Shown: positions 1 to 40,408 of the stretch, in pieces
Numbering within the stretch: position 1 is the stretch's first letter
How the letters are laid out: each line of letters opens with the position of its first letter
DNA from: a virus
Lineage: Duplodnaviria > Heunggongvirae > Uroviricota > Caudoviricetes
Strand: one strand, 5' to 3'
Length of the DNA stretch: 40,408 nt
IMG/VR virus record: IMGVR_UViG_2529292759_000002
Location: 1-40,408 of that record
Notes under the pieces: model-generated
The model's database searches: none
What the model was told of the DNA's origin: nothing
The model's input: the letters and a program-made list of their open reading frames with translations, nothing else
Program-made: the position numbers and the translations under genes

Positions 1-45
1 ATTGAGTGGGAATGATTAACAGCTAACTCATAGCAACTCATTCCT
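1..45. repeat. attL: attL: left copy of the 45-bp direct repeat bounding the prophage
   Basis: Bases 1-45 (ATTGAGTGGGAATGATTAACAGCTAACTCATAGCAACTCATTCCT) recur exactly at 40364-40408; integrase gene lies adjacent. Confidence 0.85.
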
Positions 46-63
46 ATTCAGATACTAATTTAA

Positions 64-94
64 CCCTCTGTTTTTACAGAGGGTTTTTGTTTTT
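64..94 (+). terminator. Intrinsic terminator-like hairpin just inside attL
   Basis: CCCTCTG / CAGAGGG stem with 6-nt loop followed by TTTTTGTTTTT. Confidence 0.5.
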
Positions 95-140
95 ATGTAT
101 TCATTTCTATTCACTCTACACCATATTTTTCGTCGGTACA

Positions 141-180
141 GGTGACGGTATTACCTTAAAGGTATACTCTCATACCGTCA
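141..180. promoter_or_regulatory. Integrase-proximal regulatory region: GGTGACGGTAT arm-like repeat plus a 15-bp palindrome (TTACCTTAAAGGTAT, 151-165)
   Basis: GGTGACGGTAT at 141-151 recurs at 40282-40292 near attR; TGACGGTA/TACCGTCA inverted repeat flanks the palindrome; 43 bp upstream of the int start. Confidence 0.45.
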
Positions 181-207
181 TGAAAATGGTTTCTATACGG
201 GTGAATT

Positions 208-1464
208 GTGCTTACCGATACAAAATTAAAAAACCTCAAGCCGCAGGACAAACTGTACAAGGTCTCCGATCGTGACGGGCTGTATGTAGCTGTGCTTACG
301 TCAGGCACGGTCTCGTTTCGCTATGACTACCGTATCAACGGTCGCCGCGAAACACTGGTAATCGGGCAGTATGGGCGTGACGGTATCAGCCTGGCAGAAG
401 CGCGAGAAGAACTGATTGCTGCAAAGAAGCTGCTTAAAGCAGGCCAGTCACCGGCTGCGGCTAAACGTGACGGTATCAAAAAGATTCGTGGTGCCGAGAC
501 GTTTGCGGTACATACCGACAGTTATATGAAACACGTCATCCTGGCTGACAGTACCCGCGCAATGAAGCAGGCGGTGATCGACCGTGACATACTTCCTGTT
601 CTTGGTAACAAAATGATGGCTGAAATTACCACATCGATGGTTCGTGATTTGTGTGACCGGATTGTCGAACGCGGTGGTCGGGCAACAGCAGTACAGGCCA
701 GGGAGATCATCAGCAGCGTATACCGTCACGCCAATGACCGTGGTCATGGTTTGTTTAATCCTGCGGCTGACATTAAACCTTCGTCTATCGCCATATTTAA
801 ACCACGAGAGCGAACACTGACACCAGAAGAAATTGGCCTGTTCTTCCGCACGCTGGATGCCATTGGTGCTATGGGCACTATGAAAATGGCTTTAAAACTG
901 GTGCTTATCACTATGGTTCGTAAGGGCGAATTCACCAATGCAACGTGGGATGAAATAGATTTTAAAAAATGGACATGGACAATTCCTTCAGACCGCATGA
1001 AGGGAAGCCGGGCGCATGTTATTTACCTGCCTAAACAGGCTCAGGATATATTGGTCGGGTTGCAGATGTGCGCTGGTGGAAGTGAATATCTGGTTCCTGG
1101 TCGTTACAATTTCCGGAAGCCATTATCTAATGCCGCGCTGAACTCTCTGATCGACAGAACGGTGAAAATAATAAATGAAGATGGTGAGCATATTCAGGGC
1201 TTCACCGTACACGATATGCGCCGTACAGCCAGTACGTTGTTGCATGAGGCTGGTTATCCTTCAGACTGGATTGAAAAGGCTCTGGCACATGAGCAGAAAG
1301 GTGTGCGCGCCGTATATAACAAAGCGGAATACGCCAGACAGCGCGCCTACATGTTGCAGCAGTGGGCCGATATGATTGATTCCTGGATTAACGGGGAGCA
1401 TACAGATCTGATTCCGTTCTCCCCGTCGAAGTTTGAGAGGTGGATGGAAGACAGTAATAAATAA
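208..1464 (+). CDS. int: Tyrosine recombinase / phage integrase, P4-type (GTG start)
   Basis: 418 aa; N-terminus MLTDTKLKNLKPQDKLYKVSDRDGLYV typical of P4/CP4-57-type integrases; C-terminal HDMRR and catalytic Tyr region (VRAVYNKAEY). Confidence 0.9.
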   Translation: MLTDTKLKNLKPQDKLYKVSDRDGLYVAVLTSGTVSFRYDYRINGRRETLVIGQYGRDGISLAEAREELIAAKKLLKAGQSPAAAKRDGIKKIRGAETFAVHTDSYMKHVILADSTRAMKQAVIDRDILPVLGNKMMAEITTSMVRDLCDRIVERGGRATAVQAREIISSVYRHANDRGHGLFNPAADIKPSSIAIFKPRERTLTPEEIGLFFRTLDAIGAMGTMKMALKLVLITMVRKGEFTNATWDEIDFKKWTWTIPSDRMKGSRAHVIYLPKQAQDILVGLQMCAGGSEYLVPGRYNFRKPLSNAALNSLIDRTVKIINEDGEHIQGFTVHDMRRTASTLLHEAGYPSDWIEKALAHEQKGVRAVYNKAEYARQRAYMLQQWADMIDSWINGEHTDLIPFSPSKFERWMEDSNK

Positions 1465-1466
1465 TT

Positions 1467-2126
1467 CTATCCTTCCTGGACTTTGGTAAGCGTCAGATTT
1501 CCGCAGAACACTGCGCCGGTGTCGATGTACATTTGGTTTGCATACACCAGTGGGTGATGTGCTGGCGTATGACCGAAGATGAACAAATCGGCACCGGTTA
1601 TCTCCGAGACAATACCGTCCTGCGCGTCGCTAACCCGCTCACGATTCCATATCACCATTTCTTCCGGTACTGGCTTATCGAATGCGTATTCGTTGTGCGG
1701 GTAGTCTGCGTGGCAGATGACGACCTTCTTATTGCCGGTAACCAGTTCGATAATCATCGGGAGGTTGGTAACCTTTGGCAGAAGGTATTTGAGTTGCACA
1801 TCCTGCTCAGAATCAAGTTGGTGCCACCATCCACCGCCGTTTGACATCCAATGTCCGAAACTTCCGCCGTTGACCAGTGCATCCAGCATCATCTGCTCAT
1901 GGTTGCCACGAACAGCTCGGAACCACGGCATAGTAATCAAATCCAGGCATTCGACGTTTTCAGCGCCGCGGTCAACAAGGTCACCAACGGAAATAAGCAA
2001 ATCGCGCGCCGGGTCGAATGAAACTTTGTCGAGTTCGTTCATCAGCAGTGTGTAGCACCCATGCAGATCGCCGACGACGAAGATATTGCACCAGTCAGCG
2101 CCATTGATGCGTTGATATAGGTTCAT
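1467..2126 (-). CDS. Ser/Thr protein phosphatase, lambda PPase type
   Basis: Start taken at internal Met (MNLYQ...); GDLHG, GDLVDRG and GNHE metallophosphatase motifs; long collinear similarity to lambda phosphatase as recalled. ATGA overlap with the upstream gene. Confidence 0.85.
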
Positions 2127-2785
2127 GCTGCACGCTCCCGCCCCTGGTTGTCTGTTGGTGACAGCGGAGCATTGCTGAATGCATTTGTTAATCCGCCAAT
2201 ATCCAACGCGTATCCAGGATGTAGTTGCACTGCCGGGTCTTCGCACTGATTACCCCAAACATCGAAACCATGAGACGTCTGGCGGGCGAACAGTTCAATG
2301 CGAGAAACATCGCCTAATAATTGCACAAGTTTTTCACGAACGATATCTGGCTTTCTTGAATGCTCAAGCCGCGGTGCGGTAAATGACTGAACGATCCCTG
2401 CATTAATGCGCGTAGGTAGTTTTCCCTTTACCGCAAACAGGCAATCTTCACTATTGGCGCGAGTCATGTGTCCCATACCCATAACCAGTTTATCTGGTTG
2501 TCGACTACCACATTTTATCCACGTGAAGCCCTTCATCGTCATCAGACGAAATCCCCAGGCTTCAACAACTTTTAGTGCTTCGAGTGGTTGTGTTGGCACC
2601 CACCACATGGCCAACAGACAGTTTTCAGCGGTCAAATCCCACACAGGAAGGCGGCAGATATCCAGCACACTCATAACCGGATATTTAAAACCGGCACCGC
2701 GATTACCATCTGCGGCTTTGTCCCGGTATACCCAGGGTGGATCTGCATAGATTAGTGTGTATTTCTTAGTCATAAACCACCCCAC
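2123..2785 (-). CDS. DNA N6-adenine methyltransferase, MT-A70-like (DPPW motif); orphan, no cognate nuclease seen
   Basis: IYADPPW motif near the N-terminus; 220 aa; start is GTG at 2785 or ATG at 2773. Confidence 0.7.
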
Positions 2786-3065
2786 AACATCCTATGCCGC
2801 TATAGTCGCCACGGCGAAGGCCGTTACCTTTTGTGATACATTGGTCCCTGCGAACCGCGATCCTTGCACGTTCAACATCACCAGAAGCAACATCCATACA
2901 CTGAAGCCAAAGGTGAGCGGCAATGCGGAACTGCCCTTTTTTCTCTCTTTCAATCGCGCGTTTTTCGATCTCTATCGCCGCAGGAGTAACGGCGACAATC
3001 TTTGACGGACTGCGCATTGAAACCTTATTCATGTGGTATTTTTCAAGTCGGCTTAACTTTCTCAC
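2766..3065 (-). CDS. Hypothetical protein (uncertain gene)
   Basis: 99-aa ORF in the leftward operon; no recognisable motif; overlaps the methyltransferase start. Confidence 0.3.
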   Translation of the reverse strand: MRKLSRLEKYHMNKVSMRSPSKIVAVTPAAIEIEKRAIEREKKGQFRIAAHLWLQCMDVASGDVERARIAVRRDQCITKGNGLRRGDYSGIGCCGVVYD

Positions 3066-3174
3066 TTAATCCAACCCTCTCTGAAAATTAATGCCAGCAG
3101 ATAAAGCCATGCTGAAACAGAGGCCAGGAATAAGTACCATCCTGACCATTTGCTCCAGTGCCTTAGCAGCGCAC

Positions 3175-3423
3175 TCATGCAGCGTTGCTCACGGGACGAT
3201 ATACACGTTGCTGAACAGGAGGCTTTTTACCCTGGAACTCTGCCGGGCTTGCTGCCTGACGTTCATCAAGCCAACGCTCAACTTCATCACGGTTCCATGC
3301 GCAGCGTTTATCGGTGATATACCAGCGTTTAGGAAATTCCCCTGCGCGCTCCATACGGTCGATAGTGCTCCATGACAGTGGCACCACCGCCAGGAGTTCT
3401 TTCTTACCTAATGCACCTTTCAT
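3175..3423 (-). CDS. AlpA/Xis-family small DNA-binding protein; candidate excisionase or regulator
   Basis: 82 aa; pattern LSWSTIDRMERAGEFPKRWYI...RCAWNRDEVERWLDER matches the AlpA/excisionase HTH signature. Confidence 0.65.
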   Translation of the reverse strand: MKGALGKKELLAVVPLSWSTIDRMERAGEFPKRWYITDKRCAWNRDEVERWLDERQAASPAEFQGKKPPVQQRVYRPVSNAA

Positions 3424-3472
3424 GAATACCTCTCTTGGTTGCAGTGCGGCGCACGTGGCGCCGCGGTGGTGG

Positions 3473-4495
3473 TTACTCGAATTCTGGACGCATATCGTTA
3501 AGCGTCATCATGAATTTTTGGTGATATTCATCACCGAGCTTTTCAGCCATGGTGTTAATTTCATTTTCAGCGCGCTTGAACATCGTTTTTGCATCTTCAG
3601 CAGATGGATCCAGGCTATTAAGTATCGCGATGATATATTCTCGAGCTTCTTCTCGTTCTGAATCTGAAATTGGCGACAGGTGTTGACGCTCATCGTCAAC
3701 TACGGAATATTCACCAGTGATAACAGCTGCGTTATCTTGGCTAAGTCCAGCTTCAGCGCGCTCATCCATAACAACAGCCTTCTGCATTTCAATAGAAACA
3801 GGAAGATATTTGAATAGTCGGCGAATTACTGTTTTTTTAGCCATCTCATCGAAGTGATCAACCCATGGGCCACTGCTACCGGCTTTGCTCAGTGCACGAA
3901 CTTTCTCAATGTCTGCCCGGCTCATAACTTCAAATTGGACTCCGCCATCTTTCAGTCGTGCAACGGCGTAAACGTGCGTTAATTCTCCGCGGTCACCTGT
4001 TTCGCAAGGTAAATGCTCGAGCGTTTCTTCCAGGCCGTATGAGTAGCTGAATTTGTCGTTTGTATGTACGGTACGAGCCGAGATACTCAGGATCTGCCCA
4101 GAGCGGCGGGCAAGGTCAATCATTCCGCGATAGCCGATAATCAGCTGTGCTTCTGTAGATACGGTTTCCCATCTTCCATTTACTTTCTGGCGTTTGTCGA
4201 ACGGTATCAGGTAAGCGTGTCCAAGAGTTCCGCCTGGTTCAAGACCCAATTGGGCACATTGCATAATTGCCCCCAGGAAGCTGGCTTGGTCGCATGATGC
4301 AAGTTTTGGAACCTTTCGGATCTCTGTGGTTGCTATGCGCGCCAGACGGTCTGCTGTCATGTGCTTTGGAAGTGCCAAAGCCATCTGAGCTTTAATTTTT
4401 GGGTCTGCCAGAAGTCCGGCCAGAGTTGTTGGTTTCTCATTATGATGTGCAACTTGGTTACCGGTAGCCGCTGCCTTAAGTGCATTGATAGACAT
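3473..4495 (-). CDS. recT: RecT-family single-strand annealing recombinase
   Basis: 340 aa; strong similarity to Rac RecT as recalled (IIGYRGMIDLARRSGQI, THVYAVARLKDGG.QFEVM, GPWV.H..EMAKKT.IRRLFKYLPVSIE). Confidence 0.9.
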   Translation of the reverse strand: MSINALKAAATGNQVAHHNEKPTTLAGLLADPKIKAQMALALPKHMTADRLARIATTEIRKVPKLASCDQASFLGAIMQCAQLGLEPGGTLGHAYLIPFDKRQKVNGRWETVSTEAQLIIGYRGMIDLARRSGQILSISARTVHTNDKFSYSYGLEETLEHLPCETGDRGELTHVYAVARLKDGGVQFEVMSRADIEKVRALSKAGSSGPWVDHFDEMAKKTVIRRLFKYLPVSIEMQKAVVMDERAEAGLSQDNAAVITGEYSVVDDERQHLSPISDSEREEAREYIIAILNSLDPSAEDAKTMFKRAENEINTMAEKLGDEYHQKFMMTLNDMRPEFE

Positions 4496-4504
4496 TTTTT
4501 CTCC

Positions 4505-5404
4505 TTACTTCATTCTGAAGACGCGTTGTGTCGTTGTTGTTTTGAATTTTTCGAATAACTCAGGGTGTACTGACTGGAATAGCTTCTGGTCGAATCTGTT
4601 GCTGATCTGAGATTTCCATGTGCAGAGCGGCTTTCCGTCCAGGGTCAGGACTGAGTGCTCTTGCATGTACATCTTCAGCTTCTCTTCTGATATAGCTATT
4701 TCTTCTTCCAGTGATTTTCTGCGTGACTTCATGTCTCGTAGATCGTTGAATAGTGCGAGTGCCTTTCCGTCAGCCTCGATACTTGTCCCGGCATCTTTCT
4801 CAAACATCAGCGATACATCGCTTACGCTGGTAGCTTCCGGCGGGTTAAGATTTTTCACTCGGTCCCAGAAAGCGATTTCTTTTTCTAAGATCGCCTGGAT
4901 AGTTTCTTCATCACGCTCAACCCGATAGATTCGGAAGTCGTCGCCACCGATAAGCACACCGAAAACGCATACCTGTTTGTTTGTAACCATCAACCCGTGC
5001 ATGGCCTGGGCCGTGTAATGCACAGGAATTGCATCTGTCTGGATTTCTCCCCATTCTTTGGCTTTGAACGGACTAACTGTTTTGATCTCAATGTTCTCGC
5101 CTGACGCTGCTTCTGCATCGATCTCAGCTGCAATAAAATCATAATCACGGTGGATATAGCGGTTTCCGCGATGAACGATTTCCATCCCTGTTTCCTCAGA
5201 AAGCAGGTCTATTACGTATGGCTCCATACGCTGGCCACGCGTGAAAACTTTCTGCTTGCTTGGGTCTACTGGTTTGACACGTGGCTGGACCTTATCCAGA
5301 TAAACCTCAAGCGGGGTGCGCCATGGGCTAATTCCAAGAATCCCTGCAACATCGCTTCCTCCGATGTATTTTGTTCTATCCATGATTCCAGCGTTCCGCA
5401 TCAT
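4505..5404 (-). CDS. YqaJ-type viral recombinase exonuclease (partner of RecT)
   Basis: 299 aa; YIGGSD..GILG and TRGQ..EP motifs typical of YqaJ/lambda-exo-like nucleases; immediately upstream of recT with ATGA overlap to the preceding gene. Confidence 0.8.
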   Translation of the reverse strand: MMRNAGIMDRTKYIGGSDVAGILGISPWRTPLEVYLDKVQPRVKPVDPSKQKVFTRGQRMEPYVIDLLSEETGMEIVHRGNRYIHRDYDFIAAEIDAEAASGENIEIKTVSPFKAKEWGEIQTDAIPVHYTAQAMHGLMVTNKQVCVFGVLIGGDDFRIYRVERDEETIQAILEKEIAFWDRVKNLNPPEATSVSDVSLMFEKDAGTSIEADGKALALFNDLRDMKSRRKSLEEEIAISEEKLKMYMQEHSVLTLDGKPLCTWKSQISNRFDQKLFQSVHPELFEKFKTTTTQRVFRMK

Positions 5405-5700
5405 GCCGCGTCCCTCTGCCCATCAAGCTGATCCGCCAGATCCCAGCGCGCTATAATTGCCATTGCCTCGCGCCGGTAGGCATCCATCAGTTCTTCGAAC
5501 TCAGGGCTGTCTTTAGCAGCCTCCAGCACTTCCTGACGAACGCCTTTGCCTGTTACAACGTCGAAAGTTGAGGACAGTTGATGAAGTCGGATGCTCTCAA
5601 TCAGTTCAACTTGTCGGTCATATAGCTGTTCTGACAGGCGGTAGTCCTTGTCGAATGCCAGCATGATTTTTTGAAGATTTTTCTGCTGATTAACGTTCAT
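5401..5700 (-). CDS. Hypothetical early protein (Gam/Abc-like position upstream of the recombination genes)
   Basis: About 100 aa from MNVNQQ; translationally coupled to flanking genes; function not recognisable. Confidence 0.5.
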   Translation of the reverse strand: MNVNQQKNLQKIMLAFDKDYRLSEQLYDRQVELIESIRLHQLSSTFDVVTGKGVRQEVLEAAKDSPEFEELMDAYRREAMAIIARWDLADQLDGQRDAA

Positions 5701-5702
5701 TA

Positions 5703-5855
5703 TCAGCCCTCCCATATCTCGTTATCGTTGGCTACATCGCGAGCTTCTTTGCTGACGAAAGCCCACTTAATGCCTTCCTGTAAGGTGCGGAACTTCCAGC
5801 TCATGAATCCGCATGCAGTAACGCAGTACCAACCGTTGATGATTTTCCACTGCAT
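5703..5855 (-). CDS. Small ORF, first gene of the leftward early operon (about 50 aa)
   Basis: Not in the ORF track (<60 aa); ATG at 5855 with GAGGT Shine-Dalgarno 6-10 nt upstream; stop abuts the next start. Confidence 0.4.
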   Translation of the reverse strand: MQWKIINGWYCVTACGFMSWKFRTLQEGIKWAFVSKEARDVANDNEIWEG

Positions 5856-5874
5856 AACTTGTTACCTCGGTCTG

Positions 5875-5951
5875 TTACCGTTGAGGTAATAATTATGCTT
5901 ATTTGGTTTGGTGTCAATAGATATGAGTTAAAAAAATTACCCGCAAGGTAA
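5875..5951 (-). promoter_or_regulatory. OL-like region: two 15-bp palindromes (TTACCGTTGAGGTAA 5875-5889; TTACCCGCAAGGTAA 5937-5951) flanking a candidate leftward promoter
   Basis: Palindromes 62 bp apart; minus-strand TTGACA at about 5922-5927 with a TAATTA/ATAATT -10 candidate about 16 bp downstream. Confidence 0.55.
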
Positions 5952-5960
5952 TCTATCTGG

Positions 5961-5986
5961 CAATAAAAAAGCCGCCATGAGGCGGC
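5961..5986 (-). terminator. Intrinsic terminator downstream of the repressor gene
   Basis: Minus-strand GCCGCC-TCAT-GGCGGC hairpin followed by TTTTTTATT. Confidence 0.7.
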
Positions 5987-6008
5987 TTACTTACTGAAAA
6001 CTATAGTT

Positions 6009-6593
6009 TTATTGTTTGTTTTTTTCGTTCTGGTTGATGACAAATTCAATGTAACTTTCGATCTTTGCTTTCTCGGTTTCGGGTAACAATGCGTAGCGTG
6101 AGCGGTCATAGTTGATAGTCGCAGGGTCGTGCGGGTGAATCAGTAGTTCATATCCGTGACGCCCGAATGCGGATGCAACATTCTCCAGGGTGGAAATGGA
6201 AACGCTGACCTCATTGTTTAACAGGCGGCTGATTGTCACCTGGGCGACGCCGGATGCGCGGTGAAGTTTTCCCTGTGTTGAAAGGTCGCGGCTTTCGCTC
6301 ATCCAGCGTTCCAGGTTGTGAGCCGCCAGCTGACCTATATCGCTCGGGCCGACAGGCTGAAAACCCTCCTGAGAAAGCGAACGATCAATATCAAGCCAGT
6401 TACGGGGTTTATTGGCGGCAGCTTCAATTTTTCGTGCAACCTGGTCGCCGATAACCTTCTTGCCAAGAGCCCAGCGGTTTACCAGATTTGCCTGAGTTCC
6501 AAGTTTTTCTGCCATCCGCGTCTGAACACCATTGAATTCACGGTCGATCAAGTCGTTGAGATTTTGCCTGCGGACGTCCTGGATACTTTTCAT
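6009..6593 (-). CDS. Prophage repressor candidate: tandem HTH (XRE-like) protein with no recognisable S24 autopeptidase domain
   Basis: 194 aa; two HTH-like segments (QTRMAEKLGTQANLVNRWALG and ASGVAQVTISRLLNNEV); divergent from the Cro-like gene with operator-like palindromes between; no GxSM...K signature. Confidence 0.7.
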   Translation of the reverse strand: MKSIQDVRRQNLNDLIDREFNGVQTRMAEKLGTQANLVNRWALGKKVIGDQVARKIEAAANKPRNWLDIDRSLSQEGFQPVGPSDIGQLAAHNLERWMSESRDLSTQGKLHRASGVAQVTISRLLNNEVSVSISTLENVASAFGRHGYELLIHPHDPATINYDRSRYALLPETEKAKIESYIEFVINQNEKNKQ

Positions 6594-6648
6594 TTTCTGG
6601 AAAATCGCCTCATATATGAATCAGTAGATGATTCAATTTAAAGCAATA

Positions 6649-6711
6649 TTACCCAACAGGTAAATGCACCTCATAGGTAACTATCCTTGATTTTTGTTAC
6701 CTTATGGGTGA
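6649..6711. promoter_or_regulatory. OR-like region: three 15-bp palindromic sites between the repressor and Cro-like genes
   Basis: TTACCCAACAGGTAA (6649-6663), GCACCTCATAGGTAA (6666-6680), TTACCTTATGGGTGA (6697-6711); triple arrangement resembles a lambdoid OR. Confidence 0.6.
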
Positions 6712-6747
6712 ATATTTATTATCTGAAATAAATATCAGGCAATAGCT

Positions 6748-6978
6748 ATGAGCGATAACGGACATTTCGATTTCAAAAAGCACTGGCTTGCACTTACTCC
6801 GGATGAGCGTGAAGCCTTCGCACAGGAAGCCGGAACGACGAGTCACTATATCCAGACTCACTTAACAGGTAAGCGCAAAATGCCAGGTAAAGTATTGATG
6901 AATGGGCTTTTTAAAGCCTGTAAAACAAGACAATGGTTGCGCTCAAAAGCAGAACTGGCATACTTCTTCTACTCATGA
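6748..6978 (+). CDS. Cro-like small DNA-binding protein
   Basis: 76 aa, basic; divergent from the repressor across the operator region; AGCTATG start context. Confidence 0.55.
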   Translation: MSDNGHFDFKKHWLALTPDEREAFAQEAGTTSHYIQTHLTGKRKMPGKVLMNGLFKACKTRQWLRSKAELAYFFYS

Positions 6979-7000
6979 TATCCAGCTACACCCCTCTGTA

Positions 7001-7024
7001 GACCGCCACCCGGCGGTCTTTTCA
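7001..7024 (+). terminator. Intrinsic terminator after the Cro-like gene
   Basis: GACCGCC-ACC-CGGCGGTC hairpin followed by TTTTCAT. Confidence 0.5.
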
Positions 7025-7033
7025 TATCTATTC

Positions 7034-7048
7034 GCACCTTAAAGGTAA
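7034..7048. promoter_or_regulatory. 15-bp palindromic site (GCACCTTAAAGGTAA) upstream of the replication operon
   Basis: Same left-half variant (GCACC) as the middle OR site; about 80 bp upstream of the 7129 start. Confidence 0.45.
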
Positions 7049-7128
7049 TAAAAAACCAAATATGGTTGATCTTTTTTTTGTGTCAGCACAAAATAACCGT
7101 AATCCCAATACTAATAACAGGGCTTACC

Positions 7129-7329
7129 ATGGAAATCATTACACGTATTGATGCCGCAAAGCGCGGACTTAAACGCTACTACACCGGAAAACCATGTAAG
7201 CACGGACATGACAGTGAACGCTGGGTTTACAACGGACACTGTGTTGAGTGCACCATGGAATCAAACCGTCGCATCAGGGCAGAGATTAAGCAGATCATGA
7301 TTAATTCCTCCCCACAACACTCAAGCTGA
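7129..7329 (+). CDS. Small Cys/His-rich protein in the cII-equivalent position
   Basis: 66 aa from the internal ATG at 7129; C-x-H-x-H ... C-x2-C pattern (CKHGHDSERWVYNGHCVEC); lies between the Cro-like gene and the O-like gene. Confidence 0.5.
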   Translation: MEIITRIDAAKRGLKRYYTGKPCKHGHDSERWVYNGHCVECTMESNRRIRAEIKQIMINSSPQHSS

Positions 7330-7344
7330 TAGCGGAGATTAATC

Positions 7345-8136
7345 ATGAGCAGACATGCAACAGATTGGGCCTGGGAGACAGATCCAGGTAGCTCGTCATT
7401 AAAGCTCATACTGCTCTCGATGGCTGACAGAGCCGATGAATATAACCTCTGCTACCCCAGCATAGAACGCCTCGTTAAAGACACTTGCCTGAATAAAAAA
7501 ACCGTGCAGGCCGGACTTATATCGCTCATGAAAATGGGGCTTATTTCAGATACCGGGGAGAGAAAGGGAGCGACAAAAAGAGTGCGGGTTTTCTCTCTTA
7601 ATATAACCAAAAACGGGAACATTAAAGGCAACCGAGAGGGGGGCAATGAACCCGAAAACGGTAATGTTACCGAAAACGGGAATATACCCAAAAACGGGAT
7701 GTTGAATGATCCCAAAAACGGGATCCAGAACCAGTCATATAACCAGTCATTTAACCAAGAGAGGGAGAGCAGGACAAAAAACGGGGATTCTGTGCATCAT
7801 GACCCCGGCGCAAACAACGCCGTGATGAATAACTTTGTTCCTCCTAGTGGGCCAGGGCAATTAGGCAAATTTGTCATGCATGAACAATGGCAGCCATCAG
7901 ATGACTTTCTTCGGAAAAGCTCATTGCAGGGGATCTACCTGGACAGTCTGCCAACGGCACAGGAACTTGCAGAGTTCAGAATTTACTGGATGGCTGAGGG
8001 TAAGGCATACCATCAGGCACAGTGGGAGCAGAAGCTGGCAAGGCGGCTGCAGATTAGCAGACAGAAGCAATCAACATTACCTGATAACAACGTTCCGCAC
8101 TGGAACAGCCCTGAAGCATGGGAGGATTTCTTGTGA
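7345..8136 (+). CDS. Replication initiator (O-like) with an internal iteron-encoded linker
   Basis: 263 aa; N-terminal winged-helix-like region; central repeated KNGN/ENGN peptide encoded by the DNA iterons; directly upstream of the P homologue. Confidence 0.65.
   Translation: MSRHATDWAWETDPGSSSLKLILLSMADRADEYNLCYPSIERLVKDTCLNKKTVQAGLISLMKMGLISDTGERKGATKRVRVFSLNITKNGNIKGNREGGNEPENGNVTENGNIPKNGMLNDPKNGIQNQSYNQSFNQERESRTKNGDSVHHDPGANNAVMNNFVPPSGPGQLGKFVMHEQWQPSDDFLRKSSLQGIYLDSLPTAQELAEFRIYWMAEGKAYHQAQWEQKLARRLQISRQKQSTLPDNNVPHWNSPEAWEDFL
7607..7724. repeat. Iteron array (candidate origin of replication) inside the O-like gene
   Basis: Five copies of CC(A/G)AAAACGG(G/T)A(A/T) starting near 7607, 7652, 7670, 7688 and 7712 (three at 18-bp spacing), followed by an AACCAGTCAT direct repeat. 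Confidence 0.65.
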
Positions 8137-8918
8137 ACAACGTTTTTACCGCGATACAAAACCGTGACGGAGAAGCCCTTTCTCGCATGTCAGGTTATGA
8201 GCATCAGTACACCAACAATGACAACGTGGTGAACATGTCAGCAGAGAGGCTTGTTGATGCCCTTTTCAAACAGCTGAAACAACTGTTTCCGGCGGCAGTG
8301 GTAACCAACCTGAAGACGCCAGAGCAGGAAGTTGCTGCAAAACAGCAGTGGATTGCTGCGTTTGCCGAAGGGGGGATCCGAACCCGTGAACAGGTTTCTG
8401 CTGGTATGCGCCACGCCCGCGCCAGTGAGTCTCCGTTCTGGCCGTCGCCAGGGCAATTCATCAAGTGGTGTAAAGACAGCAAGATGGTTCTTGGCGTCAC
8501 CATTGACGATGTGATGGCGGAGTTTCACCGGTACAGCAAGGAAAAAAGTTTATATCCTGGTGGTCCCGAAAGATTCCCGTGGCGACATCCGGTTATGTAC
8601 TGGGTCGTATGTGATACCCGCCGTGCAATGTATCAGCGCCAGCTTAGCGAGATTGAGGTTGAGAAACACGCGCGCAGGCTGCTCGATGATTGGGCGAAAA
8701 AGGTGGCTTCCGGACAGCAGATACCCGATCCGGTGATCAGCATACAGGCAAAGCCAGAACCCATGAGTACACCTCCGGACACAGGGAGAGACGTTTACCA
8801 TCCACCAGGGCGAAGTTTCGGGTGCATGCCTAACGCCGCCACCCTTGGGGGAATAACACCGGCGCAGTGGCTGATGGAGGAATACAGGCGGGGAAAGGCG
8901 GCAGGATTTATCAAGTAA
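8118..8918 (+). CDS. Replication protein P homologue (helicase loader)
   Basis: 266 aa; QWIAAFAEGGIRTREQVSAGMRHARASESPFWPSPGQFIKWC closely parallels recalled lambda P (QWVLAFRENGITTMEQVNAGMRVARRQNRPFLPSPGQFVAWC). Confidence 0.85.
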   Translation: MGGFLVNNVFTAIQNRDGEALSRMSGYEHQYTNNDNVVNMSAERLVDALFKQLKQLFPAAVVTNLKTPEQEVAAKQQWIAAFAEGGIRTREQVSAGMRHARASESPFWPSPGQFIKWCKDSKMVLGVTIDDVMAEFHRYSKEKSLYPGGPERFPWRHPVMYWVVCDTRRAMYQRQLSEIEVEKHARRLLDDWAKKVASGQQIPDPVISIQAKPEPMSTPPDTGRDVYHPPGRSFGCMPNAATLGGITPAQWLMEEYRRGKAAGFIK

Positions 8919-8922
8919 TACC

Positions 8923-8946
8923 AGCGCGATAGCGCATTTTTTTACG
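8923..8946 (+). terminator. Weak intrinsic terminator after the P homologue
   Basis: Short GCGC-GATA-GCGC stem followed by ATTTTTTT. Confidence 0.35.
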
Positions 8947-8955
8947 TCTCGATGA

Positions 8956-9031
8956 TTACCTACTGGGTAATAAAATATTCTAAAATCTATTGATTTAGTG
9001 TCTTATGTGGTTTTTAATTACCTCGGGGGTA
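8956..9031. promoter_or_regulatory. Pair of 15-bp palindromes (TTACCTACTGGGTAA 8956-8970; TTACCTCGGGGGTAA 9017-9031) upstream of the 9036 operon
   Basis: Two perfect sites 61 bp apart; the second overlaps the ribosome-binding region of the 9036 gene. Confidence 0.55.
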
Positions 9032-9035
9032 AATC

Positions 9036-9380
9036 ATGAGAAAACAGATACAGGCTCTTGGTCGACTCAAAACAGGCCAGATGAACAAAACAGAATCTGC
9101 GTATTGCCAGCACCTTGAGCAGCGTAAACGTGCAGGGGAAATCGCCTGGTATCGGTTCGAGGGTATCAAGCTGCGGTTAGCTGATAACACGTTTTATACG
9201 CCAGATTCCGCTGTGATGCTCGCCACCGGCGAGATGGAACTGCACGAAGTGAAAGGTTTCTGGACCGACGACGCCAGGGTGAAAACCAAAGTCGCCGCAG
9301 ATCAGTATCCGTTCCGAATCATCGGGGTAACGGTTAAGCCAAAGAAAGCAGGTGGTGGCTGGAACATCGAAGAGTTCTGA
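9036..9380 (+). CDS. Hypothetical phage protein (possibly DUF1064-like)
   Basis: 114 aa; family assignment from memory only. Confidence 0.5.
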   Translation: MRKQIQALGRLKTGQMNKTESAYCQHLEQRKRAGEIAWYRFEGIKLRLADNTFYTPDSAVMLATGEMELHEVKGFWTDDARVKTKVAADQYPFRIIGVTVKPKKAGGGWNIEEF

Positions 9381-9441
9381 ATCGACGATCTTTTTAGTTA
9401 TCAATGTAATCAATAAGTTATGTGGATAAGCGAGGGTAAAG

Positions 9442-9990
9442 ATGGAAAGTAATATCAAAGGGTTAGTTTCCGCCGGGCATGAGATGGCTTCGGAACTGAA
9501 AGCAGAATGTGGTGCCGTTGATATGCGCAGTGTGGCAAAGCTGATCAGCGATTTGGCAACGCAACTGGAAGTGCAACTGGTGCGTGCTAATGCGCTGGCG
9601 GCGGAGAATGCGGGGCTGAAACATGCAATGGCTGTAACTCTTGAGCATGTGTCGGTCACGGATGCAGGGCAGGCCGGAGTTGCTGCAATGATTATCAACG
9701 ATGCCCTGCACCACAGCGAAACTCCAGCCACCGATGCTTTTCTGGCTGAAATTCGTGCGGAGGCTCGCAACGAGGGGATTAACTATACCGCAAGCCGTCT
9801 TGCTGCTGCTTTCAACCACGGATTTATCAATAAGTCTTTACGTGAAGTTTTCGACGTTACACGCATGATTCTGTCAGCGAAAGAAGAGTTGGCTAATGAA
9901 CCGCACCCGATTGATGGCCTGTCCGGTGAATATGCGGAGAAATCCCTTGAAGAATGGGCGGAACAGCTTCGTAAAGGAGTCATCCAGTGA
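9442..9990 (+). CDS. Hypothetical early protein
   Basis: 182 aa, Ala-rich and helical; 4-bp overlap with the next gene. Confidence 0.5.
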   Translation: MESNIKGLVSAGHEMASELKAECGAVDMRSVAKLISDLATQLEVQLVRANALAAENAGLKHAMAVTLEHVSVTDAGQAGVAAMIINDALHHSETPATDAFLAEIRAEARNEGINYTASRLAAAFNHGFINKSLREVFDVTRMILSAKEELANEPHPIDGLSGEYAEKSLEEWAEQLRKGVIQ

Positions 9991-10430
9991 GCAAGATTGA
10001 CTATCAGGCACTGCGTGAGGCGGCAGAGAAAGCAACGTGTGGCGAGTGGTCGCTCGAATATGGAGATGGCCGATTTGATGGTGATGATGCACTAATTCAT
10101 CGTGAAGTTGCTGGATATATTCCCATTTGCAGAATTGAAGGAGCGCATCCAGAAAGCCGTTTCTATGAAGATTTCCAAATGGAGCAGCAGGCCAATGCTG
10201 AATTCATCGCCGCAGCCAATCCAGCTACCGTGCTGGCACTGCTGGATGAACTGGAAGCAGCAAAAAAGCGCATTGCAGAACTGGAAGCGCGGGAAATACT
10301 GCTCCCGGAACGTAGCAGCATGCTTCATCGAACAGATTTTCACGATGATTACCAAACGGTAATGGCATACAAAGTTTCTGAAGTCATCGATGCAATCCGC
10401 GCTACTGGCATTCGCATCAAAGGAGAGTGA
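9987..10430 (+). CDS. Ead/Ea22-like family protein (tentative)
   Basis: 147 aa; REAAEKATCGEW and AANPATVLALLDELEAAKKRIAELE resemble Ea22-like proteins as recalled. Confidence 0.5.
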   Translation: MSKIDYQALREAAEKATCGEWSLEYGDGRFDGDDALIHREVAGYIPICRIEGAHPESRFYEDFQMEQQANAEFIAAANPATVLALLDELEAAKKRIAELEAREILLPERSSMLHRTDFHDDYQTVMAYKVSEVIDAIRATGIRIKGE

Positions 10431-10431
10431 G

Positions 10432-11187
10432 ATGATTCACTACCACGGTGGGCCTATTACTCCTGATACGTGCGCAATGAGAGCATGGAAAGGGCGACAT
10501 GCGTTTATCAGTTTTGCGCATTCAGGCCAGATCAATCTCGCGGCTGAATACTGTCAGTCGTTCGCGCTGGACAACGGTGCATTCACCGCCTGGAAAGCAG
10601 CTGGCAAAAACAAAATCGACTGGAGCGATTACTACGAGTTTGTTGCTCGCTGGAAGAATCACCCAGGATTCGATTTTGCCATTATCCCGGATGTTATTGA
10701 TGGCGGAGAGGAGGAAAATGATGCGCTTCTGAATGAGTGGCCTCACGGAAAACTAGCTGGCGTTCCAGTGTGGCACATGAATGAAAGTGACGAGCGATTT
10801 ATTCATTTGTGCAATGAGTTTCCGCGAGTGGCTATCGGTAGTTGTGGCGACTATGACGTAAAGCGCCCAACTCTTGCGGTAGCCAGAATGAAAGACCTGA
10901 TTCGTCACATTGTTGATGGGCATGGTCAGCCGGTTACGAAACTACATGGATTGCGCATGTTAAATCCGCTGATATTCACAAAATTACCCTTAGCCAGCGC
11001 AGATAGTACGAACGTCGCTCGAAACATCGGTATTGATAAAGCCTGGTCTGGGGCTTATGCACCTGCAAGTAAAGAGACACGCGCAGCATTAATGGTAGAA
11101 CGGATTGAGGCACACAATAGCCCTGGTTCTCTTGCGTATTGTGAACAACGCGACCGCTTTGAAATGCAATTGCAACTAGCAGTTTAA
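10432..11187 (+). CDS. Hypothetical enzyme-like protein of unknown function (252 aa)
   Basis: Start at the internal ATG (MIHYHGGP...) 1 nt after the previous stop; acidic Asp/Glu-rich segments; no confident family. Confidence 0.5.
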   Translation: MIHYHGGPITPDTCAMRAWKGRHAFISFAHSGQINLAAEYCQSFALDNGAFTAWKAAGKNKIDWSDYYEFVARWKNHPGFDFAIIPDVIDGGEEENDALLNEWPHGKLAGVPVWHMNESDERFIHLCNEFPRVAIGSCGDYDVKRPTLAVARMKDLIRHIVDGHGQPVTKLHGLRMLNPLIFTKLPLASADSTNVARNIGIDKAWSGAYAPASKETRAALMVERIEAHNSPGSLAYCEQRDRFEMQLQLAV

Positions 11188-11197
11188 GGACTAACAA

Positions 11198-11566
11198 ATG
11201 ACCACTATTACCAAAGAACGTATTGAATTGTTCATTAAAAATCCGCTTGAAAACGGGCTTACTCGTGGCGAACAAATGGAACTGGCACGAATTGCACTGG
11301 CATCACTGGGAGCAGAACCTGTAAGCCAAACTTACAAGTTGAACGAGCTGTCGGGCAACTATCCGGTAACTCCGGATGGTTGGATAAGCTGTAGTGAGCG
11401 AATGCCCGCTCAAGATGATTGGATTTTAATTTATTCAAAGCACGGCGAGTATATGGCAGGACAGGTACAAGGGGAATACGTGGAGTTGAGCGACGGCACT
11501 TTATCGTGGTTAGGGAACGCCTTGTACTGGATGCCTCTACCGGAACCGCCGCAGGAGGTTAATTGA
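11198..11566 (+). CDS. DUF551-like phage protein
   Basis: 122 aa; C-terminal pattern W...ERMP...W...LYWMPLPEPP resembles DUF551 proteins. Confidence 0.5.
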   Translation: MTTITKERIELFIKNPLENGLTRGEQMELARIALASLGAEPVSQTYKLNELSGNYPVTPDGWISCSERMPAQDDWILIYSKHGEYMAGQVQGEYVELSDGTLSWLGNALYWMPLPEPPQEVN

Positions 11567-11850
11567 TGGTCTCCTTCGCGAAATATACGATTATTGACTG
11601 GATAGCATTCATTCAGGTTTTGCTCATCTGGTTTTATATGGCTTACAGGAGTGGACAGTGGATTGTCAGTGTAGCCTGTAGCAATGGATGGCGTTGGTGG
11701 AACCGAAAGAATAAAAAAGCGCTGGCCTTGGCTTCGTTTTACGAAGCATTCAATCTTAACAGTCTTCAGCCTGGTTTTGTCGTTGTAGTCACCACTCAAA
11801 GCGGCATGACGATACAAATTCACAAGCCAAAGGAGGAAGGTCGTGGCTAA
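11563..11850 (+). CDS. Hypothetical small protein with a hydrophobic N-terminus
   Basis: 95 aa; 4-bp overlap with the upstream gene. Confidence 0.4.
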   Translation: MMVSFAKYTIIDWIAFIQVLLIWFYMAYRSGQWIVSVACSNGWRWWNRKNKKALALASFYEAFNLNSLQPGFVVVVTTQSGMTIQIHKPKEEGRG

Positions 11851-12124
11851 CCTGCAACTTGCCGTTAAAGGTGAATACTTCGATGCCATGATTCGCGGAG
11901 AGAAAACGGAAGAGTATCGCCTGTGTAATGACTACTGGAATAAGCGAATTATGTTCCGGGAGTATGACCGCCTGATTATCACAAAGGGATATCCGAAGCG
12001 CGACGATTCCAGCCGTAGAATTGATGTTCCGTATGACGGATATGAAATAAAGACAATCACACATCCCCACTTCGGCGATAAACCGGTAAAGGTGTACGCG
12101 ATAAAGGTGAATATTGATGGCTAA
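11843..12124 (+). CDS. Hypothetical small protein (possibly ASCH/PUA-like fold)
   Basis: 93 aa; overlaps both neighbours, consistent with an operon. Confidence 0.45.
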   Translation: MANLQLAVKGEYFDAMIRGEKTEEYRLCNDYWNKRIMFREYDRLIITKGYPKRDDSSRRIDVPYDGYEIKTITHPHFGDKPVKVYAIKVNIDG

Positions 12125-12455
12125 ATCAGCAGCAGAGCGCAAAGCCGCTCAGAGAGCCAGACAAGCTGCATCTGGTGTGCGTAAGCTGGAAATTGTGCTT
12201 GATGCTCAGGAAATTGAAATGCTGGAGCGTAACTGTGCCACGCGTCGCCCCGGGCGTGCGCCTTACGAATTTGGTGAGTATATAGCGTTACTGATCCGCC
12301 AGGATGATGCACGCGTGCGCGGGCGTATAAAATCGATCAGCAAAAAATGTTGCGGTAAGTGCGGCGAGAGAGTTCCAGTTAATTCATGCCCGTGTAATGG
12401 TGACTCGCAATGCTGGGTGACTAAAGGCTGGCATGAAACGAAATTAATAGTGTGA
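12114..12455 (+). CDS. Cys-rich small protein immediately upstream of a terminator and the terminase genes; candidate late-gene regulator
   Basis: 113 aa; basic N-terminus; C-terminal cluster KKCCGKCGERVPVNSCPCNGDSQC; position analogous to a Q-type regulator (inference). Confidence 0.45.
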   Translation: MMAKSAAERKAAQRARQAASGVRKLEIVLDAQEIEMLERNCATRRPGRAPYEFGEYIALLIRQDDARVRGRIKSISKKCCGKCGERVPVNSCPCNGDSQCWVTKGWHETKLIV

Positions 12456-12504
12456 CATGTCACGAGTAGATTATGCATGATGAATTTGATGGGGTTTGAA
12501 TACT

Positions 12505-12530
12505 GCCGCCAACTATGGCGGCTTTATTTT
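12505..12530 (+). terminator. Strong intrinsic terminator between the early block and the terminase genes
   Basis: GCCGCC-AACTAT-GGCGGC hairpin followed by TTTATTTT. Confidence 0.7.
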
Positions 12531-12541
12531 GCATGGTACTA

Positions 12542-12574
12542 TTACCACAACGGTAACTATTACCACGGTGGTTA
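12542..12574. promoter_or_regulatory. Tandem 15-bp palindromes directly upstream of the terminase small-subunit start
   Basis: TTACCACAACGGTAA (12542-12556) and TTACCACGGTGGTTA (12560-12574), the second ending at the ATG. Confidence 0.5.
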
Positions 12575-13170
12575 TGATGCCTGCTGAACCTAAAACCTAT
12601 AAACGCAAATCAACGCAATTTAAGCCACTAACAGCAATGCAGGAGGCTTATTGCCAGTCATACATCAAAACGCCTGAAAACCAGACTCAGGCAGCGATTA
12701 ACGCAGGATTCTCCCCAAATACAGCGGCAGTTAAAGCCAGTGTCATGATGCGCGATGAACGCATTCAAAAACGGATTGCCGAGTTGATGGAGGAGCGCAA
12801 CAAACGAATGCGCGTCAGTGCTGATTACGTTCTCATGCGCCTGGTGGAGATCGACCAGATGGACGTGATCGACATCCTCAACGACGATGGGAGCCTTAAA
12901 CCAATCCGTGAGTGGCCGAAAATCTGGCGCACTACGCTTAGTGGCTTTGATCTGTCATCGACCATCATGAACATGAACGAGGATTCGATAGAGACAATCC
13001 TCAAAAAAATTAAATGGCCTGACAAGGTGAAGAACCTTGAGCTGATTGGTAAGCATGTTGATGTCAACGCGTTCAAAGAACGTCTGGATGTTAATGTGAA
13101 TGTGACAATTGCTGATCGCATAGCAGCAGCCAGGAAGCGACTCAAAGAACGTCAGGATGGTAATCAGTGA
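12574..13170 (+). CDS. Terminase small subunit
   Basis: Start at the internal ATG (MMPAEPKTYKRK...); about 198 aa; directly precedes the large subunit with 4-bp overlap. Confidence 0.7.
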   Translation: MMPAEPKTYKRKSTQFKPLTAMQEAYCQSYIKTPENQTQAAINAGFSPNTAAVKASVMMRDERIQKRIAELMEERNKRMRVSADYVLMRLVEIDQMDVIDILNDDGSLKPIREWPKIWRTTLSGFDLSSTIMNMNEDSIETILKKIKWPDKVKNLELIGKHVDVNAFKERLDVNVNVTIADRIAAARKRLKERQDGNQ

Positions 13171-14636
13171 CAGATACAGCGTTATCTCCTGAAGAGCAGT
13201 TGATCGAGGATATTGCAGGGTTCACTCACGATCCGCTTGGCTATGCCCTCTATGCGTTCCCGTGGGGGGAAGAGGGTACTGAACTGGCACATGCCACCGG
13301 TCCACGTCAGTGGCAGGCCGATGCGTTCCGAGAGATACGTGATCACCTGCAGAATCCAGAGACGCGCTATCAGCCGCTTATGCTGGCACGCGCTTCTGGT
13401 CACGGTATTGGTAAATCCGCATTCATCTCAATGCTGATCAACTGGGGCATGTCCACTTGCGAGGATTGTAAGGTCGTGGTGACCGCCAACACCGACAACC
13501 AGCTACGAACGAAGACCTGGCCGGAAATTATCAAGTGGTCGAACCTTGCTATCACGAAAGACTGGTTTACCTGTACCGCTACTGCGATGTACAGCAATGA
13601 TCCTGGGCACGACAAGCGGTGGCGAGCTGACGCAATCCCCTGGTCTGAGCACAACACTGAGGCATTCGCCGGACTACACAACGAGCGCAAACGCATCATC
13701 GTGGTATTCGATGAAGCGTCGAACATTGCGGATCTGGTGTGGGAAGTTGCTGAGGGTGCGCTTACGGACGAAGACACTGAGATTATCTGGGTGGCGTTCG
13801 GAAACCCGACGCGTAATACCGGACGTTTCCGTGAATGTTTCCGCAAGTATAAACACCGCTGGAAAACTGCGCAGATTGACAGTCGGACGGTGGAAGGTAC
13901 CAACAAACAGCAGTTGCAGAAATGGGTTGATGACTACGGGGAAGACAGCGACTTCGTTAAAATCCGTGTGCGTGGCATATTCCCTGATGCATCTGAATTG
14001 CAGTTTATCCCTACCGGTCTTACTGACGAGGCAATGAAACGGGTGGTAACCGCTGCGCAGGTTGCACATGCTCCGGTGATAATCGGCGTTGACCCGGCAT
14101 ACTCCGGCGTTGATGACGCTGTGATATACCTGCGGCAGGGGCTACACAGTAAGGTGCTGTGGACTGGCAACAAGACCACTGACGATCTGATAATGGCGAA
14201 GCGTATCGCTGACTTTGAAGACCAGTACCAGGCTGACGCAGTGTTCATCGACTTCGGTTACGGAACTGGTCTGAAGTCAATCGGTGACGGCTGGGGTCGT
14301 ACATGGCAACTTGTTCCGTTTGGTGGCGCGTCTACTGACCCGCAGATGCTCAACAAGCGTGGGGAGATGTTCAACTCATGCAAGACATGGCTGAGGCTGG
14401 GCGGCATGCTTGATGACCAGGAAACAGCGGACGACCTGTCGGCGGCAGAGTACAAAGTTCGAGTGGACGGTAAAATCGTTATCGAACCGAAGGAAGATAT
14501 CAAGGAGCGGCTTGGGCGTTCTCCTGGTAAAGGCGATGCGCTACTGCTGACGTTTGCGTTCCCGGTAGCCAAGAAAACTAATGACCCACGGCAGCAGCAG
14601 GGCAGGGCTATAACAGACTATGACCCATTTGAATGA
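13167..14636 (+). CDS. Terminase large subunit
   Basis: 489 aa; Walker-A-like RASGHGIGKS; VVFDEASNI (Walker B/DExx-like); C-terminal nuclease-like region. Confidence 0.9.
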   Translation: MTDTALSPEEQLIEDIAGFTHDPLGYALYAFPWGEEGTELAHATGPRQWQADAFREIRDHLQNPETRYQPLMLARASGHGIGKSAFISMLINWGMSTCEDCKVVVTANTDNQLRTKTWPEIIKWSNLAITKDWFTCTATAMYSNDPGHDKRWRADAIPWSEHNTEAFAGLHNERKRIIVVFDEASNIADLVWEVAEGALTDEDTEIIWVAFGNPTRNTGRFRECFRKYKHRWKTAQIDSRTVEGTNKQQLQKWVDDYGEDSDFVKIRVRGIFPDASELQFIPTGLTDEAMKRVVTAAQVAHAPVIIGVDPAYSGVDDAVIYLRQGLHSKVLWTGNKTTDDLIMAKRIADFEDQYQADAVFIDFGYGTGLKSIGDGWGRTWQLVPFGGASTDPQMLNKRGEMFNSCKTWLRLGGMLDDQETADDLSAAEYKVRVDGKIVIEPKEDIKERLGRSPGKGDALLLTFAFPVAKKTNDPRQQQGRAITDYDPFE

Positions 14637-14639
14637 TTT

Positions 14640-15488
14640 TTACTTTTGTGTTTTTGATTTTCTTTGATAGGTGGAATTTAAATCACCATTTATATTTACT
14701 AGAGGATTATTCAATAATGTACTGATTTCTGGATTGTTAATTCCAGTAACGCCAAGTTTCTTTACGGACTCATTAAAGTCTTGTAATGATTTTAGACCTA
14801 CAAGCCCATTAGCAATTGTATTATTTGTTGCCAAAGGAATGTTTTTCTTATAGGACTCATATTCGTTTTTTAAATTTTTGTGAGTTTTTTCTAGATTTTC
14901 TAGTTTAGATGTTGTTTCATCAATAACCTTAGATAATTCTAAAATACGAGCTTGTGCTGCGCGCAGTTCTGTCTCCCTCTCTTTCAATTCAGATGTGAGT
15001 TGTCCCATTCTGTCTTTTGAAAGAATTATTTCCTCTTTCATGTCTTGAATGTTTTTTTCAGCGCCTGTTTTTACTTTTTCGTAAGTAATGTCTTTTTTAG
15101 CCAGCAATCTCTGTAGCCGTGTTTCACGTTGTATTTTTCTTGCCTTCCGGTGGTTTTCGATTGAGTCATTATTATCAAGAGGTTTTGCTTGCCATACGTT
15201 AATGATATTGTTTACCCATGGTAATAGGCAGCAGATAGTAATTACAGATAAGCATGGATAAAACATAACAGTTTTCCATGTGCTGTTATCTGAGATGTAT
15301 GAAATTTTATCTATTATATTTGATTTGCTAAAAAACAGATAAAGAAGTGATTTCCAGTTGAAGGCGCACCAGGACATAACAAAAGCACCAAGCACAGGGT
15401 TTTTAGCTCGATGCACGGCAGTATTGGCAGTAGATAAAAACAGCTCTTTGAACGATTCGAACATACTAATTACCTTAAAGTTTTTCAT
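14640..15488 (-). CDS. AT-rich moron: unknown protein with two N-terminal hydrophobic segments and a long coiled-coil region
   Basis: Reverse strand between the terminase and portal genes; markedly AT-rich; start at MKNFKV (15488) or an internal Met at 15464; coiled-coil-like segment ETRLQRLLAKK...ELRAAQARILELSKVIDETTSKLENLEKTHKNLKNE. Confidence 0.6.
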   Translation of the reverse strand: MKNFKVISMFESFKELFLSTANTAVHRAKNPVLGAFVMSWCAFNWKSLLYLFFSKSNIIDKISYISDNSTWKTVMFYPCLSVITICCLLPWVNNIINVWQAKPLDNNDSIENHRKARKIQRETRLQRLLAKKDITYEKVKTGAEKNIQDMKEEIILSKDRMGQLTSELKERETELRAAQARILELSKVIDETTSKLENLEKTHKNLKNEYESYKKNIPLATNNTIANGLVGLKSLQDFNESVKKLGVTGINNPEISTLLNNPLVNINGDLNSTYQRKSKTQK

Positions 15489-15507
15489 GATTATACCTTT
15501 AAGGTAA
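15470..15507. promoter_or_regulatory. Palindromic site (ATACCTTTAAGGTAA 15493-15507) plus half-site (TTACC 15470-15474) at the moron start; a TATAAT hexamer overlaps
   Basis: Minus strand reads TTACCTTAAAGGTATAATCATG; a second ATTACCTTAAAG copy lies 25 bp downstream in the transcript. Confidence 0.5.
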
Positions 15508-15521
15508 TTTGTGGTCATCAG

Positions 15522-15548
15522 GCAAAAAAAATGCCCGGCGAACCGGGC
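15522..15548 (-). terminator. Intrinsic terminator between the tRNA and the moron (minus strand)
   Basis: Minus-strand GCCCGG-TTCG-CCGGGC hairpin followed by TTTTTTTT. Confidence 0.6.
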
Positions 15549-15711
15549 GAACTGGAAGCAATGAGTTATGCCTTCCGTGGCTGTACGGGTTTACAGCATG
15601 AAGTCATCGCAATGGCGTCCTGCTGTAAAAAGGGCGGTGATAGGCCTTCAAGGGAAACCATCACCGCCAAGCCCCTGGAACTTCTGGCATCACGGTCCTC
15701 AGGCGTGATTC

Positions 15712-15788
15712 TGGCGTGGCATGCAGGATTCGAACCTGCGACCAACCGCTTAGAAGGCGGTTGCTCTGTCCAACTGAGCTAATGCCAC
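15712..15788 (-). tRNA. tRNA-Arg (anticodon UCU), argU-like
   Basis: Hand-folded cloverleaf: acceptor GTGGCAT/ATGCCAC, D-stem GCTC/GAGC, anticodon stem ACCGC/GCGGT with loop CTTCTAA, T-arm GCAGG-TTCGAAT-CCTGC, encoded CCA; 77 nt. Confidence 0.85.
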
Positions 15789-16110
15789 AACGCTGAGAGC
15801 ACTTAGCCTGTTAAGGCGCCACACTTTGTCGCGGCTCCATAAATGCTCTCATCGTTGTACCCTCGTCTCTTCCGAGGCGTCACACCGAATCGCCGGGATG
15901 GTGAATCCCCGTGCGCGGAATAAAACCGCTCGACTTGCACATTCCGGCTACCTGGTTCGTTTGCCCGAGCAAGGGAGGGTGCCCCTTAAACGTATCCAGA
16001 CCGCTATCGGCGCATGTGCCATACGCCGTACTGCTCAAAATAAAAGCTCACTCCACCTGTTCAATTTAACGACAAGCCAGTCAGGTTAGTAACCGGAATG
16101 AACTCTTTGG

Positions 16111-16125
16111 TTACCTGAAGGGTAA
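16111..16125. promoter_or_regulatory. 15-bp palindrome (TTACCTGAAGGGTAA) upstream of the structural gene block
   Basis: Perfect site about 90 bp upstream of the 16216 ATG. Confidence 0.45.
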
Positions 16126-16215
16126 TAATTTGTGCGTTAAATGTCAACTATCTACGATAAATAAATCATATGTGGTTAAATTGGTAATAATTTAATTGCG
16201 TACGGAGTCATTGAT

Positions 16216-16422
16216 ATGTGCATGGGTAGCTCACCATCAGTGCCTGCAACACCAGAAGTTCAGGCAGCACCACAGGAGCAGGATGCCGCCGTTGTTGATG
16301 CCCGCGACGAAGAAACACGTCGCCGTCGCGCTGCTGCTGGTCGTAGTTCTACGCTGCTTACCGGTTCTCAGGGCGACACATCAACCGCTAATACCAGCGG
16401 TAAAACACTGCTTGGTCAGTAA
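16216..16422 (+). CDS. Small hypothetical protein preceding the portal gene
   Basis: 68 aa, low complexity (Ala/Gln/Thr-rich); GGAG Shine-Dalgarno about 9 nt upstream. Confidence 0.45.
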   Translation: MCMGSSPSVPATPEVQAAPQEQDAAVVDARDEETRRRRAAAGRSSTLLTGSQGDTSTANTSGKTLLGQ

Positions 16423-16436
16423 CCGGAGTCATTGAA

Positions 16437-18116
16437 ATGGCGGAAACAACTAAAGAGCGATTGAACAAACAGTTCGCACAACTTGAAAGCGAGCGTCAGT
16501 CGTTCGAGTCGCACTGGCGCGAGTTGAGTGATTACATCAACCCGCGTGGTTCCCGCTTTCTGACTTCTGAGGTTAACCGTAACGATCGACGCAATACACG
16601 CATTATTGATTCGACCGGGACTATGGCGGCGCGCACTCTTGCCAGCGGCATGATGTCAGGCATAACAAGCCCCGCCCGTCCGTGGTTTCGCCTGGCTACG
16701 CCAGATCCTGAAATGATGGACTATGGCCCTGTTAAGTTGTGGCTTGAGGCAGTTCAGAACCGCATGAACGATATGTTCAATAAGTCGAATCTCTACCAGT
16801 CCCTTCCGCAGTTATACGGAAGCCTCGGCACATACAGCACTGGTGCAATGGCGGTGCTGGAGGATGACGAGGACATCATTCGCACAATGCCATTCCCGAT
16901 AGGCAGTTACTACCTGGCTAACTCACCTCGTGGCAGTGTGGACACCTGTTTCCGCAAGTTCTCTATGACTGTTCGTCAGCTTGTTCAGGAGTTCGGGCTA
17001 AATAACGTCAGCGAATCCGTAAAAAGCATGTGGGAAAGCGGCACCTACGAGAAGTGGATTGAAGTGATGCATTCGGTTTACCCGAACATTGACCGCGATA
17101 CATCGAAGCTGGATAGCAAGAACAAGCCATTCAAATCGGTTTATTACGAGGTTGGTGGCGATAACGACAAGTTGTTGCGTGAGTCCGGATTCGATGAGTT
17201 TCCAATTATGGCTCCGCGCTGGGAAGTTAACGGCGAAGATGTTTATGGATCATCATGCCCGGGTATGCTGGCGCTTGGATCTGTTAAGGCATTGCAGCTT
17301 CTTCAGAAGCGCAAGTCGCAGTTGATTGATAAAGCCACCAATCCGCCGATGGTTGCTCCGACTTCCCTCAAGAATCAGCGCGCCTCCCTTCTTCCTGGCG
17401 ACATCACGTATATCGATCAGATTACTGGTCAGGATGGCTTCAGGCCTGCTTATCTGGTTAACCCCAGTACAGCAGATTTGGTGGCAGACATTCAGGACAC
17501 TCGTCAAATCATTAACAGCGCCTACTTTGTCGATCTGTTCATGATGTTGCAGAACATCAATACCCGCTCGATGCCTGTTGAAGCGGTGATCGAAATGAAA
17601 GAAGAAAAACTTCTGATGTTGGGGCCGGTTCTGGAGCGTCTGAACGACGAATGTCTTAATCCTCTCATTGACCGCGCTTTCTCGATGATGGTGCGTAAAA
17701 ACATGCTGCCGCCACCGCCTGACGCGATGGAAGGCATGCCCCTGAAGGTCGAATACATTTCCGTCATGGCTCAGGCGCAGAAGTCTATCGGCCTGTCCAG
17801 TCTGGCGTCCACGGTTAACTTCATTGGTCAACTTGCGCAAGCGAAACCAGAAGCTCTCGACAAACTCAACGTTGATCAGGCGATCGATGCATTCGCTGAT
17901 ATGTCCGGAGTGTCTCCAACCGTCATTGTTCCGCAGGAACAGGTTGAGCAGGCTCGCCAGCAACGGGCACAGCAACAACAGCAGCAACAAATGATGGCGA
18001 TGGGGATGGCGGCGGCACAGGGTGCCAAGACGCTAAGCGAAGCTAAAACTTCGGATCCGAGTGTTTTGTCAGCTATGGCGAATGCAGTTAGTGGTCAGGG
18101 TGGGCAATCACAATGA
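16437..18116 (+). CDS. Portal protein
   Basis: 559 aa; follows the terminase block and precedes scaffold and capsid; size and order typical of podovirus portals. Confidence 0.8.
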   Translation: MAETTKERLNKQFAQLESERQSFESHWRELSDYINPRGSRFLTSEVNRNDRRNTRIIDSTGTMAARTLASGMMSGITSPARPWFRLATPDPEMMDYGPVKLWLEAVQNRMNDMFNKSNLYQSLPQLYGSLGTYSTGAMAVLEDDEDIIRTMPFPIGSYYLANSPRGSVDTCFRKFSMTVRQLVQEFGLNNVSESVKSMWESGTYEKWIEVMHSVYPNIDRDTSKLDSKNKPFKSVYYEVGGDNDKLLRESGFDEFPIMAPRWEVNGEDVYGSSCPGMLALGSVKALQLLQKRKSQLIDKATNPPMVAPTSLKNQRASLLPGDITYIDQITGQDGFRPAYLVNPSTADLVADIQDTRQIINSAYFVDLFMMLQNINTRSMPVEAVIEMKEEKLLMLGPVLERLNDECLNPLIDRAFSMMVRKNMLPPPPDAMEGMPLKVEYISVMAQAQKSIGLSSLASTVNFIGQLAQAKPEALDKLNVDQAIDAFADMSGVSPTVIVPQEQVEQARQQRAQQQQQQQMMAMGMAAAQGAKTLSEAKTSDPSVLSAMANAVSGQGGQSQ

Positions 18117-18409
18117 CAGATTACGAAGACGATCAACTGAAAGAAGAAAACGCCCGTAAGCAACGTGACATGGCACAGCGTGAAATTGATGACATTCGCT
18201 TTGTCATGAGCAGTGAACAGGGGCGTCGCGTTGTCTGGTCGGTGCTGGAGAAAGGCCGTGTGTTTTCCGCTATCTCACCGATGGACGCTATGGCAATGGC
18301 ATTTAATGAGGGGCAACGCAATCTGGCGCTGGAACTGTTTCAGCGCGTTATGGCGCATTGCCCTGAACAGTATTTGAAGATGGCCAAAGAGGCCAGTGAA
18401 CAGGAGTGA
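18113..18409 (+). CDS. Hypothetical head-module protein
   Basis: 98 aa; overlaps both neighbours. Confidence 0.45.
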   Translation: MTDYEDDQLKEENARKQRDMAQREIDDIRFVMSSEQGRRVVWSVLEKGRVFSAISPMDAMAMAFNEGQRNLALELFQRVMAHCPEQYLKMAKEASEQE

Positions 18410-19107
18410 TCATGAATTTATTTGAGCGTTTGCTGTATCGCCGTCTTTGCAATGAGCAACCAGTCGATGGTGGAGCAGCTCCTGCTGCGTCAGAACCGTC
18501 AGCGCCTGCAGGTGATAACCCTGCTCCAGTTGGTGATCCATCACAACAGGAAGGTGATAAGCCACAACCTGTTGCTGATGGCGATAAACCTGCTGATGAC
18601 AAAAAGCCTGAAAACGATAAGCAGGATGAAAAAAAGGGCGGCGATAAACCAGAGGGTGCGCCTGAGAAGTACGAGTTTCAGGCTGCCGAAGGCGTAGAGC
18701 TGGATACAGAAGCGTTGAAGGAATTCGAGCCGGTGGCGCGAGAACTAAACCTGACCAACGAGCAAGCGCAAAAGCTGGTTGATGCTTATCCGAAGATTCT
18801 GGCAGGTGTGCAGCAGCGCCAGGCAGAAGCCTGGCAGAAAACAACCGAGCAGTGGGCTGCTGATGTAAAAGCTGACAAAGAAATCGGTGGCGACAAGTTG
18901 ATTTCTAACCTTAGCGCCGCACAGCGTGCGCTTGACCAGTTCGGGACACCTGAACTCAAAGAATATCTGAACACCACCGGGCTGGGTAATCACCCTGATC
19001 TGGTCAAAACGTTCGTGAAAATCGGAAAGGCGATGTCTGAAGATGGCATGGTCACCGGTGGTAATGAAGGCCAGCGTAGTGCGGCCGAAGTGCTCTATGG
19101 CAAATAA
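18406..19107 (+). CDS. Scaffolding protein candidate
   Basis: 233 aa; Pro/Ala/Asp/Lys-rich low-complexity N-terminal half and helical C-terminus; between portal and major capsid. Confidence 0.5.
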   Translation: MIMNLFERLLYRRLCNEQPVDGGAAPAASEPSAPAGDNPAPVGDPSQQEGDKPQPVADGDKPADDKKPENDKQDEKKGGDKPEGAPEKYEFQAAEGVELDTEALKEFEPVARELNLTNEQAQKLVDAYPKILAGVQQRQAEAWQKTTEQWAADVKADKEIGGDKLISNLSAAQRALDQFGTPELKEYLNTTGLGNHPDLVKTFVKIGKAMSEDGMVTGGNEGQRSAAEVLYGK

Positions 19108-19115
19108 GAGAGGAA

Positions 19116-20108
19116 ATGACAATGGCTGTTAAAGGCTTAACTGCGCTGACGCTGGCTGACTGGGGTAAGCGCGTCGATCCAAACGGGAAAGTCGATAAGA
19201 TTATCGAGCTTCTCGGTCAAACTAACCCGATCCTTCAGGATATGCCTTTTGTCGAAGGGAACCTTCCTACCGGACACCGAACCACCATTCGTTCTGGTTT
19301 ACCTTCAGCTACCTGGCGTTTGCTGAACTATGGCGTACAGCCAAGCAAATCAACCACAGTACAGGTAACCGATTCCGTTGGCATGCTGGAAACCTATGCG
19401 GAAGTCGATAAGTCACTGGCTGATCTGAACGGCAATACCGCCGAATTCCGCCTGTCTGAAGACCGCGCATTTATTGAAGCGATGAATCAGCAGATGGCGC
19501 AGACGCTGTTTTATGGTGATTCCAGCGTTAACCCTCAGCAGTTTATGGGACTGTCCTCCCGCTATTCCAGCCTGTCTGCGGGTAATGCTCAGAACATCAT
19601 TGATGCTGGTGGCACGGGTACAGATAACACCTCAATCTGGTTAGTGGTGTGGGGCGAAAACACCGTGCATGGCATCTTCCCGAAAGGGCAGAAGGCTGGC
19701 ATCCAGATGGAAGATAAAGGCCAGGTGACACTGGAAGATGCTAATGGCGGCAAGTACGAAGGCTATCGCACCCATTACAAATGGGATAACGGACTTGCTC
19801 TGCGTGACTGGCGTTATGTTGTTCGCATTGCAAACATCGATGTCAGCAATCTTTCAGAACCATCCTCTGCCGCAAATATTGCGAAGTTGATGGTTAAAGC
19901 ACTGCATCGCATTCCAAACCGTGGCATGGGCCGCCCGGTGTTCTACATGAACCGCACTGTAGGCCAGGCTCTTGATCTGCAGTCTCTGGAGAAAACATCT
20001 CTGGCTATCAGCGTAAAAGAGACAGAAGGCGAGTGGTGGACTTCATTCCGTGGTGTACCAATCCGTGAAACTGATGCGCTTCTGGAAACAGAAGCCCGCG
20101 TGGTGTAA
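19116..20108 (+). CDS. Major capsid protein
   Basis: 330 aa; position after the scaffold; followed by a stem-loop (20125-20144). Confidence 0.75.
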   Translation: MTMAVKGLTALTLADWGKRVDPNGKVDKIIELLGQTNPILQDMPFVEGNLPTGHRTTIRSGLPSATWRLLNYGVQPSKSTTVQVTDSVGMLETYAEVDKSLADLNGNTAEFRLSEDRAFIEAMNQQMAQTLFYGDSSVNPQQFMGLSSRYSSLSAGNAQNIIDAGGTGTDNTSIWLVVWGENTVHGIFPKGQKAGIQMEDKGQVTLEDANGGKYEGYRTHYKWDNGLALRDWRYVVRIANIDVSNLSEPSSAANIAKLMVKALHRIPNRGMGRPVFYMNRTVGQALDLQSLEKTSLAISVKETEGEWWTSFRGVPIRETDALLETEARVV

Positions 20109-20159
20109 CGCCTGTTATTAACCTGTGGGTCGTAACAGACCCACTAATGGAGAAAGAAG

Positions 20160-20597
20160 ATGATCACCGACAAACTGTTGATGTTCTCCGAAGCACAGGC
20201 GGTAACTGATACCGCGGCTTCTACTGACGTAATCGATCTCGGTCCAATTGATGGAAACCATCGCGATATCGGCGTGGGTTACCCGCTTGAGTTTTGGGTG
20301 CTGGTTAACGCAGCCGCCGCAGCAAGCGGTGATGCAACTGTAAACATCCAGTTGCAGACGAGTGAGAATAACAGCTCATGGACCACTATTTATGATAGTG
20401 GCGCACTGGCAAAGACCGCCCTGACAGCAGGTAAACGAGTTGTTTCTGCAAAGGTGCCTGCCGGTGTTCAGCGATATCTGCGTGTTAACTACTCCGTCGC
20501 AACTGGCCCACTTACGGCTGGCGAATTCACTGCTGGTATCAGTCTTGATGTTGATGCCAATACGCCGTATCCGATCCGCTCAAAAGTAACTGGTTAA
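20160..20597 (+). CDS. Hypothetical virion protein (possible decoration or head-completion protein)
   Basis: 145 aa; directly downstream of the capsid gene. Confidence 0.45.
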   Translation: MITDKLLMFSEAQAVTDTAASTDVIDLGPIDGNHRDIGVGYPLEFWVLVNAAAAASGDATVNIQLQTSENNSSWTTIYDSGALAKTALTAGKRVVSAKVPAGVQRYLRVNYSVATGPLTAGEFTAGISLDVDANTPYPIRSKVTG

Positions 20598-20598
20598 G

Positions 20599-20943
20599 GT
20601 GATATCGATGTCAGGTGAGAAACCAAGATACCGCGTTCTGCTCCTCTCTCATATCCATAACACTCTGTGGCCGGAGGGGGCAGAAATCGAATACGAAGGT
20701 GAGCCTGGTAGCGCACTGGAACCTGTTAACGATGCAGCCAGACAGGCAAAAGCAAAAGTTGCAGGAAAGGTGTCAATGGCAGCAATCAGCACCAAAATCA
20801 TCAACGATGTGTCAGATGATGGTGAACTGGATAAGCTCCGTGAAGAGTACGAATTGCTCTTTAACGAGAAGCCACACCATAACGCTAAAGCCGAAACGCT
20901 CCGCGAGAAGATCGCAGATAAGCGTAAAGAACTAGGCGTGTAA
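20599..20943 (+). CDS. Hypothetical virion-module protein
   Basis: 114 aa; coupled to the upstream gene; followed by a terminator. Confidence 0.45.
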   Translation: MISMSGEKPRYRVLLLSHIHNTLWPEGAEIEYEGEPGSALEPVNDAARQAKAKVAGKVSMAAISTKIINDVSDDGELDKLREEYELLFNEKPHHNAKAETLREKIADKRKELGV

Positions 20944-20959
20944 GCCTCGCGAATCCGAC

Positions 20960-20982
20960 AAGGGGCTTCGGCCCCTTTATTG
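20960..20982 (+). terminator. Intrinsic terminator between the head and tail gene blocks
   Basis: GGGGC-TTCG-GCCCC hairpin followed by TTTATT. Confidence 0.6.
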
Positions 20983-20987
20983 CAGGA

Positions 20988-21317
20988 GTGTATATGGAAC
21001 TCGTAAACCTCAAAACCGGCACTGACAGCTACCAGGATGAGAGCGGAGAAACCAGAACTCGCGATGAATACCCGTGGGGGCTGTGCATCACTCTTAATAA
21101 CGACACATTGAATAAGCTGAAGGCGCAACCTCAGGGCGTCGGAACAGAAGTGATGATAACTGCAAAAGCTGTTATTCGAGGCCTGTCTGCCAGAGAAACT
21201 GACGATGGTGTTAATCGCAGCGCCGATCTGCAGATCACTGATATGGCGATCGCTCCTGTTTCCGGGGATGTAGAAAAATCAGCGGCTGAAACCCTGTACG
21301 GCAATGGGGGTGAGTAA
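20988..21317 (+). CDS. Hypothetical structural protein (probable true start at ATG 20994)
   Basis: About 107 aa; GGAG Shine-Dalgarno 7 nt upstream of ATG 20994. Confidence 0.5.
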   Translation: MYMELVNLKTGTDSYQDESGETRTRDEYPWGLCITLNNDTLNKLKAQPQGVGTEVMITAKAVIRGLSARETDDGVNRSADLQITDMAIAPVSGDVEKSAAETLYGNGGE

Positions 21318-21922
21318 TGGCCTCTGTAGTAGAGATCTGCAATCGTGCGCTGTCCAATATTGGCAATAGCCGCAGCATTAACAGCCTGACGGAAGCCAGC
21401 AAGGAAGCGGGGGAATGTTCGCTGCACTTTGAGGCCTGCCGTGATGCTGTGCTTTCTGATTTTGACTGGAACTTTGCTACCAAACGCGTGGCGCTTGCAG
21501 ATACGAGCAATCCACCGCCTGACTGGGAATATGCGTACCAGTACCCGTCAGATTGTCTGCGCATTACTGAAATTATGCTTCCTGGTGTACGCAATCCAAC
21601 AGCAGCAATGCGCGTTCAGTACGAAGTTGGTGCAGACACCAACGGAACAGGAAAGTTGATCTACACAGACCAGCCTCAGGCATGGCTCAAGTATGTCTCT
21701 CGCGTTACAGATGTGAACATGTTTGATGCCATTTTTATGGAGGCGTTGGCCTGGCGTCTTGCGGCAGCTATTAACATGGCGCTGACTGGGAATGCAGACC
21801 TCGGTACGTTTGCCCTCAATATGTACAATCGCGTGATTCTTAGTGCTGGCTCGCATAGCCAGAATGAATCACAGGAACCACAGCCACCGGTTGACGAGTT
21901 TACCATTGCGAGGTTGTCCTGA
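21317..21922 (+). CDS. Tail adaptor / tubular protein A-like (gp11-like) candidate
   Basis: 201 aa; immediately precedes an 823-aa protein, matching the size and order of the T7-type gp11/gp12 pair (inference by synteny). Confidence 0.45.
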   Translation: MASVVEICNRALSNIGNSRSINSLTEASKEAGECSLHFEACRDAVLSDFDWNFATKRVALADTSNPPPDWEYAYQYPSDCLRITEIMLPGVRNPTAAMRVQYEVGADTNGTGKLIYTDQPQAWLKYVSRVTDVNMFDAIFMEALAWRLAAAINMALTGNADLGTFALNMYNRVILSAGSHSQNESQEPQPPVDEFTIARLS

Positions 21923-24393
21923 TGGCTATCAGTTGGATCCAGCCCAGCTTTGCTGGTGGTGAGATTGGACCGTCGTTGTACGGACGTATCGACATGGCGA
22001 AGTACCAGGTGGCATTGCGCAAGTGCGATAACTTTATCGTGCGGCAGTATGGCGGCGTTGAGAATCGACCTGGTACGCGTTTTGTCGGTGCCGCCAAATA
22101 TCCAAATCGGAAATGCCGCCTGATCCCGTTCCAGTTCTCGACGGTTCAGACTTATGCTCTGGAGTTCGGACACCAGTACATGCGCGTTATCAAAGATGGT
22201 GCGTTGGTGCTGAACAGCAGCAATGTTATTTATGAAATTTCCACGCCATATACTGAAGCCGATCTGTTCCGAATTAAATTCACGCAAAGCGCAGACGTGC
22301 TTACGCTGGTTCATCCGGCATACCCGCCGAAAGAGTTGCGCCGCTATGCGCATGACAACTGGCAACTGGTTGATGTGGTAACGAAGAACGGGCCATTTGA
22401 AGATATCAATATTGACGAGTCAGTGACGGTTTATGCCAGCGCCAGCACCGGGACAATTACGCTAACGGCAAGCGCCTCTATTTTTGGCGCGGAGCAGGTA
22501 GGCAAATTGTTCTATCTGGAACAGCCTGCAGTGGATTCTGTGCCGGTATGGGAAACCAGTAAGAGTACGTCGATTGGCGATATTCGCCGAGCAGACAGTA
22601 ACTACTATCGCGCCGTTAAAGCAGGCAAAACAGGTACTTTGCGCCCTTCGCATACAGAAGGCACATCATGGGATGGCTGGGGCGGATCCGGTGATGATGA
22701 TACTGGCATTGAGTGGGAATATCTGCACAGTGGTTTTGGCATTGCCCGTATCACTGCTGCAAATGGAACTACTGCAACTGCCGAGGTGATTTCCTATATC
22801 CCTTCGCAGGTAGTTGGCGAGGATAATGCCAGCTATAAATGGGCTAAATATGCCTGGAACAGTGTTAATGGTTATCCTGGCACTGTTGTTTATTATCAAC
22901 AACGTCTTTACTTCGCCGCATCGACTGCGTTTCCTCAGACTATCTGGGCCAGCCGTACCGGGGATTATAAGGATTTTGGCAAAAGCAATCCTACGCAGGA
23001 TGACGACAGAATTATCTACACCTATGCCGGGCGTCAGGTTAATGAGATCCGTCACCTGATTGATGTTGGTTCGCTGGTGGCGCTGACTTCCGGAGGTGAG
23101 TACGTCATCACTGGCGACCAGAACAAAGTGCTTACCCCATCATCATTTGCATTCAGCTCTCAGGGATCAAATGGCTCGAGCAATGTCCCACCAATTGCCG
23201 TGGCGAATATTGCTCTGTTCGTCCAGGAGAAAGGCAGTGTTGTCCGTGATCTGGCCTACTCATTCGATGTTGACGGCTATCAGGGGAACGACCTGACCAT
23301 CCTTGCCAATCATCTTTTTCAGAAGCACAGTATTGTTGACTGGTGCTTCTCTATTGTCCCTTACTCCAGCGCCTTCTGCATTCGTGATGACGGTAAATTA
23401 CTGGTGATGACCTATTTGCGTGATCAACAGGTTTTTGCATGGGCACCACAATCCAGTACCGGAAAATATGAAAGCACATGCAGTATCAGCGAAGGCAATG
23501 AAGATGCGGTGTATTTCGTCGTTAACCGAACCGTTAACGGGCAAACAGTGAGATACATCGAGCGACTGTCCAGCCGTTTATTTACCAGCGATGAAGATGC
23601 TTTCTTTGTTGATTCTGGCCTTAGCTATGATGGAAGAAATACGTCTGACAGAACGATGATCATCACTGGTGGTTCTGGCGAATGGGATTACCGCGAGGAA
23701 TATACAATCAGTGTTTCTGGTGGTGCGTACTTCACCAGTAGTGATGTCGGTGCGCAACTACAGTTCCCTTATACCGGAACTGATCCTGATACTGGCGATG
23801 AAGTGTCAAAAGAATTACGTTGCGACATTATTTCTGTAACCAGCAATACCGCAGTAGTGGTTCGTGCTAACAGGAACGTCCCGCCATCCCTCAGGAATGT
23901 GGCCACCACGAACTGGCAGATGGCGCGCCGGACATTTGGAGGCCTGTCTCATCTTGAAGGCCAGACCGTAAACATTCTCTCTGATGCGAACGTGGAACCA
24001 CAGAAAGTGGTTTCCGGAGGTGCCGTCACGCTGGAATCACCGGGGGCTGTAGTGCACATCGGCCTGCCAATAACTGCTGAATTCGAAACACTGGATATCA
24101 ACATTAACGGACAGGAAACGCTGCTGGACAAAAAACAGGTGATCCCGTCCGTTACTCTGGTTGTGAATGCCAGTCGCGGCATCTGGGCGACTACGCCCGG
24201 CGGTAAATGGTACGAATATCCACAGCGTGAATTCGAGTTCTACGATGATCCTGTTGATGATGCTACCGGAAAAGTAGAAGTGAAACTGGACAGTAACTGG
24301 GGCAAAAACGGACGTGTAAAAATCCGTCAGCTTGATCCGTTGCCGCTGTCTGTTCTTGCCGTTATTCCTCGCCTTACTGTTGGGGGATTCTGA
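21922..24393 (+). CDS. Tail tube / nozzle protein B-like (gp12-like) candidate
   Basis: 823 aa; synteny with the T7-type tail module. Confidence 0.5.
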   Translation: MAISWIQPSFAGGEIGPSLYGRIDMAKYQVALRKCDNFIVRQYGGVENRPGTRFVGAAKYPNRKCRLIPFQFSTVQTYALEFGHQYMRVIKDGALVLNSSNVIYEISTPYTEADLFRIKFTQSADVLTLVHPAYPPKELRRYAHDNWQLVDVVTKNGPFEDINIDESVTVYASASTGTITLTASASIFGAEQVGKLFYLEQPAVDSVPVWETSKSTSIGDIRRADSNYYRAVKAGKTGTLRPSHTEGTSWDGWGGSGDDDTGIEWEYLHSGFGIARITAANGTTATAEVISYIPSQVVGEDNASYKWAKYAWNSVNGYPGTVVYYQQRLYFAASTAFPQTIWASRTGDYKDFGKSNPTQDDDRIIYTYAGRQVNEIRHLIDVGSLVALTSGGEYVITGDQNKVLTPSSFAFSSQGSNGSSNVPPIAVANIALFVQEKGSVVRDLAYSFDVDGYQGNDLTILANHLFQKHSIVDWCFSIVPYSSAFCIRDDGKLLVMTYLRDQQVFAWAPQSSTGKYESTCSISEGNEDAVYFVVNRTVNGQTVRYIERLSSRLFTSDEDAFFVDSGLSYDGRNTSDRTMIITGGSGEWDYREEYTISVSGGAYFTSSDVGAQLQFPYTGTDPDTGDEVSKELRCDIISVTSNTAVVVRANRNVPPSLRNVATTNWQMARRTFGGLSHLEGQTVNILSDANVEPQKVVSGGAVTLESPGAVVHIGLPITAEFETLDININGQETLLDKKQVIPSVTLVVNASRGIWATTPGGKWYEYPQREFEFYDDPVDDATGKVEVKLDSNWGKNGRVKIRQLDPLPLSVLAVIPRLTVGGF

Positions 24394-24857
24394 TGATCGA
24401 TGTTCAAGTTATTCCCGCTACCGAAGAGCATCTTCAGATGATTTTGCCGGATGTTCGTCAGGCTGATATTGACGAATTGTATGCGGTATCACTGATGACT
24501 ACCGAAGATGCACTGCGTGTTGGTCTGCGCACTGCGACTATGGCCTGGTCAGGATTTGCGAACGGAGAACTGGTAACCATGTTTGGCGTATCTCCGGCGT
24601 CAATGATCGGTGGCAATGGTACGCCCTGGCTGGTCGGAACCAGCCGTATTGAAAAATATCAGAAGACATTTCTGCGCCACTGCCGCCCTGTATTGCAGCA
24701 GATGCTGGCAGTTTATCCGCGCCTGGAAAACTATGTCGACGAGCGAAACCATGTTGCCAAAGCATGGCTGCACTGGCTTGGATTCAGGCTTGAAGAGGCC
24801 GCGCCTTATGGTGCTCTTGGTCTTAATTTCCACAGATTTCACATGGAGAGAAAATAA
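24393..24857 (+). CDS. Internal virion protein candidate (gp13-position)
   Basis: 154 aa; 1-nt overlap coupling; position between tail tube and ejection proteins. Confidence 0.4.
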   Translation: MIDVQVIPATEEHLQMILPDVRQADIDELYAVSLMTTEDALRVGLRTATMAWSGFANGELVTMFGVSPASMIGGNGTPWLVGTSRIEKYQKTFLRHCRPVLQQMLAVYPRLENYVDERNHVAKAWLHWLGFRLEEAAPYGALGLNFHRFHMERK

Positions 24858-25402
24858 TGTGCGATCCGGTTATTGCTGGTGGCGCAATGCTCGCCATGAG
24901 TGGCATTCAGGCATACACCCAGTACCAACAGGGAAAGTATGTCTCGAAGGTTGCAGAAGCGAACGCAGATATAGCCACAGCTCAGGCAAATGATGCAATA
25001 AACAGAGGTAACGCTGAAGCTGAGCAACGGCGCAGAGAGACCCGACAGCGGCTTGGTACACAGGCGGCGACAATGGGGGCGACCGGCGCCGATTTATCTA
25101 CCGGTAACGCGCTGGATATATTTGGCGACACTGCCCAGTTTGGCGCTCTTGATTCGCTGACGACGGTGAATAACGCGCAACGCGAGGCTTACGGTTATCA
25201 GGTTCAGGCTGCCAACTATAAAGCAGAAGCCAGTTCAGCCCGTAAACAGGGGAATGTGGGAGCAGCAACAACATTGCTCACTGCGCCTCTGAAGGCATAC
25301 GGTGCGTACCAGATGTTTGGTGGGACGTGGAGTCCGTTTACTCAAAGCACCCCTGCGCCAATCGGGGCAGCAGCAGGAACCAGATTACCCGGAGGATTAT
25401 AA
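24857..25402 (+). CDS. Internal virion / ejection protein candidate (gp14-position)
   Basis: 181 aa; Ala/Gln-rich helical. Confidence 0.4.
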   Translation: MCDPVIAGGAMLAMSGIQAYTQYQQGKYVSKVAEANADIATAQANDAINRGNAEAEQRRRETRQRLGTQAATMGATGADLSTGNALDIFGDTAQFGALDSLTTVNNAQREAYGYQVQAANYKAEASSARKQGNVGAATTLLTAPLKAYGAYQMFGGTWSPFTQSTPAPIGAAAGTRLPGGL

Positions 25403-27915
25403 TGCCAGTCGTACCAACAGTATCCGGCCGTCAGGTTCAGAGCCGTGGAGTTCAGTCAGCAGGCTTGCAGACGTTTTCTCAGCCAGGTATTGGTGATGCT
25501 TTTGTTCGGGCAGGGACAGAGGCAATTGATGTTTTTGGTCAGGCAAAACAGCGTGCCAATATCGCTCTGGCTCAGGAGGCATCTCTTAACCTCAGTCAGA
25601 TAAGCAGTGATCTGCTGAATAATCCTGAAACAGGATTGCTTAACCTGAAAGGGAAAAATGCTATTGGAAAAGGTCAGGAGTATACGCAGCAGTTTGATGC
25701 TCAGGTCGAACAACTGGCTGTGTCGCTGCCGGATGAACAGGCTCGTAATGCTTTCATGCAGCAGGCGCAGCAGCAGCGCATTCAGTTCACTACGCAGGCA
25801 GGGCGGCACGAGATAGGGCAAATAAATGCCTACGAAGAAGGCCAGTTTCAGGCTACGCTGCTGAACAATGGTAAAAATGCCGCAGCATTGTATGGCGACA
25901 ACGCCGCATACGTATTGGCTAATAAGCAAACTTTCCAGCAAATTGAGGATTACGGCATTGCACATGGCTGGAGTGACGAGCAAATCCAGGCCAAGAAAAT
26001 CGAGTTTAAAGAAGCAACAGCAAAAGCAACTGCTCAAAATGCTATTGGAGCAAACTATCTTCAGGTAAGACAGCAAAATGGCGAGTTAAGCGATACTGCT
26101 GCTGGATCTCGCCGTGCTGTAGCAGATAGTGGCTCTTCCGATCGTACCCGCGGTATACGCAACAATAACCCCGGCAATCTTGAATACAGCAAAACTAATC
26201 CGTGGGTTGGGCAGACTGGTGATGATGGTCGCTTTGCCAAATTCGAAACCCCTGAACACGGTATTCGTGCATTAGGGCGGAACCTGATGTCGTATCAGCG
26301 GCAGGGTATTGATACCGTCAGCGAGATAATTAATCGCTGGGCACCGCCTACTGATAAAAATGACACTATGTCGTATATCAAAGCAGTGTGCGAACAACTT
26401 GGCGTTTCTGCTGATGAGCCTCTCGATGCATCAAATCCTGATACCCTGAAGGCGCTTTGTGCAGCCATTATCCATCATGAAAACGGTAGCCAGCCATACA
26501 GTGATCAGCAGTTAACTGCAGGTATTAGTGCTGCGCTGGGGCTTTCTCAGCTACCGACAAAAAATAAACGTTATACCGGTGTAGCTTGGTTCGATGCTTT
26601 AAGTGAATCAGATCAGGCCAGCGTGTTGCGACAGACTGATGCACTAGCCAGACAACAGCAGGCTGAATATAAAACGATGCTCGACAGCCGGGTTCGCGAT
26701 GCGACGGCTGCGTATATGCGTGGCATTGAATTTCCTAACCCACCTGGTGAGGATGATTTTATTGCAGCTTATGGAGTCAGAGAAGGAAACCTGCGATATA
26801 CCGAGTTTAAGAATACGCAGATCGCTGGACAGTATATAGGCTCTTTCCGCAACATGCCGACAAGCAGCATTACAGCATATGTTGAGCAATTACGCCCGGA
26901 TACTGGTGATACAGGGGAGGGGTATGCGGCACGCGCAGCTCTTTATGACAACGTTGTTTCGGCTGCAAATCAGGTGATAAAGCAGCGGCAGTCGGATCCT
27001 GTGCAGTTCTCTCTTTCCTCCGGACAGGCAAAGCCTATCGACATGAGCAATAAGGATAACTTTGGACAGAGCGTTGCCTTGCGTGCTGCTCAGGTCAGTG
27101 ACCTTGCTAAGTCATATGGCACTCCGCTGACGTTCTTTTCCAAAGACGAGGCCAATCAGATCGGTGTTTTCTTTCGTGATGCGCCCGTTTCCCAACAGGC
27201 AGCATATCTCGATACCATCAGGCAGAGCACTGGTGGTGGGCAGGTGTATATGTCAGCACTACAGCAGATCAGTGCCAACGCTCCATCTGCTGCCGTTGCC
27301 GGGATACTGATGGATAAGCCAGGTGGTATTTTGGCAGAAAAAAACTGGTTTAATCCGGATGTTTCCGTGTCTCCTGAAACCGCTGCGCAGACAATTCTTG
27401 CTGGCGCGGCGGCTCGTAAAGGTACTGATGATGCGAAAGGTATTCCGATGCCTAAAGATGCTGATCTTCGCCTTGAGTTTTCTGACATGGTGAAGGATGC
27501 ATTTGCTGGTGACGCTCAGGGGGCATCAATGGCATACGAGATCGCAAAGGATTATTACGCTGGTGTGATGGCGAAAAAAGGCGTGGTATCAGGCGAAATT
27601 GACAATGATGTCTGGAAACAGGCTGTTAACGTAGCTACAGGTGGCGTGCATGACTATAACGGAATGGGGAATGTCCTTTTGCCGTGGGGAATGTCTGCAG
27701 AGCAATTCGATAAGCAGGTTAATCAGGCTTGGAATGAACAAGTTGTCGGCTCCGGGATAAAAACACCGCCTGGTCAGTATGGTTTGCAAAGTTACGGCGA
27801 TAGTCAGTACCTGGTGAAACTTGGTACTGGTTATCTGCTGAAAGATGATGGTTCTCCCGTTGTTCTTAATCTGACACAGAAACGTCAGAGATTCTCCGGA
27901 GATATTCCGCAATGA
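25402..27915 (+). CDS. Large internal virion / ejection protein with a possible cell-wall-targeting domain
   Basis: About 837 aa from the ATG at 25402; contains GIRNNNPGNLEYSKTNPWVGQ, a motif I associate with virion-borne peptidoglycan-acting domains (unverified). Confidence 0.5.
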   Translation: MPVVPTVSGRQVQSRGVQSAGLQTFSQPGIGDAFVRAGTEAIDVFGQAKQRANIALAQEASLNLSQISSDLLNNPETGLLNLKGKNAIGKGQEYTQQFDAQVEQLAVSLPDEQARNAFMQQAQQQRIQFTTQAGRHEIGQINAYEEGQFQATLLNNGKNAAALYGDNAAYVLANKQTFQQIEDYGIAHGWSDEQIQAKKIEFKEATAKATAQNAIGANYLQVRQQNGELSDTAAGSRRAVADSGSSDRTRGIRNNNPGNLEYSKTNPWVGQTGDDGRFAKFETPEHGIRALGRNLMSYQRQGIDTVSEIINRWAPPTDKNDTMSYIKAVCEQLGVSADEPLDASNPDTLKALCAAIIHHENGSQPYSDQQLTAGISAALGLSQLPTKNKRYTGVAWFDALSESDQASVLRQTDALARQQQAEYKTMLDSRVRDATAAYMRGIEFPNPPGEDDFIAAYGVREGNLRYTEFKNTQIAGQYIGSFRNMPTSSITAYVEQLRPDTGDTGEGYAARAALYDNVVSAANQVIKQRQSDPVQFSLSSGQAKPIDMSNKDNFGQSVALRAAQVSDLAKSYGTPLTFFSKDEANQIGVFFRDAPVSQQAAYLDTIRQSTGGGQVYMSALQQISANAPSAAVAGILMDKPGGILAEKNWFNPDVSVSPETAAQTILAGAAARKGTDDAKGIPMPKDADLRLEFSDMVKDAFAGDAQGASMAYEIAKDYYAGVMAKKGVVSGEIDNDVWKQAVNVATGGVHDYNGMGNVLLPWGMSAEQFDKQVNQAWNEQVVGSGIKTPPGQYGLQSYGDSQYLVKLGTGYLLKDDGSPVVLNLTQKRQRFSGDIPQ

Positions 27916-29714
27916 GTTACTTTGGCCTTAATCCAGTAAACCAGAATCAGCAGCTTGACGAAGCAGCATCAAATCCAGCTGGCTTTAACAGCGATGTTGG
28001 TTTTTTCGACAATGCTGTAGGAGCGGCATTGTCTGGTTTGTACTCCGGGCTGGTGGCAAAGCCAGATCAGTTGCTATGGGCAGGGATGGATAAAATCGTA
28101 TCCCCGATTGCTCAGTTTGTTAACGAAAACACCTCGCTCAATGACACTTCAGTTTCATACATTGCTGAGCAGAGAAAACTAGCAGAGCAGCAGGTTAAGC
28201 GGCTGACGCCTGATGCCGCGACAACCGGAACCGCCGGGCAGGTTCTTTATGGGTTGTTCGATATGGGCGGGCAGGCTGTTGTCGGTACAACGCTCGGTGG
28301 TCCTGTCGGAGGTGCAGCGGCGGTAACTTCGCTACAGGGTTTTTCTGAGTTTGAACGGCTGATAGCACAGGGTGTTGATTTCAGGACGGCGCAGGAAGCG
28401 GGATTAGTGCAGGGCATTACTGCTGGTGCCGGAACACTGATCCCTATGAGCCTCGGGTTACGTGCTGGTGGTGCGCTGGCGGAAGGTGTGGCGGCTCAGC
28501 TTGCGCGGACGGGTGAGAGTTCAGTGCGACGCGCCGCAGCAACAGCAGTACGTGCAACGCCAGATATTGCCTATGCCGCAGGTACAAATATTGCGTTCGG
28601 TATGGCACAGCGTGGGCTTACTGCAAAAACGCTTCGTGATGGTGGCTATAGCGAAATGGCTAACCAGTATGATGTGTTGGATCGACAGGCAATTGCTATT
28701 GATGCTGTTCTTGGGGTGGCGTTTGGTGGTGTCGGCAGATTTATTAACTCTCGCGGCGAGTCTACAAGCGCACCAAATTTTTCACCAGTTGATATCGATG
28801 CTGCACTGGCGGCGAATGCCGCTCATCATGCTGAAATTGATATTGCTCCTGGCGTGCCGATCAACGTGCTTTCGCGTAATTCTCACATTCAGGCTCTGCG
28901 AAAAGCCATGTCTGATGTTAGCCAGGGGAGACCTGTAGACGTTGCCAGCATTGTTGAGTCTGCATCTTTCAGTGAAATCCCTGGGCACAAGAGTCTGCTT
29001 TCTCAGGCAGTTAATGAGGCTCTGTCATCTGTAGATGATGGAAAAACGGCGCGCGCTATAGAAAATCGGTTGCTTGAAGAACAGGCCGCGCAGCTTTTGT
29101 CGCGTGGCGATAGACAGGTTTACCAGTCTGAAATCGCTAATAGCCAACGAATTATCGACAATCTCACTGAACAGCGCGCACAAATTCTTGCAGAAGATCC
29201 AACTGGTAGCGGTAAAGCTTTGTCTCGTGCTCGATCAGATAAACAGGCCAGAATTCGCGATATTGACCAACGAATCCGGCAGGCACAAGAACGCCTGGAA
29301 TTTTCCCGTAACGCGTTGGCGCCGCACGAGCCTGGAGGTCAGTTTTTTGAAGCTCGAGCAGAACTGGCACGACGACAGCAGGCAGAAAGTGAACTTAATG
29401 CTCAGGCTGTTTCATTCTATAAAACAGCAGAGGTCAGGACGCCAGACGAAGTAGCTCCTTTTGAGCCCGGTAAGATATTGCAACAGACAGAACAAAAAAT
29501 GATGGCAGATCCGGCAGGAGATATTGATCTGCGTATAGCTGAAGACTCGCTGCTTGAATCTCCGGACATGATAATCACCGTGCTGGATGATGATGGTAAT
29601 CCACAATCGCGCAGTGCGCGTGAAGTACTGGATGAAGCGAACAGGGAAAGTGAGCAGGCAATACAGGATTCCAGCCTGTTTGATGTTGCTGTGGCGTGTT
29701 TCTTGAGAGGTTAA
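27912..29714 (+). CDS. Internal virion / ejection protein
   Basis: 600 aa; Gly/Ala-rich N-terminal half and coiled-coil C-terminal half; 4-bp overlap with the upstream gene. Confidence 0.5.
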   Translation: MSYFGLNPVNQNQQLDEAASNPAGFNSDVGFFDNAVGAALSGLYSGLVAKPDQLLWAGMDKIVSPIAQFVNENTSLNDTSVSYIAEQRKLAEQQVKRLTPDAATTGTAGQVLYGLFDMGGQAVVGTTLGGPVGGAAAVTSLQGFSEFERLIAQGVDFRTAQEAGLVQGITAGAGTLIPMSLGLRAGGALAEGVAAQLARTGESSVRRAAATAVRATPDIAYAAGTNIAFGMAQRGLTAKTLRDGGYSEMANQYDVLDRQAIAIDAVLGVAFGGVGRFINSRGESTSAPNFSPVDIDAALAANAAHHAEIDIAPGVPINVLSRNSHIQALRKAMSDVSQGRPVDVASIVESASFSEIPGHKSLLSQAVNEALSSVDDGKTARAIENRLLEEQAAQLLSRGDRQVYQSEIANSQRIIDNLTEQRAQILAEDPTGSGKALSRARSDKQARIRDIDQRIRQAQERLEFSRNALAPHEPGGQFFEARAELARRQQAESELNAQAVSFYKTAEVRTPDEVAPFEPGKILQQTEQKMMADPAGDIDLRIAEDSLLESPDMIITVLDDDGNPQSRSAREVLDEANRESEQAIQDSSLFDVAVACFLRG

Positions 29715-29719
29715 ATTAA

Positions 29720-32194
29720 ATGAGACAGGAATGTATACAAGCGGTCCAGCAGGCGGCGCAGCGCACGTTAACGGCGCGAGAAATACAGAACATTGAAGAC
29801 CGCATTTATCGAAATATGCGCTCCATTGCTCGTGATGACCCGATGTCGTGGCGACAACTTTCCGAATCAGAACGGTTGTATCGTGCAGCACAATTGGCAT
29901 CTGAAGAATTACAGCGAGAAGCGACATTAAAGAAACGTCGTGTGGCTCTCACTATAGCCGCACGTCAGAGATTGGATAAATTTATCAATAGCTATCAAGG
30001 GGCTGATGGGAAACTTGGCGCTCTTAACCGTACTATTGCTTTTAATGCAGACGGTAAATCGAATTTCCTCTCTGTTGAATCCAGAACAAAAGCCACTCGT
30101 GATTATGCATTGAGTCAATTGCAGGAGGCATTTGAAGCAGTTGATCCTCGCTTTTTTGGCCTGTTTGAAGATGAAGCGGGCGTGCGTGATCTGGTATATG
30201 AAATGCGAGGGCAAAATACTGGCAATGCTAAAGCAAGAAAAGGTGCTAAGGCGTGGAGAGAAGTGACAGAGCTACTGCGCCGCCGGTTTAATGATGCTGG
30301 TGGTGACATTGGCTATCTCGAAAACTGGGGGATCCCTCAACATCATTCTATGGAAAAGGTTGGGGCGGTATCAAAAGATAAATGGGTTAGCGATGTTATA
30401 GGTAAGCTGGATCGCAAATATTATACCCGAGCCGATGGACAACTGATGAACGATGCCGAGTTGTCTGCATTTCTTGGAGAGGCTTATAACACGATCGCTA
30501 CTGGTGGGCTGAATAAGCTTACTGATACCGGAATGCGAATTTCCGGCGCACGTGCTAACCGTGGTAATGCATCACGACAGATACATTTCAAAGATGCAGA
30601 TTCCTATCTGCAATATCAGCAACTTTATGGCGATCGCTCTCTATGGGAAATCATGGTCGGTCACCTGGAAGGTATCAGTAAAGATATTGCACTGGTGGAA
30701 ACATATGGCCCAAACCCCGATCATGTTTTCCGCTCCCTTCTTGATCAGGTTAAGGCAGAAACGGCAACAGCTAACCCGAGTAAAACCGGTAAAGTCGAGC
30801 GGCTGGCGAACAACACAGAGAATCTGTACAACTTTATTTCTGGAAAGACACAGCCTGTAGCGAATCCGCACATCGCGCGATGGTCTGACAATATCCGCAA
30901 CTGGCTGGTTGCCAGCAGACTCGGATCCGCGTTGCTGTCATCGTTCTCTGATCTTGGAACCATGTATCTGTCTGCGAAGGTTACCAACCTTCCAATGAAC
31001 CAGTTATTCCGCAACCAGCTTGAAGCTATGGACCCAACGAACCGTACAGAACTTGCGCGGGCGCGCCGCGCTGGTCTGGCGATGGAATCTCTACTTGGCA
31101 GCGTTAACCGCTGGGCGATGGATAATATGGGGCCGTCAGTGTCTCGTTGGGCGGCAACGGCCGTAATGCGTGCCAGTGGGCTTACAGCATGGTCAGATGC
31201 GCACAAGCGCGCCTATGGCGTAACCATGATGGGAAGCCTGGGAGAAGTAGTGTCACGGACACCAGACCTTCGTAGCCTCGATGACTCTGATTTTCGTATC
31301 CTGAAAAGCAAAGGGATTACTGACACAGACTGGAGCGTATGGAAGCTGGCGCAACAGGAGGACTGGGGGAACGGTAATAATACGATGCTGACACCGGAAA
31401 GCATTATGCGTATCCCTGATTCAGCAGTTAAACATCTTGGTGAGCCTGAACGAGTGAAATTTGAGGCAATGCGTAAACTGCTCGGTGCCGTAACTGAAGA
31501 AGTTGATATGGCTGTTATTACACCGGGAGCACGTGAGCAACTGATAACCGGTTCTGGTATTCAGCGTGGAACATGGAAAGGTGAATTAACGAGAAGTGTT
31601 TTCCTGTTTAAATCGTTCCCTATCTCGGTTGTTATGCGTCACTGGTCACGCGCTATGGGTATGCCGTCTGCTGGTGGGCGTGCGGCATATATTGCGACGT
31701 TTATTGCCAGTACGACCATTCTTGGCGCTTTGTCGCAGCAACTTAACGACCTTGCGTCTGGTCGTAATCCTCGAGAGATGACAGGAGAAGGTGCCGCAAA
31801 ATTCTGGCTTGGTGCTCTACTGAAAGGTGGTGGCCTTGGCCTTTACGGTGACTTTTTATTGTCAGATCACACTAGGTACGGAAGCGGCGCGCTGGCGTCG
31901 ATGCTTGGCCCGGTAGCTGGTCTGGTTGATGACGTAGTGAAGATTGCTCAGGGCATACCGTTAAATGCTGTGGAAGGGAAGAGTGAGCAGACTGGTGGTG
32001 ATCTGGTGAAGCTGGGGAAAGGTTTGATGCCAGGTGCGAATCTCTGGTACTTAAAGGCGGCTCTCGATCATATGATCTTTAACCAGATGCAGGAGTATTT
32101 TTCACCAGGCTATTTGCGTAAAATGGAGCAACGTTCGAAGAAAGAGTTTAATCAGACATACTGGTGGCGACCTCAGGATGTCACTCCGCAATAA
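29720..32194 (+). CDS. Large internal virion / ejection protein
   Basis: 824 aa; last large gene of the ejection-protein block. Confidence 0.5.
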   Translation: MRQECIQAVQQAAQRTLTAREIQNIEDRIYRNMRSIARDDPMSWRQLSESERLYRAAQLASEELQREATLKKRRVALTIAARQRLDKFINSYQGADGKLGALNRTIAFNADGKSNFLSVESRTKATRDYALSQLQEAFEAVDPRFFGLFEDEAGVRDLVYEMRGQNTGNAKARKGAKAWREVTELLRRRFNDAGGDIGYLENWGIPQHHSMEKVGAVSKDKWVSDVIGKLDRKYYTRADGQLMNDAELSAFLGEAYNTIATGGLNKLTDTGMRISGARANRGNASRQIHFKDADSYLQYQQLYGDRSLWEIMVGHLEGISKDIALVETYGPNPDHVFRSLLDQVKAETATANPSKTGKVERLANNTENLYNFISGKTQPVANPHIARWSDNIRNWLVASRLGSALLSSFSDLGTMYLSAKVTNLPMNQLFRNQLEAMDPTNRTELARARRAGLAMESLLGSVNRWAMDNMGPSVSRWAATAVMRASGLTAWSDAHKRAYGVTMMGSLGEVVSRTPDLRSLDDSDFRILKSKGITDTDWSVWKLAQQEDWGNGNNTMLTPESIMRIPDSAVKHLGEPERVKFEAMRKLLGAVTEEVDMAVITPGAREQLITGSGIQRGTWKGELTRSVFLFKSFPISVVMRHWSRAMGMPSAGGRAAYIATFIASTTILGALSQQLNDLASGRNPREMTGEGAAKFWLGALLKGGGLGLYGDFLLSDHTRYGSGALASMLGPVAGLVDDVVKIAQGIPLNAVEGKSEQTGGDLVKLGKGLMPGANLWYLKAALDHMIFNQMQEYFSPGYLRKMEQRSKKEFNQTYWWRPQDVTPQ

Positions 32195-32389
32195 GGATGT
32201 GTTGTGTTTTTAATTATTTTGAGTGTGATAATTTCTGGTGGGTTGTTATTTATTGACCGCTACAAATATTTTCTTAACCCTCAGACTCAAGCTATTTGCT
32301 GGTTCATCTTTGTTGTGCAGGGAATAGTTCTTGTTGCAAGCCTTATTGAGGGGAGGCCTCTGATTTTTACTGGGTAAATAGGTGACTAC

Positions 32390-32686
32390 ATGCAAGCGAT
32401 AGGATTCATTGTTTATATCGTCGTTGGCCTTTTTCAGTTGGCAGCAATTATGGCTGGGCTTGAATCATGGTGGGGATTGCACTGGATAATTGCAGCCCCC
32501 ATTGCTTTCATCGTGAGCTATATTCCATTTGTTGGAGCGATTGTTGGTATGGTTGGCGCTGTGGATGTATGGCGGTGGGAGTGGTGGCAGGCTGGCCTTC
32601 TCTTCTTTGGTGGGATCATCTTTGCTATTGTCTGCGGTGGAATGTCATCATTTTTCGAATGGCTATCATTCAGAAAAGGGACGTGA
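32390..32686 (+). CDS. Small Trp-rich integral membrane protein (candidate superinfection-exclusion or lysogenic-conversion factor)
   Basis: 98 aa with 2-3 hydrophobic helices; located after the ejection proteins; followed by a bidirectional terminator. Confidence 0.45.
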   Translation: MQAIGFIVYIVVGLFQLAAIMAGLESWWGLHWIIAAPIAFIVSYIPFVGAIVGMVGAVDVWRWEWWQAGLLFFGGIIFAIVCGGMSSFFEWLSFRKGT

Positions 32687-32756
32687 CATGTCACAGGCCG
32701 CTTTCGCGGCCTTGTTTTTAACGAATGCCACCGCCGCCCGGGCGGGAATCCGCAGA

Positions 32757-32783
32757 CACAAAAAAGCCCGCGCTGCGGGCTTC
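32757..32783. terminator. Bidirectional intrinsic terminator
   Basis: GCCCGC-GCT-GCGGGC hairpin flanked by AAAAAA upstream and TTCTATT downstream; T-tract strongest for the minus strand. Confidence 0.7.
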
Positions 32784-32785
32784 TA

Positions 32786-33418
32786 TTAATGCAGTTTATC
32801 TTTGCTTATAACCAGTAGTCTGTGGGTATGCACATCTTTATCACTGCCCCAACAGAAATCAGCCCACTGGCTATAGAAATCATCCCATGATGTCATGAAG
32901 CTAAGAGGTCTATCTTCTTCAGAGCCATCTGAAACGTATACATTATATCCTGGGGTGTTTATAGCCCAAGAAATCATTCTTTCCCAGAATCTTCTCCCAT
33001 CGATTGTTTGTTGCTCATCAGATACAACGATCGCATATTGCTCTAGGAAGAACTGAAAAAAAATCTGAGGCAAACCATGAACAGCACGGTCATGAATAAC
33101 ATTAGGCGTACGCCATACCATGATCTGCGTACATGTTCTTTTGGCTTCGACGATATCTTCCCGAAAGATTAACTTAACCGCATACACCGTTTCTGGAGTA
33201 TCGCTGGTAGTAATCATTCTGTAATGATCGCCATTACAAGATTTTACAAGGCGATAACCATAAGGTGTTGTGAATCCCGGAAGAACGAAATCAACCACAC
33301 CTTTCGCTAAGTAGCTTTCGGTGTGACTAGTGTTCTTCTCAGACATGTTCAGTTTTCTATCGAAATCTGCTTCTGGGATAATGTATGGCATCGCTTTTCT
33401 TGTTGTATTTGTTCTCAT
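32786..33418 (-). CDS. Accessory protein of unknown function (210 aa), AT-rich
   Basis: Reverse strand within the late region; GGAGG 3 nt before the ATG; own upstream palindromic site and strong terminator. Confidence 0.55.
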   Translation of the reverse strand: MRTNTTRKAMPYIIPEADFDRKLNMSEKNTSHTESYLAKGVVDFVLPGFTTPYGYRLVKSCNGDHYRMITTSDTPETVYAVKLIFREDIVEAKRTCTQIMVWRTPNVIHDRAVHGLPQIFFQFFLEQYAIVVSDEQQTIDGRRFWERMISWAINTPGYNVYVSDGSEEDRPLSFMTSWDDFYSQWADFCWGSDKDVHTHRLLVISKDKLH

Positions 33419-33477
33419 TTCGTCCTCCCATGTTTGGCTACAGGACGCGTTTTGAAGGGAAGATTAAAAATGCTTTC

Positions 33478-33492
33478 TTACCCTTGAGGTAA
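33478..33492. promoter_or_regulatory. 15-bp palindrome (TTACCCTTGAGGTAA) upstream of the 210-aa accessory gene
   Basis: Perfect site 60 bp upstream of the ATG at 33418. Confidence 0.5.
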
Positions 33493-33565
33493 TAGTACGC
33501 TATTCACCCCCAGTCTGCAATCTGTACAGAATTATTTAAAGGCACATCCCTGTGCCGCCGTTCTG

Positions 33566-34261
33566 TCAGAAGAACCCTGCCTTGTCGTTGATGTACTCCG
33601 CGTGGGTCTGGATATCACGCAGGCATTTGCTCACACCGACGATGTAGCAGAACATGGTGGTCAGTTCCGCCGCCGCGCCCGATACGTCGTGCCCGTCTTC
33701 CTGTAACTGGTTCAGCAGATTCATCAGCAGTGAGTTCTCCGTCAGGCCGAGAACACCAGACGGCGAATGAATCAGGCTACGGTAGCCGGGCTTCAGTGGG
33801 GCACTGTAGGTTTTGTTCTCTATCTTCATCGCCTGCATTACTGCTGACGCCGTGGCGTTGGCTACCTGGTCGGCAACCATCTTTATGCGTTCTTCCTGCG
33901 GGAGCGAGTTTTTAATGTAACTTCCGGTGCGGCGGATCTGAGGAAGAACCTCACCTGTAACCCATTTACGAAAGCGGTAGGGGATAGTGCCTGGTGTCAC
34001 TGCGTCGCGGCAGCGGAGGATCAGTGTGTAGAGGCCTGACTCGGAGATGATGATCGATTCTTGCTCACCGCCAGGGGTGTCGGTTGAAGCGACGCCCTTC
34101 TCATCATCATCAAGTTTTCGAACAGCATCTCGATGGTTTGCTATGCCTATAGCCCGACAAACATCTGAAGCGATAAACCATGGCTCACCATTAATGACGA
34201 TTACCCGTATATCGGCTTGGGATTCGAAAGAAAAAATGGACGTGCTTTTTGTAGCTGTCAT
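33566..34261 (-). CDS. Bro-N / KilA-N domain antirepressor (Ant-like)
   Basis: 231 aa; N-terminal pattern IRVIVINGEPWFIASDVCRAIGIANHRDAVRKL...ESGLYTLILR typical of Bro-N antirepressors; C-terminal domain paralogous to the small upstream gene. Confidence 0.75.
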   Translation of the reverse strand: MTATKSTSIFSFESQADIRVIVINGEPWFIASDVCRAIGIANHRDAVRKLDDDEKGVASTDTPGGEQESIIISESGLYTLILRCRDAVTPGTIPYRFRKWVTGEVLPQIRRTGSYIKNSLPQEERIKMVADQVANATASAVMQAMKIENKTYSAPLKPGYRSLIHSPSGVLGLTENSLLMNLLNQLQEDGHDVSGAAAELTTMFCYIVGVSKCLRDIQTHAEYINDKAGFF

Positions 34262-34418
34262 AGTGGTTACCTTTTAGTCTGGTTAATCACCACTACCGAC
34301 GCCAATCGGTTGGTGGTGAACTGTGCAGGGTTGGCGTAACCGGCTAAAAGGACCCGGCGCACCTTTCGGTGCCCCCACACAGCCCACCATAATACGAATG
34401 TGGCCGTGCTATACGCAT

Positions 34419-34438
34419 AAAAAAACCGCTTGCGCGGT
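34419..34438 (-). terminator. Intrinsic terminator between the small SOS-box gene and the antirepressor gene
   Basis: Minus-strand ACCGCGCAAGCGGT hairpin followed by TTTTTTT. Confidence 0.55.
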
Positions 34439-34530
34439 GAATGCGCCTTTTAGTAATCCGGGACGCCAATCCCGGCACTGGATTTTGCCAGTGCTCGATT
34501 ACTATGGCACAAGAGGAGTGCGTTGTAAAT

Positions 34531-34545
34531 TTACCGCAAAGGTAA
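34531..34545. promoter_or_regulatory. 15-bp palindrome (TTACCGCAAAGGTAA) in the antirepressor upstream region
   Basis: Perfect site between the stop of the small gene and the terminator/leader of the antirepressor gene. Confidence 0.45.
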
Positions 34546-34576
34546 ATATAAGCACTCCATTTGGTGATTGCAAACC

Positions 34577-34834
34577 TTATCTGGTTTGTTTTCGTAATTG
34601 TTCGGCACAATAGTCGAGATGTGTTTGCAGATCCTGCATAGACATCTGTGAGCTGGTGACGTAGTTAATCAGTGCAGTCAGTTCGGCAAGTGGGCCATCG
34701 ACATTAAATCCATCCTTATCGAGATCCCGGAGTAATTTCATCAAGTGCGATCCCTCCACCAGTGACCTGACGCCTCCCGGCGTGTGAATCCTTTCGGTAA
34801 ATCCGTCTTCCAGTGGATAGTGATACTGCTGCAT
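34577..34834 (-). CDS. Small protein (85 aa) homologous to the C-terminal domain of the downstream antirepressor; SOS-box-preceded
   Basis: Start taken at the internal ATG (MQQYHYPLEDG...) because a LexA-type box and a palindromic site lie inside the longer ORF; GGAG Shine-Dalgarno 8 nt upstream; shared pattern IH.P.GV..L.E.S.LM.LL..L..DG..V.G...ELT...Y...L.D.QTH..Y with Ant residues about 155-225. Confidence 0.6.
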   Translation of the reverse strand: MQQYHYPLEDGFTERIHTPGGVRSLVEGSHLMKLLRDLDKDGFNVDGPLAELTALINYVTSSQMSMQDLQTHLDYCAEQLRKQTR

Positions 34835-34853
34835 CTTATCTTCTCCATGCAAT

Positions 34854-34873
34854 AACTGTATATTTATACAGTA
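34854..34873. promoter_or_regulatory. LexA (SOS) box
   Basis: AACTGTATATTTATACAGTA: CTGT-N8-ACAG with AT-rich spacer, 18/20 to the E. coli consensus; about 22 bp upstream of the small gene start. Confidence 0.75.
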
Positions 34874-34910
34874 GCAAATAATTTGTTTGCTATCCAGCAC
34901 GTTTTGCAAA

Positions 34911-34925
34911 TTACCTGAAAGGTAA
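34911..34925. promoter_or_regulatory. 15-bp palindrome (TTACCTGAAAGGTAA) upstream of the SOS box
   Basis: Perfect site about 40 bp upstream of the LexA box on the transcribed strand. Confidence 0.5.
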
Positions 34926-35029
34926 TATCTATTCGTATTTACAGCCTTTCTATCCATATGTGGTTTTCCAGGTAATAGAATAACCAGATATGCGGCGCAA
35001 CGGGTGCTGCGACTATCTGGAGATTTAAC

Positions 35030-38000
35030 ATGACGGTCTCAACCGAAGTTGACCACAACGAATACACCGGTAACGGCGTTACGACATCGTTTCCGTATAC
35101 TTTTCGAATTTTCAGAAAATCAGACCTGGTTGTTCAGGTGTCTGACCTGAACGGAAACGTAACAGAATTGGTTCTGGATACCGGTTATACGGTAACTGGG
35201 GCGGGCACTTATAGTGGCGGTTCTGTGGTTCTTCCGTCTCCGCTTGCTACTGGATGGCGAATTACGATAGATCGTGTGCTTGATGTAGTGCAGGAGACAG
35301 ACCTTCGCAATCAGGGAAAATTTTTCCCCGAAGTGCATGAAGATGCCTTTGACTACCTGACGATGCTGATCCAGCAATGTTTTGGGTGGTTCAGACGTGC
35401 ATTGATGAAACCATCTTTGCTTGCAAAATATTACGATGCAAAGCAAAACAAAATTTCTAACCTTGCAGATCCATCATTTGAGCAGGACGCTGTAAATAAT
35501 CGCTCAATGCGTAATTATGTCGATGCTGCAATCGCCGGGGTTGTTGGTGGTTTTGGTTGGTTTATTCAGTATGGTTCTGGGGCTGTGTACCGAACGTTCC
35601 AGGATAAAATGCGTGATGCTATTAGCCCCAAAGATTTTGGAGCTGTTGGTGATGGTATAAATGACGATTCCACTGCAATAAGCGCGTGCCTTGAAGCCTC
35701 ATCTCCAGGTTATAAAATTGACGGATTAGGGCTTACTCTTAAAGTATCAACTCTTCCGGATGTCAGTCGATTTAAAAATGCTCGTTTTTTATTTGAGAGA
35801 ATACCGGGCCAGCCTCTTTTTTATGCTTCTGAAGATTTTATCCAGGGAGAGTTATTTAAAATTACAGATACACCGTGGTACAACGCCTGGACGCAGGATA
35901 AAACGTTTGTATATGACAATGTCATCTATGCGCCTTTTATGGCTGGAGACCGCCATGGTGTAAATAACCTCCATGTTGCATGGGTTCGCTCAGGAGATGA
36001 CGGGAAGACCTGGACAACGCCGGAATGGCTTACAGATTTACATGAAAACTATCCCACAGTTAACTATCACTGCATGAGTATGGGGGTTGTCAGAAATCGC
36101 CTTTTTGCTGTAATTGAGACGCGGACCGTGAGCGGAAATAAACTGCAGGTTGCAGAGTTGTGGGATCGCCCAATGAGTCGCAGCCTTCGCGTTTATGGTG
36201 GTATAACGAAAGCAGCAAATCAGCAAGTCGCTTATATTCGCATTACTGATCACGGATTATTTGCTGGTGATTTTGTCAACTTCTCAAACTCTGGTGTTAC
36301 AGGTGTTACCGGGAATATGACGGTGACTACTGTTATTGATAAAAATACTTTTACAGTTACGACGCAAAATACCCAGGATGTGGATCAGAATAACGAGGGT
36401 AGATACTGGAGTTTTGGTACATCATTTCACTCGTCACCATGGAGAAAAACCAGTCTTGGAACTATTCCTTCTTTTGTTGACGGAAGCACTCCTGTTACTG
36501 AGATTCACAGTTTTGCGACGATTAGCGATAACAGTTTTGCTGTTGGCTACCATAATGGTGATATTGGTCCACGCGAGCTTGGGATACTCTATTTCTCTGA
36601 TGCTTTCGGTTCTCCTGGTAGCTTTGTTCGCAGACGCATACCTGCAGAATATGAGGCGAATGCATCTGAGCCATGTGTAAAATATTATGATGGCATTCTG
36701 TATCTGACGACCAGGGGGACATTAAGTACTCAACCCGGTAGTTCATTGCACAGAAGCTCTGATTTAGGTACATCATGGAATTCTCTTCGCTTCCCAAATA
36801 ATGTTCATCACTCAAACCTTCCTTTTGCCAAAGTTGGCGATGAGCTGATTATTTTTGGCAGTGAGCGCGCATTTGGTGAGTGGGAAGGAGGAGAACCTGA
36901 TAACCGTTATGCAGGAAACTATCCAAGAACATTTATGACCAGAGTTAACGTCAATGAGTGGAGTCTGGATAATGTAGAGTGGGTTAATGTTACTGATCAG
37001 ATTTATCAGGGCGGAATAGTTAACTCTGCGGTTGGTGTTGGTTCAGTTTGTATCAAAGACAACTGGCTGTACTACATTTTCGGTGGGGAAGACTTTCTAA
37101 ACCCATGGAGCATAGGGGATAACAACAGAAAATATCCTTATGTTCACGATGGTCACCCGGCTGATTTGTATTGTTTCAGGGTGAAAATTAAACAGGAAGA
37201 ATTTGTTTCAAGGGATTTTGTCTACGGAGCCACTCCTAACAGAACGCTTCCTACTTTTATGTCGACGTCAGGCGTGAGGACGGTTCCTGTACCCGTTGAT
37301 TTCACAGATGATGTTGCCGTCCAGTCACTGACTGTCCATGCAGGTACATCAGGACAAGTTCGCGCGGAAGTCAAACTTGAGGGTAATTACGCCATTATTG
37401 CGAAGAAAGTACCGTCTGATGATGTTACCGCTCAGAGATTAATCGTTAGCGGCGGTGAAACAACGTCTTCAGCAGATGGTGCAATGATAACGTTGCATGG
37501 TTCCGGAAGCAGTACTCCACGTCGCGCGGTATATAACGCACTCGAACATCTTTTTGAGAACGGAGATGTTAAACCTTATCTTGATAATGTAAATGCTCTT
37601 GGTGGTCCGGGAAACAGGTTCTCGACAGTTTATCTTGGCTCCAATCCTGTGGTTACCAGTGACGGAACATTAAAGACAGAGCCGGTCTCTCCTGACGAAG
37701 CATTGCTGGATGCCTGGGGTGACGTCAGGTATATCGCTTATAAATGGCTGAACGCTGTCGCTATAAAGGGGGAAGAAGGGGCGAGGATACATCATGGTGT
37801 AATCGCGCAGCAACTTCGTGATGTTCTTATTTCTCACGGACTCATGGAAGAAGAAAGCACAACATGCCGCTATGCCTTTCTTTGCTATGACGATTATCCC
37901 GCAGTATATGATGACGTCATTACTGGCCAAAGGGAAATGCCGCTGACTGATAATGACGGGAGCATCATTGTTGATGAGGATGATAATCCAGTGATGGTAA

Positions 38001-38149
38001 TAGAAGACATCATTGAGCGCGTTGAAATAACGCCAGCAGGATCTAGATGGGGGGTCAGACCTGATCTCTTATTCTATATCGAGGCAGCATGGCAGCGCAG
38101 AGAAATGGATAAGATAAAAGAGCGGGTTCAGTCTCTGGAAGAACGTTAA
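35030..38149 (+). CDS. Tailspike / tail fibre depolymerase with T7 gp17-like N-terminal anchor and C-terminal intramolecular chaperone domain
   Basis: 1039 aa; N-terminus YTGNGVTTSFPYTFRIFRKSDLVV resembles the T7 tail-fibre N-terminal domain; DFGAVGDGINDDSTAI motif typical of beta-helix (pectate-lyase-like) enzymes; Asp-box-like SGDDGKTW and SDLGTSW; C-terminal region (YLDNVNALGG...RIHHGVIAQQLRDVL...) resembles peptidase-S74 chaperone domains. Confidence 0.8.
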   Translation: MTVSTEVDHNEYTGNGVTTSFPYTFRIFRKSDLVVQVSDLNGNVTELVLDTGYTVTGAGTYSGGSVVLPSPLATGWRITIDRVLDVVQETDLRNQGKFFPEVHEDAFDYLTMLIQQCFGWFRRALMKPSLLAKYYDAKQNKISNLADPSFEQDAVNNRSMRNYVDAAIAGVVGGFGWFIQYGSGAVYRTFQDKMRDAISPKDFGAVGDGINDDSTAISACLEASSPGYKIDGLGLTLKVSTLPDVSRFKNARFLFERIPGQPLFYASEDFIQGELFKITDTPWYNAWTQDKTFVYDNVIYAPFMAGDRHGVNNLHVAWVRSGDDGKTWTTPEWLTDLHENYPTVNYHCMSMGVVRNRLFAVIETRTVSGNKLQVAELWDRPMSRSLRVYGGITKAANQQVAYIRITDHGLFAGDFVNFSNSGVTGVTGNMTVTTVIDKNTFTVTTQNTQDVDQNNEGRYWSFGTSFHSSPWRKTSLGTIPSFVDGSTPVTEIHSFATISDNSFAVGYHNGDIGPRELGILYFSDAFGSPGSFVRRRIPAEYEANASEPCVKYYDGILYLTTRGTLSTQPGSSLHRSSDLGTSWNSLRFPNNVHHSNLPFAKVGDELIIFGSERAFGEWEGGEPDNRYAGNYPRTFMTRVNVNEWSLDNVEWVNVTDQIYQGGIVNSAVGVGSVCIKDNWLYYIFGGEDFLNPWSIGDNNRKYPYVHDGHPADLYCFRVKIKQEEFVSRDFVYGATPNRTLPTFMSTSGVRTVPVPVDFTDDVAVQSLTVHAGTSGQVRAEVKLEGNYAIIAKKVPSDDVTAQRLIVSGGETTSSADGAMITLHGSGSSTPRRAVYNALEHLFENGDVKPYLDNVNALGGPGNRFSTVYLGSNPVVTSDGTLKTEPVSPDEALLDAWGDVRYIAYKWLNAVAIKGEEGARIHHGVIAQQLRDVLISHGLMEEESTTCRYAFLCYDDYPAVYDDVITGQREMPLTDNDGSIIVDEDDNPVMVIEDIIERVEITPAGSRWGVRPDLLFYIEAAWQRREMDKIKERVQSLEER

Positions 38150-38152
38150 AAA

Positions 38153-38180
38153 AAAGCCCGCAAAATATTGCGGGTATCAA
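38153..38180 (-). terminator. Hairpin terminator after the tailspike gene, best formed on the minus strand
   Basis: GCCCGCAA-AATA-TTGCGGGT preceded by A8 on the plus strand (U8 after the hairpin on the minus strand); only ATCAAAAAC follows on the plus strand. Confidence 0.5.
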
Positions 38181-38455
38181 AAACGGAGTTGGTGAAAAGT
38201 TATCTTTGAATTCTATCATGAATCAGTACGTATTTTAAATACATGTTCAGGTTTATTACACCATAGCATTATTAAATACAAAATTAAGTCTATGGTTCCT
38301 GTACAACTGCCCCCACTCTGCTGGCTCGTTCTGTAAAATCATTAGTACTTTTATTGAGATATATGATATGGAACAATAATGATTCATATATGGTTTACTA
38401 TGCGGGTTTAGTCATCAATAATTGACTGGCTTATAGATAGTAAACAGGAGAAAGT

Positions 38456-38860
38456 ATGTCTGCTCAAGTAACAAGTGAGCAATTAAATCAGTTGCTTAGT
38501 TTTGGTTCTCTTGCTGCAGTTATTGCAGGTGTCCCTCCGGAGGTTGCTTTAGGGGCTTTGGCTGGGGCGGTAATTTTTGTTACCTCTGCAGTAGAGTACC
38601 CCATCCGTCGCCGGGTGCTCCTGTCGATGCTCAGCTTTCTTTGCGGCCTTCTCTTTTACAAACCAGCAGCATCAATTCTTATCGGCATAGCCAGCCTGAT
38701 CCCTACCATCACGCAGGACTCTTTTGAAAAAGGGATTGTTTTCTCTGCAGGCGCATTCGTGTCAGCAATTGTCGCTGTGCGTATTGGTATATGGCTCTAT
38801 CACCGTTCCGATAATCCACGCGAGTTAATTCCGGGGAGAAAAGACGATGGTAACGCATGA
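38456..38860 (+). CDS. Holin-like membrane protein (lysis cassette, first gene)
   Basis: 134 aa with 3-4 hydrophobic helices and a charged C-terminus; immediately upstream of a second membrane protein and the endolysin. Confidence 0.55.
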   Translation: MSAQVTSEQLNQLLSFGSLAAVIAGVPPEVALGALAGAVIFVTSAVEYPIRRRVLLSMLSFLCGLLFYKPAASILIGIASLIPTITQDSFEKGIVFSAGAFVSAIVAVRIGIWLYHRSDNPRELIPGRKDDGNA

Positions 38861-39155
38861 GTTTTTTTTGCTTATCACTAATGCAGTTATTTGCACTGGC
38901 ATAGCAATTCGCGTTGTCACATTCCGGCGTAACGGCTCTCAACATCGAAGGTGGGGAGGATGGCTTGCTTATTTCCTGATTGTTGCTGCGGCCAGTATTC
39001 CTGTTCGAGTCGCCTATGCAATCTGGTTACGTACGCCAATGGCTGTGGATTTATCTGAGGTCATTATCAACGCTGTCATGCTGGCTGCGGTTATTAAAAC
39101 GCGCGGTAACGTCGTTCAAATTTTTAAAGTATCGAGGTCTAAACATGGAGATTAA
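38847..39155 (+). CDS. Second small membrane protein of the lysis cassette (holin or antiholin candidate)
   Basis: 102 aa, 2-3 hydrophobic helices; GGGGAG Shine-Dalgarno; overlaps both neighbours. Confidence 0.5.
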
Positions 39156-39774
39156 ACAATTCCAGCGAGCTGCTGGTATCAGCGAGGCACTGGCCGCACG
39201 CTGGTTCTCGCATATAACTTCTGCGATGAAAGAGTTTGGTATCAGCAAAGCAGAAGATCAGGCAATGTTTATTGCTCAAGTCGGGCATGAGTCTGGGGGC
39301 TTCACCAGGTTGCAGGAGAATTTCAACTACAGTGTCAGCGGACTGGCTAACTTCGTTCGGGCTGGGCGTCTCACTCAGGGGCAGGCTAATGCACTGGGGC
39401 GCCGTGCTGGTGAACCACCATTGCCACTTGAGCGCCAGCGCGCGATCGCAAATATGGTATACAGCAAACGCATGGGGAACAATGCCCCTGGTGATGGCTG
39501 GAATTACCGAGGGCGCGGACTTATCCAGATTACCGGTTTGAATAACTATCGTGATTGCGGAAACGGTCTGAAGGTTGACCTGCTGGAGAGCCCTGAACTG
39601 CTGGCGCAGGACGGATATGCGGCTCGTAGCGCGGCGTGGTTCTTCGCCAGCAAAGGATGCATGAAGTATACCGGCGATATTGCACGTGTAACTCTGATTA
39701 TCAATGGTGGCCGGAACGGCATCGACGACCGGCGAGCGCGGTACATCACTGCCAGTAAGGTGCTGGCGGTATGA
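39145..39774 (+). CDS. Endolysin, glycoside hydrolase family 19 (chitinase-like) type
   Basis: Start at the internal ATG (MEIKQF...) with GAGGT Shine-Dalgarno; motifs [27 protein letters not shown] and [10 protein letters not shown] resemble GH19 lysozymes. Confidence 0.75.
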
Positions 39775-40253
39775 TCTGGGCATTCGTAAAAGCATACTGG
39801 AAACAGTTTCTTATCGTGGCAGTGCTTGCTGTTCTGGTCATATCAGGAGTGGTTGCCTGGAATATACACGGCAGTCGCCAGTACGATGCCGGGTATGCTC
39901 AGGCGGAAGAAGACCGCAAAGCCGAAGAAGACAAAGTTCGTCAGTACTACGAACAGGAGAAAGTGACCAATGAACGTGAAGCTCAGCAGAGGATCGACCA
40001 GGCGCGCAATGATGCTCTTGATGCTGCCGCTAGCGCTGGCCGGTTGCAGCAACAACTCTTTGCCATCCGTGAGCAGCTCAGGCAGTATAACGCCATTGTC
40101 GGCGCTGGGTCGTCAGCCGCAGACACCGGAGTTTTGCTTGCCGACGTGCTCAGCAAATCTCTCGAGAGAAACAGACAACTGGCAGAGTATGCTGACCGGG
40201 CAGCCGAAGCCGGAAGAGTCTGCGAAAAACAGTACGACACTTTGACCAGATAG
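39771..40253 (+). CDS. Rz-like inner-membrane spanin
   Basis: 160 aa; N-terminal transmembrane helix ([17 protein letters not shown]) then coiled-coil; overlaps the endolysin stop; embedded lipoprotein ORF in another frame. Confidence 0.7.
40009..40245 (+). CDS. Rz1-like outer-membrane lipoprotein spanin, embedded in the Rz gene
   Basis: ORF in a different frame inside Rz; lipobox-like signal [13 protein letters not shown]; Pro/Ser-rich mature part; exact start (39970, 40009 or 40012) uncertain. Confidence 0.55.
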   Translation: MMLLMLPLALAGCSNNSLPSVSSSGSITPLSALGRQPQTPEFCLPTCSANLSRETDNWQSMLTGQPKPEESAKNSTTL

Positions 40254-40281
40254 CATGGCATTTTTCATGGTACTGATTTCC

Positions 40282-40303
40282 GGTGACGGTATATAAAACG
40301 GTA
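40282..40303. promoter_or_regulatory. attR-proximal arm-type repeats (GGTGACGGTAT and a second ACGGTA)
   Basis: GGTGACGGTAT at 40282-40292 is identical to 141-151 near attL; ACGGTA repeats again at 40298-40303. Confidence 0.4.
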
Positions 40304-40363
40304 CGGGAAAAATTGAGATTTGGAAAAATGTTATCACTCAATTGGTTATGGTTATCGTAAATA

Positions 40364-40408
40364 ATTGAGTGGGAATGATTAACAGCTAACTCATAGCAAC
40401 TCATTCCT
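40364..40408. repeat. attR: attR: right copy of the 45-bp direct repeat
   Basis: Identical to bases 1-45. Confidence 0.85.

Follow-up and report, generated by a model that had tools for sequence, protein, structure and literature searches.

The DNA analyzed here, a stretch of 40,408 nucleotides referred to below as the window, begins and ends with the same sequence, which raises the question of what element it bounds and how much of that sequence is the recombination site itself. The direct repeat is exact over 45 bp (positions 1 to 45 and 40364 to 40408), as an earlier sequence-only reading had reported, and the window contains no longer one. It opens with ATT GAG TGG GAA TGA (positions 1 to 15), which is the last four codons of guaA (I-E-W-E) and the TGA stop. 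We conclude, with a probability of about 0.9, that the window is the genome of a phiV10/epsilon15-type (Uetakevirus) temperate podovirus bounded by att junctions at the 3' end of guaA. The 17-bp sequence ATTGAGTGGGAATGATT is the attP/attB core, and the remaining 28 bp of the repeat are phage DNA. The junctions are made up as follows.

1 to 17, plus strand: left copy of the att core, 17 bp, ATTGAGTGGGAATGATT (annotated guaA end, lysogen identity, published core)
18 to 45, plus strand: start of the phage-borne P' arm, 28 bp, miscounted as core (missing from empty sites)
40364 to 40380, plus strand: right copy of the att core, 17 bp (same 17-mer as the left copy)
40381 to 40408, plus strand: P'-arm-type sequence, 28 bp, at the right junction, atypical of a single lysogen (lysogen alignments)

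The closest genome match to the window has 96% coverage and 99.0% identity. In the near-identical lysogen L001, guaA is annotated up to the junction (window position 15), with yfgI on the other side of the prophage. The guaA site is occupied in ~18% of complete E. coli genomes. Of 5,426 E. coli genomes, 4,463 have it uninterrupted, and in these the empty attB contains the 17-mer followed by a different native 3' UTR, and not the 45-mer. Mapping the proposed 45-bp core onto prophage-free hosts does locate attB, at the guaA 3' end, but only the first 17 bp are found there. In ordinary lysogens the identity between attL and attR is limited to the 17-mer, and attR is the 17-mer plus native UTR in L001 and in 10 further lysogens. 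Bases 18 to 45 differ among related phages, and free phages have a single copy of the 45-mer, in attP: in phiV10 and three other viral contigs the right arm, one 45-mer, and the left arm are contiguous, and in an alignment of six phages the free-phage attP likewise corresponds to prophage right arm, core, and left arm. For vB_EcoP_ZX5, attB, attL, and attR were amplified by PCR and Sanger sequenced, which gave attgagtgggaatgatt as both attP and attB, and the same core is cited as proven for phiV10 and epsilon15 (PMC9782041). All three phages share the 17-bp core with the window, at the same position ~190 bp upstream of int. Since empty sites are without 28 of the 45 bases and the published core is the 17-mer, the core size given by the sequence-only reading is incorrect. 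That reading correctly took the ends for att junctions, formed by an integrated phage that has a P4/SXT-type integrase. That the terminal repeat is 45 bp long does not reflect the recombination site itself, and the original observation, although real, is an ordinary one, namely the already characterized attachment site of a phiV10/epsilon15-type prophage.

The suggestion that the target is not a tRNA gene was borne out. No tRNA, tmRNA, or Rfam family was found at either end of the window by ARAGORN and Rfam searches, and the core consists of guaA coding sequence plus the stop codon. Across the whole window, ARAGORN finds one tRNA-Arg only, which is internal (15712 to 15788), and Rfam finds this tRNA-Arg plus isrK and C4 at 34309 to 34494 and nothing else. 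Integration of the P4 type, into the 3' end of a tRNA or tmRNA gene, was rejected, as the core lies in the coding end of guaA and has no tRNA features. P4 and CP4-57 belong to the same broad integrase subgroup and resemble this element in carrying a replacement 3' end that leaves the target gene functional, but here the target is protein coding rather than an RNA gene, and the core is without tRNA features. Targeting of guaA is not novel: the epsilon15 cluster of IntSXT integrases has been described as targeting the 3' flank of guaA (PMC8138268).

The window and the Uetakevirus phages share the P-arm block and the terminator, and the four positions at which GTGACGGTAT sites are annotated in epsilon15 have such sites in the window too. 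The gene content of the window element departs from theirs in places, with a K1 endosialidase tailspike and other morons, and 78% of the first 20 kb of the window is covered by the best phage record. It also shows 45 bp at its right end, compared with 17 bp in these phages. Among the 40 right-junction matches listed from a search of 5,426 E. coli genomes, 35 alignments end at core position 17, and all five listed genomes with the full 45-mer there are tandem lysogens. Because the extra 28 bp are phage P'-arm sequence, the right-hand neighbor would be the left arm of another phage-type element, in tandem or as a remnant, unless the window was closed from a circular attP; its right end is probably either followed by a second element or a circular join. 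That the window is the circular attP form, cut open at the core and ending in a 45-bp overlap that is one sequence shown twice, is a somewhat doubtful explanation. It would account for the fact that joining the window ends through one 45-mer yields a sequence exactly matching attP in phiV10 and in further contigs of free phages, and that the window holds nothing host specific beyond attP content. It would also avoid the difficulty that a tandem-lysogen repeat should extend far past 45 bp, since in known tandem lysogens the identity runs on for >200 bp, versus 45 bp in the window. However, the window begins at core position 1, which is the boundary of host/phage identity and no natural assembly breakpoint, the search gave no viral contig in which both ends have the 45-mer, and Uetakevirus records are usually opened at other positions. 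Very improbable, in our estimation, is a source host in which guaA is natively followed by AACAGCTAACTCATAGCAACTCATTCCT, so that all 45 bp would be a genuine shared core. The repeat is exact across its full length, and such a host allele is conceivable in that the phage P' arm resembles a diverged guaA 3' UTR with the same terminator stem. Against this, a 33-mer spanning bases 18 to 45 has 0 exact matches in 185,579 species-representative genomes, all of the uninterrupted E. coli sites have another UTR, attR is 17 bp in every single lysogen examined, and the 45-mer follows the prophage (it is in 507 genomes, almost always once per genome and at guaA, and the integrase is in 564).

Within and beside the 17-bp core, the positions of strand exchange can be proposed as follows.

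4 to 10, plus strand: inferred overlap (strand-exchange) region, GAGTGGG (symmetry and GIsul2 analogy)
11 to 19, plus strand: inferred C' core-type site, AATGATTAA (symmetry with 40358 to 40366)
40358 to 40366, plus strand: inferred C core-type site, TAAATAATT (invariant GTAAATA)

In attP, TAAATAATT and AATGATTAA are an inverted pair with 7/9 symmetry that flanks GAGTGGG. Six phages all have GTAAATA directly before the core, where homology to attB does not demand it, and AATGAT of the C' candidate is also invariant in these phages. The putative overlap GAGTGGG agrees with the recombination sequence of the GIsul2 island, GAGTGGGA, at which GIsul2 recombines in the same guaA end (PMC9376610) and which corresponds to window core positions 4 to 11. 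Based on the 7/9 symmetry and the GIsul2 analogy, strand exchange would fall within GAGTGGG(A), with the core-type sites on either side. Integration joins the phage to guaA inside the 17 bp common to phage and host, and the phage side of the left junction provides a replacement 3' UTR.

Two elements of this replacement UTR were recognized.

3 to 50, plus strand: imperfect inverted repeat and predicted hairpin, 3 to 15 pairing with 38 to 50 (RNA fold and comparison)
62 to 95, plus strand: phage-supplied rho-independent terminator (terminator scan, epsilon15 annotation, relatives)

The GGAATGA (9 to 15) and TCATTCC (38 to 44) inverted repeat noticed earlier is present, nested in a longer imperfect inverted repeat that passes the end of the 45-mer. 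Its interpretation as a feature of the core, a C/C' pair, was rejected; it belongs to a phage-borne hairpin. The hairpin has 13 pairs, 2 of which are G-U, with an inner GCTA/TAGC stem at 22 to 25 and 31 to 34, and the RNA fold of positions 1 to 100 has an energy of -35 kcal/mol (z = -7). Pairing holds for 91.7% of cells across 16 diverged elements, compared with 40 to 46% in slid controls; covariation in the same 16 elements shows no excess over shuffles. A predicted 13- to 15-bp hairpin is conserved upstream of the phage-supplied terminator, and the 28 phage bp complete it together with the guaA end. The terminator stem is identical to that of the native guaA terminator and is kept in all relatives, and the epsilon15 record annotates an equivalent terminator. 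In the lysogen it takes the place of the native guaA terminator, while in the circular phage it sits between the lysis operon, which precedes it, and int, which follows. By bringing both the 28 bp and a terminator with the native stem, the phage leaves guaA intact and terminated.

The recombination machinery and its predicted binding sites are the following.

131 to 139, plus strand: weak (6/9) P' arm-type site, CGTCGGTAC, 12 bp ahead of the strong one (relatives)
143 to 151, plus strand: strong P' arm-type site, TGACGGTAT, core of the left 11-mer (repeat statistics, conservation)
172 to 180, minus strand: inverted P' arm-type site, ATACCGTCA on the plus strand (motif scan)
208 to 1464, plus strand: int, tyrosine integrase of the epsilon15 cluster, IntSXT/P4-like (Pfam, identity)
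377 to 385, plus strand: TGACGGTAT copy inside int, in frame R-D-G-I, probable distal arm site (codon conservation)
467 to 475, plus strand: second TGACGGTAT copy inside int, probable arm site (codon conservation)
3175 to 3423, minus strand: AlpA-family small DNA-binding protein, candidate excisionase or directionality factor (Pfam Phage_AlpA, E = 3e-5)
40284 to 40292, plus strand: strong P arm-type site, TGACGGTAT, core of the right 11-mer (invariant block, epsilon15 annotation)
40296 to 40304, plus strand: weak (6/9) P arm-type site, AAACGGTAC, 12 bp beyond the strong one (invariant block)
40332 to 40370, no strand assigned: three one-mismatch IHF-consensus matches, clustered between the P-arm sites and the core (weak evidence)

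The integrase contains the Pfam domains Arm-DNA-bind_3 (PF13356), Phage_int_M (PF22022), and Phage_integrase (PF00589) and shares 98 to 99% identity with its counterparts in phiV10 and ZX5 and 87% with that of epsilon15. As described earlier, int points away from the left end and converges on a leftward gene block that starts at 1467; no promoter of the sigma-70 type was detected for int. The AlpA-like protein is the likely excision factor. Matches to the IHF consensus number 36 window-wide versus 42 expected, with the three beside the core lying at a place equivalent to that of the IHF sites annotated in the epsilon15 record.

The 11-mer GGTGACGGTAT reported just inside both ends occurs as exact copies at 141 to 151 and 40282 to 40292. 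With at most one mismatch it has 8 matches in the window versus 0.31 expected, and 0 of 100 shuffles reach 8; the 8-mer TGACGGTA has 8 exact copies versus 0.78 expected. Across 29 diverged elements from Alpha-, Beta-, and Gammaproteobacteria, the arm motif, TGACGGTA(T), keeps constant distances from the guaA stop, and its density in the guaA-int spacers of these 29 loci is 13.9 per kb versus 0.56 per kb elsewhere, a 25-fold difference. Counted from the guaA stop, these relatives show paired tandem sites at +119 and +131, the strong +131 site being kept in most of the 29, and an inverted copy at +160 to +172. TCGGTA of the weak P' site is conserved in six phages, and the block TGACGGTATATAAAACGGTA around 40284 to 40304 is invariant in six phages whose integrases are 80 to 88% identical to that of the window. 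Based on this positional conservation, the invariant P-arm block, and the Arm-DNA-bind_3 domain, the arm-site idea holds, and the 11-mers are very probably arm-type integrase sites, as predicted from sequence. The epsilon15 GenBank record already annotates GTGACGGTAT repeats as predicted integrase sites, including the strong P' site (as "protein_bind integrase") and both copies inside int. A heterobivalent integrase would bridge the core to the TGACGGTA(T) sites through its N-terminal arm-binding domain, using a P pair with 12-bp spacing (40284 to 40304), a P' pair plus an inverted copy (131 to 180), and probably two further sites inside int.

It is unlikely that the TGACGGTAT repeats are bound by something other than the integrase, be it a host protein, a repressor, or an AlpA-like excisionase, or that the in-gene copies are simply an R-D-G-I peptide repeat. 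Two copies do encode RDGI in frame, and two more exact copies are distant from att, at 23388 and 26313. However, the in-gene copies are kept although the flanking amino acids change, with GGT used in 19 of 19 gamma-branch sequences versus a background of 23%. The motif tracks the integrase clade rather than phage type, being found beside int in otherwise dissimilar Alpha- and Betaproteobacteria islands, and it is on both arms at constant distances from the core, next to an integrase that has an arm-binding domain. GIsul2, with an integrase only 54% identical, repeats a different word (on pAB3 its arm has CATGGTAT/CATGGCAT in place of TGACGGTAT), which is expected if the integrase reads the word.

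GIsul2, like CMGI-3 a target-sharing member of the epsilon15 cluster of IntSXT at this guaA 3' end, resembles the window in having a homologous integrase followed by alpA, but it is an island rather than a phage and has a shorter common core. The window also resembles a lambda-type attP in its N-terminal arm-binding domain, in arm words that are on both arms and distinct from the core, in int being next to the P' arm, and in a small AlpA/Xis-like gene nearby. Compared with lambda, the integrase subgroup (IntSXT/P4-like) and the arm word differ, attB is in the 3' end of a protein-coding gene, there are an inverted copy and probable sites inside int, and the IHF sites are putative.

A tentative reading, which we consider possible rather than favored, is that an ancient fixed-register arm array is combined with an integrase that binds its own gene and with a hairpin that may alter guaA mRNA. 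The array would comprise a pair ~120 to 131 bp past the guaA stop, an inverted site at ~160 to 172, and more at ~196, 266, and 289. In the gammaproteobacterial branch, the distal sites would lie in the int coding sequence under selection at the DNA level, and the integrase would bind its own gene as an extended P' arm of ~470 bp or for autoregulation. The element hairpin, pairing with the guaA stop region, may alter 3'-end processing of guaA mRNA in lysogens.

The main value of these results is correct annotation: common E. coli and Salmonella prophages of this type use the guaA 3' end with a 17-bp core. Boundary callers that choose the longest flanking repeat will give such att sites the wrong size; where the terminal repeat is longer, this points to tandem or remnant elements or to a circularized sequence, not to a longer core. 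There is also a modest comparative gain, in that the survey adds codon-level evidence for two predicted arm sites inside int and clearly defines both the word and the layout of the arm sites across the guaA-targeting integrase cluster as a whole, a cluster that includes islands in many Proteobacteria and whose relative GIsul2 carries sulfonamide resistance.

The 45-bp direct repeat reported for the ends of the window is exact, with identical copies at 1-45 and 40364-40408, and the window contains no longer direct repeat. The target was also correctly described as something other than a tRNA gene: ARAGORN and Rfam give no match at either window end, which rules out a tRNA, tmRNA, or sRNA target, and the only RNA matches are internal (tRNA-Arg(TCT) at 15712-15788 and isrK/C4 at 34309-34494). 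The repeat starts ATT GAG TGG GAA TGA, encoding I-E-W-E and a stop. Of 5,426 complete E. coli genomes, 564 match the first 1,500 bases of the window, with guaA and then a tyrosine integrase annotated beneath the match. In the near-identical lysogen E. coli MS 196-1, window position 15 is the exact end of guaA, and the prophage is flanked by guaA on one side and yfgI on the other. The virus belongs to Uetakevirus (closest records vB_EcoP_PAS61, phiv142-3, ZX5, TL-2011b, and phiV10); its structural module is of the epsilon15 type and its tailspike a K1 endosialidase. The nearest complete E. coli genome matches the window at 96% coverage and 99.0% identity. The interpretation of the terminal repeats as attachment junctions holds.

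The core itself is shorter. In MS 196-1, attR and attL have ATTGAGTGGGAATGATT alone in common, after which attR continues into the native guaA 3' UTR and terminator, which are different. When the right junction (40150-40408) was used as the query, 373 genomes matched at a coverage of at least 80%, and among the matches listed the alignments end at core position 17 (query base 231) in all except five. Ten further lysogens with an identical last phage protein, all ordinary single lysogens, have the 17-mer followed by native UTR (10/10). A synthetic empty-site query consisting of the guaA end, the 17-mer, and native UTR is uninterrupted in 4,463 of the 5,426 E. coli genomes. Just 507 genomes contain the full 45-mer, at 516 places in 508 records, nearly all of these at guaA beside a prophage. 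A host allele with a native 45 bp is very unlikely: a scan of 185,579 species-representative genomes found no exact copy of a 33-mer over core positions 4 to 36, and the UTR at E. coli empty sites is a different one. Genomes of free phage (phiV10 and three other viral contigs) have the window right arm, a single 45-mer, and the window left arm in one contiguous stretch. Based on these sequence comparisons of attR, empty sites, the 45-mer, the 33-mer, and free phage, we conclude that the 28 bases past the 17-mer are phage DNA of the P' arm (the int side). The sequence-only reading, which took all 45 bp as the core and proposed comparison with empty sites as a check, is corrected by that very comparison: the true core is 17 bp, and both single-lysogen attR and uninterrupted E. 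coli sites carry the 17-mer only.

A 17-bp core agrees with the published att sequence. For vB_EcoP_ZX5, attB, attL, and attR were amplified and Sanger sequenced, giving attP = attB = attgagtgggaatgatt at the guaA 3' end, and the same sequence is stated as proven for phiV10 and epsilon15 (PMC9782041). In a tyrosine-recombinase survey, the guaA 3' flank is the target of all members of the "epsilon15 cluster" inside the IntSXT subgroup (PMC8138268). The site and target gene are thus already known by experiment for very close relatives, and the guaA specificity of the cluster is already published.

The five listed E. coli genomes in which the 45-mer reads through the right junction are all tandem lysogens, with a second, related integrase gene beginning ~160 bp beyond the junction. 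Since these read-through genomes are tandem and remnants exist at the site, the right copy in the window is most simply explained as a junction with another phage-type left arm. The tandem arrangement alone leaves the end of identity at 45 bp without explanation, as identity in the known tandems extends >200 bp. Alternatively, the window may have been closed from the circular attP form; no IMG/VR contig with two 45-mer copies was found. Whether the right copy is a tandem junction or a product of circular closure, the figure of 45 bp does not describe the recombination site.

The double lysogens (E. coli FDAARGOS_1301, GPEC1337, Z1323CEC0007, 97-3250, and GPEC403-625) carry related tandem Uetakevirus prophages, each with a slightly different integrase, and BHD6 has a degraded remnant whose int is truncated by IS1. 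The empty-site query is split in 963 of 5,426 E. coli genomes versus ~564 that have the window integrase type, so in several hundred the guaA 3' end must be rearranged or occupied by something else.

The inverted repeat GGAATGA/TCATTCC that had been assigned to the core is present, but rather than being a core feature it forms the interior of a larger, imperfect inverted repeat that joins 3-15 to 38-50 by 13 pairs, of which two are G-U. Its assignment as C/C' core sites is rejected because 22 bp separate the two arms, one of them falls beyond the attB identity, and the hairpin reaches position 50. A terminator lies 3' of the hairpin (62-85 plus a T-tract), and folding 1-100 as RNA yields -35 kcal/mol (z = -7). 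Across 16 diverged elements, 91.7% of the main helix is paired, versus 40 to 46% with the partner slid, and the helix shows G-U/G-C switches and one compensated pair. Covariation in these 16 elements is not above the shuffle control (the observed score was reached by 49 of 500 shuffles). The hairpin is conserved, with an RNA role unproven, and the persistent G-U pairs favor a + strand transcript. At empty sites, the native UTR has no more than a weak hairpin of 5 bp. In its stem, ACCCTCTGT...ACAGAGGGT, the phage terminator (62-95) is the same as the native guaA terminator (39295-39325 of the MS 196-1 locus), and the 45 bp from core to terminator are unrelated between phage and native sequence. 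The identity of the terminator stems suggests that the phage arm and attP descend from a captured guaA 3' UTR. The phage would supply a replacement 3' end, leaving guaA of the lysogen intact and terminated. On the circular phage genome, this same hairpin with its terminator separates the lysis operon (end 40253) from int.

In attP, TAAATAATT is followed by GAGTGGG and then AATGATTAA, an inverted pair matching at 7 of 9 positions with a 7-bp spacer. The GTAAATA to the left of the core is the same in six phages, and attB homology makes no such demand. The element GIsul2 recombines at GAGTGGGA at the same guaA end, with secondary sites TGGG/GGGA (PMC9376610). Based on the 7/9 symmetry, the invariance of GTAAATA, and the GIsul2 site, we propose these as the core-type pair and overlap in attP, with strand exchange probably occurring within core positions 4-10/11.

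The int gene (208-1464, +) converges on a leftward block beginning at 1467, as had been described, and its product has Arm-DNA-bind_3, central, and catalytic domains. The 11-mer GGTGACGGTAT noticed near both ends has exact copies at 141-151 and 40282-40292, and tolerating one mismatch gives 8 matches in the window versus 0.31 expected. We gathered integrase relatives from species-representative genomes. Among them, 29 loci (integrase identity, 47 to 90%) have the guaA end 190 to 360 bp upstream of int; their hosts are Gammaproteobacteria (Citrobacter, Klebsiella, Pantoea, Morganella, Edwardsiella, Oceanimonas, and Tolumonas), Betaproteobacteria (Chromobacterium, Aquitalea, Cupriavidus, Aromatoleum, and Methyloversatilis), and Alphaproteobacteria (Caulobacter and Phenylobacterium). 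The spacers are otherwise unalignable, but each has a terminator hairpin and then GACGGTA copies at near-fixed offsets (13.9 per kb versus 0.56 per kb elsewhere).

GACGGTA copies in the 29 spacers (offset from the guaA stop) and related features of the window
+119/120 and +131/132, tandem pair, 12 bp apart
+170/171 (+160 in the enteric phage group), inverted copy
+196, +266, and +289, further copies
Window 131-139, P' arm, weak copy
Window 143-151, P' arm, strong copy
Window 172-180, P' arm, inverted copy
Window 40284-40292, P arm, strong copy
Window 40296-40304, P arm, weak copy, 12 bp from the strong copy, spaced as in the P' arm
Window 377-385 and 467-475, TGACGGTA(T) inside int, direct
Window 721-728, TGACGGTA(T) inside int, - strand
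Window 3175-3423 (-), AlpA-family ORF, candidate directionality factor

The 80 best IMG/VR integrase relatives are 98 to 100% identical and uninformative, and the P-arm comparison used GenBank phages. The P-arm block TGACGGTATATAAAACGGTA is unchanged in six phages with integrases 80 to 88% identical to that of the window. The proposal that the 11-mers are arm-type sites is not new: in the GenBank record of epsilon15, GTGACGGTAT already carries the annotation "protein_bind: integrase" at the homologous places in the P and P' arms and at two places within int. As a prediction, it is well supported by conservation. GIsul2 targets the same guaA end with an integrase 54% identical to that of the window. 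In contrast, its arm (upstream of int in A. baumannii pAB3) has repeated CATGGTAT/CATGGCAT/GATACCATG words and not TGACGGTAT, the arm word of the window, which rules out TGACGGTAT as common to GIsul2. A different word there fits one read by the integrase itself, and members of the guaA-targeting cluster appear to have diverged in arm-site specificity.

Both direct copies inside int encode R-D-G-I in frame and are kept at the DNA level in all gammaproteobacterial relatives, while the adjoining amino acids vary. The codon preceding the first site is CGT, ATT, CCT, GCT, or TCT, always with a final T, and the codon following the second is ATC, ATA, ATT, or AAA. The glycine is GGT in all cases, versus 23% GGT at other conserved glycines. 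Retention of the word and of GGT despite amino acid change indicates selection at the DNA level, which supports the in-int copies as predicted distal arm sites. In relatives from Beta- and Alphaproteobacteria the in-int copies are missing, and the spacers are longer and hold additional copies. Only one relative shares the inverted copy at 721-728.

The window as a whole shows no enrichment of IHF-consensus matches, but three of them form a cluster immediately left of the core, at the place where IHF sites are annotated in epsilon15. A search upstream of int for a sigma-70-like promoter found none.

Several other features were observed. A 20-nt ATTACCTTAAAGGTATACTC, partly palindromic, lies between the P' arm sites (150-169) and recurs inverted at 15489-15508 (95% identity), where a variable leftward ORF of 292 aa (14640-15518) starts; this could be chance or the trace of a recombination event. 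That ORF adjoins the tRNA-Arg(TCT) gene (- strand) and is unlike the ORF at the same position in MS 196-1. The 19-mer AATATAACCAAAAACGGGA occurs four times (79 to 100% identity) at 7600-7723, inside a DnaT-like replication gene (7345-8136), and the copies look like origin iterons. The isrK (77.9 bits) and C4 antisense RNA (77.7 bits) Rfam matches are adjacent on the - strand, upstream of a BRO-N/antirepressor-like ORF (33566-34261), which together look like a P1/P7-type c4-ant immunity module in a podovirus. The tailspike (35030-38149) is a complete endosialidase with End_N_terminal, beta-propeller, beta-barrel, tail-spike, and S74 chaperone domains, and this Uetakevirus should therefore be specific for K1-capsulated E. 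coli.

What is mildly new is how deep the arm-site layout goes and how fixed its register is in three classes of Proteobacteria, together with evidence at the codon level for the in-int sites and a practical warning that over-long terminal repeats at the guaA locus mark tandem or remnant elements.

Follow-up and report, generated by a model that had tools for sequence, protein, structure and literature searches.

The two genes that lie beside the integrase gene of this E. coli prophage are best read as independent accessory genes, a putative anti-restriction methylase and a cassette-borne NinI phosphatase, which close the leftward gene string (for recombination and excision) of a phiV10-like temperate podovirus on its integrase side, a reading to which we assign a probability of about 75%. 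The new contribution of this analysis is that the phosphatase gene, judged from alignments and a survey of related loci, is an interchangeable cargo cassette in a hypervariable slot on the integrase side. The finding that was followed up is real and had been described correctly, and it is an ordinary one, the gene types and the phage lineage both being known already.

The window, i.e. the whole stretch of 40,408 nt that was analysed, is a complete integrated prophage, a 40,363-bp unit with perfect 45-bp direct repeats at both ends (attL core, positions 1-45; attR, 40364-40408; 100% identity), and its genome is collinear with the phiV10/epsilon15-like podoviruses of the genus Uetakevirus. Directly downstream of attL lies the gene for a P4-type tyrosine integrase (208..1464, plus strand; Pfam Arm-DNA-bind_3, Phage_int_M and Phage_integrase), which is convergent with the phosphatase gene (1467..2126, minus strand). 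All other genes of this region described here are on the minus strand. The phosphatase gene is preceded by the methylase gene (2123..2773), a PerC-family regulator gene (2766..3065), an ORF for a hydrophobic protein of 38 aa (3062..3178), which is annotated in phage PAS61 and phiV10 as well, and the gene for an AlpA-family excisionase or regulator (3175..3423; Pfam PF05930, phrog_66 excisionase). Further upstream in the same leftward string are a RecT annealase gene (3473-4495) and a YqaJ exonuclease gene (4505-5404), both assigned by Pfam, followed by two small ORFs. A candidate sigma-70 promoter for the string, TTGACA-17-AATTAT (5889..5917, minus strand), lies just downstream of a terminator (5969-5988, minus strand) that follows the repressor gene (6009-6593), and phiV10 has a terminator annotated at the same place. 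This promoter is a weak consensus match only, and promoter-like sites were not enriched in the region. An Rfam scan found no RNA elements within positions 1-6000.

The genes for AlpA, the 38-aa protein, PerC, the methylase and the phosphatase form, in this order, a chain of five overlapping genes, with overlaps of ATGA, GTGA, 8 nt and ATGA, respectively. In the last of these (2123..2126) the TGA stop codon of the methylase gene overlaps the ATG start codon of the phosphatase gene. Because of this overlapping chain it is very likely that methylase and phosphatase are co-transcribed and that their translation is coupled, so that the co-expression proposed in the earlier note is supported. The pair ends the chain and abuts the convergent integrase gene, in agreement with the placement of both genes at the distal end of a leftward operon. 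Just 2 nt separate the stop codons of integrase (1464) and phosphatase (1467), with no terminator detected in between. Leftward read-through past 1464-1467 would be antisense to int and might regulate the integrase; in phiV10, the DUF1382 gene found in this location and the integrase gene converge just as tightly. Since the methylase gene is part of a recombination/excision string behind the terminator that follows the repressor gene, it is predicted to be silent in stable lysogens and to be expressed after induction or infection. In lysogens, E. coli prophage methylases of other families are often transcriptionally silent; once expressed, they are active (PMC4659465; PMC5778455).

Both reading frames are present on the minus strand, and the range that had been given for them, 1467..2785, extends from the stop codon of the phosphatase gene to the GTG that lies furthest upstream in the methylase ORF. 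The starts needed adjustment. That of the methylase was placed at ATG 2773 (216 aa), based on the alignment of homologues, public annotation and a GGGGTGG Shine-Dalgarno-like sequence, and the phosphatase starts at ATG 2126 (219 aa) and not at GTG 2246.

The assignment of the upstream gene to the MT-A70-type methyltransferases with a DPPW motif was borne out. The protein matches Pfam PF05063 (MT-A70) along the full profile (positions 1-172 of 172; E=4.2e-22, 79.3 bits, cut-off 23.9), as well as the 'DNA methyltransferase' family PHROG 359 (phrog_359; 1.3e-119) and the PADLOC Type II methyltransferase model (MTase_II; 2.1e-78), and NCBIfam offers no family for it. DPPW occupies residues 11-14, so that motif IV lies near the N-terminus and the SAM-binding block is C-terminal, the permuted order expected of the beta class. 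In 23 homologues with 63-98% identity, P12 and W14 are invariant, D11 and P13 are conserved in at least 90%, and the SRKPD...IELFAR block at the C-terminal side is invariant or nearly so. The catalytic core spans approximately residues 1-180, and the last ~30 residues vary among these homologues. The closest solved structures by sequence are Tetrahymena MTA1 (7F4R and others; 5.8e-13) and human METTL3 (3e-5), which share the MT-A70 core, with DPPW as motif IV, and the S-x-KP...ELF(A/G)R block, both motifs being aligned. Unlike these, the phage protein is a stand-alone enzyme of 216 aa, with no accessory domains and no gene for a partner subunit nearby. An AlphaFold2 model built from the 23-sequence alignment had a mean pLDDT of 44 and was unusable. 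Another candidate identity was rejected, that of an M.EcoGI/M.EcoGII type enzyme. These E. coli enzymes, which are non-specific, are likewise beta-class adenine methylases, prophage-borne and orphan, but they belong to a different family, with 349 aa, a DPPY motif and a central TRD (PMC5778455), as opposed to 216 aa, DPPW and an MT-A70 profile match.

Neither a restriction endonuclease nor a second methylase was detected when the accessory ORFs were scanned with Pfam and PADLOC, and the other ORFs are collinear with the structural and replication genes of phiV10. Within the scanned accessory ORFs and this phiV10-collinear remainder the label 'orphan' is justified, as the absence of an adjacent endonuclease had suggested. 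We conclude that the protein is most likely a minimal orphan MT-A70 N6-adenine DNA methyltransferase, with DNA rather than RNA as its probable substrate. Since the protein adds little to the catalytic core of 172 residues, its target might be short or degenerate. In the literature that was searched we found no published target motif for this family, in line with what the earlier note had said of the target, nor any experimental work on the family or on methylation in phiV10 or other Uetakevirus members, and no MT-A70 enzyme is listed in the EC958/ST131 and O111 methylome papers. The homologue search returned more than 2,500 matches, and those listed were mostly from Enterobacterales; one methylome experiment would thus annotate thousands of MT-A70 family genes.

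The downstream gene was confirmed to be highly similar to that for the lambda phosphatase. Aside from a match to Pfam PF00149 (E=1.2e-15, 58.9 bits), residues 1-217 align without a gap to residues 1-217 of lambda phosphatase (NinI; 1G5B), with 145 of 217 positions identical (67%; E=6.7e-100), and the match to the PHROG family of NinI-like serine-threonine phosphatases (phrog_246) reached 9e-108. The Pfam matches of both proteins and the match to 1G5B far exceed what chance would give. The similarity to the Ppp proteins of HK225 and phi80 is also full-length and gap-free (79.5% and 78.5%, respectively). The GDLHG, GDLVDRG and GNHE motifs are intact, and D20, H22, D49, R53, N75, H76, H139, R162 and H186, which we take to be the metal-binding and catalytic residues of lambda PPase, are all identical to those in 1G5B. 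A loss of catalytic residues, which the earlier note had named as a sign of inactivity, was not seen in the alignments: DPPW is retained in the methylase and every lambda-PPase position in the phosphatase. The latter is, by these comparisons, an orthologue of lambda PPase (NinI) and a predicted Mn-dependent, binuclear-metal Ser/Thr (dual-specificity) phosphatase. Secondary matches included ApaH Ap4A hydrolases and Pnkp phosphatase domains, and there was no PADLOC match. A copy of the host phosphatases PrpA or PrpB was rejected as an alternative identity, because the protein is closer to the NinI proteins of HK225 and phi80 and scores below the cut-offs of the NCBIfam PrpA/PrpB equivalogs NF008516 (266.1, cut-off 326) and NF007425 (221.5, cut-off 332), to which it is related without being an equivalog. 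Both genes are under purifying selection, with pN/pS values of 0.18 for the methylase (62 alleles) and 0.21 for the phosphatase (13 alleles), summed over allele pairs that are not phylogenetically independent, and both look functional.

As had been observed before, the phosphatase gene lies outside a nin region: instead of a location between the replication genes and Q, it is found next to int, at the end of the leftward string. A nin location is a positional convention and no criterion for membership of the protein family. How the gene came to this place can be seen from an alignment with phiV10 (NC_007804), the type phage of Uetakevirus, which shares the methylase (PhiV10p33), PerC, AlpA, RecT, the integrase and the overlapping chain. 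Homology to phiV10 stops at position 1447, 17 nt before the integrase stop codon, and resumes at 2121, in the region of the phosphatase start codon (GTTCAT, i.e. ATGAAC on the coding strand). The cassette that differs (1448..2120) hence consists of the body of the phosphatase gene and a new integrase 3' tail, the last 17 nt of the integrase gene (1448-1464) being part of the exchange. In phiV10 the slot contains a 64-aa DUF1382 gene (PhiV10p32) in place of the phosphatase gene, and the 3' tail of the integrase gene is a different one. Phages of the phiV10 type cover just 68% of a ~2.2-kb query from this region, in two pieces.

We surveyed the content of the slot in 80 IMG/VR viral loci with a methylase that is at least 97% identical. 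The DUF1382 gene was found in 58 of them, the phosphatase gene in 18 (one truncated) and an unrelated ORF of 82 aa, for which there was no Pfam match, in the remaining 4. In all 80 loci, the alternative cargo gene begins at the same ATGA junction. In one of the loci with the third variant (IMGVR_UViG_2537561506_000022, 4648-5900), the 82-aa ORF starts at this ATGA and is followed by ~1 kb of small ORFs before the integrase gene. The distance between the methylase stop codon and the convergent integrase stop codon varies from ~30 to 500 bp in related prophages of Citrobacter, Kluyvera, Klebsiella, Scandinavium and other genera.

Phosphatase copies with at least 95% identity were found in 146 E. 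coli records and adjoin an MT-A70 gene in every record sampled. The nearest copies in nin regions, those of phi80- and HK225-like phages, reach only ~79% identity at the DNA level and 78.5-79.5% at the protein level, and the first 7 codons of the phosphatase gene in the window have no DNA homology to them. When a recent donor of the cassette was sought among complete E. coli genomes and the phage collection, no nin-region copy exceeded ~79% DNA identity. These identities indicate that the donor is outside the sequenced E. coli lambdoid phages, or that the transfer is old. In the Klebsiella phage vB_KpnP_BUCT711, also a Uetakevirus, a NinI-like metallophosphoesterase gene (4001-4663; 67.6% identical) belongs to the rightward early operon and immediately precedes the replication gene, so this gene type evidently moves between slots. 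The same phage carries a separate DNA cytosine methyltransferase gene further downstream of the NinI-like gene. The slot thus offers a clean example of a lambda nin-region gene that would have been relocated as a cassette to another operon of an unrelated phage type, with translational coupling kept.

The earlier note had also suggested that the two genes may act together early to modify host DNA or signalling, and this part of the proposal did not hold up: a functional partnership between methylase and phosphatase is not supported by the distribution of the genes. That the two form a co-adapted module, for example a joint device for anti-defence or host takeover, might be argued from the ATGA overlap, which implies coupled translation, from the pairing that is stable in ~142-146 complete E. 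coli genomes and is found in 18 of the 80 viral loci, and from the purifying selection on both genes. However, in 62 of these 80 loci an at least 97% identical methylase adjoins either DUF1382 or the 82-aa ORF, at an identical ATGA junction, and the occurrence of the same methylase with three different downstream genes or none speaks against a functional pair. We also surveyed the diversity of MT-A70 genes in 80 species-level loci with 41-87% identity, from Enterobacterales, cyanobacteria, Firmicutes and Bacteroidales. In only one of them, a prophage of Ewingella sp. (3004-5154), was the MT-A70 gene accompanied within 3 kb by a gene for a phosphatase homologue, which is 49% identical and encoded ~0.9 kb downstream, both genes being part of a nin-like run of small overlapping ORFs. 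Moreover, genes of the NinI type are also found where MT-A70 is absent, namely in nin regions and, in the Klebsiella Uetakevirus, in the rightward operon. A module of this kind was therefore rejected on its distribution and is, in our view, the least probable of the alternatives. The two genes would be adjacent because the phosphatase gene is one of several interchangeable cargo genes in the slot, and its location outside the nin region is better explained by cassette exchange in an int-adjacent hypervariable slot than by a joint function. In the preferred reading of two independent accessory genes, the methylase would be a stable part of the phage lineage, and transcription of the leftward string would follow induction or infection. 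The methylase would then methylate both phage and host DNA, most likely protecting progeny genomes against restriction in advance. The phosphatase gene would have arrived by cassette replacement, displacing the DUF1382 gene found in phiV10, and its translation would be coupled to the stop codon of the methylase gene. Its product would most likely have the activity that lambda PPase shows in vitro, that of a broad Mn-dependent phosphatase of phosphoproteins, and would be dispensable for growth, as lambda ninI is (PMC10695390).

Other alternatives concern the activity of either protein by itself. The one we take most seriously, while still considering it unlikely, is that the phosphatase is an anti-defence enzyme acting not on phosphoproteins but on nucleotides or nucleic-acid ends, such as cyclic or dinucleoside phosphates or 2',3'-cyclic ends. 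In vitro, lambda PPase reportedly also acts as a 2',3'-cyclic phosphodiesterase (Keppetipola and Shuman 2007), a point that we counted in favour of such substrates, and the fold family includes ApaH and Pnkp, which were among the secondary matches. A mycobacteriophage metallophosphoesterase has been reported as an anti-defence factor (PMC12287305), but this enzyme is a distant superfamily relative only, whereas the protein studied here shares 67% identity with lambda PPase, an enzyme characterised as acting on phosphoproteins, and it lacks a PADLOC match. Rather less plausible is a role of the methylase primarily in the lysogen, in the epigenetic control of host or prophage genes instead of in anti-restriction. 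The gene is directly downstream of, and overlaps, that of a PerC-family regulator, and a regulatory role is known for Dam and other orphan methylases (PMC4659465), yet its position in a recombination/excision string behind the post-repressor terminator predicts silence in lysogens, and other E. coli prophage methylases are transcriptionally silent there (PMC4659465; PMC5778455). We would give similarly low odds to a composite proposal, in which the ATGA junction would be a dedicated cargo-exchange site of Uetakevirus, the methylase and its cargo would form a counter-defence island with the phosphatase reversing immunity based on kinases or nucleotide signals, and the minimal MT-A70 enzyme, in which no target-recognition domain is evident, would act on an unusual substrate (ssDNA, RNA or a motif that is very short or degenerate). 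Methylation of RNA or ssDNA, the latter for example produced by the RecT/exonuclease system encoded upstream, in place of duplex DNA, was weighed on its own as well and seems very unlikely. The closest solved relatives are the eukaryotic MTA1 and METTL3, METTL3-14 prefers ssDNA and RNA and beta-class enzymes can use both (PMC7544214), the protein barely exceeds the 172-residue core, and the methylase, RecT and YqaJ genes belong to the same string. Nevertheless, the strong match to the PADLOC Type II DNA methyltransferase model (2.1e-78) points to DNA, the members from bacteria and phages are called adenine DNA methylases in public sources, suggesting the same, and Iyer et al. place the bacterial relatives among the DNA methylases of R-M systems (PMC4738411).

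The genes and their exact arrangement were already known from GenBank and RefSeq annotation. The 2.2-kb region is 98.2% identical to that of phage vB_EcoP_PAS61 (OQ921333), in which the genes are named 'serine/threonine protein phosphatase NinI' and 'adenine DNA methyltransferase'. PAS61 and E. coli prophages in RefSeq (NZ_CP123346; APEC O1, NC_008563) have the same int/phosphatase/MT-A70/PerC/AlpA order with 98-99.7% DNA identity, and these copies differ from the window by point substitutions only; over the first 25 kb the prophage is ~82% collinear with PAS61. Among 5426 complete E. coli genomes in RefSeq the region is present in 640 (~12%), with the phosphatase version in 142, at up to 99.7% identity. 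The latter genomes include APEC O1 and ST131 strains, and their annotation reads 'serine/threonine protein phosphatase | MT-A70 family methyltransferase'.

Several other features of the prophage were observed. At 34309-34494 (minus strand), an Rfam scan found C4 antisense RNA (77.7 bits) and isrK (77.9 bits), both above the gathering score, beside an ORF with a Bro-N domain (33566-34261, minus strand), and this region looks like the immI-like antisense-RNA/antirepressor module of P1/P7, here in a podovirus prophage. Between the terminase and portal genes lies a reverse-strand island (14640-15788, minus strand) with an ORF of 292 aa followed by tRNA-Arg(tct). The ORF belongs to no Pfam family and has weak PADLOC matches to LmuB, DruC and PD-Lambda-1 (E ~1e-4), and the island may be a moron or defence cargo. 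In the region of the replication genes, at 7600-7723, there are four copies of a 19-nt iteron-like repeat (AATATAACCAAAAACGGGA, 79-100% identical), which is probably the phage origin. Finally, the PerC-family regulator encoded at 2766-3065 (minus strand) is Pch-like or ANR-like. Prophage PerC homologues regulate the LEE virulence island in EPEC and EHEC.

What the first reader, a model, noticed from the sequence alone, without database searches (positions are those of the whole stretch)
5401..5951. The leftward early operon begins with two small unknown proteins rather than an N-type antiterminator
Downstream of the TTGACA-containing leftward promoter, the first genes are a roughly 50-aa ORF (5703-5855) and a roughly 100-aa protein (5401-5700), tightly coupled to the exonuclease and RecT genes. 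Neither has the Arg-rich N-terminus of N proteins; the 100-aa protein sits where lambda carries gam and P22 carries abc, so a RecBCD-inhibitor role is a reasonable guess.
Basis: inference. Interest (0 to 1): 0.35.

Follow-up and report, generated by a model that had tools for sequence, protein, structure and literature searches.

The report
Divergent Gam-like gene before RecET
The two small genes that open the leftward early operon of this phiV10/epsilon15-type prophage are real, conserved genes: the 99-residue one is a distant, so far unannotated relative of the lambda Gam nuclease inhibitor, and the 50-residue one remains unexplained.

Summary
The window is a phiV10/epsilon15-like (Uetakevirus) prophage. 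A sigma-70 promoter flanked by two repressor operators drives ORF50 (5703-5855), ORF99 (5401-5700), a YqaJ exonuclease and RecT, all translationally coupled. I found no N-like protein, no nut site and no predicted terminator in the operon.

ORF99 is annotated "hypothetical" everywhere. It is a remote homologue of the core of lambda Gam, residues 33-90 of GamS:
- hhalign probability is 85-89%.
- An ORF99-family HMM scores all nine Gam sequences above 900 shuffles.
- Gam is the only match among 25 known small early-left proteins.
- Length, acidity and position just upstream of the recombinase genes all match Gam.

An identical ORF99 sits beside two unrelated exonuclease families, which points to a host target. 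A RecBCD/SbcCD-inhibitor role is therefore the best reading, but it is not proven:
- The N-terminal helix that plugs RecB is not conserved.
- The structure models are poor.
- These phages carry 4-9 Chi sites, all in one orientation, a trait typical of phages without a RecBCD inhibitor.

ORF50 is under strong purifying selection (dN/dS about 0.1) and matches no known family.

Verdict: an ordinary known operon layout containing a new, divergent member of the Gam family.

The parts
6009..6593 (-). Prophage repressor (194 aa, two HTH domains). This is context: it controls the operon.
   Evidence: Pfam HTH_3 and HTH_26. PDB 5D50, the phage SPC32H repressor, E=4e-42. Homologue of the ZX5 ORF21 repressor (PMC9782041).
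5969..5988 (-). Intrinsic terminator that ends the repressor transcript just upstream of PL.
   Evidence: 8-bp stem with 6 GC pairs followed by a T-run. The same feature is annotated in phiV10.
5937..5951 (.). Operator palindrome TTACCCGCAAGGTAA, upstream of the -35 hexamer.
   Evidence: Perfect match to TTACC-N5-GGTAA. The window holds 14 such sites against 0.79 expected. Equivalent repressor sites are annotated in epsilon15.
5889..5917 (-). Leftward early promoter: -35 TTGACA (5917-5912), 17-nt spacer, -10 AATTAT (5894-5889).
   Evidence: 10 of 12 consensus positions, the best in 2000-7500. The architecture is conserved in epsilon15, BUCT711, L004 and L005.
5875..5889 (.). Operator palindrome TTACCGTTGAGGTAA, overlapping the -10 hexamer and the transcription start.
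5703..5855 (-). ORF50, the first gene of the operon (50 aa; equals PhiV10p39 and epsilon15 gp37; phrog_898). Function unknown.
   Evidence: Shine-Dalgarno GAGG at 5868-5865. Full-length phrog_898 hit. The N-terminal 36 residues are conserved. dN/dS is about 0.1. Found in the same 36 phage records as ORF99.
5401..5700 (-). ORF99 (99 aa; equals PhiV10p38 and epsilon15 gp36; phrog_856). A divergent homologue of the lambda Gam core and a candidate host-nuclease inhibitor.
   Evidence: hhalign against Gam gives probability 85-89%, aligning query 31-86 to Gam 33-90, with controls. Family member P0087 hits Pfam Gam at E=0.0042. PDB Gam entries 5MBV and 2UUZ score E=0.075. HMM cross-searches. Specificity panel.
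4505..5404 (-). YqaJ-type 5'-3' recombination exonuclease. Its start overlaps the ORF99 stop (ATGA).
   Evidence: Pfam YqaJ at 2.7e-23. TIGR03033. phrog_434.
3473..4495 (-). RecT single-strand annealing protein.
   Evidence: Pfam RecT at 2.6e-57. NF007351 at 3.6e-128.

Best explanation
When the repressor leaves the two operators that bracket PL, host RNA polymerase makes one leftward transcript with a leader of about 27 nt. It reads ORF50, ORF99, exonuclease, RecT, an AlpA-type Xis and further genes. No intrinsic terminator is predicted on that strand between 5900 and 2000, so no N-type antiterminator is needed. The genes are translationally coupled through 2-nt or overlapping stop/start junctions.

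ORF99 is a diverged member of the lambda Gam lineage. It is probably a small acidic all-helical dimer whose conserved core corresponds to GamS residues 33-90. It most likely binds a host DNA-end-processing nuclease (RecBCD and/or SbcCD) and keeps it off the linear DNA ends and recombination intermediates on which the phage exonuclease and RecT act. Together these genes would form a gam-exo-recT recombination module.

ORF50 is a separately conserved small early protein. It occupies the position that kil takes in lambda, phi80, SEN34 and phiES15. It is most likely a host-directed effector, but its target is unknown.

Shown here: the anatomy, the coding status of both ORFs, the remote homology of ORF99 to Gam, and its independence of the exonuclease type. 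Inferred: dimerisation, the target, and inhibition.
For: **Anatomy and coupling:**

**Homology of ORF99 to Gam**
- A profile of the family against PDB sequences gives lambda Gam (5MBV, 2UUZ) as the best single-stretch hit: E=0.075, query 30-86 against chain 32-90.
- Family member P0087 hits Pfam Gam PF06064 at E=0.0042, residues 31-94 against profile positions 33-96 of 98.
- hhalign of family against family gives probability 88% (E 2.8e-6), and 85% after adding the divergent phiES15 and SEN34 Gams.
- Controls: the real hhalign score is 37.3, against 18.6 and 18.3 for reversed profiles and a maximum of 19.2 in 200 column shuffles.
- The ORF99 HMM scores nine Gam sequences at 12.7-22.2 bits. Reversed sequences reach at most 5.8 and 900 shuffles at most 10.1.
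- The Gam HMM gives positive scores for all 18 family members. The window copy scores 9.0 bits, reached by 0.4% of shuffles.
- Among 25 known small early-left proteins of lambda, P22, phi80 and phiES15, only the two Gams stand out.

**Other shared properties**
- Size is 99 aa against 98 aa, and the alignment is collinear.
- pI is 4.7 with net charge -6, against 5.0 and -10 for GamS.
- The protein is predicted all-helical with a long N-terminal helix.
- The gene lies directly upstream of the exonuclease and annealase genes in most relatives examined. In L004, BUCT711 and Tyrion one small ORF intervenes.

**Independence of the exonuclease**
- The 100%-identical ORF99 of phiV10 sits beside a DUF3799-RecT fusion, whereas the window has YqaJ plus RecT.
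- The mosaic joint falls exactly at the ORF99 stop. This fits a host-directed rather than exonuclease-specific function.

**Further context**
- Homologues of phi80 Mog/Agt, annotated "modifier of Gam", lie immediately upstream of the ORF99 homologue in L004 and phiv142-3, as mog does for gamL in phi80.
- The kil-then-gam gene order is seen in lambda, phi80, phiES15 and SEN34.
Against: - The window copy gets no Pfam, NCBIfam or PDB hit by itself. The best family member is below the Pfam Gam cut-off (17.7 against 25 bits).
- Residues 1-30, the counterpart of the Gam helix that inserts into the RecB ssDNA channel (PMC5218532), do not align with Gam. By contrast phi80 GamL shares exactly that helix with lambda Gam.
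- The genome carries 9 Chi sites, all on one strand, against 1.35 expected from shuffles (about 2.0 on that strand under a trinucleotide model). Three relatives show the same pattern: phiV10 8/0, epsilon15 6/0 and BUCT711 4/0.
[quoted passage not shown] Phages with Gam or Abc2 avoid Chi (PMC3784561).
- Mog-like genes also occur without any Gam, as in mEp234.
- No functional data exist for any member of the family.
- ORF50 has no detectable relative of known function.
Confidence: 0.5

Rival explanations
1. ORF99 is a true Gam-lineage protein that no longer blocks RecBCD. It has been retargeted, for example to SbcCD or to another end-binding helicase-nuclease or defence system. Alternatively it only modulates RecBCD, so that the phage still relies on Chi-activated RecBCD.
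For: - Homology covers only the Gam core and not the RecB-channel helix.
- Chi sites are over-represented and strictly co-oriented in four diverged genus members. This implies that RecBCD acts productively on phage DNA.
- The phi80 record names SbcCD together with RecBCD as a target of the positionally analogous inhibitor GamL.
Against: [quoted passage not shown]
- Chi could act before early genes are expressed.
- No alternative target is indicated by any data here.
Confidence: 0.27
2. ORF99 is unrelated to Gam. The similarity is convergence between small acidic helical proteins. The protein is an accessory factor of the phage recombination or replication machinery, like P22 Arf or Abc1, or something else entirely.
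For: - No database-scale hit passes a curated threshold.
- Identity in the aligned core is only 21%.
- Three structure searches did not find Gam.
Against: - Reversed and shuffled controls, which keep composition (and, when reversed, helical periodicity), score far lower.
- Two independent libraries, Pfam and PDB, both pick Gam.
- None of 23 other small early-left proteins scores.
- The identical ORF99 sits beside two unrelated exonuclease families. That argues against a partner-specific accessory role.
- There is no similarity to Arf, Abc1 or Abc2.
Confidence: 0.15
3. ORF50 is the functional counterpart of a known small PL-operon protein. Candidates are a Kil-type cell-division (FtsZ) inhibitor, a CIII-type FtsH inhibitor that biases towards lysogeny, or a protein antiterminator of a new kind that replaces N.
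For: - It occupies the position of kil or cIII upstream of gam.
- It is the first protein made from PL.
- It is more conserved than its neighbour: 79-85% against 45-50% identity to epsilon15 and Tyrion.
- By eye, its MQWxI..GW and L(Q/R)(E/D)G.K motifs resemble lambda CIII.
Against: - There is no detectable similarity to the lambda, P22 or phi80 Kil types, to CIII/C3, Arf, Ral, N or gp24. hhalign probability is at most 0.8%.
- The CIII resemblance is not significant: p is about 0.1 against shuffles, and 0.04-0.34 for other members.
- It has no Arg-rich motif, and there is no nut site or predicted terminator to overcome in this operon.
- The AlphaFold model is uninformative (pLDDT 57).
Confidence: 0.25

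Closest known systems
Lambda Gam (GamS, Pfam PF06064; PDB 2UUZ, 5MBV)
   Same: - Size is 98-99 aa and the protein is acidic.
- It is predicted all-helical with a long N-terminal helix.
- The core aligns collinearly (ORF99 31-86 with GamS 33-90) and includes the shared G...A...(D/E)xEF(E/Q)E motif.
- It is encoded in the PL operon just before the phage exonuclease and annealase genes and after a small gene.
   Different: - Identity in the core is only about 21%, below the Pfam threshold.
- The N-terminal 30 residues, which form the RecB-channel helix in Gam, are unrelated.
- The conserved C-terminal tail WDLADQ(L/I)D..R.AA is not found in Gam.
- The partner genes are RecE-like/RecT rather than Exo/Beta.
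- The host genome is Chi-rich rather than Chi-poor.
- No biochemistry is available.
phi80 GamL with Mog/Agt (GenBank JX871397 annotation)
   Same: - It is a small RecBCD/SbcCD inhibitor gene directly upstream of recT-type and exo genes.
- In L004 and phiv142-3 a Mog homologue (49-55% identical) lies directly upstream of the ORF99 homologue, as mog does for gamL.
   Different: - The ORF99 family shows no sequence relation to GamL (hhalign probability 0.2%).
- GamL shares only the N-terminal helix with lambda Gam, whereas ORF99 shares only the core.
- The window itself has no Mog gene.
P22 Abc2/Abc1 (anti-RecBCD, hijacking type)
   Same: It lies in the same operon region and is of similar size.
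   Different: There is no sequence relation (probability at most 0.7%). In P22, abc1 and abc2 lie downstream of erf, not upstream of the recombinase genes.
PhiV10p38/p39 and epsilon15 gp36/gp37 (phrog_856 and phrog_898)
   Same: These are the same genes: 100% and 50% identity for ORF99, and 100% and 79% for ORF50. The synteny is identical.
   Different: Nothing differs apart from the neighbouring exonuclease type. All are annotated "hypothetical protein".
Lambda/P22/phi80 Kil and CIII (for ORF50)
   Same: A protein of 47-69 aa encoded just upstream of gam in the early-left operon.
   Different: No detectable sequence or profile similarity.

Membership tests
Lambda Gam family (PF06064) | Match to the family profile at the curated threshold | tested here: not met
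   The window ORF99 has no Pfam hit even at E<=1. Only 1 of 16 family members is reported: P0087 at 17.7 bits against a cut-off of 25, E=0.0042.
Lambda Gam family (PF06064) | Remote homology by profile-profile or HMM comparison, above controls | tested here: met
   hhalign probability is 85-89%. The real hhalign score is 37.3, against 18.3-18.6 for the two reversed profiles and at most 19.2 for shuffles. In HMM cross-searches all real pairs exceed the reversed sequences, and all nine Gams exceed 900 shuffles. Only the Gams match in a 25-protein panel.
Lambda Gam family (PF06064) | N-terminal helix (MNAY..DRIE..W) that inserts into the RecB ssDNA channel | tested here: not met
   Residues 1-30 of ORF99 are not aligned to Gam by any method. 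phi80 GamL does share this segment with lambda Gam. The segment is nevertheless predicted helical.
Lambda Gam family (PF06064) | Gam fold (helical dimer, PDB 2UUZ) | tested here: inconclusive
Lambda Gam family (PF06064) | Acidic, DNA-mimicking surface | tested here: inconclusive
   Composition only: pI 4.71 and net charge -6, against 4.99 and -10 for GamS. The surface pattern cannot be judged from a low-confidence model.
Lambda Gam family (PF06064) | Gene lies in the early-left operon directly before the phage exonuclease and annealase genes | tested here: met
   One small ORF intervenes in L004, BUCT711 and Tyrion.
Lambda Gam family (PF06064) | Binds and inhibits RecBCD (and SbcCD) | not testable with these tools
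   This needs biochemistry or genetics. No literature on the family was found.
Phages with an anti-RecBCD function (genome-level correlate) | Chi sites avoided, with an observed/expected ratio of about 0-0.3 | tested here: not met
   The window has 9 top-strand and 0 bottom-strand Chi sites against 1.35 expected. phiV10 has 8/0, epsilon15 6/0 and BUCT711 4/0. Reference values come from PMC3784561 and PMC12315714.
N-type antiterminators (lambda N, P22 gp24, phi80 N) | Arg-rich RNA-binding motif near the N-terminus | tested here: not met
   No ORF of 60-200 aa in the window has 5 or more Arg in any 12-residue stretch of its first 30 residues. ORF50 and ORF99 profiles do not match N or gp24.
N-type antiterminators (lambda N, P22 gp24, phi80 N) | A nut site (boxA/boxB) in the leader and terminators to override | tested here: not met
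   The leader is about 27 nt. boxA-like strings occur only at 16459, 20855 and 30019. No minus-strand terminator is predicted between 5900 and 2000. Rfam found nothing above threshold.
P22 Abc2 / Abc1 | Sequence or profile similarity | tested here: not met
   hhalign probabilities are 0.7% and 0.1%. There is no PF11043 hit.
Kil (lambda, P22, phi80 types) and CIII, for ORF50 | Sequence or profile similarity | tested here: not met
   BLASTP found no alignment. hhalign probability is at most 0.5%. The shuffle test against CIII gives p of about 0.1.

The most novel reading that the evidence does not exclude
A Gam-fold protein is stably maintained across a whole phage genus that also keeps selected, co-oriented Chi sites. 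On this reading it is not a RecBCD blocker. It would be a retargeted end-mimic aimed at SbcCD or at another end-sensing nuclease or defence system, or a conditional modulator that lets Chi-activated RecBCD and RecET work together. ORF50, the very conserved first PL product, would be a new class of small host-takeover protein.
Probability: 0.25. Interest if true: 0.6.

Novelty: new member of a known kind. Interest (0 to 1): 0.38.

Why it matters
- **How common the genes are.** The gene pair is present in 559 of 5426 complete E. coli genomes and in all 36 Uetakevirus-like phage records that hold either gene. It is annotated "hypothetical" in every annotated record and genome row inspected.
- **Annotation and classification.** Recognising ORF99 as a diverged Gam would complete a gam-exo-recT module in these phages. 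It would also change how they are classed in surveys that relate Rec modules, RecBCD inhibitors and Chi content. They would become a genus-wide exception, with both an inhibitor-like gene and oriented Chi sites.
- **Practical use.** It offers a candidate third component for RecET-based recombineering.
- **Domain history.** Lambda Gam shares its N-terminal helix with phi80 GamL and its core with ORF99. This suggests that these small inhibitors evolve by swapping domains.

Tried and rejected
**Structure-based searches**
- AF2 of ORF50 gave a single low-confidence helix, so I did not search with it.

**Ideas about ORF50**
- ORF50 as a relative of lambda CIII, which looked plausible by eye, is not significant.
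- ORF50 as a zinc-binding protein is rejected. The one Pfam hit (Phage_zn_bind_5, E=0.0024) is to the C-terminally divergent variant P0077 only. The two Cys residues are replaced in L003, L004 and L005.
- ORF50 as a lipoprotein (VTAC lipobox) is rejected because that Cys is not conserved.
- ORF50 as a membrane peptide is rejected because the L004 homologue has Asp and Arg in the segment.
- ORF50 shows no match to the three Kil types, Arf, Ral or N.

**Ideas about ORF99**
- An internal duplication in ORF99 is not significant (p=0.27).
- ORF99 shows no match to phi80 GamL or to P22 Abc1 or Abc2.

**Other searches that led nowhere**
- Rfam on 5000-7300 found only sub-threshold hits on the terminator hairpin.
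- The Mog adjacency cannot count as Gam-specific evidence, because Mog-like genes occur without Gam in mEp234.
- Papers on phi80 GamL/Mog (PMC3510586) were not held in the library, and a full-text search for SPC32H did not surface its primary papers.
Full report
**What the window is.** The 800 bases around the finding match Escherichia phages phiV10, TL-2011b, ZX5 and relatives at 96-99% identity, and epsilon15-type Salmonella, Klebsiella and Enterobacter phages more distantly. The window is therefore a prophage of the genus Uetakevirus. In the annotated phiV10 and epsilon15 records the two small genes are PhiV10p39/p38 and gp37/gp36, all "hypothetical protein".

**Checking the observation.**
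- On the minus strand, a repressor with two HTH domains (6009-6593) ends in a terminator (5988-5969).
- The repressor matches the solved SPC32H repressor, PDB 5D50, at E=4e-42.
- A promoter follows: -35 TTGACA at 5917-5912, a 17-nt spacer, and -10 AATTAT at 5894-5889. It is the best promoter match in 2000-7500.
- The promoter sits between two perfect TTACC-N5-GGTAA palindromes at 5937-5951 and 5875-5889.
- ORF50 runs 5855-5703 and has a Shine-Dalgarno GAGG nine bases upstream of its ATG.
- ORF99 starts at the ATG at 5700, 2 nt after the ORF50 stop, behind GGGAGGG. Homologues all start MN(V/I), so the upstream ATG at 5715 is not the start.
- The ORF99 stop overlaps the ATG of a YqaJ exonuclease (ATGA, 5404-5401), and RecT follows.
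- Both ORFs hit PHROG families of unknown function over their full length.
- Both evolve under purifying selection in this frame. For ORF50, window versus epsilon15 gives dN 0.117 against dS 1.17. For ORF99, pN is 0.32-0.41 against a saturated pS.

**No N-type antiterminator.**
- No small ORF in the window has an Arg-rich N-terminus, and boxA-like strings occur only far away in the late region.
- The leader is about 27 nt. No minus-strand intrinsic terminator is predicted between 5900 and 2000. Rfam finds nothing.
- The nine early-right proteins I scanned have no N or Q domains, and none is annotated in phiV10 or epsilon15.
- The operator palindrome occurs 14 times in the window against 0.79 expected. 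Sites lie after the replication genes and in front of the terminase gene.
- The epsilon15 RefSeq record already annotates such dispersed repressor sites. Control of several transcription units by the repressor may therefore take the place that antitermination has in lambda. This is inference, and the layout itself is already known.

**ORF99: family and homology.** The family is small.
- Word-based search finds only relatives at 74% identity or more, from Escherichia, Salmonella, Shigella, Citrobacter and Kluyvera.
- An exhaustive profile search of 1.84 billion representatives finds 31 clusters.
- It occurs in 36 phage records, all Uetakevirus-like.

With the more divergent members added (alignment A3), several searches point to lambda Gam.
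- The profile's best single-stretch hit in the PDB sequence library is lambda Gam (5MBV, 2UUZ) at E=0.075, aligning 30-86 to 32-90.
- Member P0087 hits Pfam Gam at E=0.0042, aligning 31-94 to 33-96 of 98. This is below the curated cut-off.
- Profile-profile comparison with a Gam alignment gives probability 88% (E 2.8e-6) over 56 columns, ORF99 31-86 against GamS 33-90.
- After adding the divergent phiES15 and SEN34 Gams the probability is 85%.

The controls hold up.
- Reversed profiles score 18.3-18.6, and 200 column shuffles reach at most 19.2, against 37.3 for the real pair.
- The ORF99 HMM gives nine Gam sequences 12.7-22.2 bits. The reversed sequences reach at most 5.8 bits and 900 shuffles at most 10.1.
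- The Gam HMM gives all 18 family members positive scores. The window copy scores 9.0 bits, a value reached by 0.4% of shuffles.
- Against a panel of 25 known small early-left proteins from lambda, P22, phi80 and phiES15, only the two Gams stand out (24.3 and 21.2). Everything else scores 14 or less, including P22 Abc1 and Abc2, Arf, the Kil proteins, CIII, Ral, N and phi80 GamL.

Length (99 against 98 aa), collinearity, acidity (pI 4.7 against 5.0) and a predicted all-helical structure with a long first helix also agree with Gam. I put homology to the Gam core at about 0.8.

**ORF99: context.**
- In most relatives examined the gene lies immediately upstream of the exonuclease and annealase pair. 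In L004, BUCT711 and Tyrion one small ORF intervenes.
- The pair itself is swapped between relatives. The window, epsilon15 and L003 have YqaJ plus RecT. L004, L005, BUCT711, Tyrion and phiv142-3 have a DUF3799 PD-(D/E)XK nuclease plus a divergent RecT. phiV10 has a DUF3799-RecT fusion.
- phiV10 encodes an ORF99 identical to the window's. The nucleotide similarity between the two phages stops exactly at the ORF99 stop codon.
- A protein that stays unchanged while its nuclease neighbour changes family is more likely aimed at the host than at the nuclease.
- In L004 and phiv142-3, a homologue of phi80 Agt/Mog lies directly upstream of the ORF99 homologue (49% and 55% identity, E 2e-72 and 2e-97). 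In phi80, mog lies the same way before gamL. The phi80 record annotates Agt/Mog as "anti-toxin for Gam; modifier of Gam".
- This is only modest support, because Mog-like genes are widespread and also occur without Gam, as in mEp234.

**Evidence against a plain lambda-Gam function.**
- The N-terminal 30 residues do not align with Gam. In Gam this helix enters the RecB ssDNA channel (PMC5218532). phi80 GamL shares precisely this helix with lambda Gam and nothing else, while ORF99 shares only the core.
- The AlphaFold model is poor, and three fold searches did not recover Gam. I count this as inconclusive.
- The window has 9 Chi sites, all on the + strand, against 1.35 expected. phiV10 has 8/0, epsilon15 6/0 and Klebsiella phage BUCT711 4/0, all in the direction of late-gene transcription.
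- In lambdoid phages, Gam or Abc2 goes with Chi avoidance (PMC3784561). [quoted passage not shown]
- Taken as a likelihood ratio of roughly 0.17, this pulls the functional claim down substantially. Here the trait is genus-wide, so it is not the product of a recent module exchange.

My estimates are about 0.5 that ORF99 inhibits a host end-processing nuclease, about 0.4 that the nuclease is RecBCD specifically, and about 0.27 that it is a retargeted or modulating Gam relative.

**ORF50.**
- It occurs in the same 36 phage records as ORF99.
- In all relatives examined it lies between the PL promoter and the ORF99 homologue, and it is the first gene there except in L003, where a 76-aa ORF precedes it.
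- It is more conserved than ORF99: 79-85% against 45-50% identity to epsilon15 and Tyrion.
- The first 36 residues are conserved and rich in aromatic residues, while the tail varies.
- Its two cysteines are not conserved in distant members.
- Pfam, NCBIfam, PDB sequences and the panel of Kil, CIII, Arf, Ral and N proteins give nothing.
- A by-eye resemblance to lambda CIII is not significant, and the structure model is useless.
- By position it corresponds to kil, since the order kil-gam-recombinase is seen in lambda, phi80, phiES15 and SEN34.
- A host-directed effector is my best guess, held at low confidence.

**Verdict.** The operon layout without N is the known Uetakevirus arrangement. Whether it inhibits RecBCD is open, and the oriented Chi sites argue against that. 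The pair occurs in about 10% of complete E. coli genomes, so a correct annotation would be useful, but this is a new member of a known kind, not a new kind of system.

Noticed in passing
window 151, 5875, 5937, 6649, 6697, 8956, 9018, 12542, 12560, 15493, 16111, 33478, 34531, 34911: The operator-like palindrome TTACC-N5-GGTAA occurs 14 times (allowing one mismatch) against 0.79 expected. Sites lie beyond the immunity region, for example after the replication genes and just before the terminase gene. The epsilon15 RefSeq record already annotates dispersed repressor-binding sites, so this is probably known biology: one repressor controlling several transcription units.
   Followed up: partly
window 1072, 19605, 21952, 23073, 24875, 28049, 28464, 30296, 31670 (all + strand): There are nine Chi sites (GCTGGTGG), all in one orientation, against 1.35 expected. 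The same one-sided excess is seen in phiV10 (8/0), epsilon15 (6/0) and Klebsiella phage BUCT711 (4/0). The early region carries none except the site at 1072 in int.
   Followed up: partly
window 5398-5404 (ORF99 stop / exonuclease start): There is a mosaic joint. phiV10-type phages are 96-97% identical to the window from here rightwards but not leftwards. phiV10 carries a DUF3799-RecT fusion (586 aa) where the window has separate YqaJ exonuclease and RecT genes.
   Followed up: yes
L004 3013-3993; L030 (phiv142-3) 1261-2295: Some relatives carry a homologue of phi80 Agt/Mog (annotated "modifier of Gam"; 49-55% identical) inserted between the ORF50 and ORF99 homologues. Mog-like genes are widespread (154 phage records) and also occur in phages without Gam, such as mEp234.
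   Followed up: partly
L021 (phi80) 7555-7836 versus lambda gam: phi80 GamL and lambda Gam share only the N-terminal helix (MNAY..DRIE..W; hhalign probability 92% over 26 columns). The ORF99 family shares only the Gam core. This suggests these small inhibitors are mosaics of exchangeable segments.
   Followed up: partly
L022 (epsilon15) 32466-32690; L025 (BUCT711) 7069-7288; L004 2612-2863: In these relatives the PL leader is about 100 nt longer than in the window. It contains a hairpin, which in L004 is followed by a T-run like a terminator, and a third operator abutting the ORF50 ribosome-binding site. The window lacks this segment.
   Followed up: no
window 7000-7019 (+): A strong intrinsic terminator lies directly after the cro-like gene (6748-6978). 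It is also annotated in phiV10. How rightward transcription passes it without an N-like factor is not explained.
   Followed up: no
window 1467-2120 (-): A calcineurin-like metallophosphatase gene (Pfam Metallophos, 1.2e-15) lies next to the integrase gene. phiV10 has a DUF1382 gene at this position instead.
   Followed up: partly
window 5401-5951: This stretch is present at 80% coverage or more in 506 of 5426 complete E. coli genomes, and in 559 with any match. In every row listed, both genes are annotated "hypothetical protein".
   Followed up: yes
L023 (Enterobacter phage Tyrion) 4060-4272 (+): The Tyrion record annotates a plus-strand gene (gp39) where the conserved ORF50 homologue lies on the minus strand (record 34032-34175). 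This is probably a wrong-strand gene call.
   Followed up: no

What the first reader, a model, noticed from the sequence alone, without database searches (positions are those of the whole stretch)
5875..34925. A 15-bp palindrome, TTACC-N5-GGTAA, marks nearly every transcription-unit start in the prophage
Perfect or near-perfect copies occur at the int upstream region (151-165), as a pair at the leftward early promoter (5875-5889, 5937-5951), as a triple between the repressor and Cro-like genes (6649-6711), before the replication operon (7034-7048), as a pair before the 9036 operon (8956-8970, 9017-9031), in tandem at the terminase start (12542-12574), at the moron start (15493-15507), before the portal block (16111-16125), before the 210-aa accessory gene (33478-33492), and twice in the antirepressor region (34531-34545, 34911-34925). 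With 10 fixed positions, under one chance match is expected in 40 kb, so this is a genuine regulon-like element. The OL/OR-like triple and pair suggest it is the operator of the tandem-HTH repressor, but its presence at late-gene, moron and int promoters is unlike lambda (operators only at pL/pR) and implies either whole-genome silencing by one repressor or a different factor (Cro-like protein, late regulator). Several copies overlap ribosome-binding sites, so an RNA stem-loop role is also possible.
Basis: seen in the sequence. Interest (0 to 1): 0.85.

Follow-up and report, generated by a model that had tools for sequence, protein, structure and literature searches.

The report
Dispersed repressor operators of an ε15-like prophage
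The repeated palindrome is real and is almost certainly the binding site of the prophage's own repressor, placed at many promoters to keep the whole phage silent, but the same sites are already annotated as repressor sites in the related Salmonella phage ε15, so this is a rediscovery.

Summary
TTACC-N5-GGTAA occurs 10 times perfectly (0.03 expected) and 14 times with at most 1 mismatch (0.79 expected). All copies lie in the 8.6% of the window that is non-coding. The window is a complete Uetakevirus (ε15/phiV10-like) prophage bounded by its att core repeats.

The same palindrome sits at the same positions in eight relatives from E. coli, Salmonella, Enterobacter and Klebsiella. The public ε15 record already labels seven of these sites "protein_bind: repressor, lysogeny". 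The window's repressor (6009-6593, minus strand) is a full-length homologue of the crystallised SPC32H Rep (PDB 5D50). Its small antirepressor Ant (88% identical) and a perfect LexA box are also present.

At five promoters the last T of the -10 hexamer is the first T of the operator. At two promoters a pair of operators 62 bp apart brackets the promoter; 15 of 16 such pairs in 8 genomes are spaced 62 bp. There are no compensatory changes in 68 distinct sites, which argues against an RNA hairpin.

Best reading: one repressor silences about ten transcription units. Direct binding at the dispersed sites is inferred, not shown here.

Novelty: already known. Interest: low.

The parts
1..17 (+). attL core ATTGAGTGGGAATGATT (the prophage boundary; the same 17-mer forms attR at 40364-40380)
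   Evidence: two exact copies. The ZX5 paper gives this sequence as attP/attB at the 3' end of guaA.
151..165 (.). Operator upstream of int (TTACCTTAAAGGTAT, 1 mismatch). Its GGTAT half runs into TATACT, a possible -10.
   Evidence: The same site, with the same GGTAT variant, lies upstream of int in PAS61, phiV10, TL-2011b, SPC32H and ε15. BUCT554 and the Klebsiella phage carry the imperfect base on the opposite half-site (ATACC…GGTAA).
5875..5889 (.). PL-proximal operator. It abuts the -10 (AATTAT, 5894-5889, minus strand) of the leftward early promoter (TTGACA at 5917-5912).
   Evidence: In the alignment of five genomes, the half-sites, -35 and -10 are invariant and the 5-nt spacer varies.
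5937..5951 (.). PL-distal operator, 19 bp upstream of the -35 and 62 bp centre to centre from the proximal one
   Evidence: The spacing is 62 bp in 7 genomes and 63 bp in 1.
6009..6593 (-). Repressor Rep (194 aa): N-terminal Cro/YdaS-like HTH DNA-binding domain, a middle HTH_3-like domain and a C-terminal tetramerisation/Ant-binding segment. It has no S24 peptidase domain.
   Evidence: Pfam. PDB 5D50 SPC32H Rep, E 4e-42, aligned over residues 1-190; the N-terminal domain is near-invariant in 19 homologues. One search gives the domain names.
6649..6663 (.). OR operator 1 (perfect)
6666..6680 (.). OR operator 2 (GCACC..GGTAA, 2 mismatches), 17 bp from operator 1
   Evidence: The counterpart is perfect in ε15 (33358) and SPC32H (34407).
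6697..6711 (.). OR operator 3 (1 mismatch). It lies between the conserved -35 TTGATT (6687-6692) and the -10 of the rightward promoter for the Cro-like gene.
   Evidence: Every genome has exactly one imperfect half-site here: GGTGA in the E. coli lineage, TCACC in the Salmonella lineage.
6748..6978 (+). Cro-like protein (76 aa), a possible second binder of the same operators
   Evidence: phrog_35 'transcriptional repressor', E 5.6e-13. No Pfam match.
7034..7048 (.). Weak operator (2 mismatches) just after the terminator of the Cro-like gene (7000-7019) and before the replication operon
   Evidence: Counterparts with 1 mismatch occur in phiV10 (33112), BUCT554 (13481) and the Klebsiella phage (6032).
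8956..8970 (.). Distal operator of the promoter for the DUF1064 operon. It lies just after a terminator and 19 bp upstream of the -35 TTGATT (8990-8995).
9018..9032 (.). Proximal operator of the same promoter. It abuts the -10 (TTTAAT, 9013-9018) and covers the ribosome-binding site of the gene starting at 9036. It is 62 bp from the distal copy.
   Evidence: The spacing is 62 bp in all 8 genomes.
12534..12574 (+). terS promoter-operator block: an extended -10 (TGgTACTAT, 12534-12542) followed by two tandem operators (12542-12556 perfect; 12560-12574 with 1 mismatch). The likely terS start ATG at 12574 overlaps the second operator's last base.
   Evidence: TGnTA(C/G)TAT is conserved in window, PAS61, BUCT554 and ε15. 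A terminator lies at 12505-12522. ε15 annotates the first copy as a repressor site and starts terS after the second.
15490..15518 (-). Promoter of the accessory ('moron') gene: ATGACC-17-TATAAT, with the operator-like site at 15493-15507 (1 mismatch) over the spacer and -10. The gene most likely starts at the ATG at 15464.
   Evidence: The Klebsiella homologue keeps the promoter, but the site there has 2 mismatches, so this is the least certain operator.
16111..16125 (.). Operator upstream of the gp3/portal structural block. No convincing sigma-70 promoter was recognised next to it.
   Evidence: Counterparts occur in all 7 relatives, and ε15 annotates its copy (2931-2947) as a repressor site.
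33478..33520 (-). Promoter TTGCAG-17-TACTAT (33520-33492) abutting operator 33478-33492. It drives a 210-aa accessory gene (32786-33418).
   Evidence: TL-2011b has the same site (33333).
34531..34573 (-). Promoter TTGCAA-17-TATATT (34573-34545) abutting operator 34531-34545. It drives isrK-like and C4 RNAs and then the Bro-N antirepressor gene (33566-34261).
   Evidence: Rfam: isrK 77.9 bits, C4 77.7 bits; Bro-N.
34577..34834 (-). Small antirepressor Ant (85 aa)
   Evidence: 88% identical to SPC32H Ant. It sits in the same position, divergent from the tailspike gene.
34856..34871 (.). LexA box CTGTATATTTATACAG upstream of ant
   Evidence: perfect CTGT-N8-ACAG; context.
34911..34925 (.). Operator in the divergent region between ant and the tailspike gene (35030)
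   Evidence: Counterparts occur in all relatives, and ε15 annotates its copy (19895-19911) as a repressor site.

Best explanation
The palindrome (A)TTACC-N5-GGTAA(T) is the operator of the prophage's primary repressor Rep (6009-6593, minus strand). Rep is a non-cleavable repressor of the ε15/SPC32H type that works as a tetramer. Each palindrome takes a pair of N-terminal HTH domains.

The operators are not confined to OL and OR. They sit at about ten promoter regions: int, PL, PR/PRM, the replication operon, the DUF1064 operon, terS, gp3/portal, ant/tailspike, and three accessory cassettes. Most transcription units start with a terminator followed by their own promoter, so each needs its own operator. 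Repression of all of them keeps the lysogen silent.

At five promoters the operator begins at the last base of the -10 hexamer and covers the start site. That placement would block open-complex formation or promoter escape. At PL and the DUF1064 promoter a second operator lies 62 bp (about six helical turns) upstream, so one tetramer could hold both and clamp the promoter.

Induction works through the LexA-controlled small antirepressor Ant, with a Bro-N protein as a possible second antirepressor, rather than through cleavage of the repressor.

Shown here: the sites, their positions, their conservation, the homologies, and the promoter and terminator context. Inferred: occupancy by Rep at each site, promoter occlusion, and the loop.
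For: 1. Statistics and location. There are 10 perfect and 14 sites with at most 1 mismatch, against 0.03 and 0.79 expected. All are non-coding.

2. Classical operator geometry around the repressor gene. Two sites lie at PL and three at OR, overlapping conserved -35 and -10 hexamers. Half-sites are invariant and spacers free across E. coli, Salmonella and Enterobacter phages.

3. Existing annotation. The ε15 record annotates seven ATTACC-N5-GGTAAT copies as 'protein_bind, repressor, lysogeny', including dispersed ones before terS, gp3, the tail-fibre gene and gene 43.

4. Homology. Rep is homologous over its full length to SPC32H Rep (PDB 5D50, E 4e-42). Secondary sources state that this protein binds palindromic sites as a tetramer and is released by Ant. 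The N-terminal domain is nearly invariant in 19 homologues down to 42% overall identity.

5. The motif follows the immunity module. Eight Rep-encoding genomes from four host genera have 13-18 sites each, at corresponding positions. phiSG1 has a portal 58% identical but no Rep homologue, and has 1 site against 0.97 expected. Pseudomonas phage PseuP_224 has a cI that shares only the Rep-type N-terminal domain (39% identity). It carries TTACC-N4-GGTAA four times, only at its OL and OR.

6. Stereotyped junction of -10 and operator at PL, the DUF1064 promoter, terS, the 210-aa gene and the isrK/C4/Bro-N promoter.

7. Pair spacing. It is 62 bp in 15 of 16 pairs and 63 bp in one, across 8 genomes.

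8. Experiment in a relative. Overexpressing the identical repressor in phage ZX5 cut endolysin and holin transcripts by 99.97-99.99%.

9. The induction system is complete. Ant is 88% identical to SPC32H Ant, there is a perfect LexA box, and Rep has no S24 domain.
Against: - No binding experiment was available to me for any of the dispersed sites. The primary papers (Kropinski 2007; Kim and Ryu 2013; Kim et al. 2016) are not in the held library. The ε15 features may be predictions by its annotators.
- The Cro-like protein travels with the same module. Both the window's copy and the Pseudomonas phage's copy match phrog_35. Comparative data therefore cannot say whether Rep, Cro or both use the dispersed sites.
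- No convincing sigma-70 promoter was recognised next to the sites at 16111, 7034, 151 and 34911.
- The moron site is degenerate in the only homologous cassette found.
- The lysis cassette has no site in this window, so silencing is not literally genome-wide through this motif.
- The 62-bp spacing could partly reflect shared ancestry of a short region that contains a promoter of fixed length.
Confidence: 0.85

Rival explanations
1. The dispersed copies are used mainly by the Cro-like protein (6748-6978), or by it together with Rep. As in lambda, both proteins would share OL and OR. The extra sites would let Cro damp early, integration and accessory promoters during lytic growth.
For: The protein matches phrog_35 'transcriptional repressor' and sits directly right of OR. 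The Pseudomonas phage with TTACC-N4-GGTAA operators also has a phrog_35 protein in that position, so Cro co-occurs with the half-site just as the Rep-type domain does.
Against: The two Cro-like proteins share no BLASTP-detectable similarity, whereas the repressor N-terminal domains are 39% identical. The ε15 annotators assign the sites to the repressor. Repressing terS and structural promoters during lytic growth would work against the phage. This reading adds to the main one rather than excluding it.
Confidence: 0.3
2. The palindrome acts in RNA, as a short hairpin at the 5' ends of transcripts that affects ribosome binding, processing or termination.
For: Several copies cover ribosome-binding sites or lie just upstream of start codons (9018-9032, 12560-12574). 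Predicted hairpins of the 21-nt segments reach -2.0 to -7.2 kcal/mol.
Against: In 68 distinct sites from 8 genomes there is no pair with a change on both sides. Nineteen departures break pairing and 4 are wobble. A3, C4, G12 and T13 are invariant (sites were collected by match to the palindrome, which biases against finding double changes). At positional counterparts the imperfect half-site is not compensated (OR2 and OR3). Distal copies lie upstream of the -35 of their promoter (5937, 8956). The stems have only 5-7 pairs, most of them A-U, and there is no T-tract.
Confidence: 0.02
3. The sites bind another regulator: a phage late or early factor (the gp49-like regulator at 12114-12455, the PerC-like activator at 2766-3065, or AlpA at 3175-3423) or a host transcription factor.
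For: These regulators are encoded in the window. Several late-region sites lack a recognisable sigma-70 promoter, as expected for activator-dependent promoters.
Against: The densest clusters flank the repressor gene, not these genes. PseuP_224 has the half-site only at OL and OR and uses a Q-type antiterminator for late genes. A host factor would not explain the ~250-fold enrichment confined to Rep-encoding phages of four host genera, nor the absence in phiSG1. I know of no E. coli factor with this consensus (my own knowledge, not tested).
Confidence: 0.04

Closest known systems
Repressor-binding sites annotated in Salmonella phage ε15 (NC_004775/AY150271; Kropinski et al. 2007)
   Same: The palindrome is identical (ATTACC-N5-GGTAAT). 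The positions match: PL, before terS, before gp3, between gp19/ant and the tail-fibre gene, and before the first gene after the replication genes. The genus is the same (Uetakevirus).
   Different: The record lists only 7 sites. My scan finds 15 in ε15, including the OR triple, the int site and the proximal partner at 35969. The window adds sites at accessory cassettes that ε15 lacks (moron, 210-aa gene, isrK/C4/Bro-N) and lacks the site before the lysis cassette. The two repressors are only 42% identical overall.
SPC32H Rep / Ant / LexA lytic switch (Kim and Ryu 2013; Kim et al. 2016; PDB 5D50, 5D4Z)
   Same: Rep is homologous over its full length (E 4e-42). Ant is 88% identical and in the same position. 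A LexA box lies upstream of ant. There is no S24 cleavage domain. SPC32H carries the same palindromes at the same positions.
   Different: The window's Rep middle domain is strongly diverged. The window also has a second, Bro-N type antirepressor cassette behind isrK and C4 RNAs. Which operators were tested with SPC32H Rep could not be read here.
Phage P1 C1 repressor with operators scattered over the genome (established knowledge; paper not read here)
   Same: One primary repressor controls many separate promoters, including those for antirepressor, replication and late functions. Induction is by antirepression rather than cleavage.
   Different: P1 operators are asymmetric 17-mers bound by a different, unrelated protein. 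There is no sequence or protein homology.
Stoperators of cluster A mycobacteriophages (L5, Bxb1, TipsytheTRex; PMC9283540)
   Same: Numerous repressor sites are distributed across the phage genome and give genome-wide silencing (abstract).
   Different: Stoperators are asymmetric, bound by a monomer, and stop elongation inside transcription units. The sites here are palindromic and sit at promoters next to terminators, and the repressor is a tetramer.
Lambda OL/OR
   Same: The repressor and cro genes are divergent with a triple operator between them. Operators also lie at the leftward early promoter, and a Cro-like protein is present.
   Different: Lambda confines operators to two regions and reaches late genes through antitermination. 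Here, terminators separate the units and each unit carries its own operator.

Membership tests
ε15/SPC32H-type Rep-Ant immunity system (Uetakevirus) | Repressor homologous to SPC32H Rep: N-terminal DNA-binding domain, middle dimerisation domain and C-terminal tetramerisation/Ant-binding segment | tested here: met
   5D50_A, E 4e-42, residues 1-190 aligned to 2-197; alignment with the ε15 and SPC32H repressors. One search gives the domain definitions.
ε15/SPC32H-type Rep-Ant immunity system (Uetakevirus) | Repressor lacks a RecA-dependent autocleavage (S24) domain | tested here: met
   only HTH-type Pfam matches; no Peptidase_S24.
ε15/SPC32H-type Rep-Ant immunity system (Uetakevirus) | Small antirepressor Ant encoded divergently from the tailspike gene | tested here: met
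   88% identity over 83 aa to SPC32H Ant. The position matches.
ε15/SPC32H-type Rep-Ant immunity system (Uetakevirus) | LexA box at the ant promoter | tested here: met
   perfect CTGTATATTTATACAG at 34856-34871, 21 bp upstream of the ant start codon. That it overlaps the promoter is inferred.
ε15/SPC32H-type Rep-Ant immunity system (Uetakevirus) | ATTACC-N5-GGTAAT palindromes at the positions annotated as repressor sites in ε15 | tested here: met
   Positional counterparts are shown in alignments A2-A5.
ε15/SPC32H-type Rep-Ant immunity system (Uetakevirus) | Rep physically binds these palindromes and represses the adjacent promoters | not testable with these tools
   Only indirect support: secondary literature and the ZX5 overexpression data.
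Stoperator-type repressor sites (cluster A mycobacteriophages) | Asymmetric site bound by a monomeric repressor, acting on elongation within transcription units | tested here: not met
   The sites are perfect palindromes. They lie at promoters just after terminators. The homologous repressor is a tetramer.
Lambda-type immunity region (operators only at OL and OR) | Operators restricted to the two regions flanking the repressor gene | tested here: not met
   Eight of the 14 sites with at most 1 mismatch (ten of all 16) lie outside OL and OR. The distant Pseudomonas relative PseuP_224 does meet this feature.
Structured RNA element (hairpin) | Base pairing maintained by compensatory substitutions | tested here: not met
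   no pair with changes on both sides in 68 distinct sites. The covariation score is no higher than in shuffles.

The most novel reading that the evidence does not exclude
The operator set may be more than a list of independent sites. It may reflect the tetrameric build of Rep. At PL and the DUF1064 promoter, two palindromes exactly 62 bp apart (15 of 16 pairs in 8 genomes from four host genera, despite sequence drift between them) would be held by one tetramer, enclosing the whole promoter in a loop of about six helical turns. Tandem pairs 17-18 bp apart (OR1-OR2, terS) would be the alternative way to satisfy both DNA-binding pairs. Single sites would pair over longer distances, for example 34531 with 34911, which are 380 bp apart.

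In addition, newly acquired accessory cassettes (the moron, the 210-aa gene, isrK/C4/Bro-N) seem to join the regulon through one stereotyped junction, in which the -10 hexamer ends in the first T of the operator. According to a 2023 structural paper, the mechanism of repression by this repressor family has not been worked out in detail.
Probability: 0.3. Interest if true: 0.4.

Novelty: already known. Interest (0 to 1): 0.2.

Why it matters
The finding adds little new biology. It shows that a common E. coli prophage type uses the ε15/SPC32H scheme: one tetrameric, non-cleavable repressor with operators at about ten promoters, released by a LexA-controlled antirepressor. The immunity region is present in 540 of 5,426 complete E. 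coli genomes.

The practical value is for annotation and engineering.
- The phiV10, PAS61, ZX5 and TL-2011b records do not carry these sites.
- The sites help choose gene starts for terS, ant and the moron.
- They imply that several 'moron-like' accessory genes are switched off in the lysogen rather than expressed from it.

The conserved 62-bp promoter-bracketing pairs give a concrete, testable prediction for how the Rep tetramer represses.

Tried and rejected
- Primary papers. I tried to read Kropinski 2007 (PMC2698709), Kim and Ryu 2013 (PMC3807360) and Kim et al. 2016 (DOI, PMID and a guessed PMC id). None is held. I therefore could not establish which operators have been tested experimentally. 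My recollection that the ε15 paper gives the consensus ATTACCWDWWNGGTAAT is memory only.

- Literature searches for the motif itself or for palindromes in Uetakevirus gave nothing relevant.

- Covariation between repressor specificity and motif. The 86 Rep homologues found all keep an almost invariant N-terminal domain. No specificity-switched relative was available. The nearest substitute was PseuP_224 (N4 spacer variant).

- Separating Rep from Cro by comparative genomics failed, because the Pseudomonas phage also has a phrog_35 Cro-like protein.

- Sodalis phage phiSG1 served as a 'same virion, different immunity' control. It has no motif enrichment, but it is a degraded mosaic, so it is only a weak control.

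- The simple promoter scan is not discriminating: 13 sites found against 22 expected from shuffles. Promoter assignments rest on conservation in alignments plus manual reading. I could not assign promoters at 151, 7034, 16111 or 34911.

- A TTACC-N4-GGTAA scan of the window gave 2 hits, both inside genes and at chance level.

- Scanning host chromosomes for the motif was not possible, because the pattern has too few specified bases for the collection scans.

Full report
**What the window is**

The 17-bp att core ATTGAGTGGGAATGATT occurs at 1-17 and 40364-40380. This is the attP/attB core reported for phiV10, ε15 and ZX5 at the 3' end of guaA. The window is therefore one complete prophage.

Megablast places it among the ε15/phiV10-like podoviruses of the genus Uetakevirus. 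It is 97% identical over most of the early region to PAS61, phiv142-3, phiV10, ZX5 and TL-2011b. The immunity region alone is found in 540 of 5,426 complete E. coli genomes.

**The observation**

- TTACC-N5-GGTAA occurs 10 times perfectly, against 0.03 expected.
- It occurs 14 times with at most 1 mismatch, against 0.79 expected.
They count only because their positional counterparts in relatives are perfect or have 1 mismatch.
- I used a gene model whose doubtful starts follow annotated relatives. In it, non-coding DNA is 8.6% of the window and all 16 sites fall in it. The other 25 two-mismatch matches are all inside genes.
- A de novo count of all 5-bp palindromes with spacers of 0-12 ranks this one first, at about 250-fold enrichment, in the window, PAS61, ε15 and BUCT554.
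- The extended consensus is (A)TTACC-N5-GGTAA(T), with an A/T-rich spacer. A3, C4, G12 and T13 are invariant in 68 distinct sites.

**It is already annotated**

The RefSeq/GenBank record of ε15 carries seven features 'protein_bind, bound moiety repressor, note lysogeny'. Their sequences are ATTACC-N5-GGTAAT. They lie:

- before terS (12-27);
- before gp3 (2931-2947);
- between gp19 and the tail-fibre gene (19895-19911);
- three at the leftward early promoter (32479, 32554, 32616);
- before gene 43 (35906-35922).

These are the counterparts of window sites 12542, 16111, 34911, 5875/5937 and 8956. My scan finds 15 sites in ε15, including an OR triple and the int site that the record does not list.

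The same set is present in seven other genomes, each against fewer than 1 expected:

| Genome | Sites (at most 1 mismatch) |
|---|---|
| SPC32H | 18 |
| phiV10 | 14 |
| TL-2011b | 14 |
| PAS61 (first 33 kb) | 11 |
| Enterobacter phage BUCT554 | 14 |
| Klebsiella phage BUCT711 | 13 |

**Who binds**

The protein at 6009-6593 (minus strand) has a Cro/YdaS-like HTH at residues 21-61, an HTH_3 match at 106-147 and no peptidase domain. It aligns over its whole length with the crystallised repressor of Salmonella phage SPC32H (5D50, E 4e-42).

Secondary literature describes that protein as follows. It has an N-terminal DNA-binding domain, a middle dimerisation domain and a C-terminal tetramerisation domain that also binds the antirepressor. 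It binds palindromic sites as a tetramer whose DNA-binding pairs come from different dimers. Its mechanism of repression 'has not been extensively characterized'.

The N-terminal domain is almost invariant in 19 homologues, even where overall identity falls to 42%. This explains why E. coli and Salmonella phages share the half-site.

The rest of the SPC32H switch is present in the window:

- an 85-aa Ant, 88% identical, divergent from the tailspike gene;
- a perfect LexA box 21 bp upstream of it.

In ZX5, whose repressor is identical to the window's, overexpression of the repressor reduced endolysin and holin transcripts by 99.97-99.99%.

**Comparative controls**

- Pseudomonas phage PseuP_224 is a lambda-like siphovirus. 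Its cI shares only the N-terminal domain with Rep (39% identity over 71 aa).
  - It has TTACC-N4-GGTAA four times (0.26 expected). Two copies lie after the cI terminator and two between cI and the rightward gene; there are none elsewhere.
  - So the half-site follows this DNA-binding domain into an unrelated phage, with a different spacer and a lambda-like distribution.
- Sodalis phage phiSG1 has a portal 58% identical to the window's but no Rep homologue. It has one site with 1 mismatch, against 0.97 expected. It is a degraded mosaic, so this is weak evidence.
- The Cro-like protein cannot be separated from Rep. Both the window's copy and the Pseudomonas phage's copy match phrog_35, although they show no BLASTP similarity.

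**Anatomy of the sites**

Transcription units in this phage are separated by terminators: 5988-5969, 7000-7019, about 8926-8945 and 12505-12522. Each unit restarts with its own promoter and operator.

At five promoters the -10 hexamer ends in the first T of the operator:

| Promoter | Elements |
|---|---|
| PL | TTGACA-17-AATTAT, then TACC |
| DUF1064 operon | TTGATT-17-TTTAAT, then TACC |
| 210-aa gene | TTGCAG-17-TACTAT, then TACC |
| isrK/C4/Bro-N | TTGCAA-17-TATATT, then TACC |
| terS | extended -10 TGgTACTAT, then TACC, conserved in four genomes |

At PR, the operator 6697-6711 fills the space between a conserved -35 and the -10. At the moron, the site covers the spacer and -10 of ATGACC-17-TATAAT.

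PL and the DUF1064 promoter each have a second operator 19 bp upstream of the -35. The centre-to-centre distance is 62 bp in 15 of 16 cases across eight genomes, and 63 bp in one. The spacers and intervening bases drift. Tandem pairs are 17-18 bp apart at OR1-OR2 and at terS.

I could not recognise promoters next to 151, 7034, 16111 and 34911.

**Rejected readings**

An RNA hairpin is unlikely.
- No pair shows a change on both sides in 68 distinct sites. The caveat is that sites were collected by match to the palindrome.
- Imperfect half-sites at corresponding positions are not compensated.
- Distal copies lie upstream of their promoters.
- The stems are short and A-U rich, at -2 to -7 kcal/mol.

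A late regulator or a host factor would not explain the OL/OR clusters or the restriction of the motif to phages with this immunity module.

**Verdict**

The element is already annotated for ε15, and its repressor family has been studied structurally. This is a rediscovery in an unannotated E. coli relative.

Three points may go beyond the public record. I could not check them against the primary papers.
- The conserved 62-bp promoter-bracketing pairs.
- The stereotyped junction of -10 and operator.
- The recruitment of accessory cassettes into the regulon.

Direct binding at the dispersed sites remains inferred.

Noticed in passing
34309-34494 (minus strand): Two Rfam RNAs lie between ant and the Bro-N antirepressor gene: an isrK-like Hfq-binding sRNA (34419-34494, 77.9 bits) and a C4 antisense RNA (34309-34394, 77.7 bits). 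Both are downstream of a promoter that carries operator 34531-34545. The second antirepressor therefore appears to be controlled by Rep and by C4-type RNAs together.
   Followed up: partly
34577-34871: The small Ant protein is 88% identical to SPC32H Ant although the two repressors are only 42% identical overall. By my own count on the alignment, the N-terminal DNA-binding part and the C-terminal 30 residues of Rep are about 53-55% identical and the middle domain much less. A perfect LexA box sits at 34856-34871.
   Followed up: partly
151-165 and 15493-15507: The int site and the moron site are the same 15-mer (TTACCTTAAAGGTAT) in the same orientation relative to their genes, but their flanks are unrelated. 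At the moron the site is also one arm of a 12-bp inverted repeat, ATTACCTTAAAG / CTTTAAGGTAAT, whose arms are 16 nt apart (15469-15508).
   Followed up: partly
6697-6711; ε15 33388; SPC32H 34437: The PR-overlapping operator has exactly one imperfect half-site in every genome. The imperfect half is the right one (GGTGA) in the E. coli, Enterobacter lineage and the left one (TCACC) in the Salmonella lineage. This looks like selection for a weakened site rather than for a particular sequence.
   Followed up: no
38150-38455: The region upstream of the lysis cassette has no operator in this window. ε15, phiV10, SPC32H and BUCT554 each have one about 120 bp upstream of the first lysis gene. The window's sequence here is largely different (it has no O-antigen modification gene at this position).
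   Followed up: partly
15712-15788 (minus strand): A tRNA-Arg (anticodon TCT) lies between the moron and the structural genes. SPC32H has a tRNA-Arg at the corresponding place. About 320 bp of non-coding sequence (15789-16110) follows, which ε15 annotates in part as an RNase III processing site.
   Followed up: no
L007 (Pseudomonas phage PseuP_224) 10906-10945 and 11768-11820: This phage has operators TTACC-N4-GGTAA, one base shorter in the spacer. They accompany a cI that has a Rep-like N-terminal domain fused to a different, cleavable-type C-terminal half. It is a natural example of the same half-site read with different dimer geometry.
   Followed up: partly
14640-15464 (minus strand): The accessory gene between terL and the tRNA (phrog_4780, unknown function, no Pfam match) has no close DNA match in the phage collection apart from a 73%-identical 5' segment in Klebsiella phage BUCT711. 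Its promoter is overlapped by an operator-like site, so it may be a lytic-phase gene rather than one expressed from the lysogen.
   Followed up: partly
16437-18116 versus L001 15937-18144: The portal gene of PAS61 is annotated 176 codons longer than the window's (735 against 559 aa). The portal genes of the window, phiV10 and ε15 agree in length.
   Followed up: no
10349-10362: There is a perfect TTACC-N4-GGTAA (TTACCAAACGGTAA) inside a coding region. It is at chance level (2 hits against 0.75 expected) and is probably meaningless.
   Followed up: yes

What the first reader, a model, noticed from the sequence alone, without database searches (positions are those of the whole stretch)
7001..7329. 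Zinc-finger-like small protein in the cII-equivalent position, insulated from the Cro-like gene by a terminator and its own palindromic site
In lambdoid phages cII lies between cro and O. Here that slot is occupied by a 66-aa Cys/His-cluster protein unlike lambda CII, preceded by a terminator (7001-7024) and a GCACC-type palindrome (7034-7048). The Cro-like gene is therefore effectively monocistronic and the replication operon has separate control.
Basis: inference. Interest (0 to 1): 0.45.

Follow-up and report, generated by a model that had tools for sequence, protein, structure and literature searches.

The report
Small zinc protein heading replication operon
The 66-residue gene is a real, conserved zinc-binding protein of a common E. 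coli prophage; it is a nuclease-free copy of the DNA-binding repeat of phage homing endonucleases rather than a lambda CII relative, it seems to have its own repressor-controlled promoter behind a terminator, and its function is still unknown.

Summary
The window is a complete phiV10/epsilon15-type (Uetakevirus) prophage. ORF 7129-7329 is PhiV10p42 / epsilon15 gp40 (PHROG 1081) and is under strong purifying selection.

The protein has one invariant zinc site (C23-x3-H27-x10-C38-x2-C41) followed by a basic helix. The same module occurs in 2-5 tandem copies in thousands of proteins, many ending in HNH or GIY-YIG nuclease domains. It matches no CII, Ogr or other Pfam family.

The hairpin at 7000-7019 plus TTTC is the best terminator-like site in the region and is already annotated in phiV10. 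The palindrome at 7034-7048 belongs to a TTACC-N5-GGTAA family of 16 sites, 14 of them intergenic. That consensus is annotated as repressor-binding in epsilon15, and the repressor here is a homologue of SPC32H Rep.

Terminator, operator and a conserved TTGATC-17-CAAAAT promoter-like pair align in register with two other cassettes, at PL and after gene P. This supports a separate, repressor-controlled promoter for the zinc gene and the replication genes.

The "CII-equivalent" label is positional only. My best guess is an early DNA-binding accessory protein or regulator that travels with the replication module. This is a solid annotation of modest novelty.

The parts
6009..6593 (-). Prophage repressor (Rep), 194 aa, two HTH domains
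   Evidence: phmmer E 1.9e-41 over the full length to the Salmonella phage SPC32H repressor, PDB 5d50. Pfam HTH_3. The identical protein in phage ZX5 blocks lytic growth when over-expressed (PMC9782041).
6748..6978 (+). Cro-like 76-aa HTH gene, first gene rightward of the operator region
   Evidence: phrog_35 'transcriptional repressor', E 5.6e-13. Corresponds to PhiV10p41 / epsilon15 gp39.
7000..7023 (+). Intrinsic-terminator-like hairpin (stem 7000-7007/7012-7019, loop ACCC, tail TTTC)
   Evidence: 8 pairs, 6 G-C. Annotated in phiV10. The stem is kept and the loop varies in relatives; the U tract is absent in the epsilon15, SPN1S and Kp4865-1 branch.
7034..7048 (.). Repressor-operator-like palindrome GCACC-TTAAA-GGTAA (upstream operator of cassette P2)
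   Evidence: 13 of 15 matches to TTACC-N5-GGTAA, and the same variant arm as the OR site at 6666-6680. Lies 32 nt upstream of the -35, in register with the upstream operators of PL and P3 at 34 nt. Arms are invariant and the centre varies in 80 prophage copies.
7054..7067 (.). Second palindrome AACC-AAATAT-GGTT overlapping the -35
   Evidence: The CCAwATnnGGTTGATC block is conserved in 8 of 9 relatives. The central base varies in prophage copies. Its binding partner is unknown.
7066..7094 (+). Promoter-like pair P2: -35 TTGATC (7066-7071), 17-nt spacer, -10 CAAAAT (7089-7094)
   Evidence: TTGATC is identical in 8 of 9 relatives (TTGATA in Pantoea) and AAAAT in 9 of 9, with a variable spacer of 16-17 nt. 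It matches 8 of 12 consensus positions, so the scan did not call it. Same register as PL and P3.
7094..7108 (.). Degenerate downstream operator position (only the half-site TAACC at 7094-7098)
   Evidence: PL and P3 carry a full operator 28 nt from the -35 start; P2 has TAACCGTAATCCCAA there. TTACC or TAACC at this place in 5 of the 9 genomes compared (window, phiV10, epsilon15, Kp4865-1, SPN1S).
7129..7329 (+). 66-aa zinc-module protein gene (stop included); SD AGGG at 7119-7122
   Evidence: phrog_1081 E 7.7e-43. dN/dS 0.02-0.25. AlphaFold2 pLDDT 89.9. Conserved CHCC ligands.
7345..8136 (+). Replication initiator (HTH_36 plus DnaT domain) with internal iteron-like repeats
   Evidence: Pfam and PHROG hits. 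An 18-bp repeat array at 7650-7699.
8118..8918 (+). Lambda P-like helicase loader, last gene of the unit, followed by a terminator and cassette P3
   Evidence: PF06992 E 1.5e-56. A terminator after the gene is annotated in phiV10. Cassette P3 is shown.

Best explanation
The gene at 7129-7329 encodes a small basic protein with a single treble-clef-like zinc knuckle (Cys23, His27, Cys38, Cys41) followed by a long Arg/Lys-rich helix. It is a free-standing, nuclease-free copy of the modular repeat that phage HNH, endonuclease-VII-type and GIY-YIG homing endonucleases carry in arrays of 2-5, presumably as their DNA-recognition arm.

In this phiV10-type prophage it is the first cistron of the replication transcription unit (zinc gene, DnaT-type initiator, P-like loader). 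That unit starts at its own weak sigma-70 promoter, TTGATC-17-CAAAAT. The promoter lies just behind the terminator of the Cro-like gene.

The palindrome at 7034-7048 is an operator for the tetrameric Rep repressor. It sits about 60 bp upstream of the presumed transcription start, exactly as in the PL and post-P cassettes. In a lysogen, replication genes and transcription across the iteron origin would therefore be shut off by Rep independently of PR.

Shown: gene reality, zinc-site conservation, domain relationships, operator-family membership by sequence, cassette register, and conservation of the promoter hexamers.

Inferred: zinc binding, DNA binding, promoter activity, Rep occupancy, and the protein's role. 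I take that role to be sequence-specific DNA binding as an early accessory factor or regulator linked to the replication module, not CII-like activation of repressor synthesis.
For: Gene and family:
- 98-100% identical copies occur in phiV10, PAS61 and other phages, and in 512 of 5426 complete E. coli genomes.
- The order Rep / cro-like / gap / zinc gene / replication genes is also kept in Citrobacter and Pantoea prophages.
- Nonsynonymous difference pN is 0.05-0.16 while synonymous sites are saturated; epsilon15 versus SPN1S gives dN/dS 0.13.

Domain:
- A profile search gave 16,352 cluster representatives at E<=1e-3, and the top hits carry 2-5 copies.
- C-terminal HNH domains are seen. Fold matches in BFVD include endonuclease VII, a group I intron endonuclease and HNH proteins.
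- The ligands are 99-100% conserved and positions 43-55 are R/K-rich.
- The model is confident, with the knuckle between strands 16-18 and 30-32 and the CxxC at the start of helix 39-60.

Regulation:
- Terminator.
- Operator family: 10 perfect and 6 near-perfect sites, 14 of 16 fully intergenic in a genome about 92% coding.
- The epsilon15 record annotates ATTACC-N5-GGTAAT sites as repressor-binding.
- Rep is a homologue of SPC32H Rep, a tetramer that binds palindromic sites and has a looping-type tetramerisation domain (PMC9638917; PMC9986798).
- The -35 and -10 hexamers are conserved in nine phages while the spacer varies.
- PL, P2 and P3 align in register: upstream operator 34, 32 and 34 nt before the -35, and downstream operator 28 nt after its start.

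Module linkage:
- Homology with TL-2011b and ZX5 ends at window 7071, inside the -35.
- TL-2011b has Rep 98% and Cro 100% identical but the zinc protein only 62% and the initiator 44%. The Citrobacter prophage has Rep 43% but the zinc protein 71% and the initiator 78%.
Against: - There is no experimental datum on this protein or any relative. There is no PDB relative by sequence or fold, so DNA binding rests on architecture and charge only.
- The promoter matches only 8 of 12 consensus positions, and its downstream operator is reduced to a half-site. Rep control of P2 may therefore be weak or indirect.
- The conserved block could serve another purpose, such as a recombination junction or the site of another protein.
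- The terminator's U tract is short here and missing in the epsilon15 branch, so read-through from PR may supply much of the transcription.
- The zinc gene is found with at least three different initiator types, which argues against an initiator-specific partnership.
Confidence: 0.55

Rival explanations
1. Functional CII analogue. The zinc protein is made early and activates a leftward establishment promoter for Rep and/or the integrase promoter, setting lysogenisation frequency.
For: The slot matches lambda cII. The protein is small, basic and probably binds DNA. A leftward promoter-like match, CTGACA-16-CATATT at 7086-7059, overlaps the conserved palindrome.
Against: It matches no CII family. 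The module's home is homing endonucleases, and it also occurs in virulent Nonagvirus phages and between terminase genes. The -35 of the leftward match falls in the non-conserved spacer. The gene segregates with the replication module, not the immunity module.
Confidence: 0.12
2. Autoregulator or second switch protein. The zinc protein binds the AACC-N6-GGTT palindrome over its own -35, and the related wTATnTGGTT motifs found in other repressor-controlled promoter regions, tuning early transcription.
For: The palindrome at 7054-7067 is conserved with a variable centre. Seven of 11 wTATnTGGTT copies lie within 70 bp of an operator centre, against a zone fraction of 4.3%.
Against: I defined the motif after seeing the sites, so the P value is inflated. 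Its position and orientation relative to the promoter differ between cassettes. The Cro-like protein is an equally good candidate ligand. The Pantoea prophage lacks the palindrome but keeps the gene.
Confidence: 0.15
3. Decayed remnant of a homing endonuclease gene with no present function, kept only because it lies between two needed elements.
For: It is a single module with no nuclease domain, and the family is dominated by mobile nuclease genes.
Against: Purifying selection is strong while synonymous sites are saturated. The reading frame, start codon and SD are intact across genus-level divergence and several host genera.
Confidence: 0.05
4. No separate promoter. The hairpin is a weak, tR1-like attenuator, and the zinc and replication genes are expressed by read-through from PR. 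The conserved block after it would be a repressor roadblock or looping site only.
For: The U tract is short and is absent in the epsilon15 branch. The promoter is below the scan threshold. Rep is a looping-type tetramer, and scattered operators could act as roadblocks.
Against: Two hexamers are conserved at 16-17 nt spacing across nine phages, including Pantoea whose flanks differ. The cassette is in register with PL and P3, whose -35/-10 pairs are better matches. I found no N-like or Q-like antiterminator among the early genes scanned.
Confidence: 0.2

Closest known systems
PhiV10p42 / epsilon15 gp40 / SPN1S_0045 (PHROG 1081, function unknown)
   Same: Orthologues. The phiV10 protein is 98.5% identical (one substitution, P22Q) and the epsilon15 and SPN1S proteins 52-54%. 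They occupy the same slot between the Cro-like gene and the replication genes.
   Different: Nothing material. All are annotated as hypothetical proteins and no function has been published in the papers I could search.
N-terminal zinc repeats of phage HNH / 'endonuclease VII' (PHROG 1035) and GIY-YIG homing endonucleases
   Same: The same module: GLKRY[FY]TGxPCxxGHxxxR...CxxC followed by a basic helix.
   Different: Here there is one copy and no nuclease domain, it is fixed at a conserved regulatory position in a temperate phage, and it is under purifying selection.
Lambda CII (and P22 C1)
   Same: Same map position between cro and the replication genes, and downstream of a terminator (my knowledge of the lambda map).
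   Different: No sequence or fold relationship. CII is an HTH tetramer, whereas this is a zinc module. No TTGC-N6-TTGC-type target was found. The gene is linked to the replication module.
Lambda tR1 / nutR region
   Same: A terminator directly after cro, ahead of the replication operon.
   Different: No N-like antiterminator or nut-type RNA was found. Instead a conserved promoter-like pair and repressor operator follow the terminator.
SPC32H Rep / epsilon15 repressor operators; scattered-operator systems such as P1 C1 and mycobacteriophage L5 'stoperators' (the last two from my own knowledge)
   Same: Many copies of one operator consensus are spread over intergenic regions of the whole genome, and Rep is a homologue.
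   Different: The site at 7034-7048 is not annotated in the epsilon15 or phiV10 records. The sites are symmetric, and in PL and P3 they come in pairs 62 bp apart around promoters, unlike the asymmetric L5 sites.
P2 Ogr / P4 Delta and TraR/DksA small zinc-finger phage regulators
   Same: About 70-aa phage zinc proteins that act on transcription.
   Different: No match to their Pfam families. The ligand pattern differs: C-x3-H-x10-C-x2-C here, against four cysteines in those families.

Membership tests
PHROG 1081 / homing-endonuclease-associated zinc module | Full-length profile match | tested here: met
   E 7.7e-43, residues 1-66 on profile positions 1-66 of 67.
PHROG 1081 / homing-endonuclease-associated zinc module | Conserved C-x3-H-x10-C-x2-C ligands and the GxxRY[FY]TG motif | tested here: met
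   C23, H27, C38 and C41 are present, and they are 99-100% conserved in 392 module copies.
PHROG 1081 / homing-endonuclease-associated zinc module | Zinc binding and DNA binding | not testable with these tools
   These are inferred only from the AlphaFold2 knuckle-plus-helix geometry and the basic helix.
HNH / His-Me finger homing endonuclease | Catalytic beta-beta-alpha-metal nuclease domain | tested here: not met
   No HNH or Endonuclease_7 Pfam hit. The weak phrog_1035 hit covers only residues 3-52, the module itself. The protein ends 25 residues after the CxxC.
Lambda CII family | Sequence homology to Phage_CII and an HTH fold | tested here: not met
   No Pfam hit at E<=0.1. The model has a zinc knuckle and a single long helix, not an HTH.
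Lambda CII family | Activates leftward establishment and int promoters | not testable with these tools
   No conserved leftward promoter was found. This needs genetics.
Ogr/Delta and TraR/DksA zinc-finger regulators | Profile match with a Cys4 pattern | tested here: not met
   No hit in Pfam or NCBIfam.
Intrinsic (rho-independent) terminator | G+C-rich hairpin followed by a U tract | tested here: met
   8-bp stem with 6 G-C pairs, a 4-nt loop and tail UUUUCAUAUCU. The U tract is short and its efficiency is unknown.
Rep (SPC32H/epsilon15-type) operator | TTACC-N5-GGTAA palindrome in an intergenic, promoter-proximal position | tested here: met
   13 of 15 matches, the same variant as the OR site at 6666, and in register with the upstream operators of PL and P3.
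Rep (SPC32H/epsilon15-type) operator | Bound by Rep | not testable with these tools
   The primary SPC32H and epsilon15 papers are not in the library.
Sigma-70 promoter | -35 and -10 hexamers at 16-18 nt spacing | tested here: inconclusive
   8 of 12 matches, below the scan threshold. Both hexamers are conserved in nine phages while the spacer varies.

The most novel reading that the evidence does not exclude
A homing-endonuclease DNA-recognition repeat has been domesticated as a stand-alone transcription or replication factor. On this reading the 66-aa zinc protein binds the conserved AACC-N6-GGTT palindrome at its own promoter and the TGGTT-type motifs in the other repressor-controlled cassettes. 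It would then act as a third component of the Uetakevirus lysis-lysogeny/replication switch, and would define a new family of phage DNA-binding regulators.
Probability: 0.12. Interest if true: 0.6.

Novelty: new member of a known kind. Interest (0 to 1): 0.3.

Why it matters
This prophage type is in about 9% of complete E. coli genomes, and its relatives include phiV10, epsilon15 and SPC32H, which are models for O-antigen conversion and antirepressor switches.

Knowing that the early region is built from repeated terminator-operator-promoter cassettes explains how a repressor can silence replication without lambda-style antitermination. It also explains why the immunity and replication modules can recombine exactly at the promoter.

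The zinc module is a very large family, with more than 16,000 clusters at 50% identity, and it has no Pfam entry and no solved structure. A single-copy, nuclease-free member would be a convenient handle for working out what DNA the module recognises. That would also help annotate thousands of homing-endonuclease genes.

Tried and rejected
- Pfam, NCBIfam and PADLOC scans of the 66-aa protein gave nothing useful.
- A PDB sequence profile search gave only noise, E>1.
- Rfam at E<=1 over 5800-9200 found no known RNA element (nut, put or sRNA) between 6975 and 7135.
- I considered a leftward PRE-like promoter at 7086-7059 and rejected it because its -35 is not conserved.
- By eye, the conserved block does not fit an IHF or DnaA site: the IHF core is mismatched, and the DnaA-box-like TTATCCA is present only in Tyrion and Kp4865-1.
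- A DnaG-type CHC2 primase zinc finger was considered because the ligand order is the same, but there is no zf-CHC2 hit.
- The 87-aa ORF from TTG 7066 was rejected.
- I could not test co-variation of the 7034 site with immunity type, because all relatives sampled use the same TTACC-N5-GGTAA consensus.
- The primary papers on epsilon15 (PMC2698709) and SPC32H (PMC3807360, PNAS 2016) are not held in the library. I cannot say whether they already describe the site or the promoter.

Full report
**What the window is.**
The 17-bp att core ATTGAGTGGGAATGATT, reported for phiV10, epsilon15 and ZX5 (PMC9782041), occurs at 1-17 and 40364-40380. The window is therefore one complete integrated prophage. 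Region 6600-7400 is 98-99% identical to Escherichia phages PAS61, phiV10, O157 typing phages 9 and 10, and others of the genus Uetakevirus.

The gene order around the finding is:
- a two-HTH repressor at 6009-6593 on the minus strand;
- a 76-aa Cro-like HTH gene at 6748-6978;
- the 66-aa ORF at 7129-7329;
- a DnaT/HTH_36 replication initiator at 7345-8136;
- a lambda P-like loader at 8118-8918.

The repressor is a full-length homologue of the SPC32H repressor, whose structure is solved (PDB 5d50, E 1.9e-41). Secondary sources describe that protein as a tetramer that binds palindromic sites and is taken apart by an antirepressor (PMC9638917). They also describe a p53-like looping-type tetramerisation domain (PMC9986798).

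**Check of the observation.**
All three features exist where stated (see the observation check).
- The ORF runs from ATG 7129 to the stop at 7327-7329, with AGGG 6 nt upstream.
- The hairpin at 7000-7019 with tail TTTC is the best terminator-like site in the region. It is already annotated in the phiV10 GenBank record.
- The palindrome at 7034-7048 is real and far from random.

**The protein.**
It matches PHROG 1081 end to end (E 7.7e-43), a family of unknown function. It matches no Pfam, NCBIfam or PADLOC family.

It is a genuine gene. Orthologues are present in phiV10, Tyrion, Kp4865-1, TL-2011b, epsilon15 and SPN1S, and in Citrobacter and Pantoea prophages, always between the Cro-like gene and the replication genes. 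Nonsynonymous divergence is low (pN 0.05-0.16 among phiV10-type copies) while synonymous sites are saturated (pS about 0.7). Epsilon15 versus SPN1S gives dN/dS 0.13.

A profile search of 1.84 billion cluster representatives found 16,352 proteins at E<=1e-3. The best-scoring ones carry two to five tandem copies of the module in proteins of 150-540 aa. Some of these end in HNH domains, and they match PHROG 1035 'endonuclease VII'. Structural neighbours among viral models include proteins named recombination endonuclease VII, group I intron endonuclease and HNH nuclease.

In other phages the module-bearing genes sit in places typical of free-standing homing endonuclease genes. Examples are between the terminase subunits of phiRSP and among the queuosine and polymerase genes of Nonagvirus phages.

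Over 392 module copies, C23, H27, C38 and C41 are 99-100% conserved, H25 is not, and positions 43-55 are rich in Arg and Lys. The AlphaFold2 model is confident (pLDDT 89.9). It places C23 and H27 in the turn between two short strands, and C38 and C41 at the start of a long helix (39-60). That is a treble-clef-like arrangement. No solved structure resembles it by sequence or fold.

The protein is therefore best described as a nuclease-free single copy of a homing-endonuclease zinc module, most likely a DNA-binding unit. Zinc binding and DNA binding are both inferences.

**The palindrome.**
TTACC-N5-GGTAA occurs perfectly ten times in the window: 5875, 5937, 6649, 8956, 9018, 12542, 16111, 33478, 34531 and 34911. 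Six near-perfect copies include 6666, 6697 and 7034. No shuffle approaches this number.

Fourteen of the 16 sites are entirely intergenic in a genome that is about 92% coding. The other two lie at the extreme 5' ends of mechanical ORFs.

The epsilon15 GenBank record annotates ATTACC-N5-GGTAAT sites as repressor-binding ('lysogeny'). The 7034 site has the same variant left arm (GCACC) as the middle OR site at 6666. In 80 near-identical prophage copies its arms never change, while its central bases and the hairpin loop do.

It is therefore one member of the repressor's operator set, not a private site of the small gene. I could not test binding itself, and the primary SPC32H and epsilon15 papers are not in the library.

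**A promoter behind the terminator.**
I aligned the stretch from the Cro-like stop codon to the zinc gene's start codon in nine phages and prophages. Their synonymous sites are saturated, yet the alignment shows a series of conserved blocks:
- the hairpin stem, with a variable loop;
- the operator arms, with a variable centre;
- CCAwATnnGGTTGATC;
- a T run;
- AAAAT.

The sequence between TTGATC and CAAAAT varies and is 16-17 nt long. That is the pattern expected of -35 and -10 hexamers. Even the Pantoea prophage, whose flanks differ, keeps TTGATA-17-AAAAAT.

The pair matches only 8 of 12 consensus positions, so the simple scan did not list it.

The strongest argument is internal. When PL (minus strand), this region (P2) and the region after gene P (P3) are anchored on their -35 hexamers, they align in register. 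Each reads terminator hairpin and T tract, then an operator starting 34, 32 and 34 nt upstream of the -35, then the -35, a 17-nt spacer, the -10, and an operator starting 28 nt after the start of the -35. In PL and P3 the two operators are 62 bp apart centre to centre, which would suit a tetramer that bridges two sites. P3 is conserved in the same form in epsilon15, SPN1S, Tyrion and the Citrobacter prophage.

P2 differs in that its downstream position holds only a half-site, TAACC at 7094-7098. P2 may therefore be less tightly held, or may rely on the upstream site and on looping to OR, 340-385 bp away.

I found no N-like or Q-like antiterminator among the early genes scanned. A different 'transcriptional regulator' (phrog_536) lies at 12114-12455, just before the late genes. 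Rfam finds no known RNA element in 6975-7135.

**Limits of the insulation claim.**
The U tract is only four residues. In the epsilon15, SPN1S and Kp4865-1 branch the hairpin is kept, but the tail is UCCUUCC-like. Read-through from PR may therefore be substantial, and 'effectively monocistronic' is not established.

**Which module the gene belongs to.**
Megablast homology with TL-2011b, ZX5 and HEMP4 stops at window position 7071, inside the -35.
- TL-2011b shares Rep (98%) and Cro (100%), but its zinc protein is 62% identical and its initiator 44%.
- The Citrobacter prophage has an epsilon15-type Rep (43%), but its zinc protein is 71% identical and its initiator 78%.

The zinc gene therefore travels with the replication genes, and the recombination joint is the promoter. 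It is found with several initiator types, and in epsilon15 a cytosine methylase gene lies between it and the initiator. A strictly initiator-specific role is therefore unlikely.

**Interpretation.**
The best-supported picture has three parts. The protein is an early DNA-binding zinc protein. It is expressed as the first cistron of a replication unit that is probably repressor-controlled. Transcription of that unit also crosses the iteron-like repeats inside the initiator gene (7650-7699).

The protein's specific task is unknown. I rank the options as follows, with confidences as in the rival-explanation entries:
1. a replication-linked accessory DNA-binding protein;
2. an autoregulator or second switch protein acting on the AACC-N6-GGTT palindrome and TGGTT-type motifs (0.15);
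3. a CII-like establishment activator (0.12);
4. an inert remnant (0.05).

The CII reading is weakened by three points: the lack of any homology, the origin and distribution of the domain, and the linkage of the gene to the replication module.

**Novelty and verdict.**
The gene, the terminator and the operator consensus are all already in public records, the gene as 'hypothetical protein'. Three points appear to be new annotations rather than a new kind of system. I found them in none of the papers I could search, and I could not read the primary epsilon15 and SPC32H papers.
- The small protein is a domesticated single repeat of a very large, uncurated homing-endonuclease zinc module.
- The 7034 site is an operator in a repeated terminator-operator-promoter cassette.
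- The module boundary lies in that promoter.

Interest is modest at 0.3. It would rise if the protein proved to be a sequence-specific regulator of the cassette promoters.

Noticed in passing
window 151, 5875, 5937, 6649, 6666, 6697, 7034, 8956, 9018, 12542, 12560, 15493, 16111, 33478, 34531, 34911: Sixteen copies of the operator consensus TTACC-N5-GGTAA are spread over the whole prophage, 14 of them fully intergenic. They lie ahead of the integrase gene, at PL, OR, P2 and P3, directly after the terminator that precedes the late genes (a pair 18 bp apart), and near the tailspike region. This suggests genome-wide, unit-by-unit silencing by Rep rather than control at two promoters only.
   Followed up: partly
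window 5875-5988 (minus strand), 7000-7108, 8924-9032: Three cassettes of terminator, operator, -35, -10 and operator align in register. In PL and P3 the two operators are 62 bp apart centre to centre, which fits a tetrameric, looping-type repressor.
   Followed up: partly
window 5899, 7054, 9003, 16168, 34577, 34956, 34982: A second motif, wTATnTGGTT, lies within 70 bp of operator centres in 7 of its 11 occurrences. I defined the pattern after seeing the sites, so the binomial P of 8e-8 is inflated. At 34956/34982 it forms an inverted pair, and at 7054-7067 it forms an overlapping palindrome. Its ligand is unknown.
   Followed up: partly
window 7650-7699 (and similar units from about 7600 to 7735): Iteron-like 18-bp repeats (ACCCGAAAACGGGAATAT-type) lie inside the initiator gene. 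They encode the Asn/Gly-rich repeat of the protein and are probably the replication origin, as in lambda O.
   Followed up: no
window 151-165 and 15493-15507: The two near-operator sites TTACCTTAAAGGTAT and ATACCTTTAAGGTAA are exact reverse complements of each other. One lies ahead of the integrase gene. The other overlaps the -10 of a minus-strand promoter-like site (ATGACC-17-TATAAT) for the 292-aa ORF at 14640-15518.
   Followed up: no
window 1-17 and 40364-40380: The window begins and ends with the 17-bp att core of phiV10-type phages, so it is a whole prophage with almost no host flank.
   Followed up: yes
window 6748-6978 compared with L004 (epsilon15) and L010 (Citrobacter): The Cro-like protein is 76-77% identical between phages whose repressors are only 43-44% identical, yet all use the same operator consensus. 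It is unclear whether these phages are heteroimmune.
   Followed up: no
window 12114-12455: A 113-aa 'transcriptional regulator' (phrog_536, E 6e-55) is the last early-right gene. It lies just before the terminator at 12505-12522 and the double operator ahead of the late genes, which makes it a candidate late-gene regulator.
   Followed up: no

What the first reader, a model, noticed from the sequence alone, without database searches (positions are those of the whole stretch)
7600..7770. Iteron array inside the O-like replication gene is the likely origin of replication
Five copies of CC(A/G)AAAACGG(G/T)A(A/T), three of them at exact 18-bp spacing, lie within the linker-encoding part of the O-like gene and are followed by a direct repeat AACCAGTCAT x2. 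The arrangement parallels the lambda origin, where iterons bound by O lie inside the O reading frame, and the gene is followed by a clear lambda P homologue.
Basis: partly seen in the sequence, partly recalled or inferred. Interest (0 to 1): 0.5.

Follow-up and report, generated by a model that had tools for sequence, protein, structure and literature searches.

The report
Phage replication origin inside initiator gene
The repeats are real and are most likely the replication origin of a phiV10-like E. coli phage, lying inside its own initiator gene as in phage lambda; the arrangement is expected, though the initiator family is different and unstudied.

Summary
Five exact CC(A/G)AAAACGG(G/T)A(A/T) copies lie at 7607-7724 (0 expected by chance), with a degenerate sixth at 7775 and AACCAGTCAT x2 at 7729-7752. 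All fall in the part of gene 7345-8136 that encodes a predicted disordered linker.

The window is a phiV10-like (Uetakevirus) phage. The gene is not a lambda O family member. It has an HTH_36 winged-helix N-domain and a DnaT-type ssDNA-binding C-domain. A clear lambda-P homologue follows.

The repeats are constrained as DNA, not as peptide:
- Twelve of thirteen other lineages sharing the N-domain (34-63% aa identity; Gamma-, Beta-, Alphaproteobacteria hosts) carry an array at the same place, whatever their C-domain or helicase loader.
- Four relatives sharing only the DnaT domain have none.
- Copies are read in different frames within intact genes.
- The Tardiphaga relative has a different iteron.
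- A Vibrio phage keeps the origin core 85% identical, while third-codon identity in the N-domain is 29%.

Copy number varies by whole 18/24-bp units among near-identical prophages. A second conserved element, 11-13-bp GAACC repeats after the last iteron, replaces lambda's AT tract.

Origin function is inferred, not shown. I rate it a new member of a known kind, of modest interest.

The parts
7345..8136 (+). Replication initiator gene (263 aa): winged-helix N-domain, disordered linker, DnaT-type C-domain
   Evidence: ORF list. Pfam HTH_36 on aa 18-67 and DnaT on aa 176-244. PHROG 1032 'replication initiation protein', E = 3e-102. 97-99% identical to the phiV10 p43 region.
7345..7611 (+). Coding region of the N-terminal winged-helix domain (aa 1-89), the proposed iteron-binding domain
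   Evidence: AlphaFold2 block-mean pLDDT 72-91, topology H-H-H-H followed by a beta hairpin. Foldseek matches to dimeric wHTH proteins: PerR/Fur, MarR, ArsR, TubR. Always at the N-terminus in 608 representatives with E <= 1e-10.
7612..7899 (+). Coding region of the predicted disordered linker (aa 90-185), which holds all the repeats
   Evidence: pLDDT < 50 throughout this segment, 10-residue block means 27-45. No Pfam domain. Length varies among close relatives, 263-311 aa.
7603..7620 (+). Iteron 1: ATAACCAAAAACGGGAAC
7648..7665 (+). Iteron 2: GAACCCGAAAACGGTAAT
7666..7683 (+). Iteron 3: GTTACCGAAAACGGGAAT
7684..7701 (+). Iteron 4: ATACCCAAAAACGGGATG. It begins the 24-bp unit whose copy number varies among relatives.
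7708..7725 (+). Iteron 5: GATCCCAAAAACGGGATC, a perfect palindrome with 6-nt arms and two GATC sites, next to the 12-mers
   Evidence: dyad score 6 of 6.
7729..7759 (+). Second origin element: AACCAGTCATAT, AACCAGTCATTT, AACCAAG (12-bp period). Candidate unwinding or helicase-entry region.
   Evidence: Conserved as DNA in Vibrio, Edwardsiella, Pantoea, Arsenophonus, Acinetobacter, Burkholderia and Tardiphaga relatives, with 11-13-bp spacing and different reading frames. Lower GC than the gene and A >> T on the top strand.
7771..7788 (+). Degenerate sixth iteron-like copy: AGGACAAAAAACGGGGAT, on the far side of the 12-mers
   Evidence: Invariant in the close relatives aligned. Not seen in distant relatives.
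7858..8115 (+). Coding region of the DnaT-type ssDNA-binding C-domain (aa 172-257)
   Evidence: phmmer against PDB: E. coli DnaT residues 85-170 (9zbt, 6aep, 4ou6), E about 1e-20. Foldseek: 4ou6 DnaT84-153-dT10, 51% identity.
8133..8918 (+). Lambda-P-type helicase loader gene. GTG start overlapping the initiator stop; an in-frame ATG lies at 8118.
   Evidence: Pfam Phage_lambda_P, E = 1.5e-56. A 786-nt CDS is annotated at this position in phiV10, phiv142-3 and BP9.

Best explanation
The segment 7603-7788 is the phage's origin of replication, built like the lambda origin but around a different initiator.

Proposed mechanism:
1. Dimers of the initiator's N-terminal winged-helix domain bind the five or six partly palindromic iterons (core CC-R-AAAAC-GG, each with an A5 tract).
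2. They assemble a nucleoprotein complex.
3. The complex destabilises the adjacent A-rich AACCAGTCAT 12-mer repeats.
4. The DnaT-type C-domains, concentrated there by the flexible linkers, bind the exposed single strand.
5. The downstream lambda-P-like protein delivers host DnaB.

Because the sites lie in the linker-coding segment, each iteron gained or lost also adds or removes 6 or 8 residues of linker.

Shown here: the sequence anatomy, the domain identities, conservation at the DNA level, and association of the iterons with the N-domain.

Inferred by analogy with lambda O/ori-lambda and with E. coli DnaT: binding, unwinding, helicase loading and origin activity.
For: - The array is real and unique in the window.
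- The copies have dyad symmetry, and the last one is a perfect palindrome. This fits a dimeric wHTH protein.
- Twelve of thirteen other lineages sharing the N-domain at 34-63% aa identity carry an array in the equivalent position, about 270-470 nt into the gene. Eleven have cores of the CCC-AAAA(A/T)(C/T)-GGG kind (Vibrio H20 mostly as CCCGAAAACGGT): PPompW, Vibrio H20, Edwardsiella GF-2/Edno5, Acinetobacter AP22, Burkholderia Bcep176, Pantoea, Arsenophonus, Providencia, Proteus and a Salmonella remnant. The Acinetobacter ESL0695 copy, a truncated ORF, has no array.
- These relatives have different C-domains (DnaT-type, lambda-O-type, others) and different neighbours (P, DnaB-like helicase, primase/helicase).
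- Four relatives that share only the DnaT-type C-domain (SPN1S, Tyrion, TL-2011b, Rac YdaU) have no such array.
- The most distant N-domain, Tardiphaga at 34% identity, has a different iteron, ACCATGCCGCA, at 23-bp spacing, so it is read in three frames.
- Inside intact genes, one iteron is read as TQKR(D/E) and the others as PK(N/I/F)G in GF-2, PPompW, Pantoea and Providencia. Bcep176 spacings are 17 and 22 bp.
- Window versus Vibrio phage H20: the N-domain is 54% identical at the nucleotide level and 29% at third codon positions. The 49-nt origin core is 85% identical, with a 1-nt indel that changes the frame.
- GAAYC-N6-8-GAAYC follows the last iteron in 8 of 11 lineages, and the window carries a TAACC variant. 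It is absent from all four controls that share only the DnaT-type domain; lambda O has one match at an unrelated position. Background is 0.087 per kb per strand.
- Among 80 near-identical IMG/VR loci, exact-copy number ranges from 3 (a cut locus) or 4 to 9, with a mode of 6, always in whole 18- or 24-bp units. One protein cluster has 8 PKNGMLND units.
- Of 124 diverse full-length representatives of the N-domain, 98 carry two or more iteron-derived peptides after the domain, against 7 in a control stretch. Only 17 have a DnaT domain.
- A P homologue follows the gene.
- The lambda origin has the same layout: iterons and then an A-rich tract in the middle of O (PMC7466680).
- The DnaT C-terminal domain forms filaments on ssDNA (PMC13377028).
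Against: - No experiment on this phage or on any family member was found.
- The region after the iterons is only mildly AT-rich: GC 0.42 against 0.48 for the gene, compared with 0.23 in lambda. Its helix stability reaches only about the 95th-98th percentile of the window. An unwinding element is therefore not evident from composition alone.
- There is no DnaA box nearby; the nearest is at 9421.
- Homology of the N-domain to lambda O rests only on shared PHROG profiles. Direct comparisons are not significant.
- The conserved peptide QNQSLEPxIEP, found in many relatives, leaves some room for selection at the protein level on the second element.
Confidence: 0.8

Rival explanations
1. The repeats are binding sites of the initiator, but they serve autoregulation or a transcriptional roadblock in its own gene. 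The true origin lies elsewhere, for example in an AT-rich intergenic region such as 7020-7100 or 8920-9035.
For: The least stable DNA near the replication genes is intergenic: 40-bp windows starting at 7039 and 8967 are among the 15 least stable in the window. The post-iteron segment is only mildly AT-rich. The only perfect DnaA box is at 9421.
Against: No iteron copies occur outside the gene. The array and its flanking GAACC repeats keep a fixed order and orientation across distant lineages and move as one block with the N-domain. In lambda, the same layout is the origin (PMC7466680). AT-rich intergenic DNA is the usual composition of promoter and terminator regions.
Confidence: 0.1
2. The DNA repeats are a by-product of a repeated peptide (PKNG / xENG, NQSY) selected in a low-complexity linker. 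They have no role as DNA.
For: In the window all spacings are multiples of 3, and the copies translate to T/P-K/E-N-G. The linker is rich in N, G, Q and K and is predicted disordered.
Against: The same DNA motif is read in other frames within intact relatives: TQKRD versus PKNG, 17-, 22-, 23- and 35-bp spacings, and three frames in Tardiphaga. The middle residue varies (N, I, F, Y) while the CCC...GGG dyad is kept, for example CCCAAATTTGGG. The 12-mers are read as NQSY/NQSF here and as QNQS then EPVI in Vibrio H20. The origin core is 85% identical, against 29% third-position identity in the N-domain.
Confidence: 0.03
3. The array is a hypervariable minisatellite at a recombination junction between the exchangeable N- and C-terminal modules. 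It is maintained by slippage and unequal crossing-over, not by function.
For: Copy number varies from 4 to at least 12 among near-identical prophages. The mosaic junction lies here: GF-2 joins this N-domain and array to lambda-like sequence and a lambda-O C-domain. Iteron-to-iteron deletion has truncated the Proteus gene.
Against: Slippage explains the variation in number, but not retention of the same core and dyad across lineages whose N-domains are 34-63% identical. It also does not explain the conserved flanking element. Origin function and module exchange at the same site are compatible with each other.
Confidence: 0.05

Closest known systems
Origin of phage lambda and of lambdoid/Stx phages (ori-lambda within gene O, with P as loader)
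   Same: - The origin lies in the middle of the initiator gene, in the inter-domain linker-coding part.
- It has an array of 4-6 partly palindromic iterons, each containing an A-tract. Lambda: TCCCTCAAAACGAGGGA. Here: TCCCAAAAACGGGA.
- An A-rich segment follows on the same strand, in the direction of transcription.
- A P-type loader gene comes next.
- Iteron number differs between related phages: 4 in lambda, 6 in Stx phages (PMC7466680).
   Different: - The initiator does not match the lambda O family models.
- The CCC and GGG half-sites are 3 bp closer together.
- The C-domain is DnaT-type, not the lambda O C-domain.
- There is no strongly AT-rich tract: GC 0.42 against 0.23. Repeated GAACC 12-mers take its place.
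- The range of copy numbers is much wider.
Iteron origins of plasmids with winged-helix Rep initiators (e.g. RK2 TrfA, F RepE, R6K pi; named from general knowledge)
   Same: A winged-helix initiator; direct repeats of about 17-24 bp as its binding sites; and short repeats in the adjacent unwinding element. HTH_36 proteins are reported as plasmid Rep proteins in surveys found.
   Different: The origin lies inside the initiator's coding sequence. No DnaA box is adjacent. The loader is of the lambda P type. The initiator carries a DnaT-type ssDNA-binding domain.
E. coli DnaT (primosomal protein of replication restart)
   Same: The C-terminal 85 residues align with DnaT residues 85-170 at about 50% identity. 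That domain forms filaments on ssDNA (PMC13377028).
   Different: - The protein scores 85 bits against an equivalog cut-off of 201, so it is not DnaT.
- The DnaT N-domain is replaced by a sequence-specific winged helix.
- It acts, by inference, at an origin and not at abandoned forks.
- Database names such as 'primosomal protein' or 'DnaT' are therefore misleading.

Membership tests
Lambda-type origin (ori-lambda kind) | The origin lies inside the initiator gene, in the inter-domain linker-coding segment | tested here: met
   The repeats fall at codons 88-148 of 263. The N-domain ends at about aa 89, and aa 90-185 have pLDDT < 50.
Lambda-type origin (ori-lambda kind) | An array of at least 4 iterons with dyad symmetry and an internal A-tract | tested here: met
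   Five exact copies plus one degenerate copy, each with an A5 tract. Dyad scores are 2-6 of 6, and one copy is a perfect palindrome.
Lambda-type origin (ori-lambda kind) | The iterons are bound by the initiator's N-terminal domain | not testable with these tools
   Only indirect evidence: the array occurs with the N-domain and not with the C-domain, and it changes sequence with the most diverged N-domain.
Lambda-type origin (ori-lambda kind) | An AT-rich unwinding tract next to the iterons | tested here: inconclusive
   GC is 0.42 against 0.48 for the gene (lambda: 0.23). Helix stability reaches only about the 95th percentile of the window. A >> T on the top strand, as in lambda. Relatives in high-GC hosts show a clear drop: 0.33 against 0.60, and 0.45 against 0.61.
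Lambda-type origin (ori-lambda kind) | A P-type helicase loader is encoded immediately downstream | tested here: met
   Pfam Phage_lambda_P, E = 1.5e-56, with the start overlapping the initiator stop.
Lambda-type origin (ori-lambda kind) | The segment supports initiator-dependent replication | not testable with these tools
   No experimental report was found.
Lambda O protein family (Pfam Phage_rep_O / TIGR01610) | The N-terminal domain matches the family model | tested here: not met
   No Phage_rep_O or TIGR01610 hit. Lambda O scores 1e-36 and 5e-39 against the same models. BLASTP is not significant. hhalign gives probability 3.6%. The only link is indirect: PHROG 678 and 345 match both proteins over the same profile region.
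Lambda O protein family (Pfam Phage_rep_O / TIGR01610) | A lambda-O-type C-terminal (P-binding) domain | tested here: not met
   The C-domain is DnaT-type. The lambda-O-type C-domain is present in GF-2 and Edno5, fused to this N-domain.
DnaT (primosomal protein 1) | Full-length match above the NCBIfam equivalog cut-off | tested here: not met
   85.4 bits against a cut-off of 201. Only model positions 86-169 are matched.
HTH_36-type phage initiators with in-gene iterons (the grouping proposed here) | The N-terminal 'MSRxATDWAW...DTGERKGxT' winged helix is followed within about 100 codons by an iteron array and then by GAACC 11-13-mers | tested here: met
   Window. Twelve of thirteen other lineages carry the array; the GAACC repeats follow in most, with divergent forms in PPompW and Bcep176 and none in the Salmonella remnant. 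Peptide proxies are present in 98 of 124 representatives.

The most novel reading that the evidence does not exclude
This would be the first recognised example of a large, undescribed family of origin modules: 608 initiator clusters at E <= 1e-10 from phages and prophages whose sampled hosts include Gamma-, Beta- and Alphaproteobacteria.

In this reading a winged-helix N-domain, its in-gene iterons and a conserved set of GAACC 11-13-mer repeats travel together as one specificity cassette. The cassette is fused to interchangeable recruitment domains.

In the phiV10 version the recruitment domain is the filament-forming ssDNA-binding domain of DnaT. The initiator would then work like DnaA, combining a double-strand localiser with a single-strand filament former. 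The GAACC repeats would be the single-strand element that is captured.

This would give a simple phage system in which to test the DnaT/DnaA parallel proposed in 2026 (PMC13377028).
Probability: 0.3. Interest if true: 0.55.

Novelty: new member of a known kind. Interest (0 to 1): 0.36.

Why it matters
The result locates the probable origin of a prophage group present in 424 of 5,426 complete E. coli genomes, including O157:H7 and O157 typing phages. Neither the phiV10 GenBank record nor the RefSeq features under the E. coli genome matches annotate an origin there.

It also shows that the database names 'primosomal protein' and 'DnaT' for this gene are misleading.

It explains why the gene's length is hypervariable, and why the gene is often truncated or split in assemblies. 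Iteron gain and loss changes the cis site and the protein linker together.

It gives a sequence signature, iterons followed by GAACC 11-13-mers after an HTH_36 N-domain, that can be used to annotate origins in many phages.

The arrangement itself, an origin inside the initiator gene, has been known from lambda for decades, so the conceptual gain is modest.

Tried and rejected
- Direct homology to lambda O: BLASTP was not significant. hhalign of a 6-sequence N-domain profile against the lambda O N-terminus gave E = 0.012 and probability 3.6%. Only the shared PHROG profiles link the two proteins.
- DnaA boxes near the array: none. The window has two TTWTNCACA matches, at 9421 and 36674, which is below chance.
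- A strong AT-rich unwinding element: not found.
- RNA families in 6000-9200: only a sub-threshold isrG match at 8268-8343.
- The promoter and terminator scan found nothing beyond chance. It did pick up the phiV10-annotated terminator at 7000-7019. Its minus-strand 'terminator' at 7714-7695 is just the iteron palindrome.
- Literature: no paper mentions phiV10 together with iterons, HTH_36 phage iterons, or the motif itself.
- The first protein search, with the 95-aa domain alone, returned mostly truncated fragments. The full-length search returned only close relatives. The scan of viral contigs returned 80 near-identical loci, useful only for copy-number variation.
- Plasmid records as natural evidence of autonomous replication are suggestive but not reliable. 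The 41-kb circular records are whole phage genomes, and the 8.4-kb circular record comes from a single-cell assembly.
- The Salmonella locus L098 and the Acinetobacter ESL0695 locus are remnants with two iterons and no array respectively. They count for little: L098 is included among the twelve array-bearing lineages and ESL0695 is the one without an array.
Full report
**What is there**

All copies are on the + strand, at 7607, 7652, 7670, 7688 and 7712, against 0.00 expected from shuffles. Spacings are 45, 18, 18 and 24 bp. A degenerate sixth copy lies at 7775, and one-mismatch matches elsewhere are at chance level. AACCAGTCAT(A/T)T occurs twice at 7729-7752, followed by AACCAAG. Of the three tandem arrays TRF reports in the window at score >=40, these two score highest.

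Taken as 18-mers, the copies are partly palindromic. The last one, GATCCCAAAAACGGGATC at 7708-7725, is a perfect 6+6 palindrome, which 0.07% of random 18-mers of the window reach.

**Context**

The window is a phiV10-like Uetakevirus, an epsilon15-like E. coli phage. Region 7100-9000 is 97-98.6% identical to phiV10, phiv142-3, PAS61 and others.

The repeats lie in gene 7345-8136 (263 aa). Pfam finds HTH_36 at aa 18-67 and the DnaT DNA-binding domain at aa 176-244, and no Phage_rep_O. NCBIfam gives only a partial DnaT match, 85 bits against a cut-off of 201. The C-terminal 85 residues align with E. coli and Salmonella DnaT residues 85-170 at about 50% identity.

AlphaFold2 predicts a confident winged helix for aa 1-89, with 10-residue block means of pLDDT 72-91. 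For aa 90-185 pLDDT stays below 50 (block means 27-45), so this segment is predicted disordered. It is encoded by 7612-7899, so every repeat lies in linker-coding DNA.

The next gene, 8133-8918, is a clear lambda P homologue at E = 1.5e-56. Upstream lie a divergent repressor, a cro-position gene, a terminator at 7000-7019 and a small ORF, as in phiV10. The phiV10 GenBank record annotates no origin.

**Is the gene 'O-like'?**

It is O-like only by position and role. BLASTP against lambda O is not significant, and hhalign is weak. PHROG profiles 678 and 345 do match both lambda O and this protein over the same N-terminal profile region. PHROG 391 joins this kind of N-domain to the lambda-O kind of C-domain. 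A distant relationship between the DNA-binding domains is therefore plausible. The family membership test fails.

**DNA or peptide?**

In the window every spacing is a multiple of 3, and the copies translate as T/P-K/E-N-G. The window alone therefore cannot decide, but the relatives can.

- *Occurrence with the N-domain.* The array is present in twelve of thirteen other lineages that share the N-domain at 34-63% aa identity, about 270-470 nt into the gene. Eleven have cores of the CCC-AAAA(A/T)(C/T)-GGG kind, Vibrio H20 mostly as CCCGAAAACGGT. These are PPompW/Stx-associated phages, Vibrio phage H20, Edwardsiella GF-2/Edno5, Acinetobacter AP22, Burkholderia Bcep176, prophages in Pantoea, Arsenophonus, Providencia and Proteus, and a Salmonella remnant. 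The Acinetobacter ESL0695 copy, a truncated ORF, has none. These genes have DnaT-type, lambda-O-type or unrelated C-domains. They are followed by P, a DnaB-like helicase or a primase/helicase.
- *Absence without the N-domain.* Four relatives that share only the DnaT-type C-domain (SPN1S, Tyrion, TL-2011b, Rac YdaU) have no such array.
- *A different iteron in the most distant relative.* The Tardiphaga N-domain (an alphaproteobacterial host, 34% identity) comes with a different repeat, ACCATGCCGCA, spaced 23 bp. It is therefore read in three frames.
- *Different frames within intact genes.* The first iteron is read as (T/A/Y)QKR(D/E) and the later ones as PK(N/I/F)G in GF-2, PPompW, Pantoea, Arsenophonus and Providencia, where the spacing is 35 bp. 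Bcep176 uses 17- and 22-bp spacings.
- *The dyad is kept while the residue varies.* The middle residue is N, I, F or Y, but the CCC...GGG dyad stays, for example CCCAAATTTGGG.
- *Conservation beyond the protein.* Between the window and Vibrio phage H20, the N-domain coding DNA is 54% identical and only 29% identical at third codon positions. The 49-nt stretch from the last iteron through the 12-mers is 85% identical and contains a 1-nt indel.

The constraint is therefore on the DNA.

**A second element**

Right after the last iteron, the relatives carry two or three repeats with a GAAC(C) core at 11-13-bp spacing:

| Lineage | Sequence after the last iteron |
|---|---|
| Window | CAGAACCAGTCATATAACCAGTCATTTAACCAAG |
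| Vibrio H20 | CAGAACCAGTCATTAGAACCAGTCATAGAACCAAG |
| GF-2 and Pantoea | CAGAATCAGTCATTAGAACCCAACATAGAA(T/C)C |
| Tardiphaga | TAGAACCTATATTAGAACCTATAG |

Bcep176 has repeated GAACAGTAG in the same place.

The pattern GAAYC-N6-8-GAAYC follows the array in 8 of 11 lineages. The window has a TAACC variant. The pattern is absent from all four controls that share only the DnaT-type domain; lambda O has one match at an unrelated position. It occurs 0.087 times per kb per strand in the window.

The repeats are translated in two different ways: NQSY/NQSF in the window, and QNQS followed by EPxIEP in most of the others.

The 40 nt after the last iteron have lower GC than the gene in all but one lineage (AP22, 0.38 vs 0.37). 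The top strand is A-rich throughout, as in lambda.

| Lineage | GC, 40 nt after last iteron | GC, gene |
|---|---|---|
| Window | 0.42 | 0.48 |
| Bcep176 | 0.45 | 0.61 |
| Tardiphaga | 0.33 | 0.60 |
| Lambda | 0.23 | 0.48 |

By helix stability the window segment is only a mild minimum. I read it as the unwinding or helicase-entry region, but this is the weakest inferred step.

**Variation**

Close relatives differ by whole units. phiV10 and phiv142-3 have one more 24-bp unit, and phiV10 has one more 12-mer.

In 80 near-identical IMG/VR loci the number of exact copies runs from 3 (a cut locus) or 4 to 9. The mode is 6, and the window's five-copy form occurs in several loci. Protein clusters range from 263 to 311 aa, and one has eight PKNGMLND units.

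The gene occurs in 424 of 5,426 complete E. coli genomes. An exhaustive search finds 608 N-domain representatives at E <= 1e-10. Of 124 full-length representatives, all have HTH_36 and only 17 have the DnaT domain. Ninety-eight carry at least two iteron-derived peptides just after the domain, against 7 in a control stretch.

**Mechanism**

By analogy with lambda, the origin sits in the middle of O as iterons plus an A-rich tract, and O also binds the single-stranded tract (PMC7466680). The proposed steps are:

1. Dimers of the winged-helix domain bind the iterons.
2. The complex opens the adjacent 12-mer region.
3. The P-like protein brings in DnaB.

The C-domain is homologous to the part of DnaT that forms filaments on ssDNA (PMC13377028). 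It may therefore hold the opened strand, though it could instead simply be the contact for the loader. Nothing here distinguishes the two. The GAACC repeats travel with the N-domain and not with the C-domain, which argues against their being specific to the DnaT-type domain.

**Verdict**

This is a well-supported, unannotated origin of a known kind, a lambda-like in-gene iteron origin, in a different initiator family. Function remains inferred.

Noticed in passing
L097 2501-3170 (Proteus mirabilis prophage); proteins P0001, P0002: In Proteus all three iterons are in the TQKR frame and the ORF stops at 120 aa, just after them. The C-terminal part continues in another frame. This looks like an iteron-to-iteron deletion between copies that sat in different frames; compare the intact Providencia gene (L105). 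Many database entries of this gene are fragments of 97-158 aa ending in the array (62 and 48 member sequences). The array therefore also seems to break ORF calls or assemblies.
   Followed up: partly
L009 1868-1960 (Edwardsiella phage GF-2) versus L006 1160-1200 (lambda): The GF-2/Edno5 initiator is a hybrid. It has this N-domain, the iterons and the GAACC repeats. It then continues with lambda-like DNA from the right side of ori-lambda (GAGAATTCTGACGAATCCTCAGAC against lambda GAGAATTCTGGCGAATCCTCTGAC) and a lambda-O C-domain followed by P. The module junction therefore lies inside the origin.
   Followed up: partly
GenBank PP488543.1 (Escherichia phage BP9, 138 kb, Vequintavirus) 134192-137092; PP350014.1 (phage PH444, 115 kb): Two records much larger than a 39-41 kb Uetakevirus genome (BP9 is filed as Vequintavirus; PH444 is unannotated) contain this replication module at 98.6% and 97% identity. 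In BP9 it sits at the very end of the record. These are possibly chimeric assemblies or prophage contamination.
   Followed up: no
NZ_CP148379.1 (L101, 8,461-bp circular E. coli record); NZ_CP079771.1 and NZ_CP079768.1 (41,027-bp circular records): The 8.4-kb circular record holds dicA-like, cro-like and ydaT genes, a PPompW-type initiator with in-gene iterons, a short 'replication protein P' and some prophage cargo. This is reminiscent of a lambda-dv mini-replicon, but it comes from a single-cell assembly. The 41-kb 'plasmids' are whole phiV10-like genomes.
   Followed up: partly
L012, L013, L015 and window 7858-8918: The DnaT-type C-domain is paired with different partners: a P-like loader (window, Tyrion), a gene named ydaV and annotated 'putative replication protein' (Rac YdaU), or no adjacent loader gene (SPN1S, where DUF1064 follows directly). 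What this domain contacts is therefore unclear.
   Followed up: partly
window 7129-7329 (+): A small ORF of 66 aa lies just upstream of the initiator. It has a C-x-H...C-x2-C pattern (KPCKHGHDSERWVYNGHCVECT) and no Pfam match. It is conserved in position in phiV10 (p42) and relatives. A Salmonella relative (L098) has a zf-C4_ClpX ORF two genes upstream of its initiator, with an HNH gene between.
   Followed up: no
window 9421-9429 (-): The only perfect DnaA box (TTATCCACA) in the window lies in the short gap between the DUF1064 gene and the next gene, about 1.7 kb downstream of the iterons.
   Followed up: no
window 18573-18610: The only other tandem repeat in the window: TGCTGATGACAAAAAACC, 2.1 copies, period 18.
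   Followed up: no
window 7709-7712 and 7722-7725; the 24-bp units of phiV10 and GF-2: Each 24-bp iteron unit carries a GATC (Dam) site, and the last iteron carries two. The same holds in Edwardsiella GF-2 but not in Vibrio H20. A link to methylation or SeqA was not examined.
   Followed up: no
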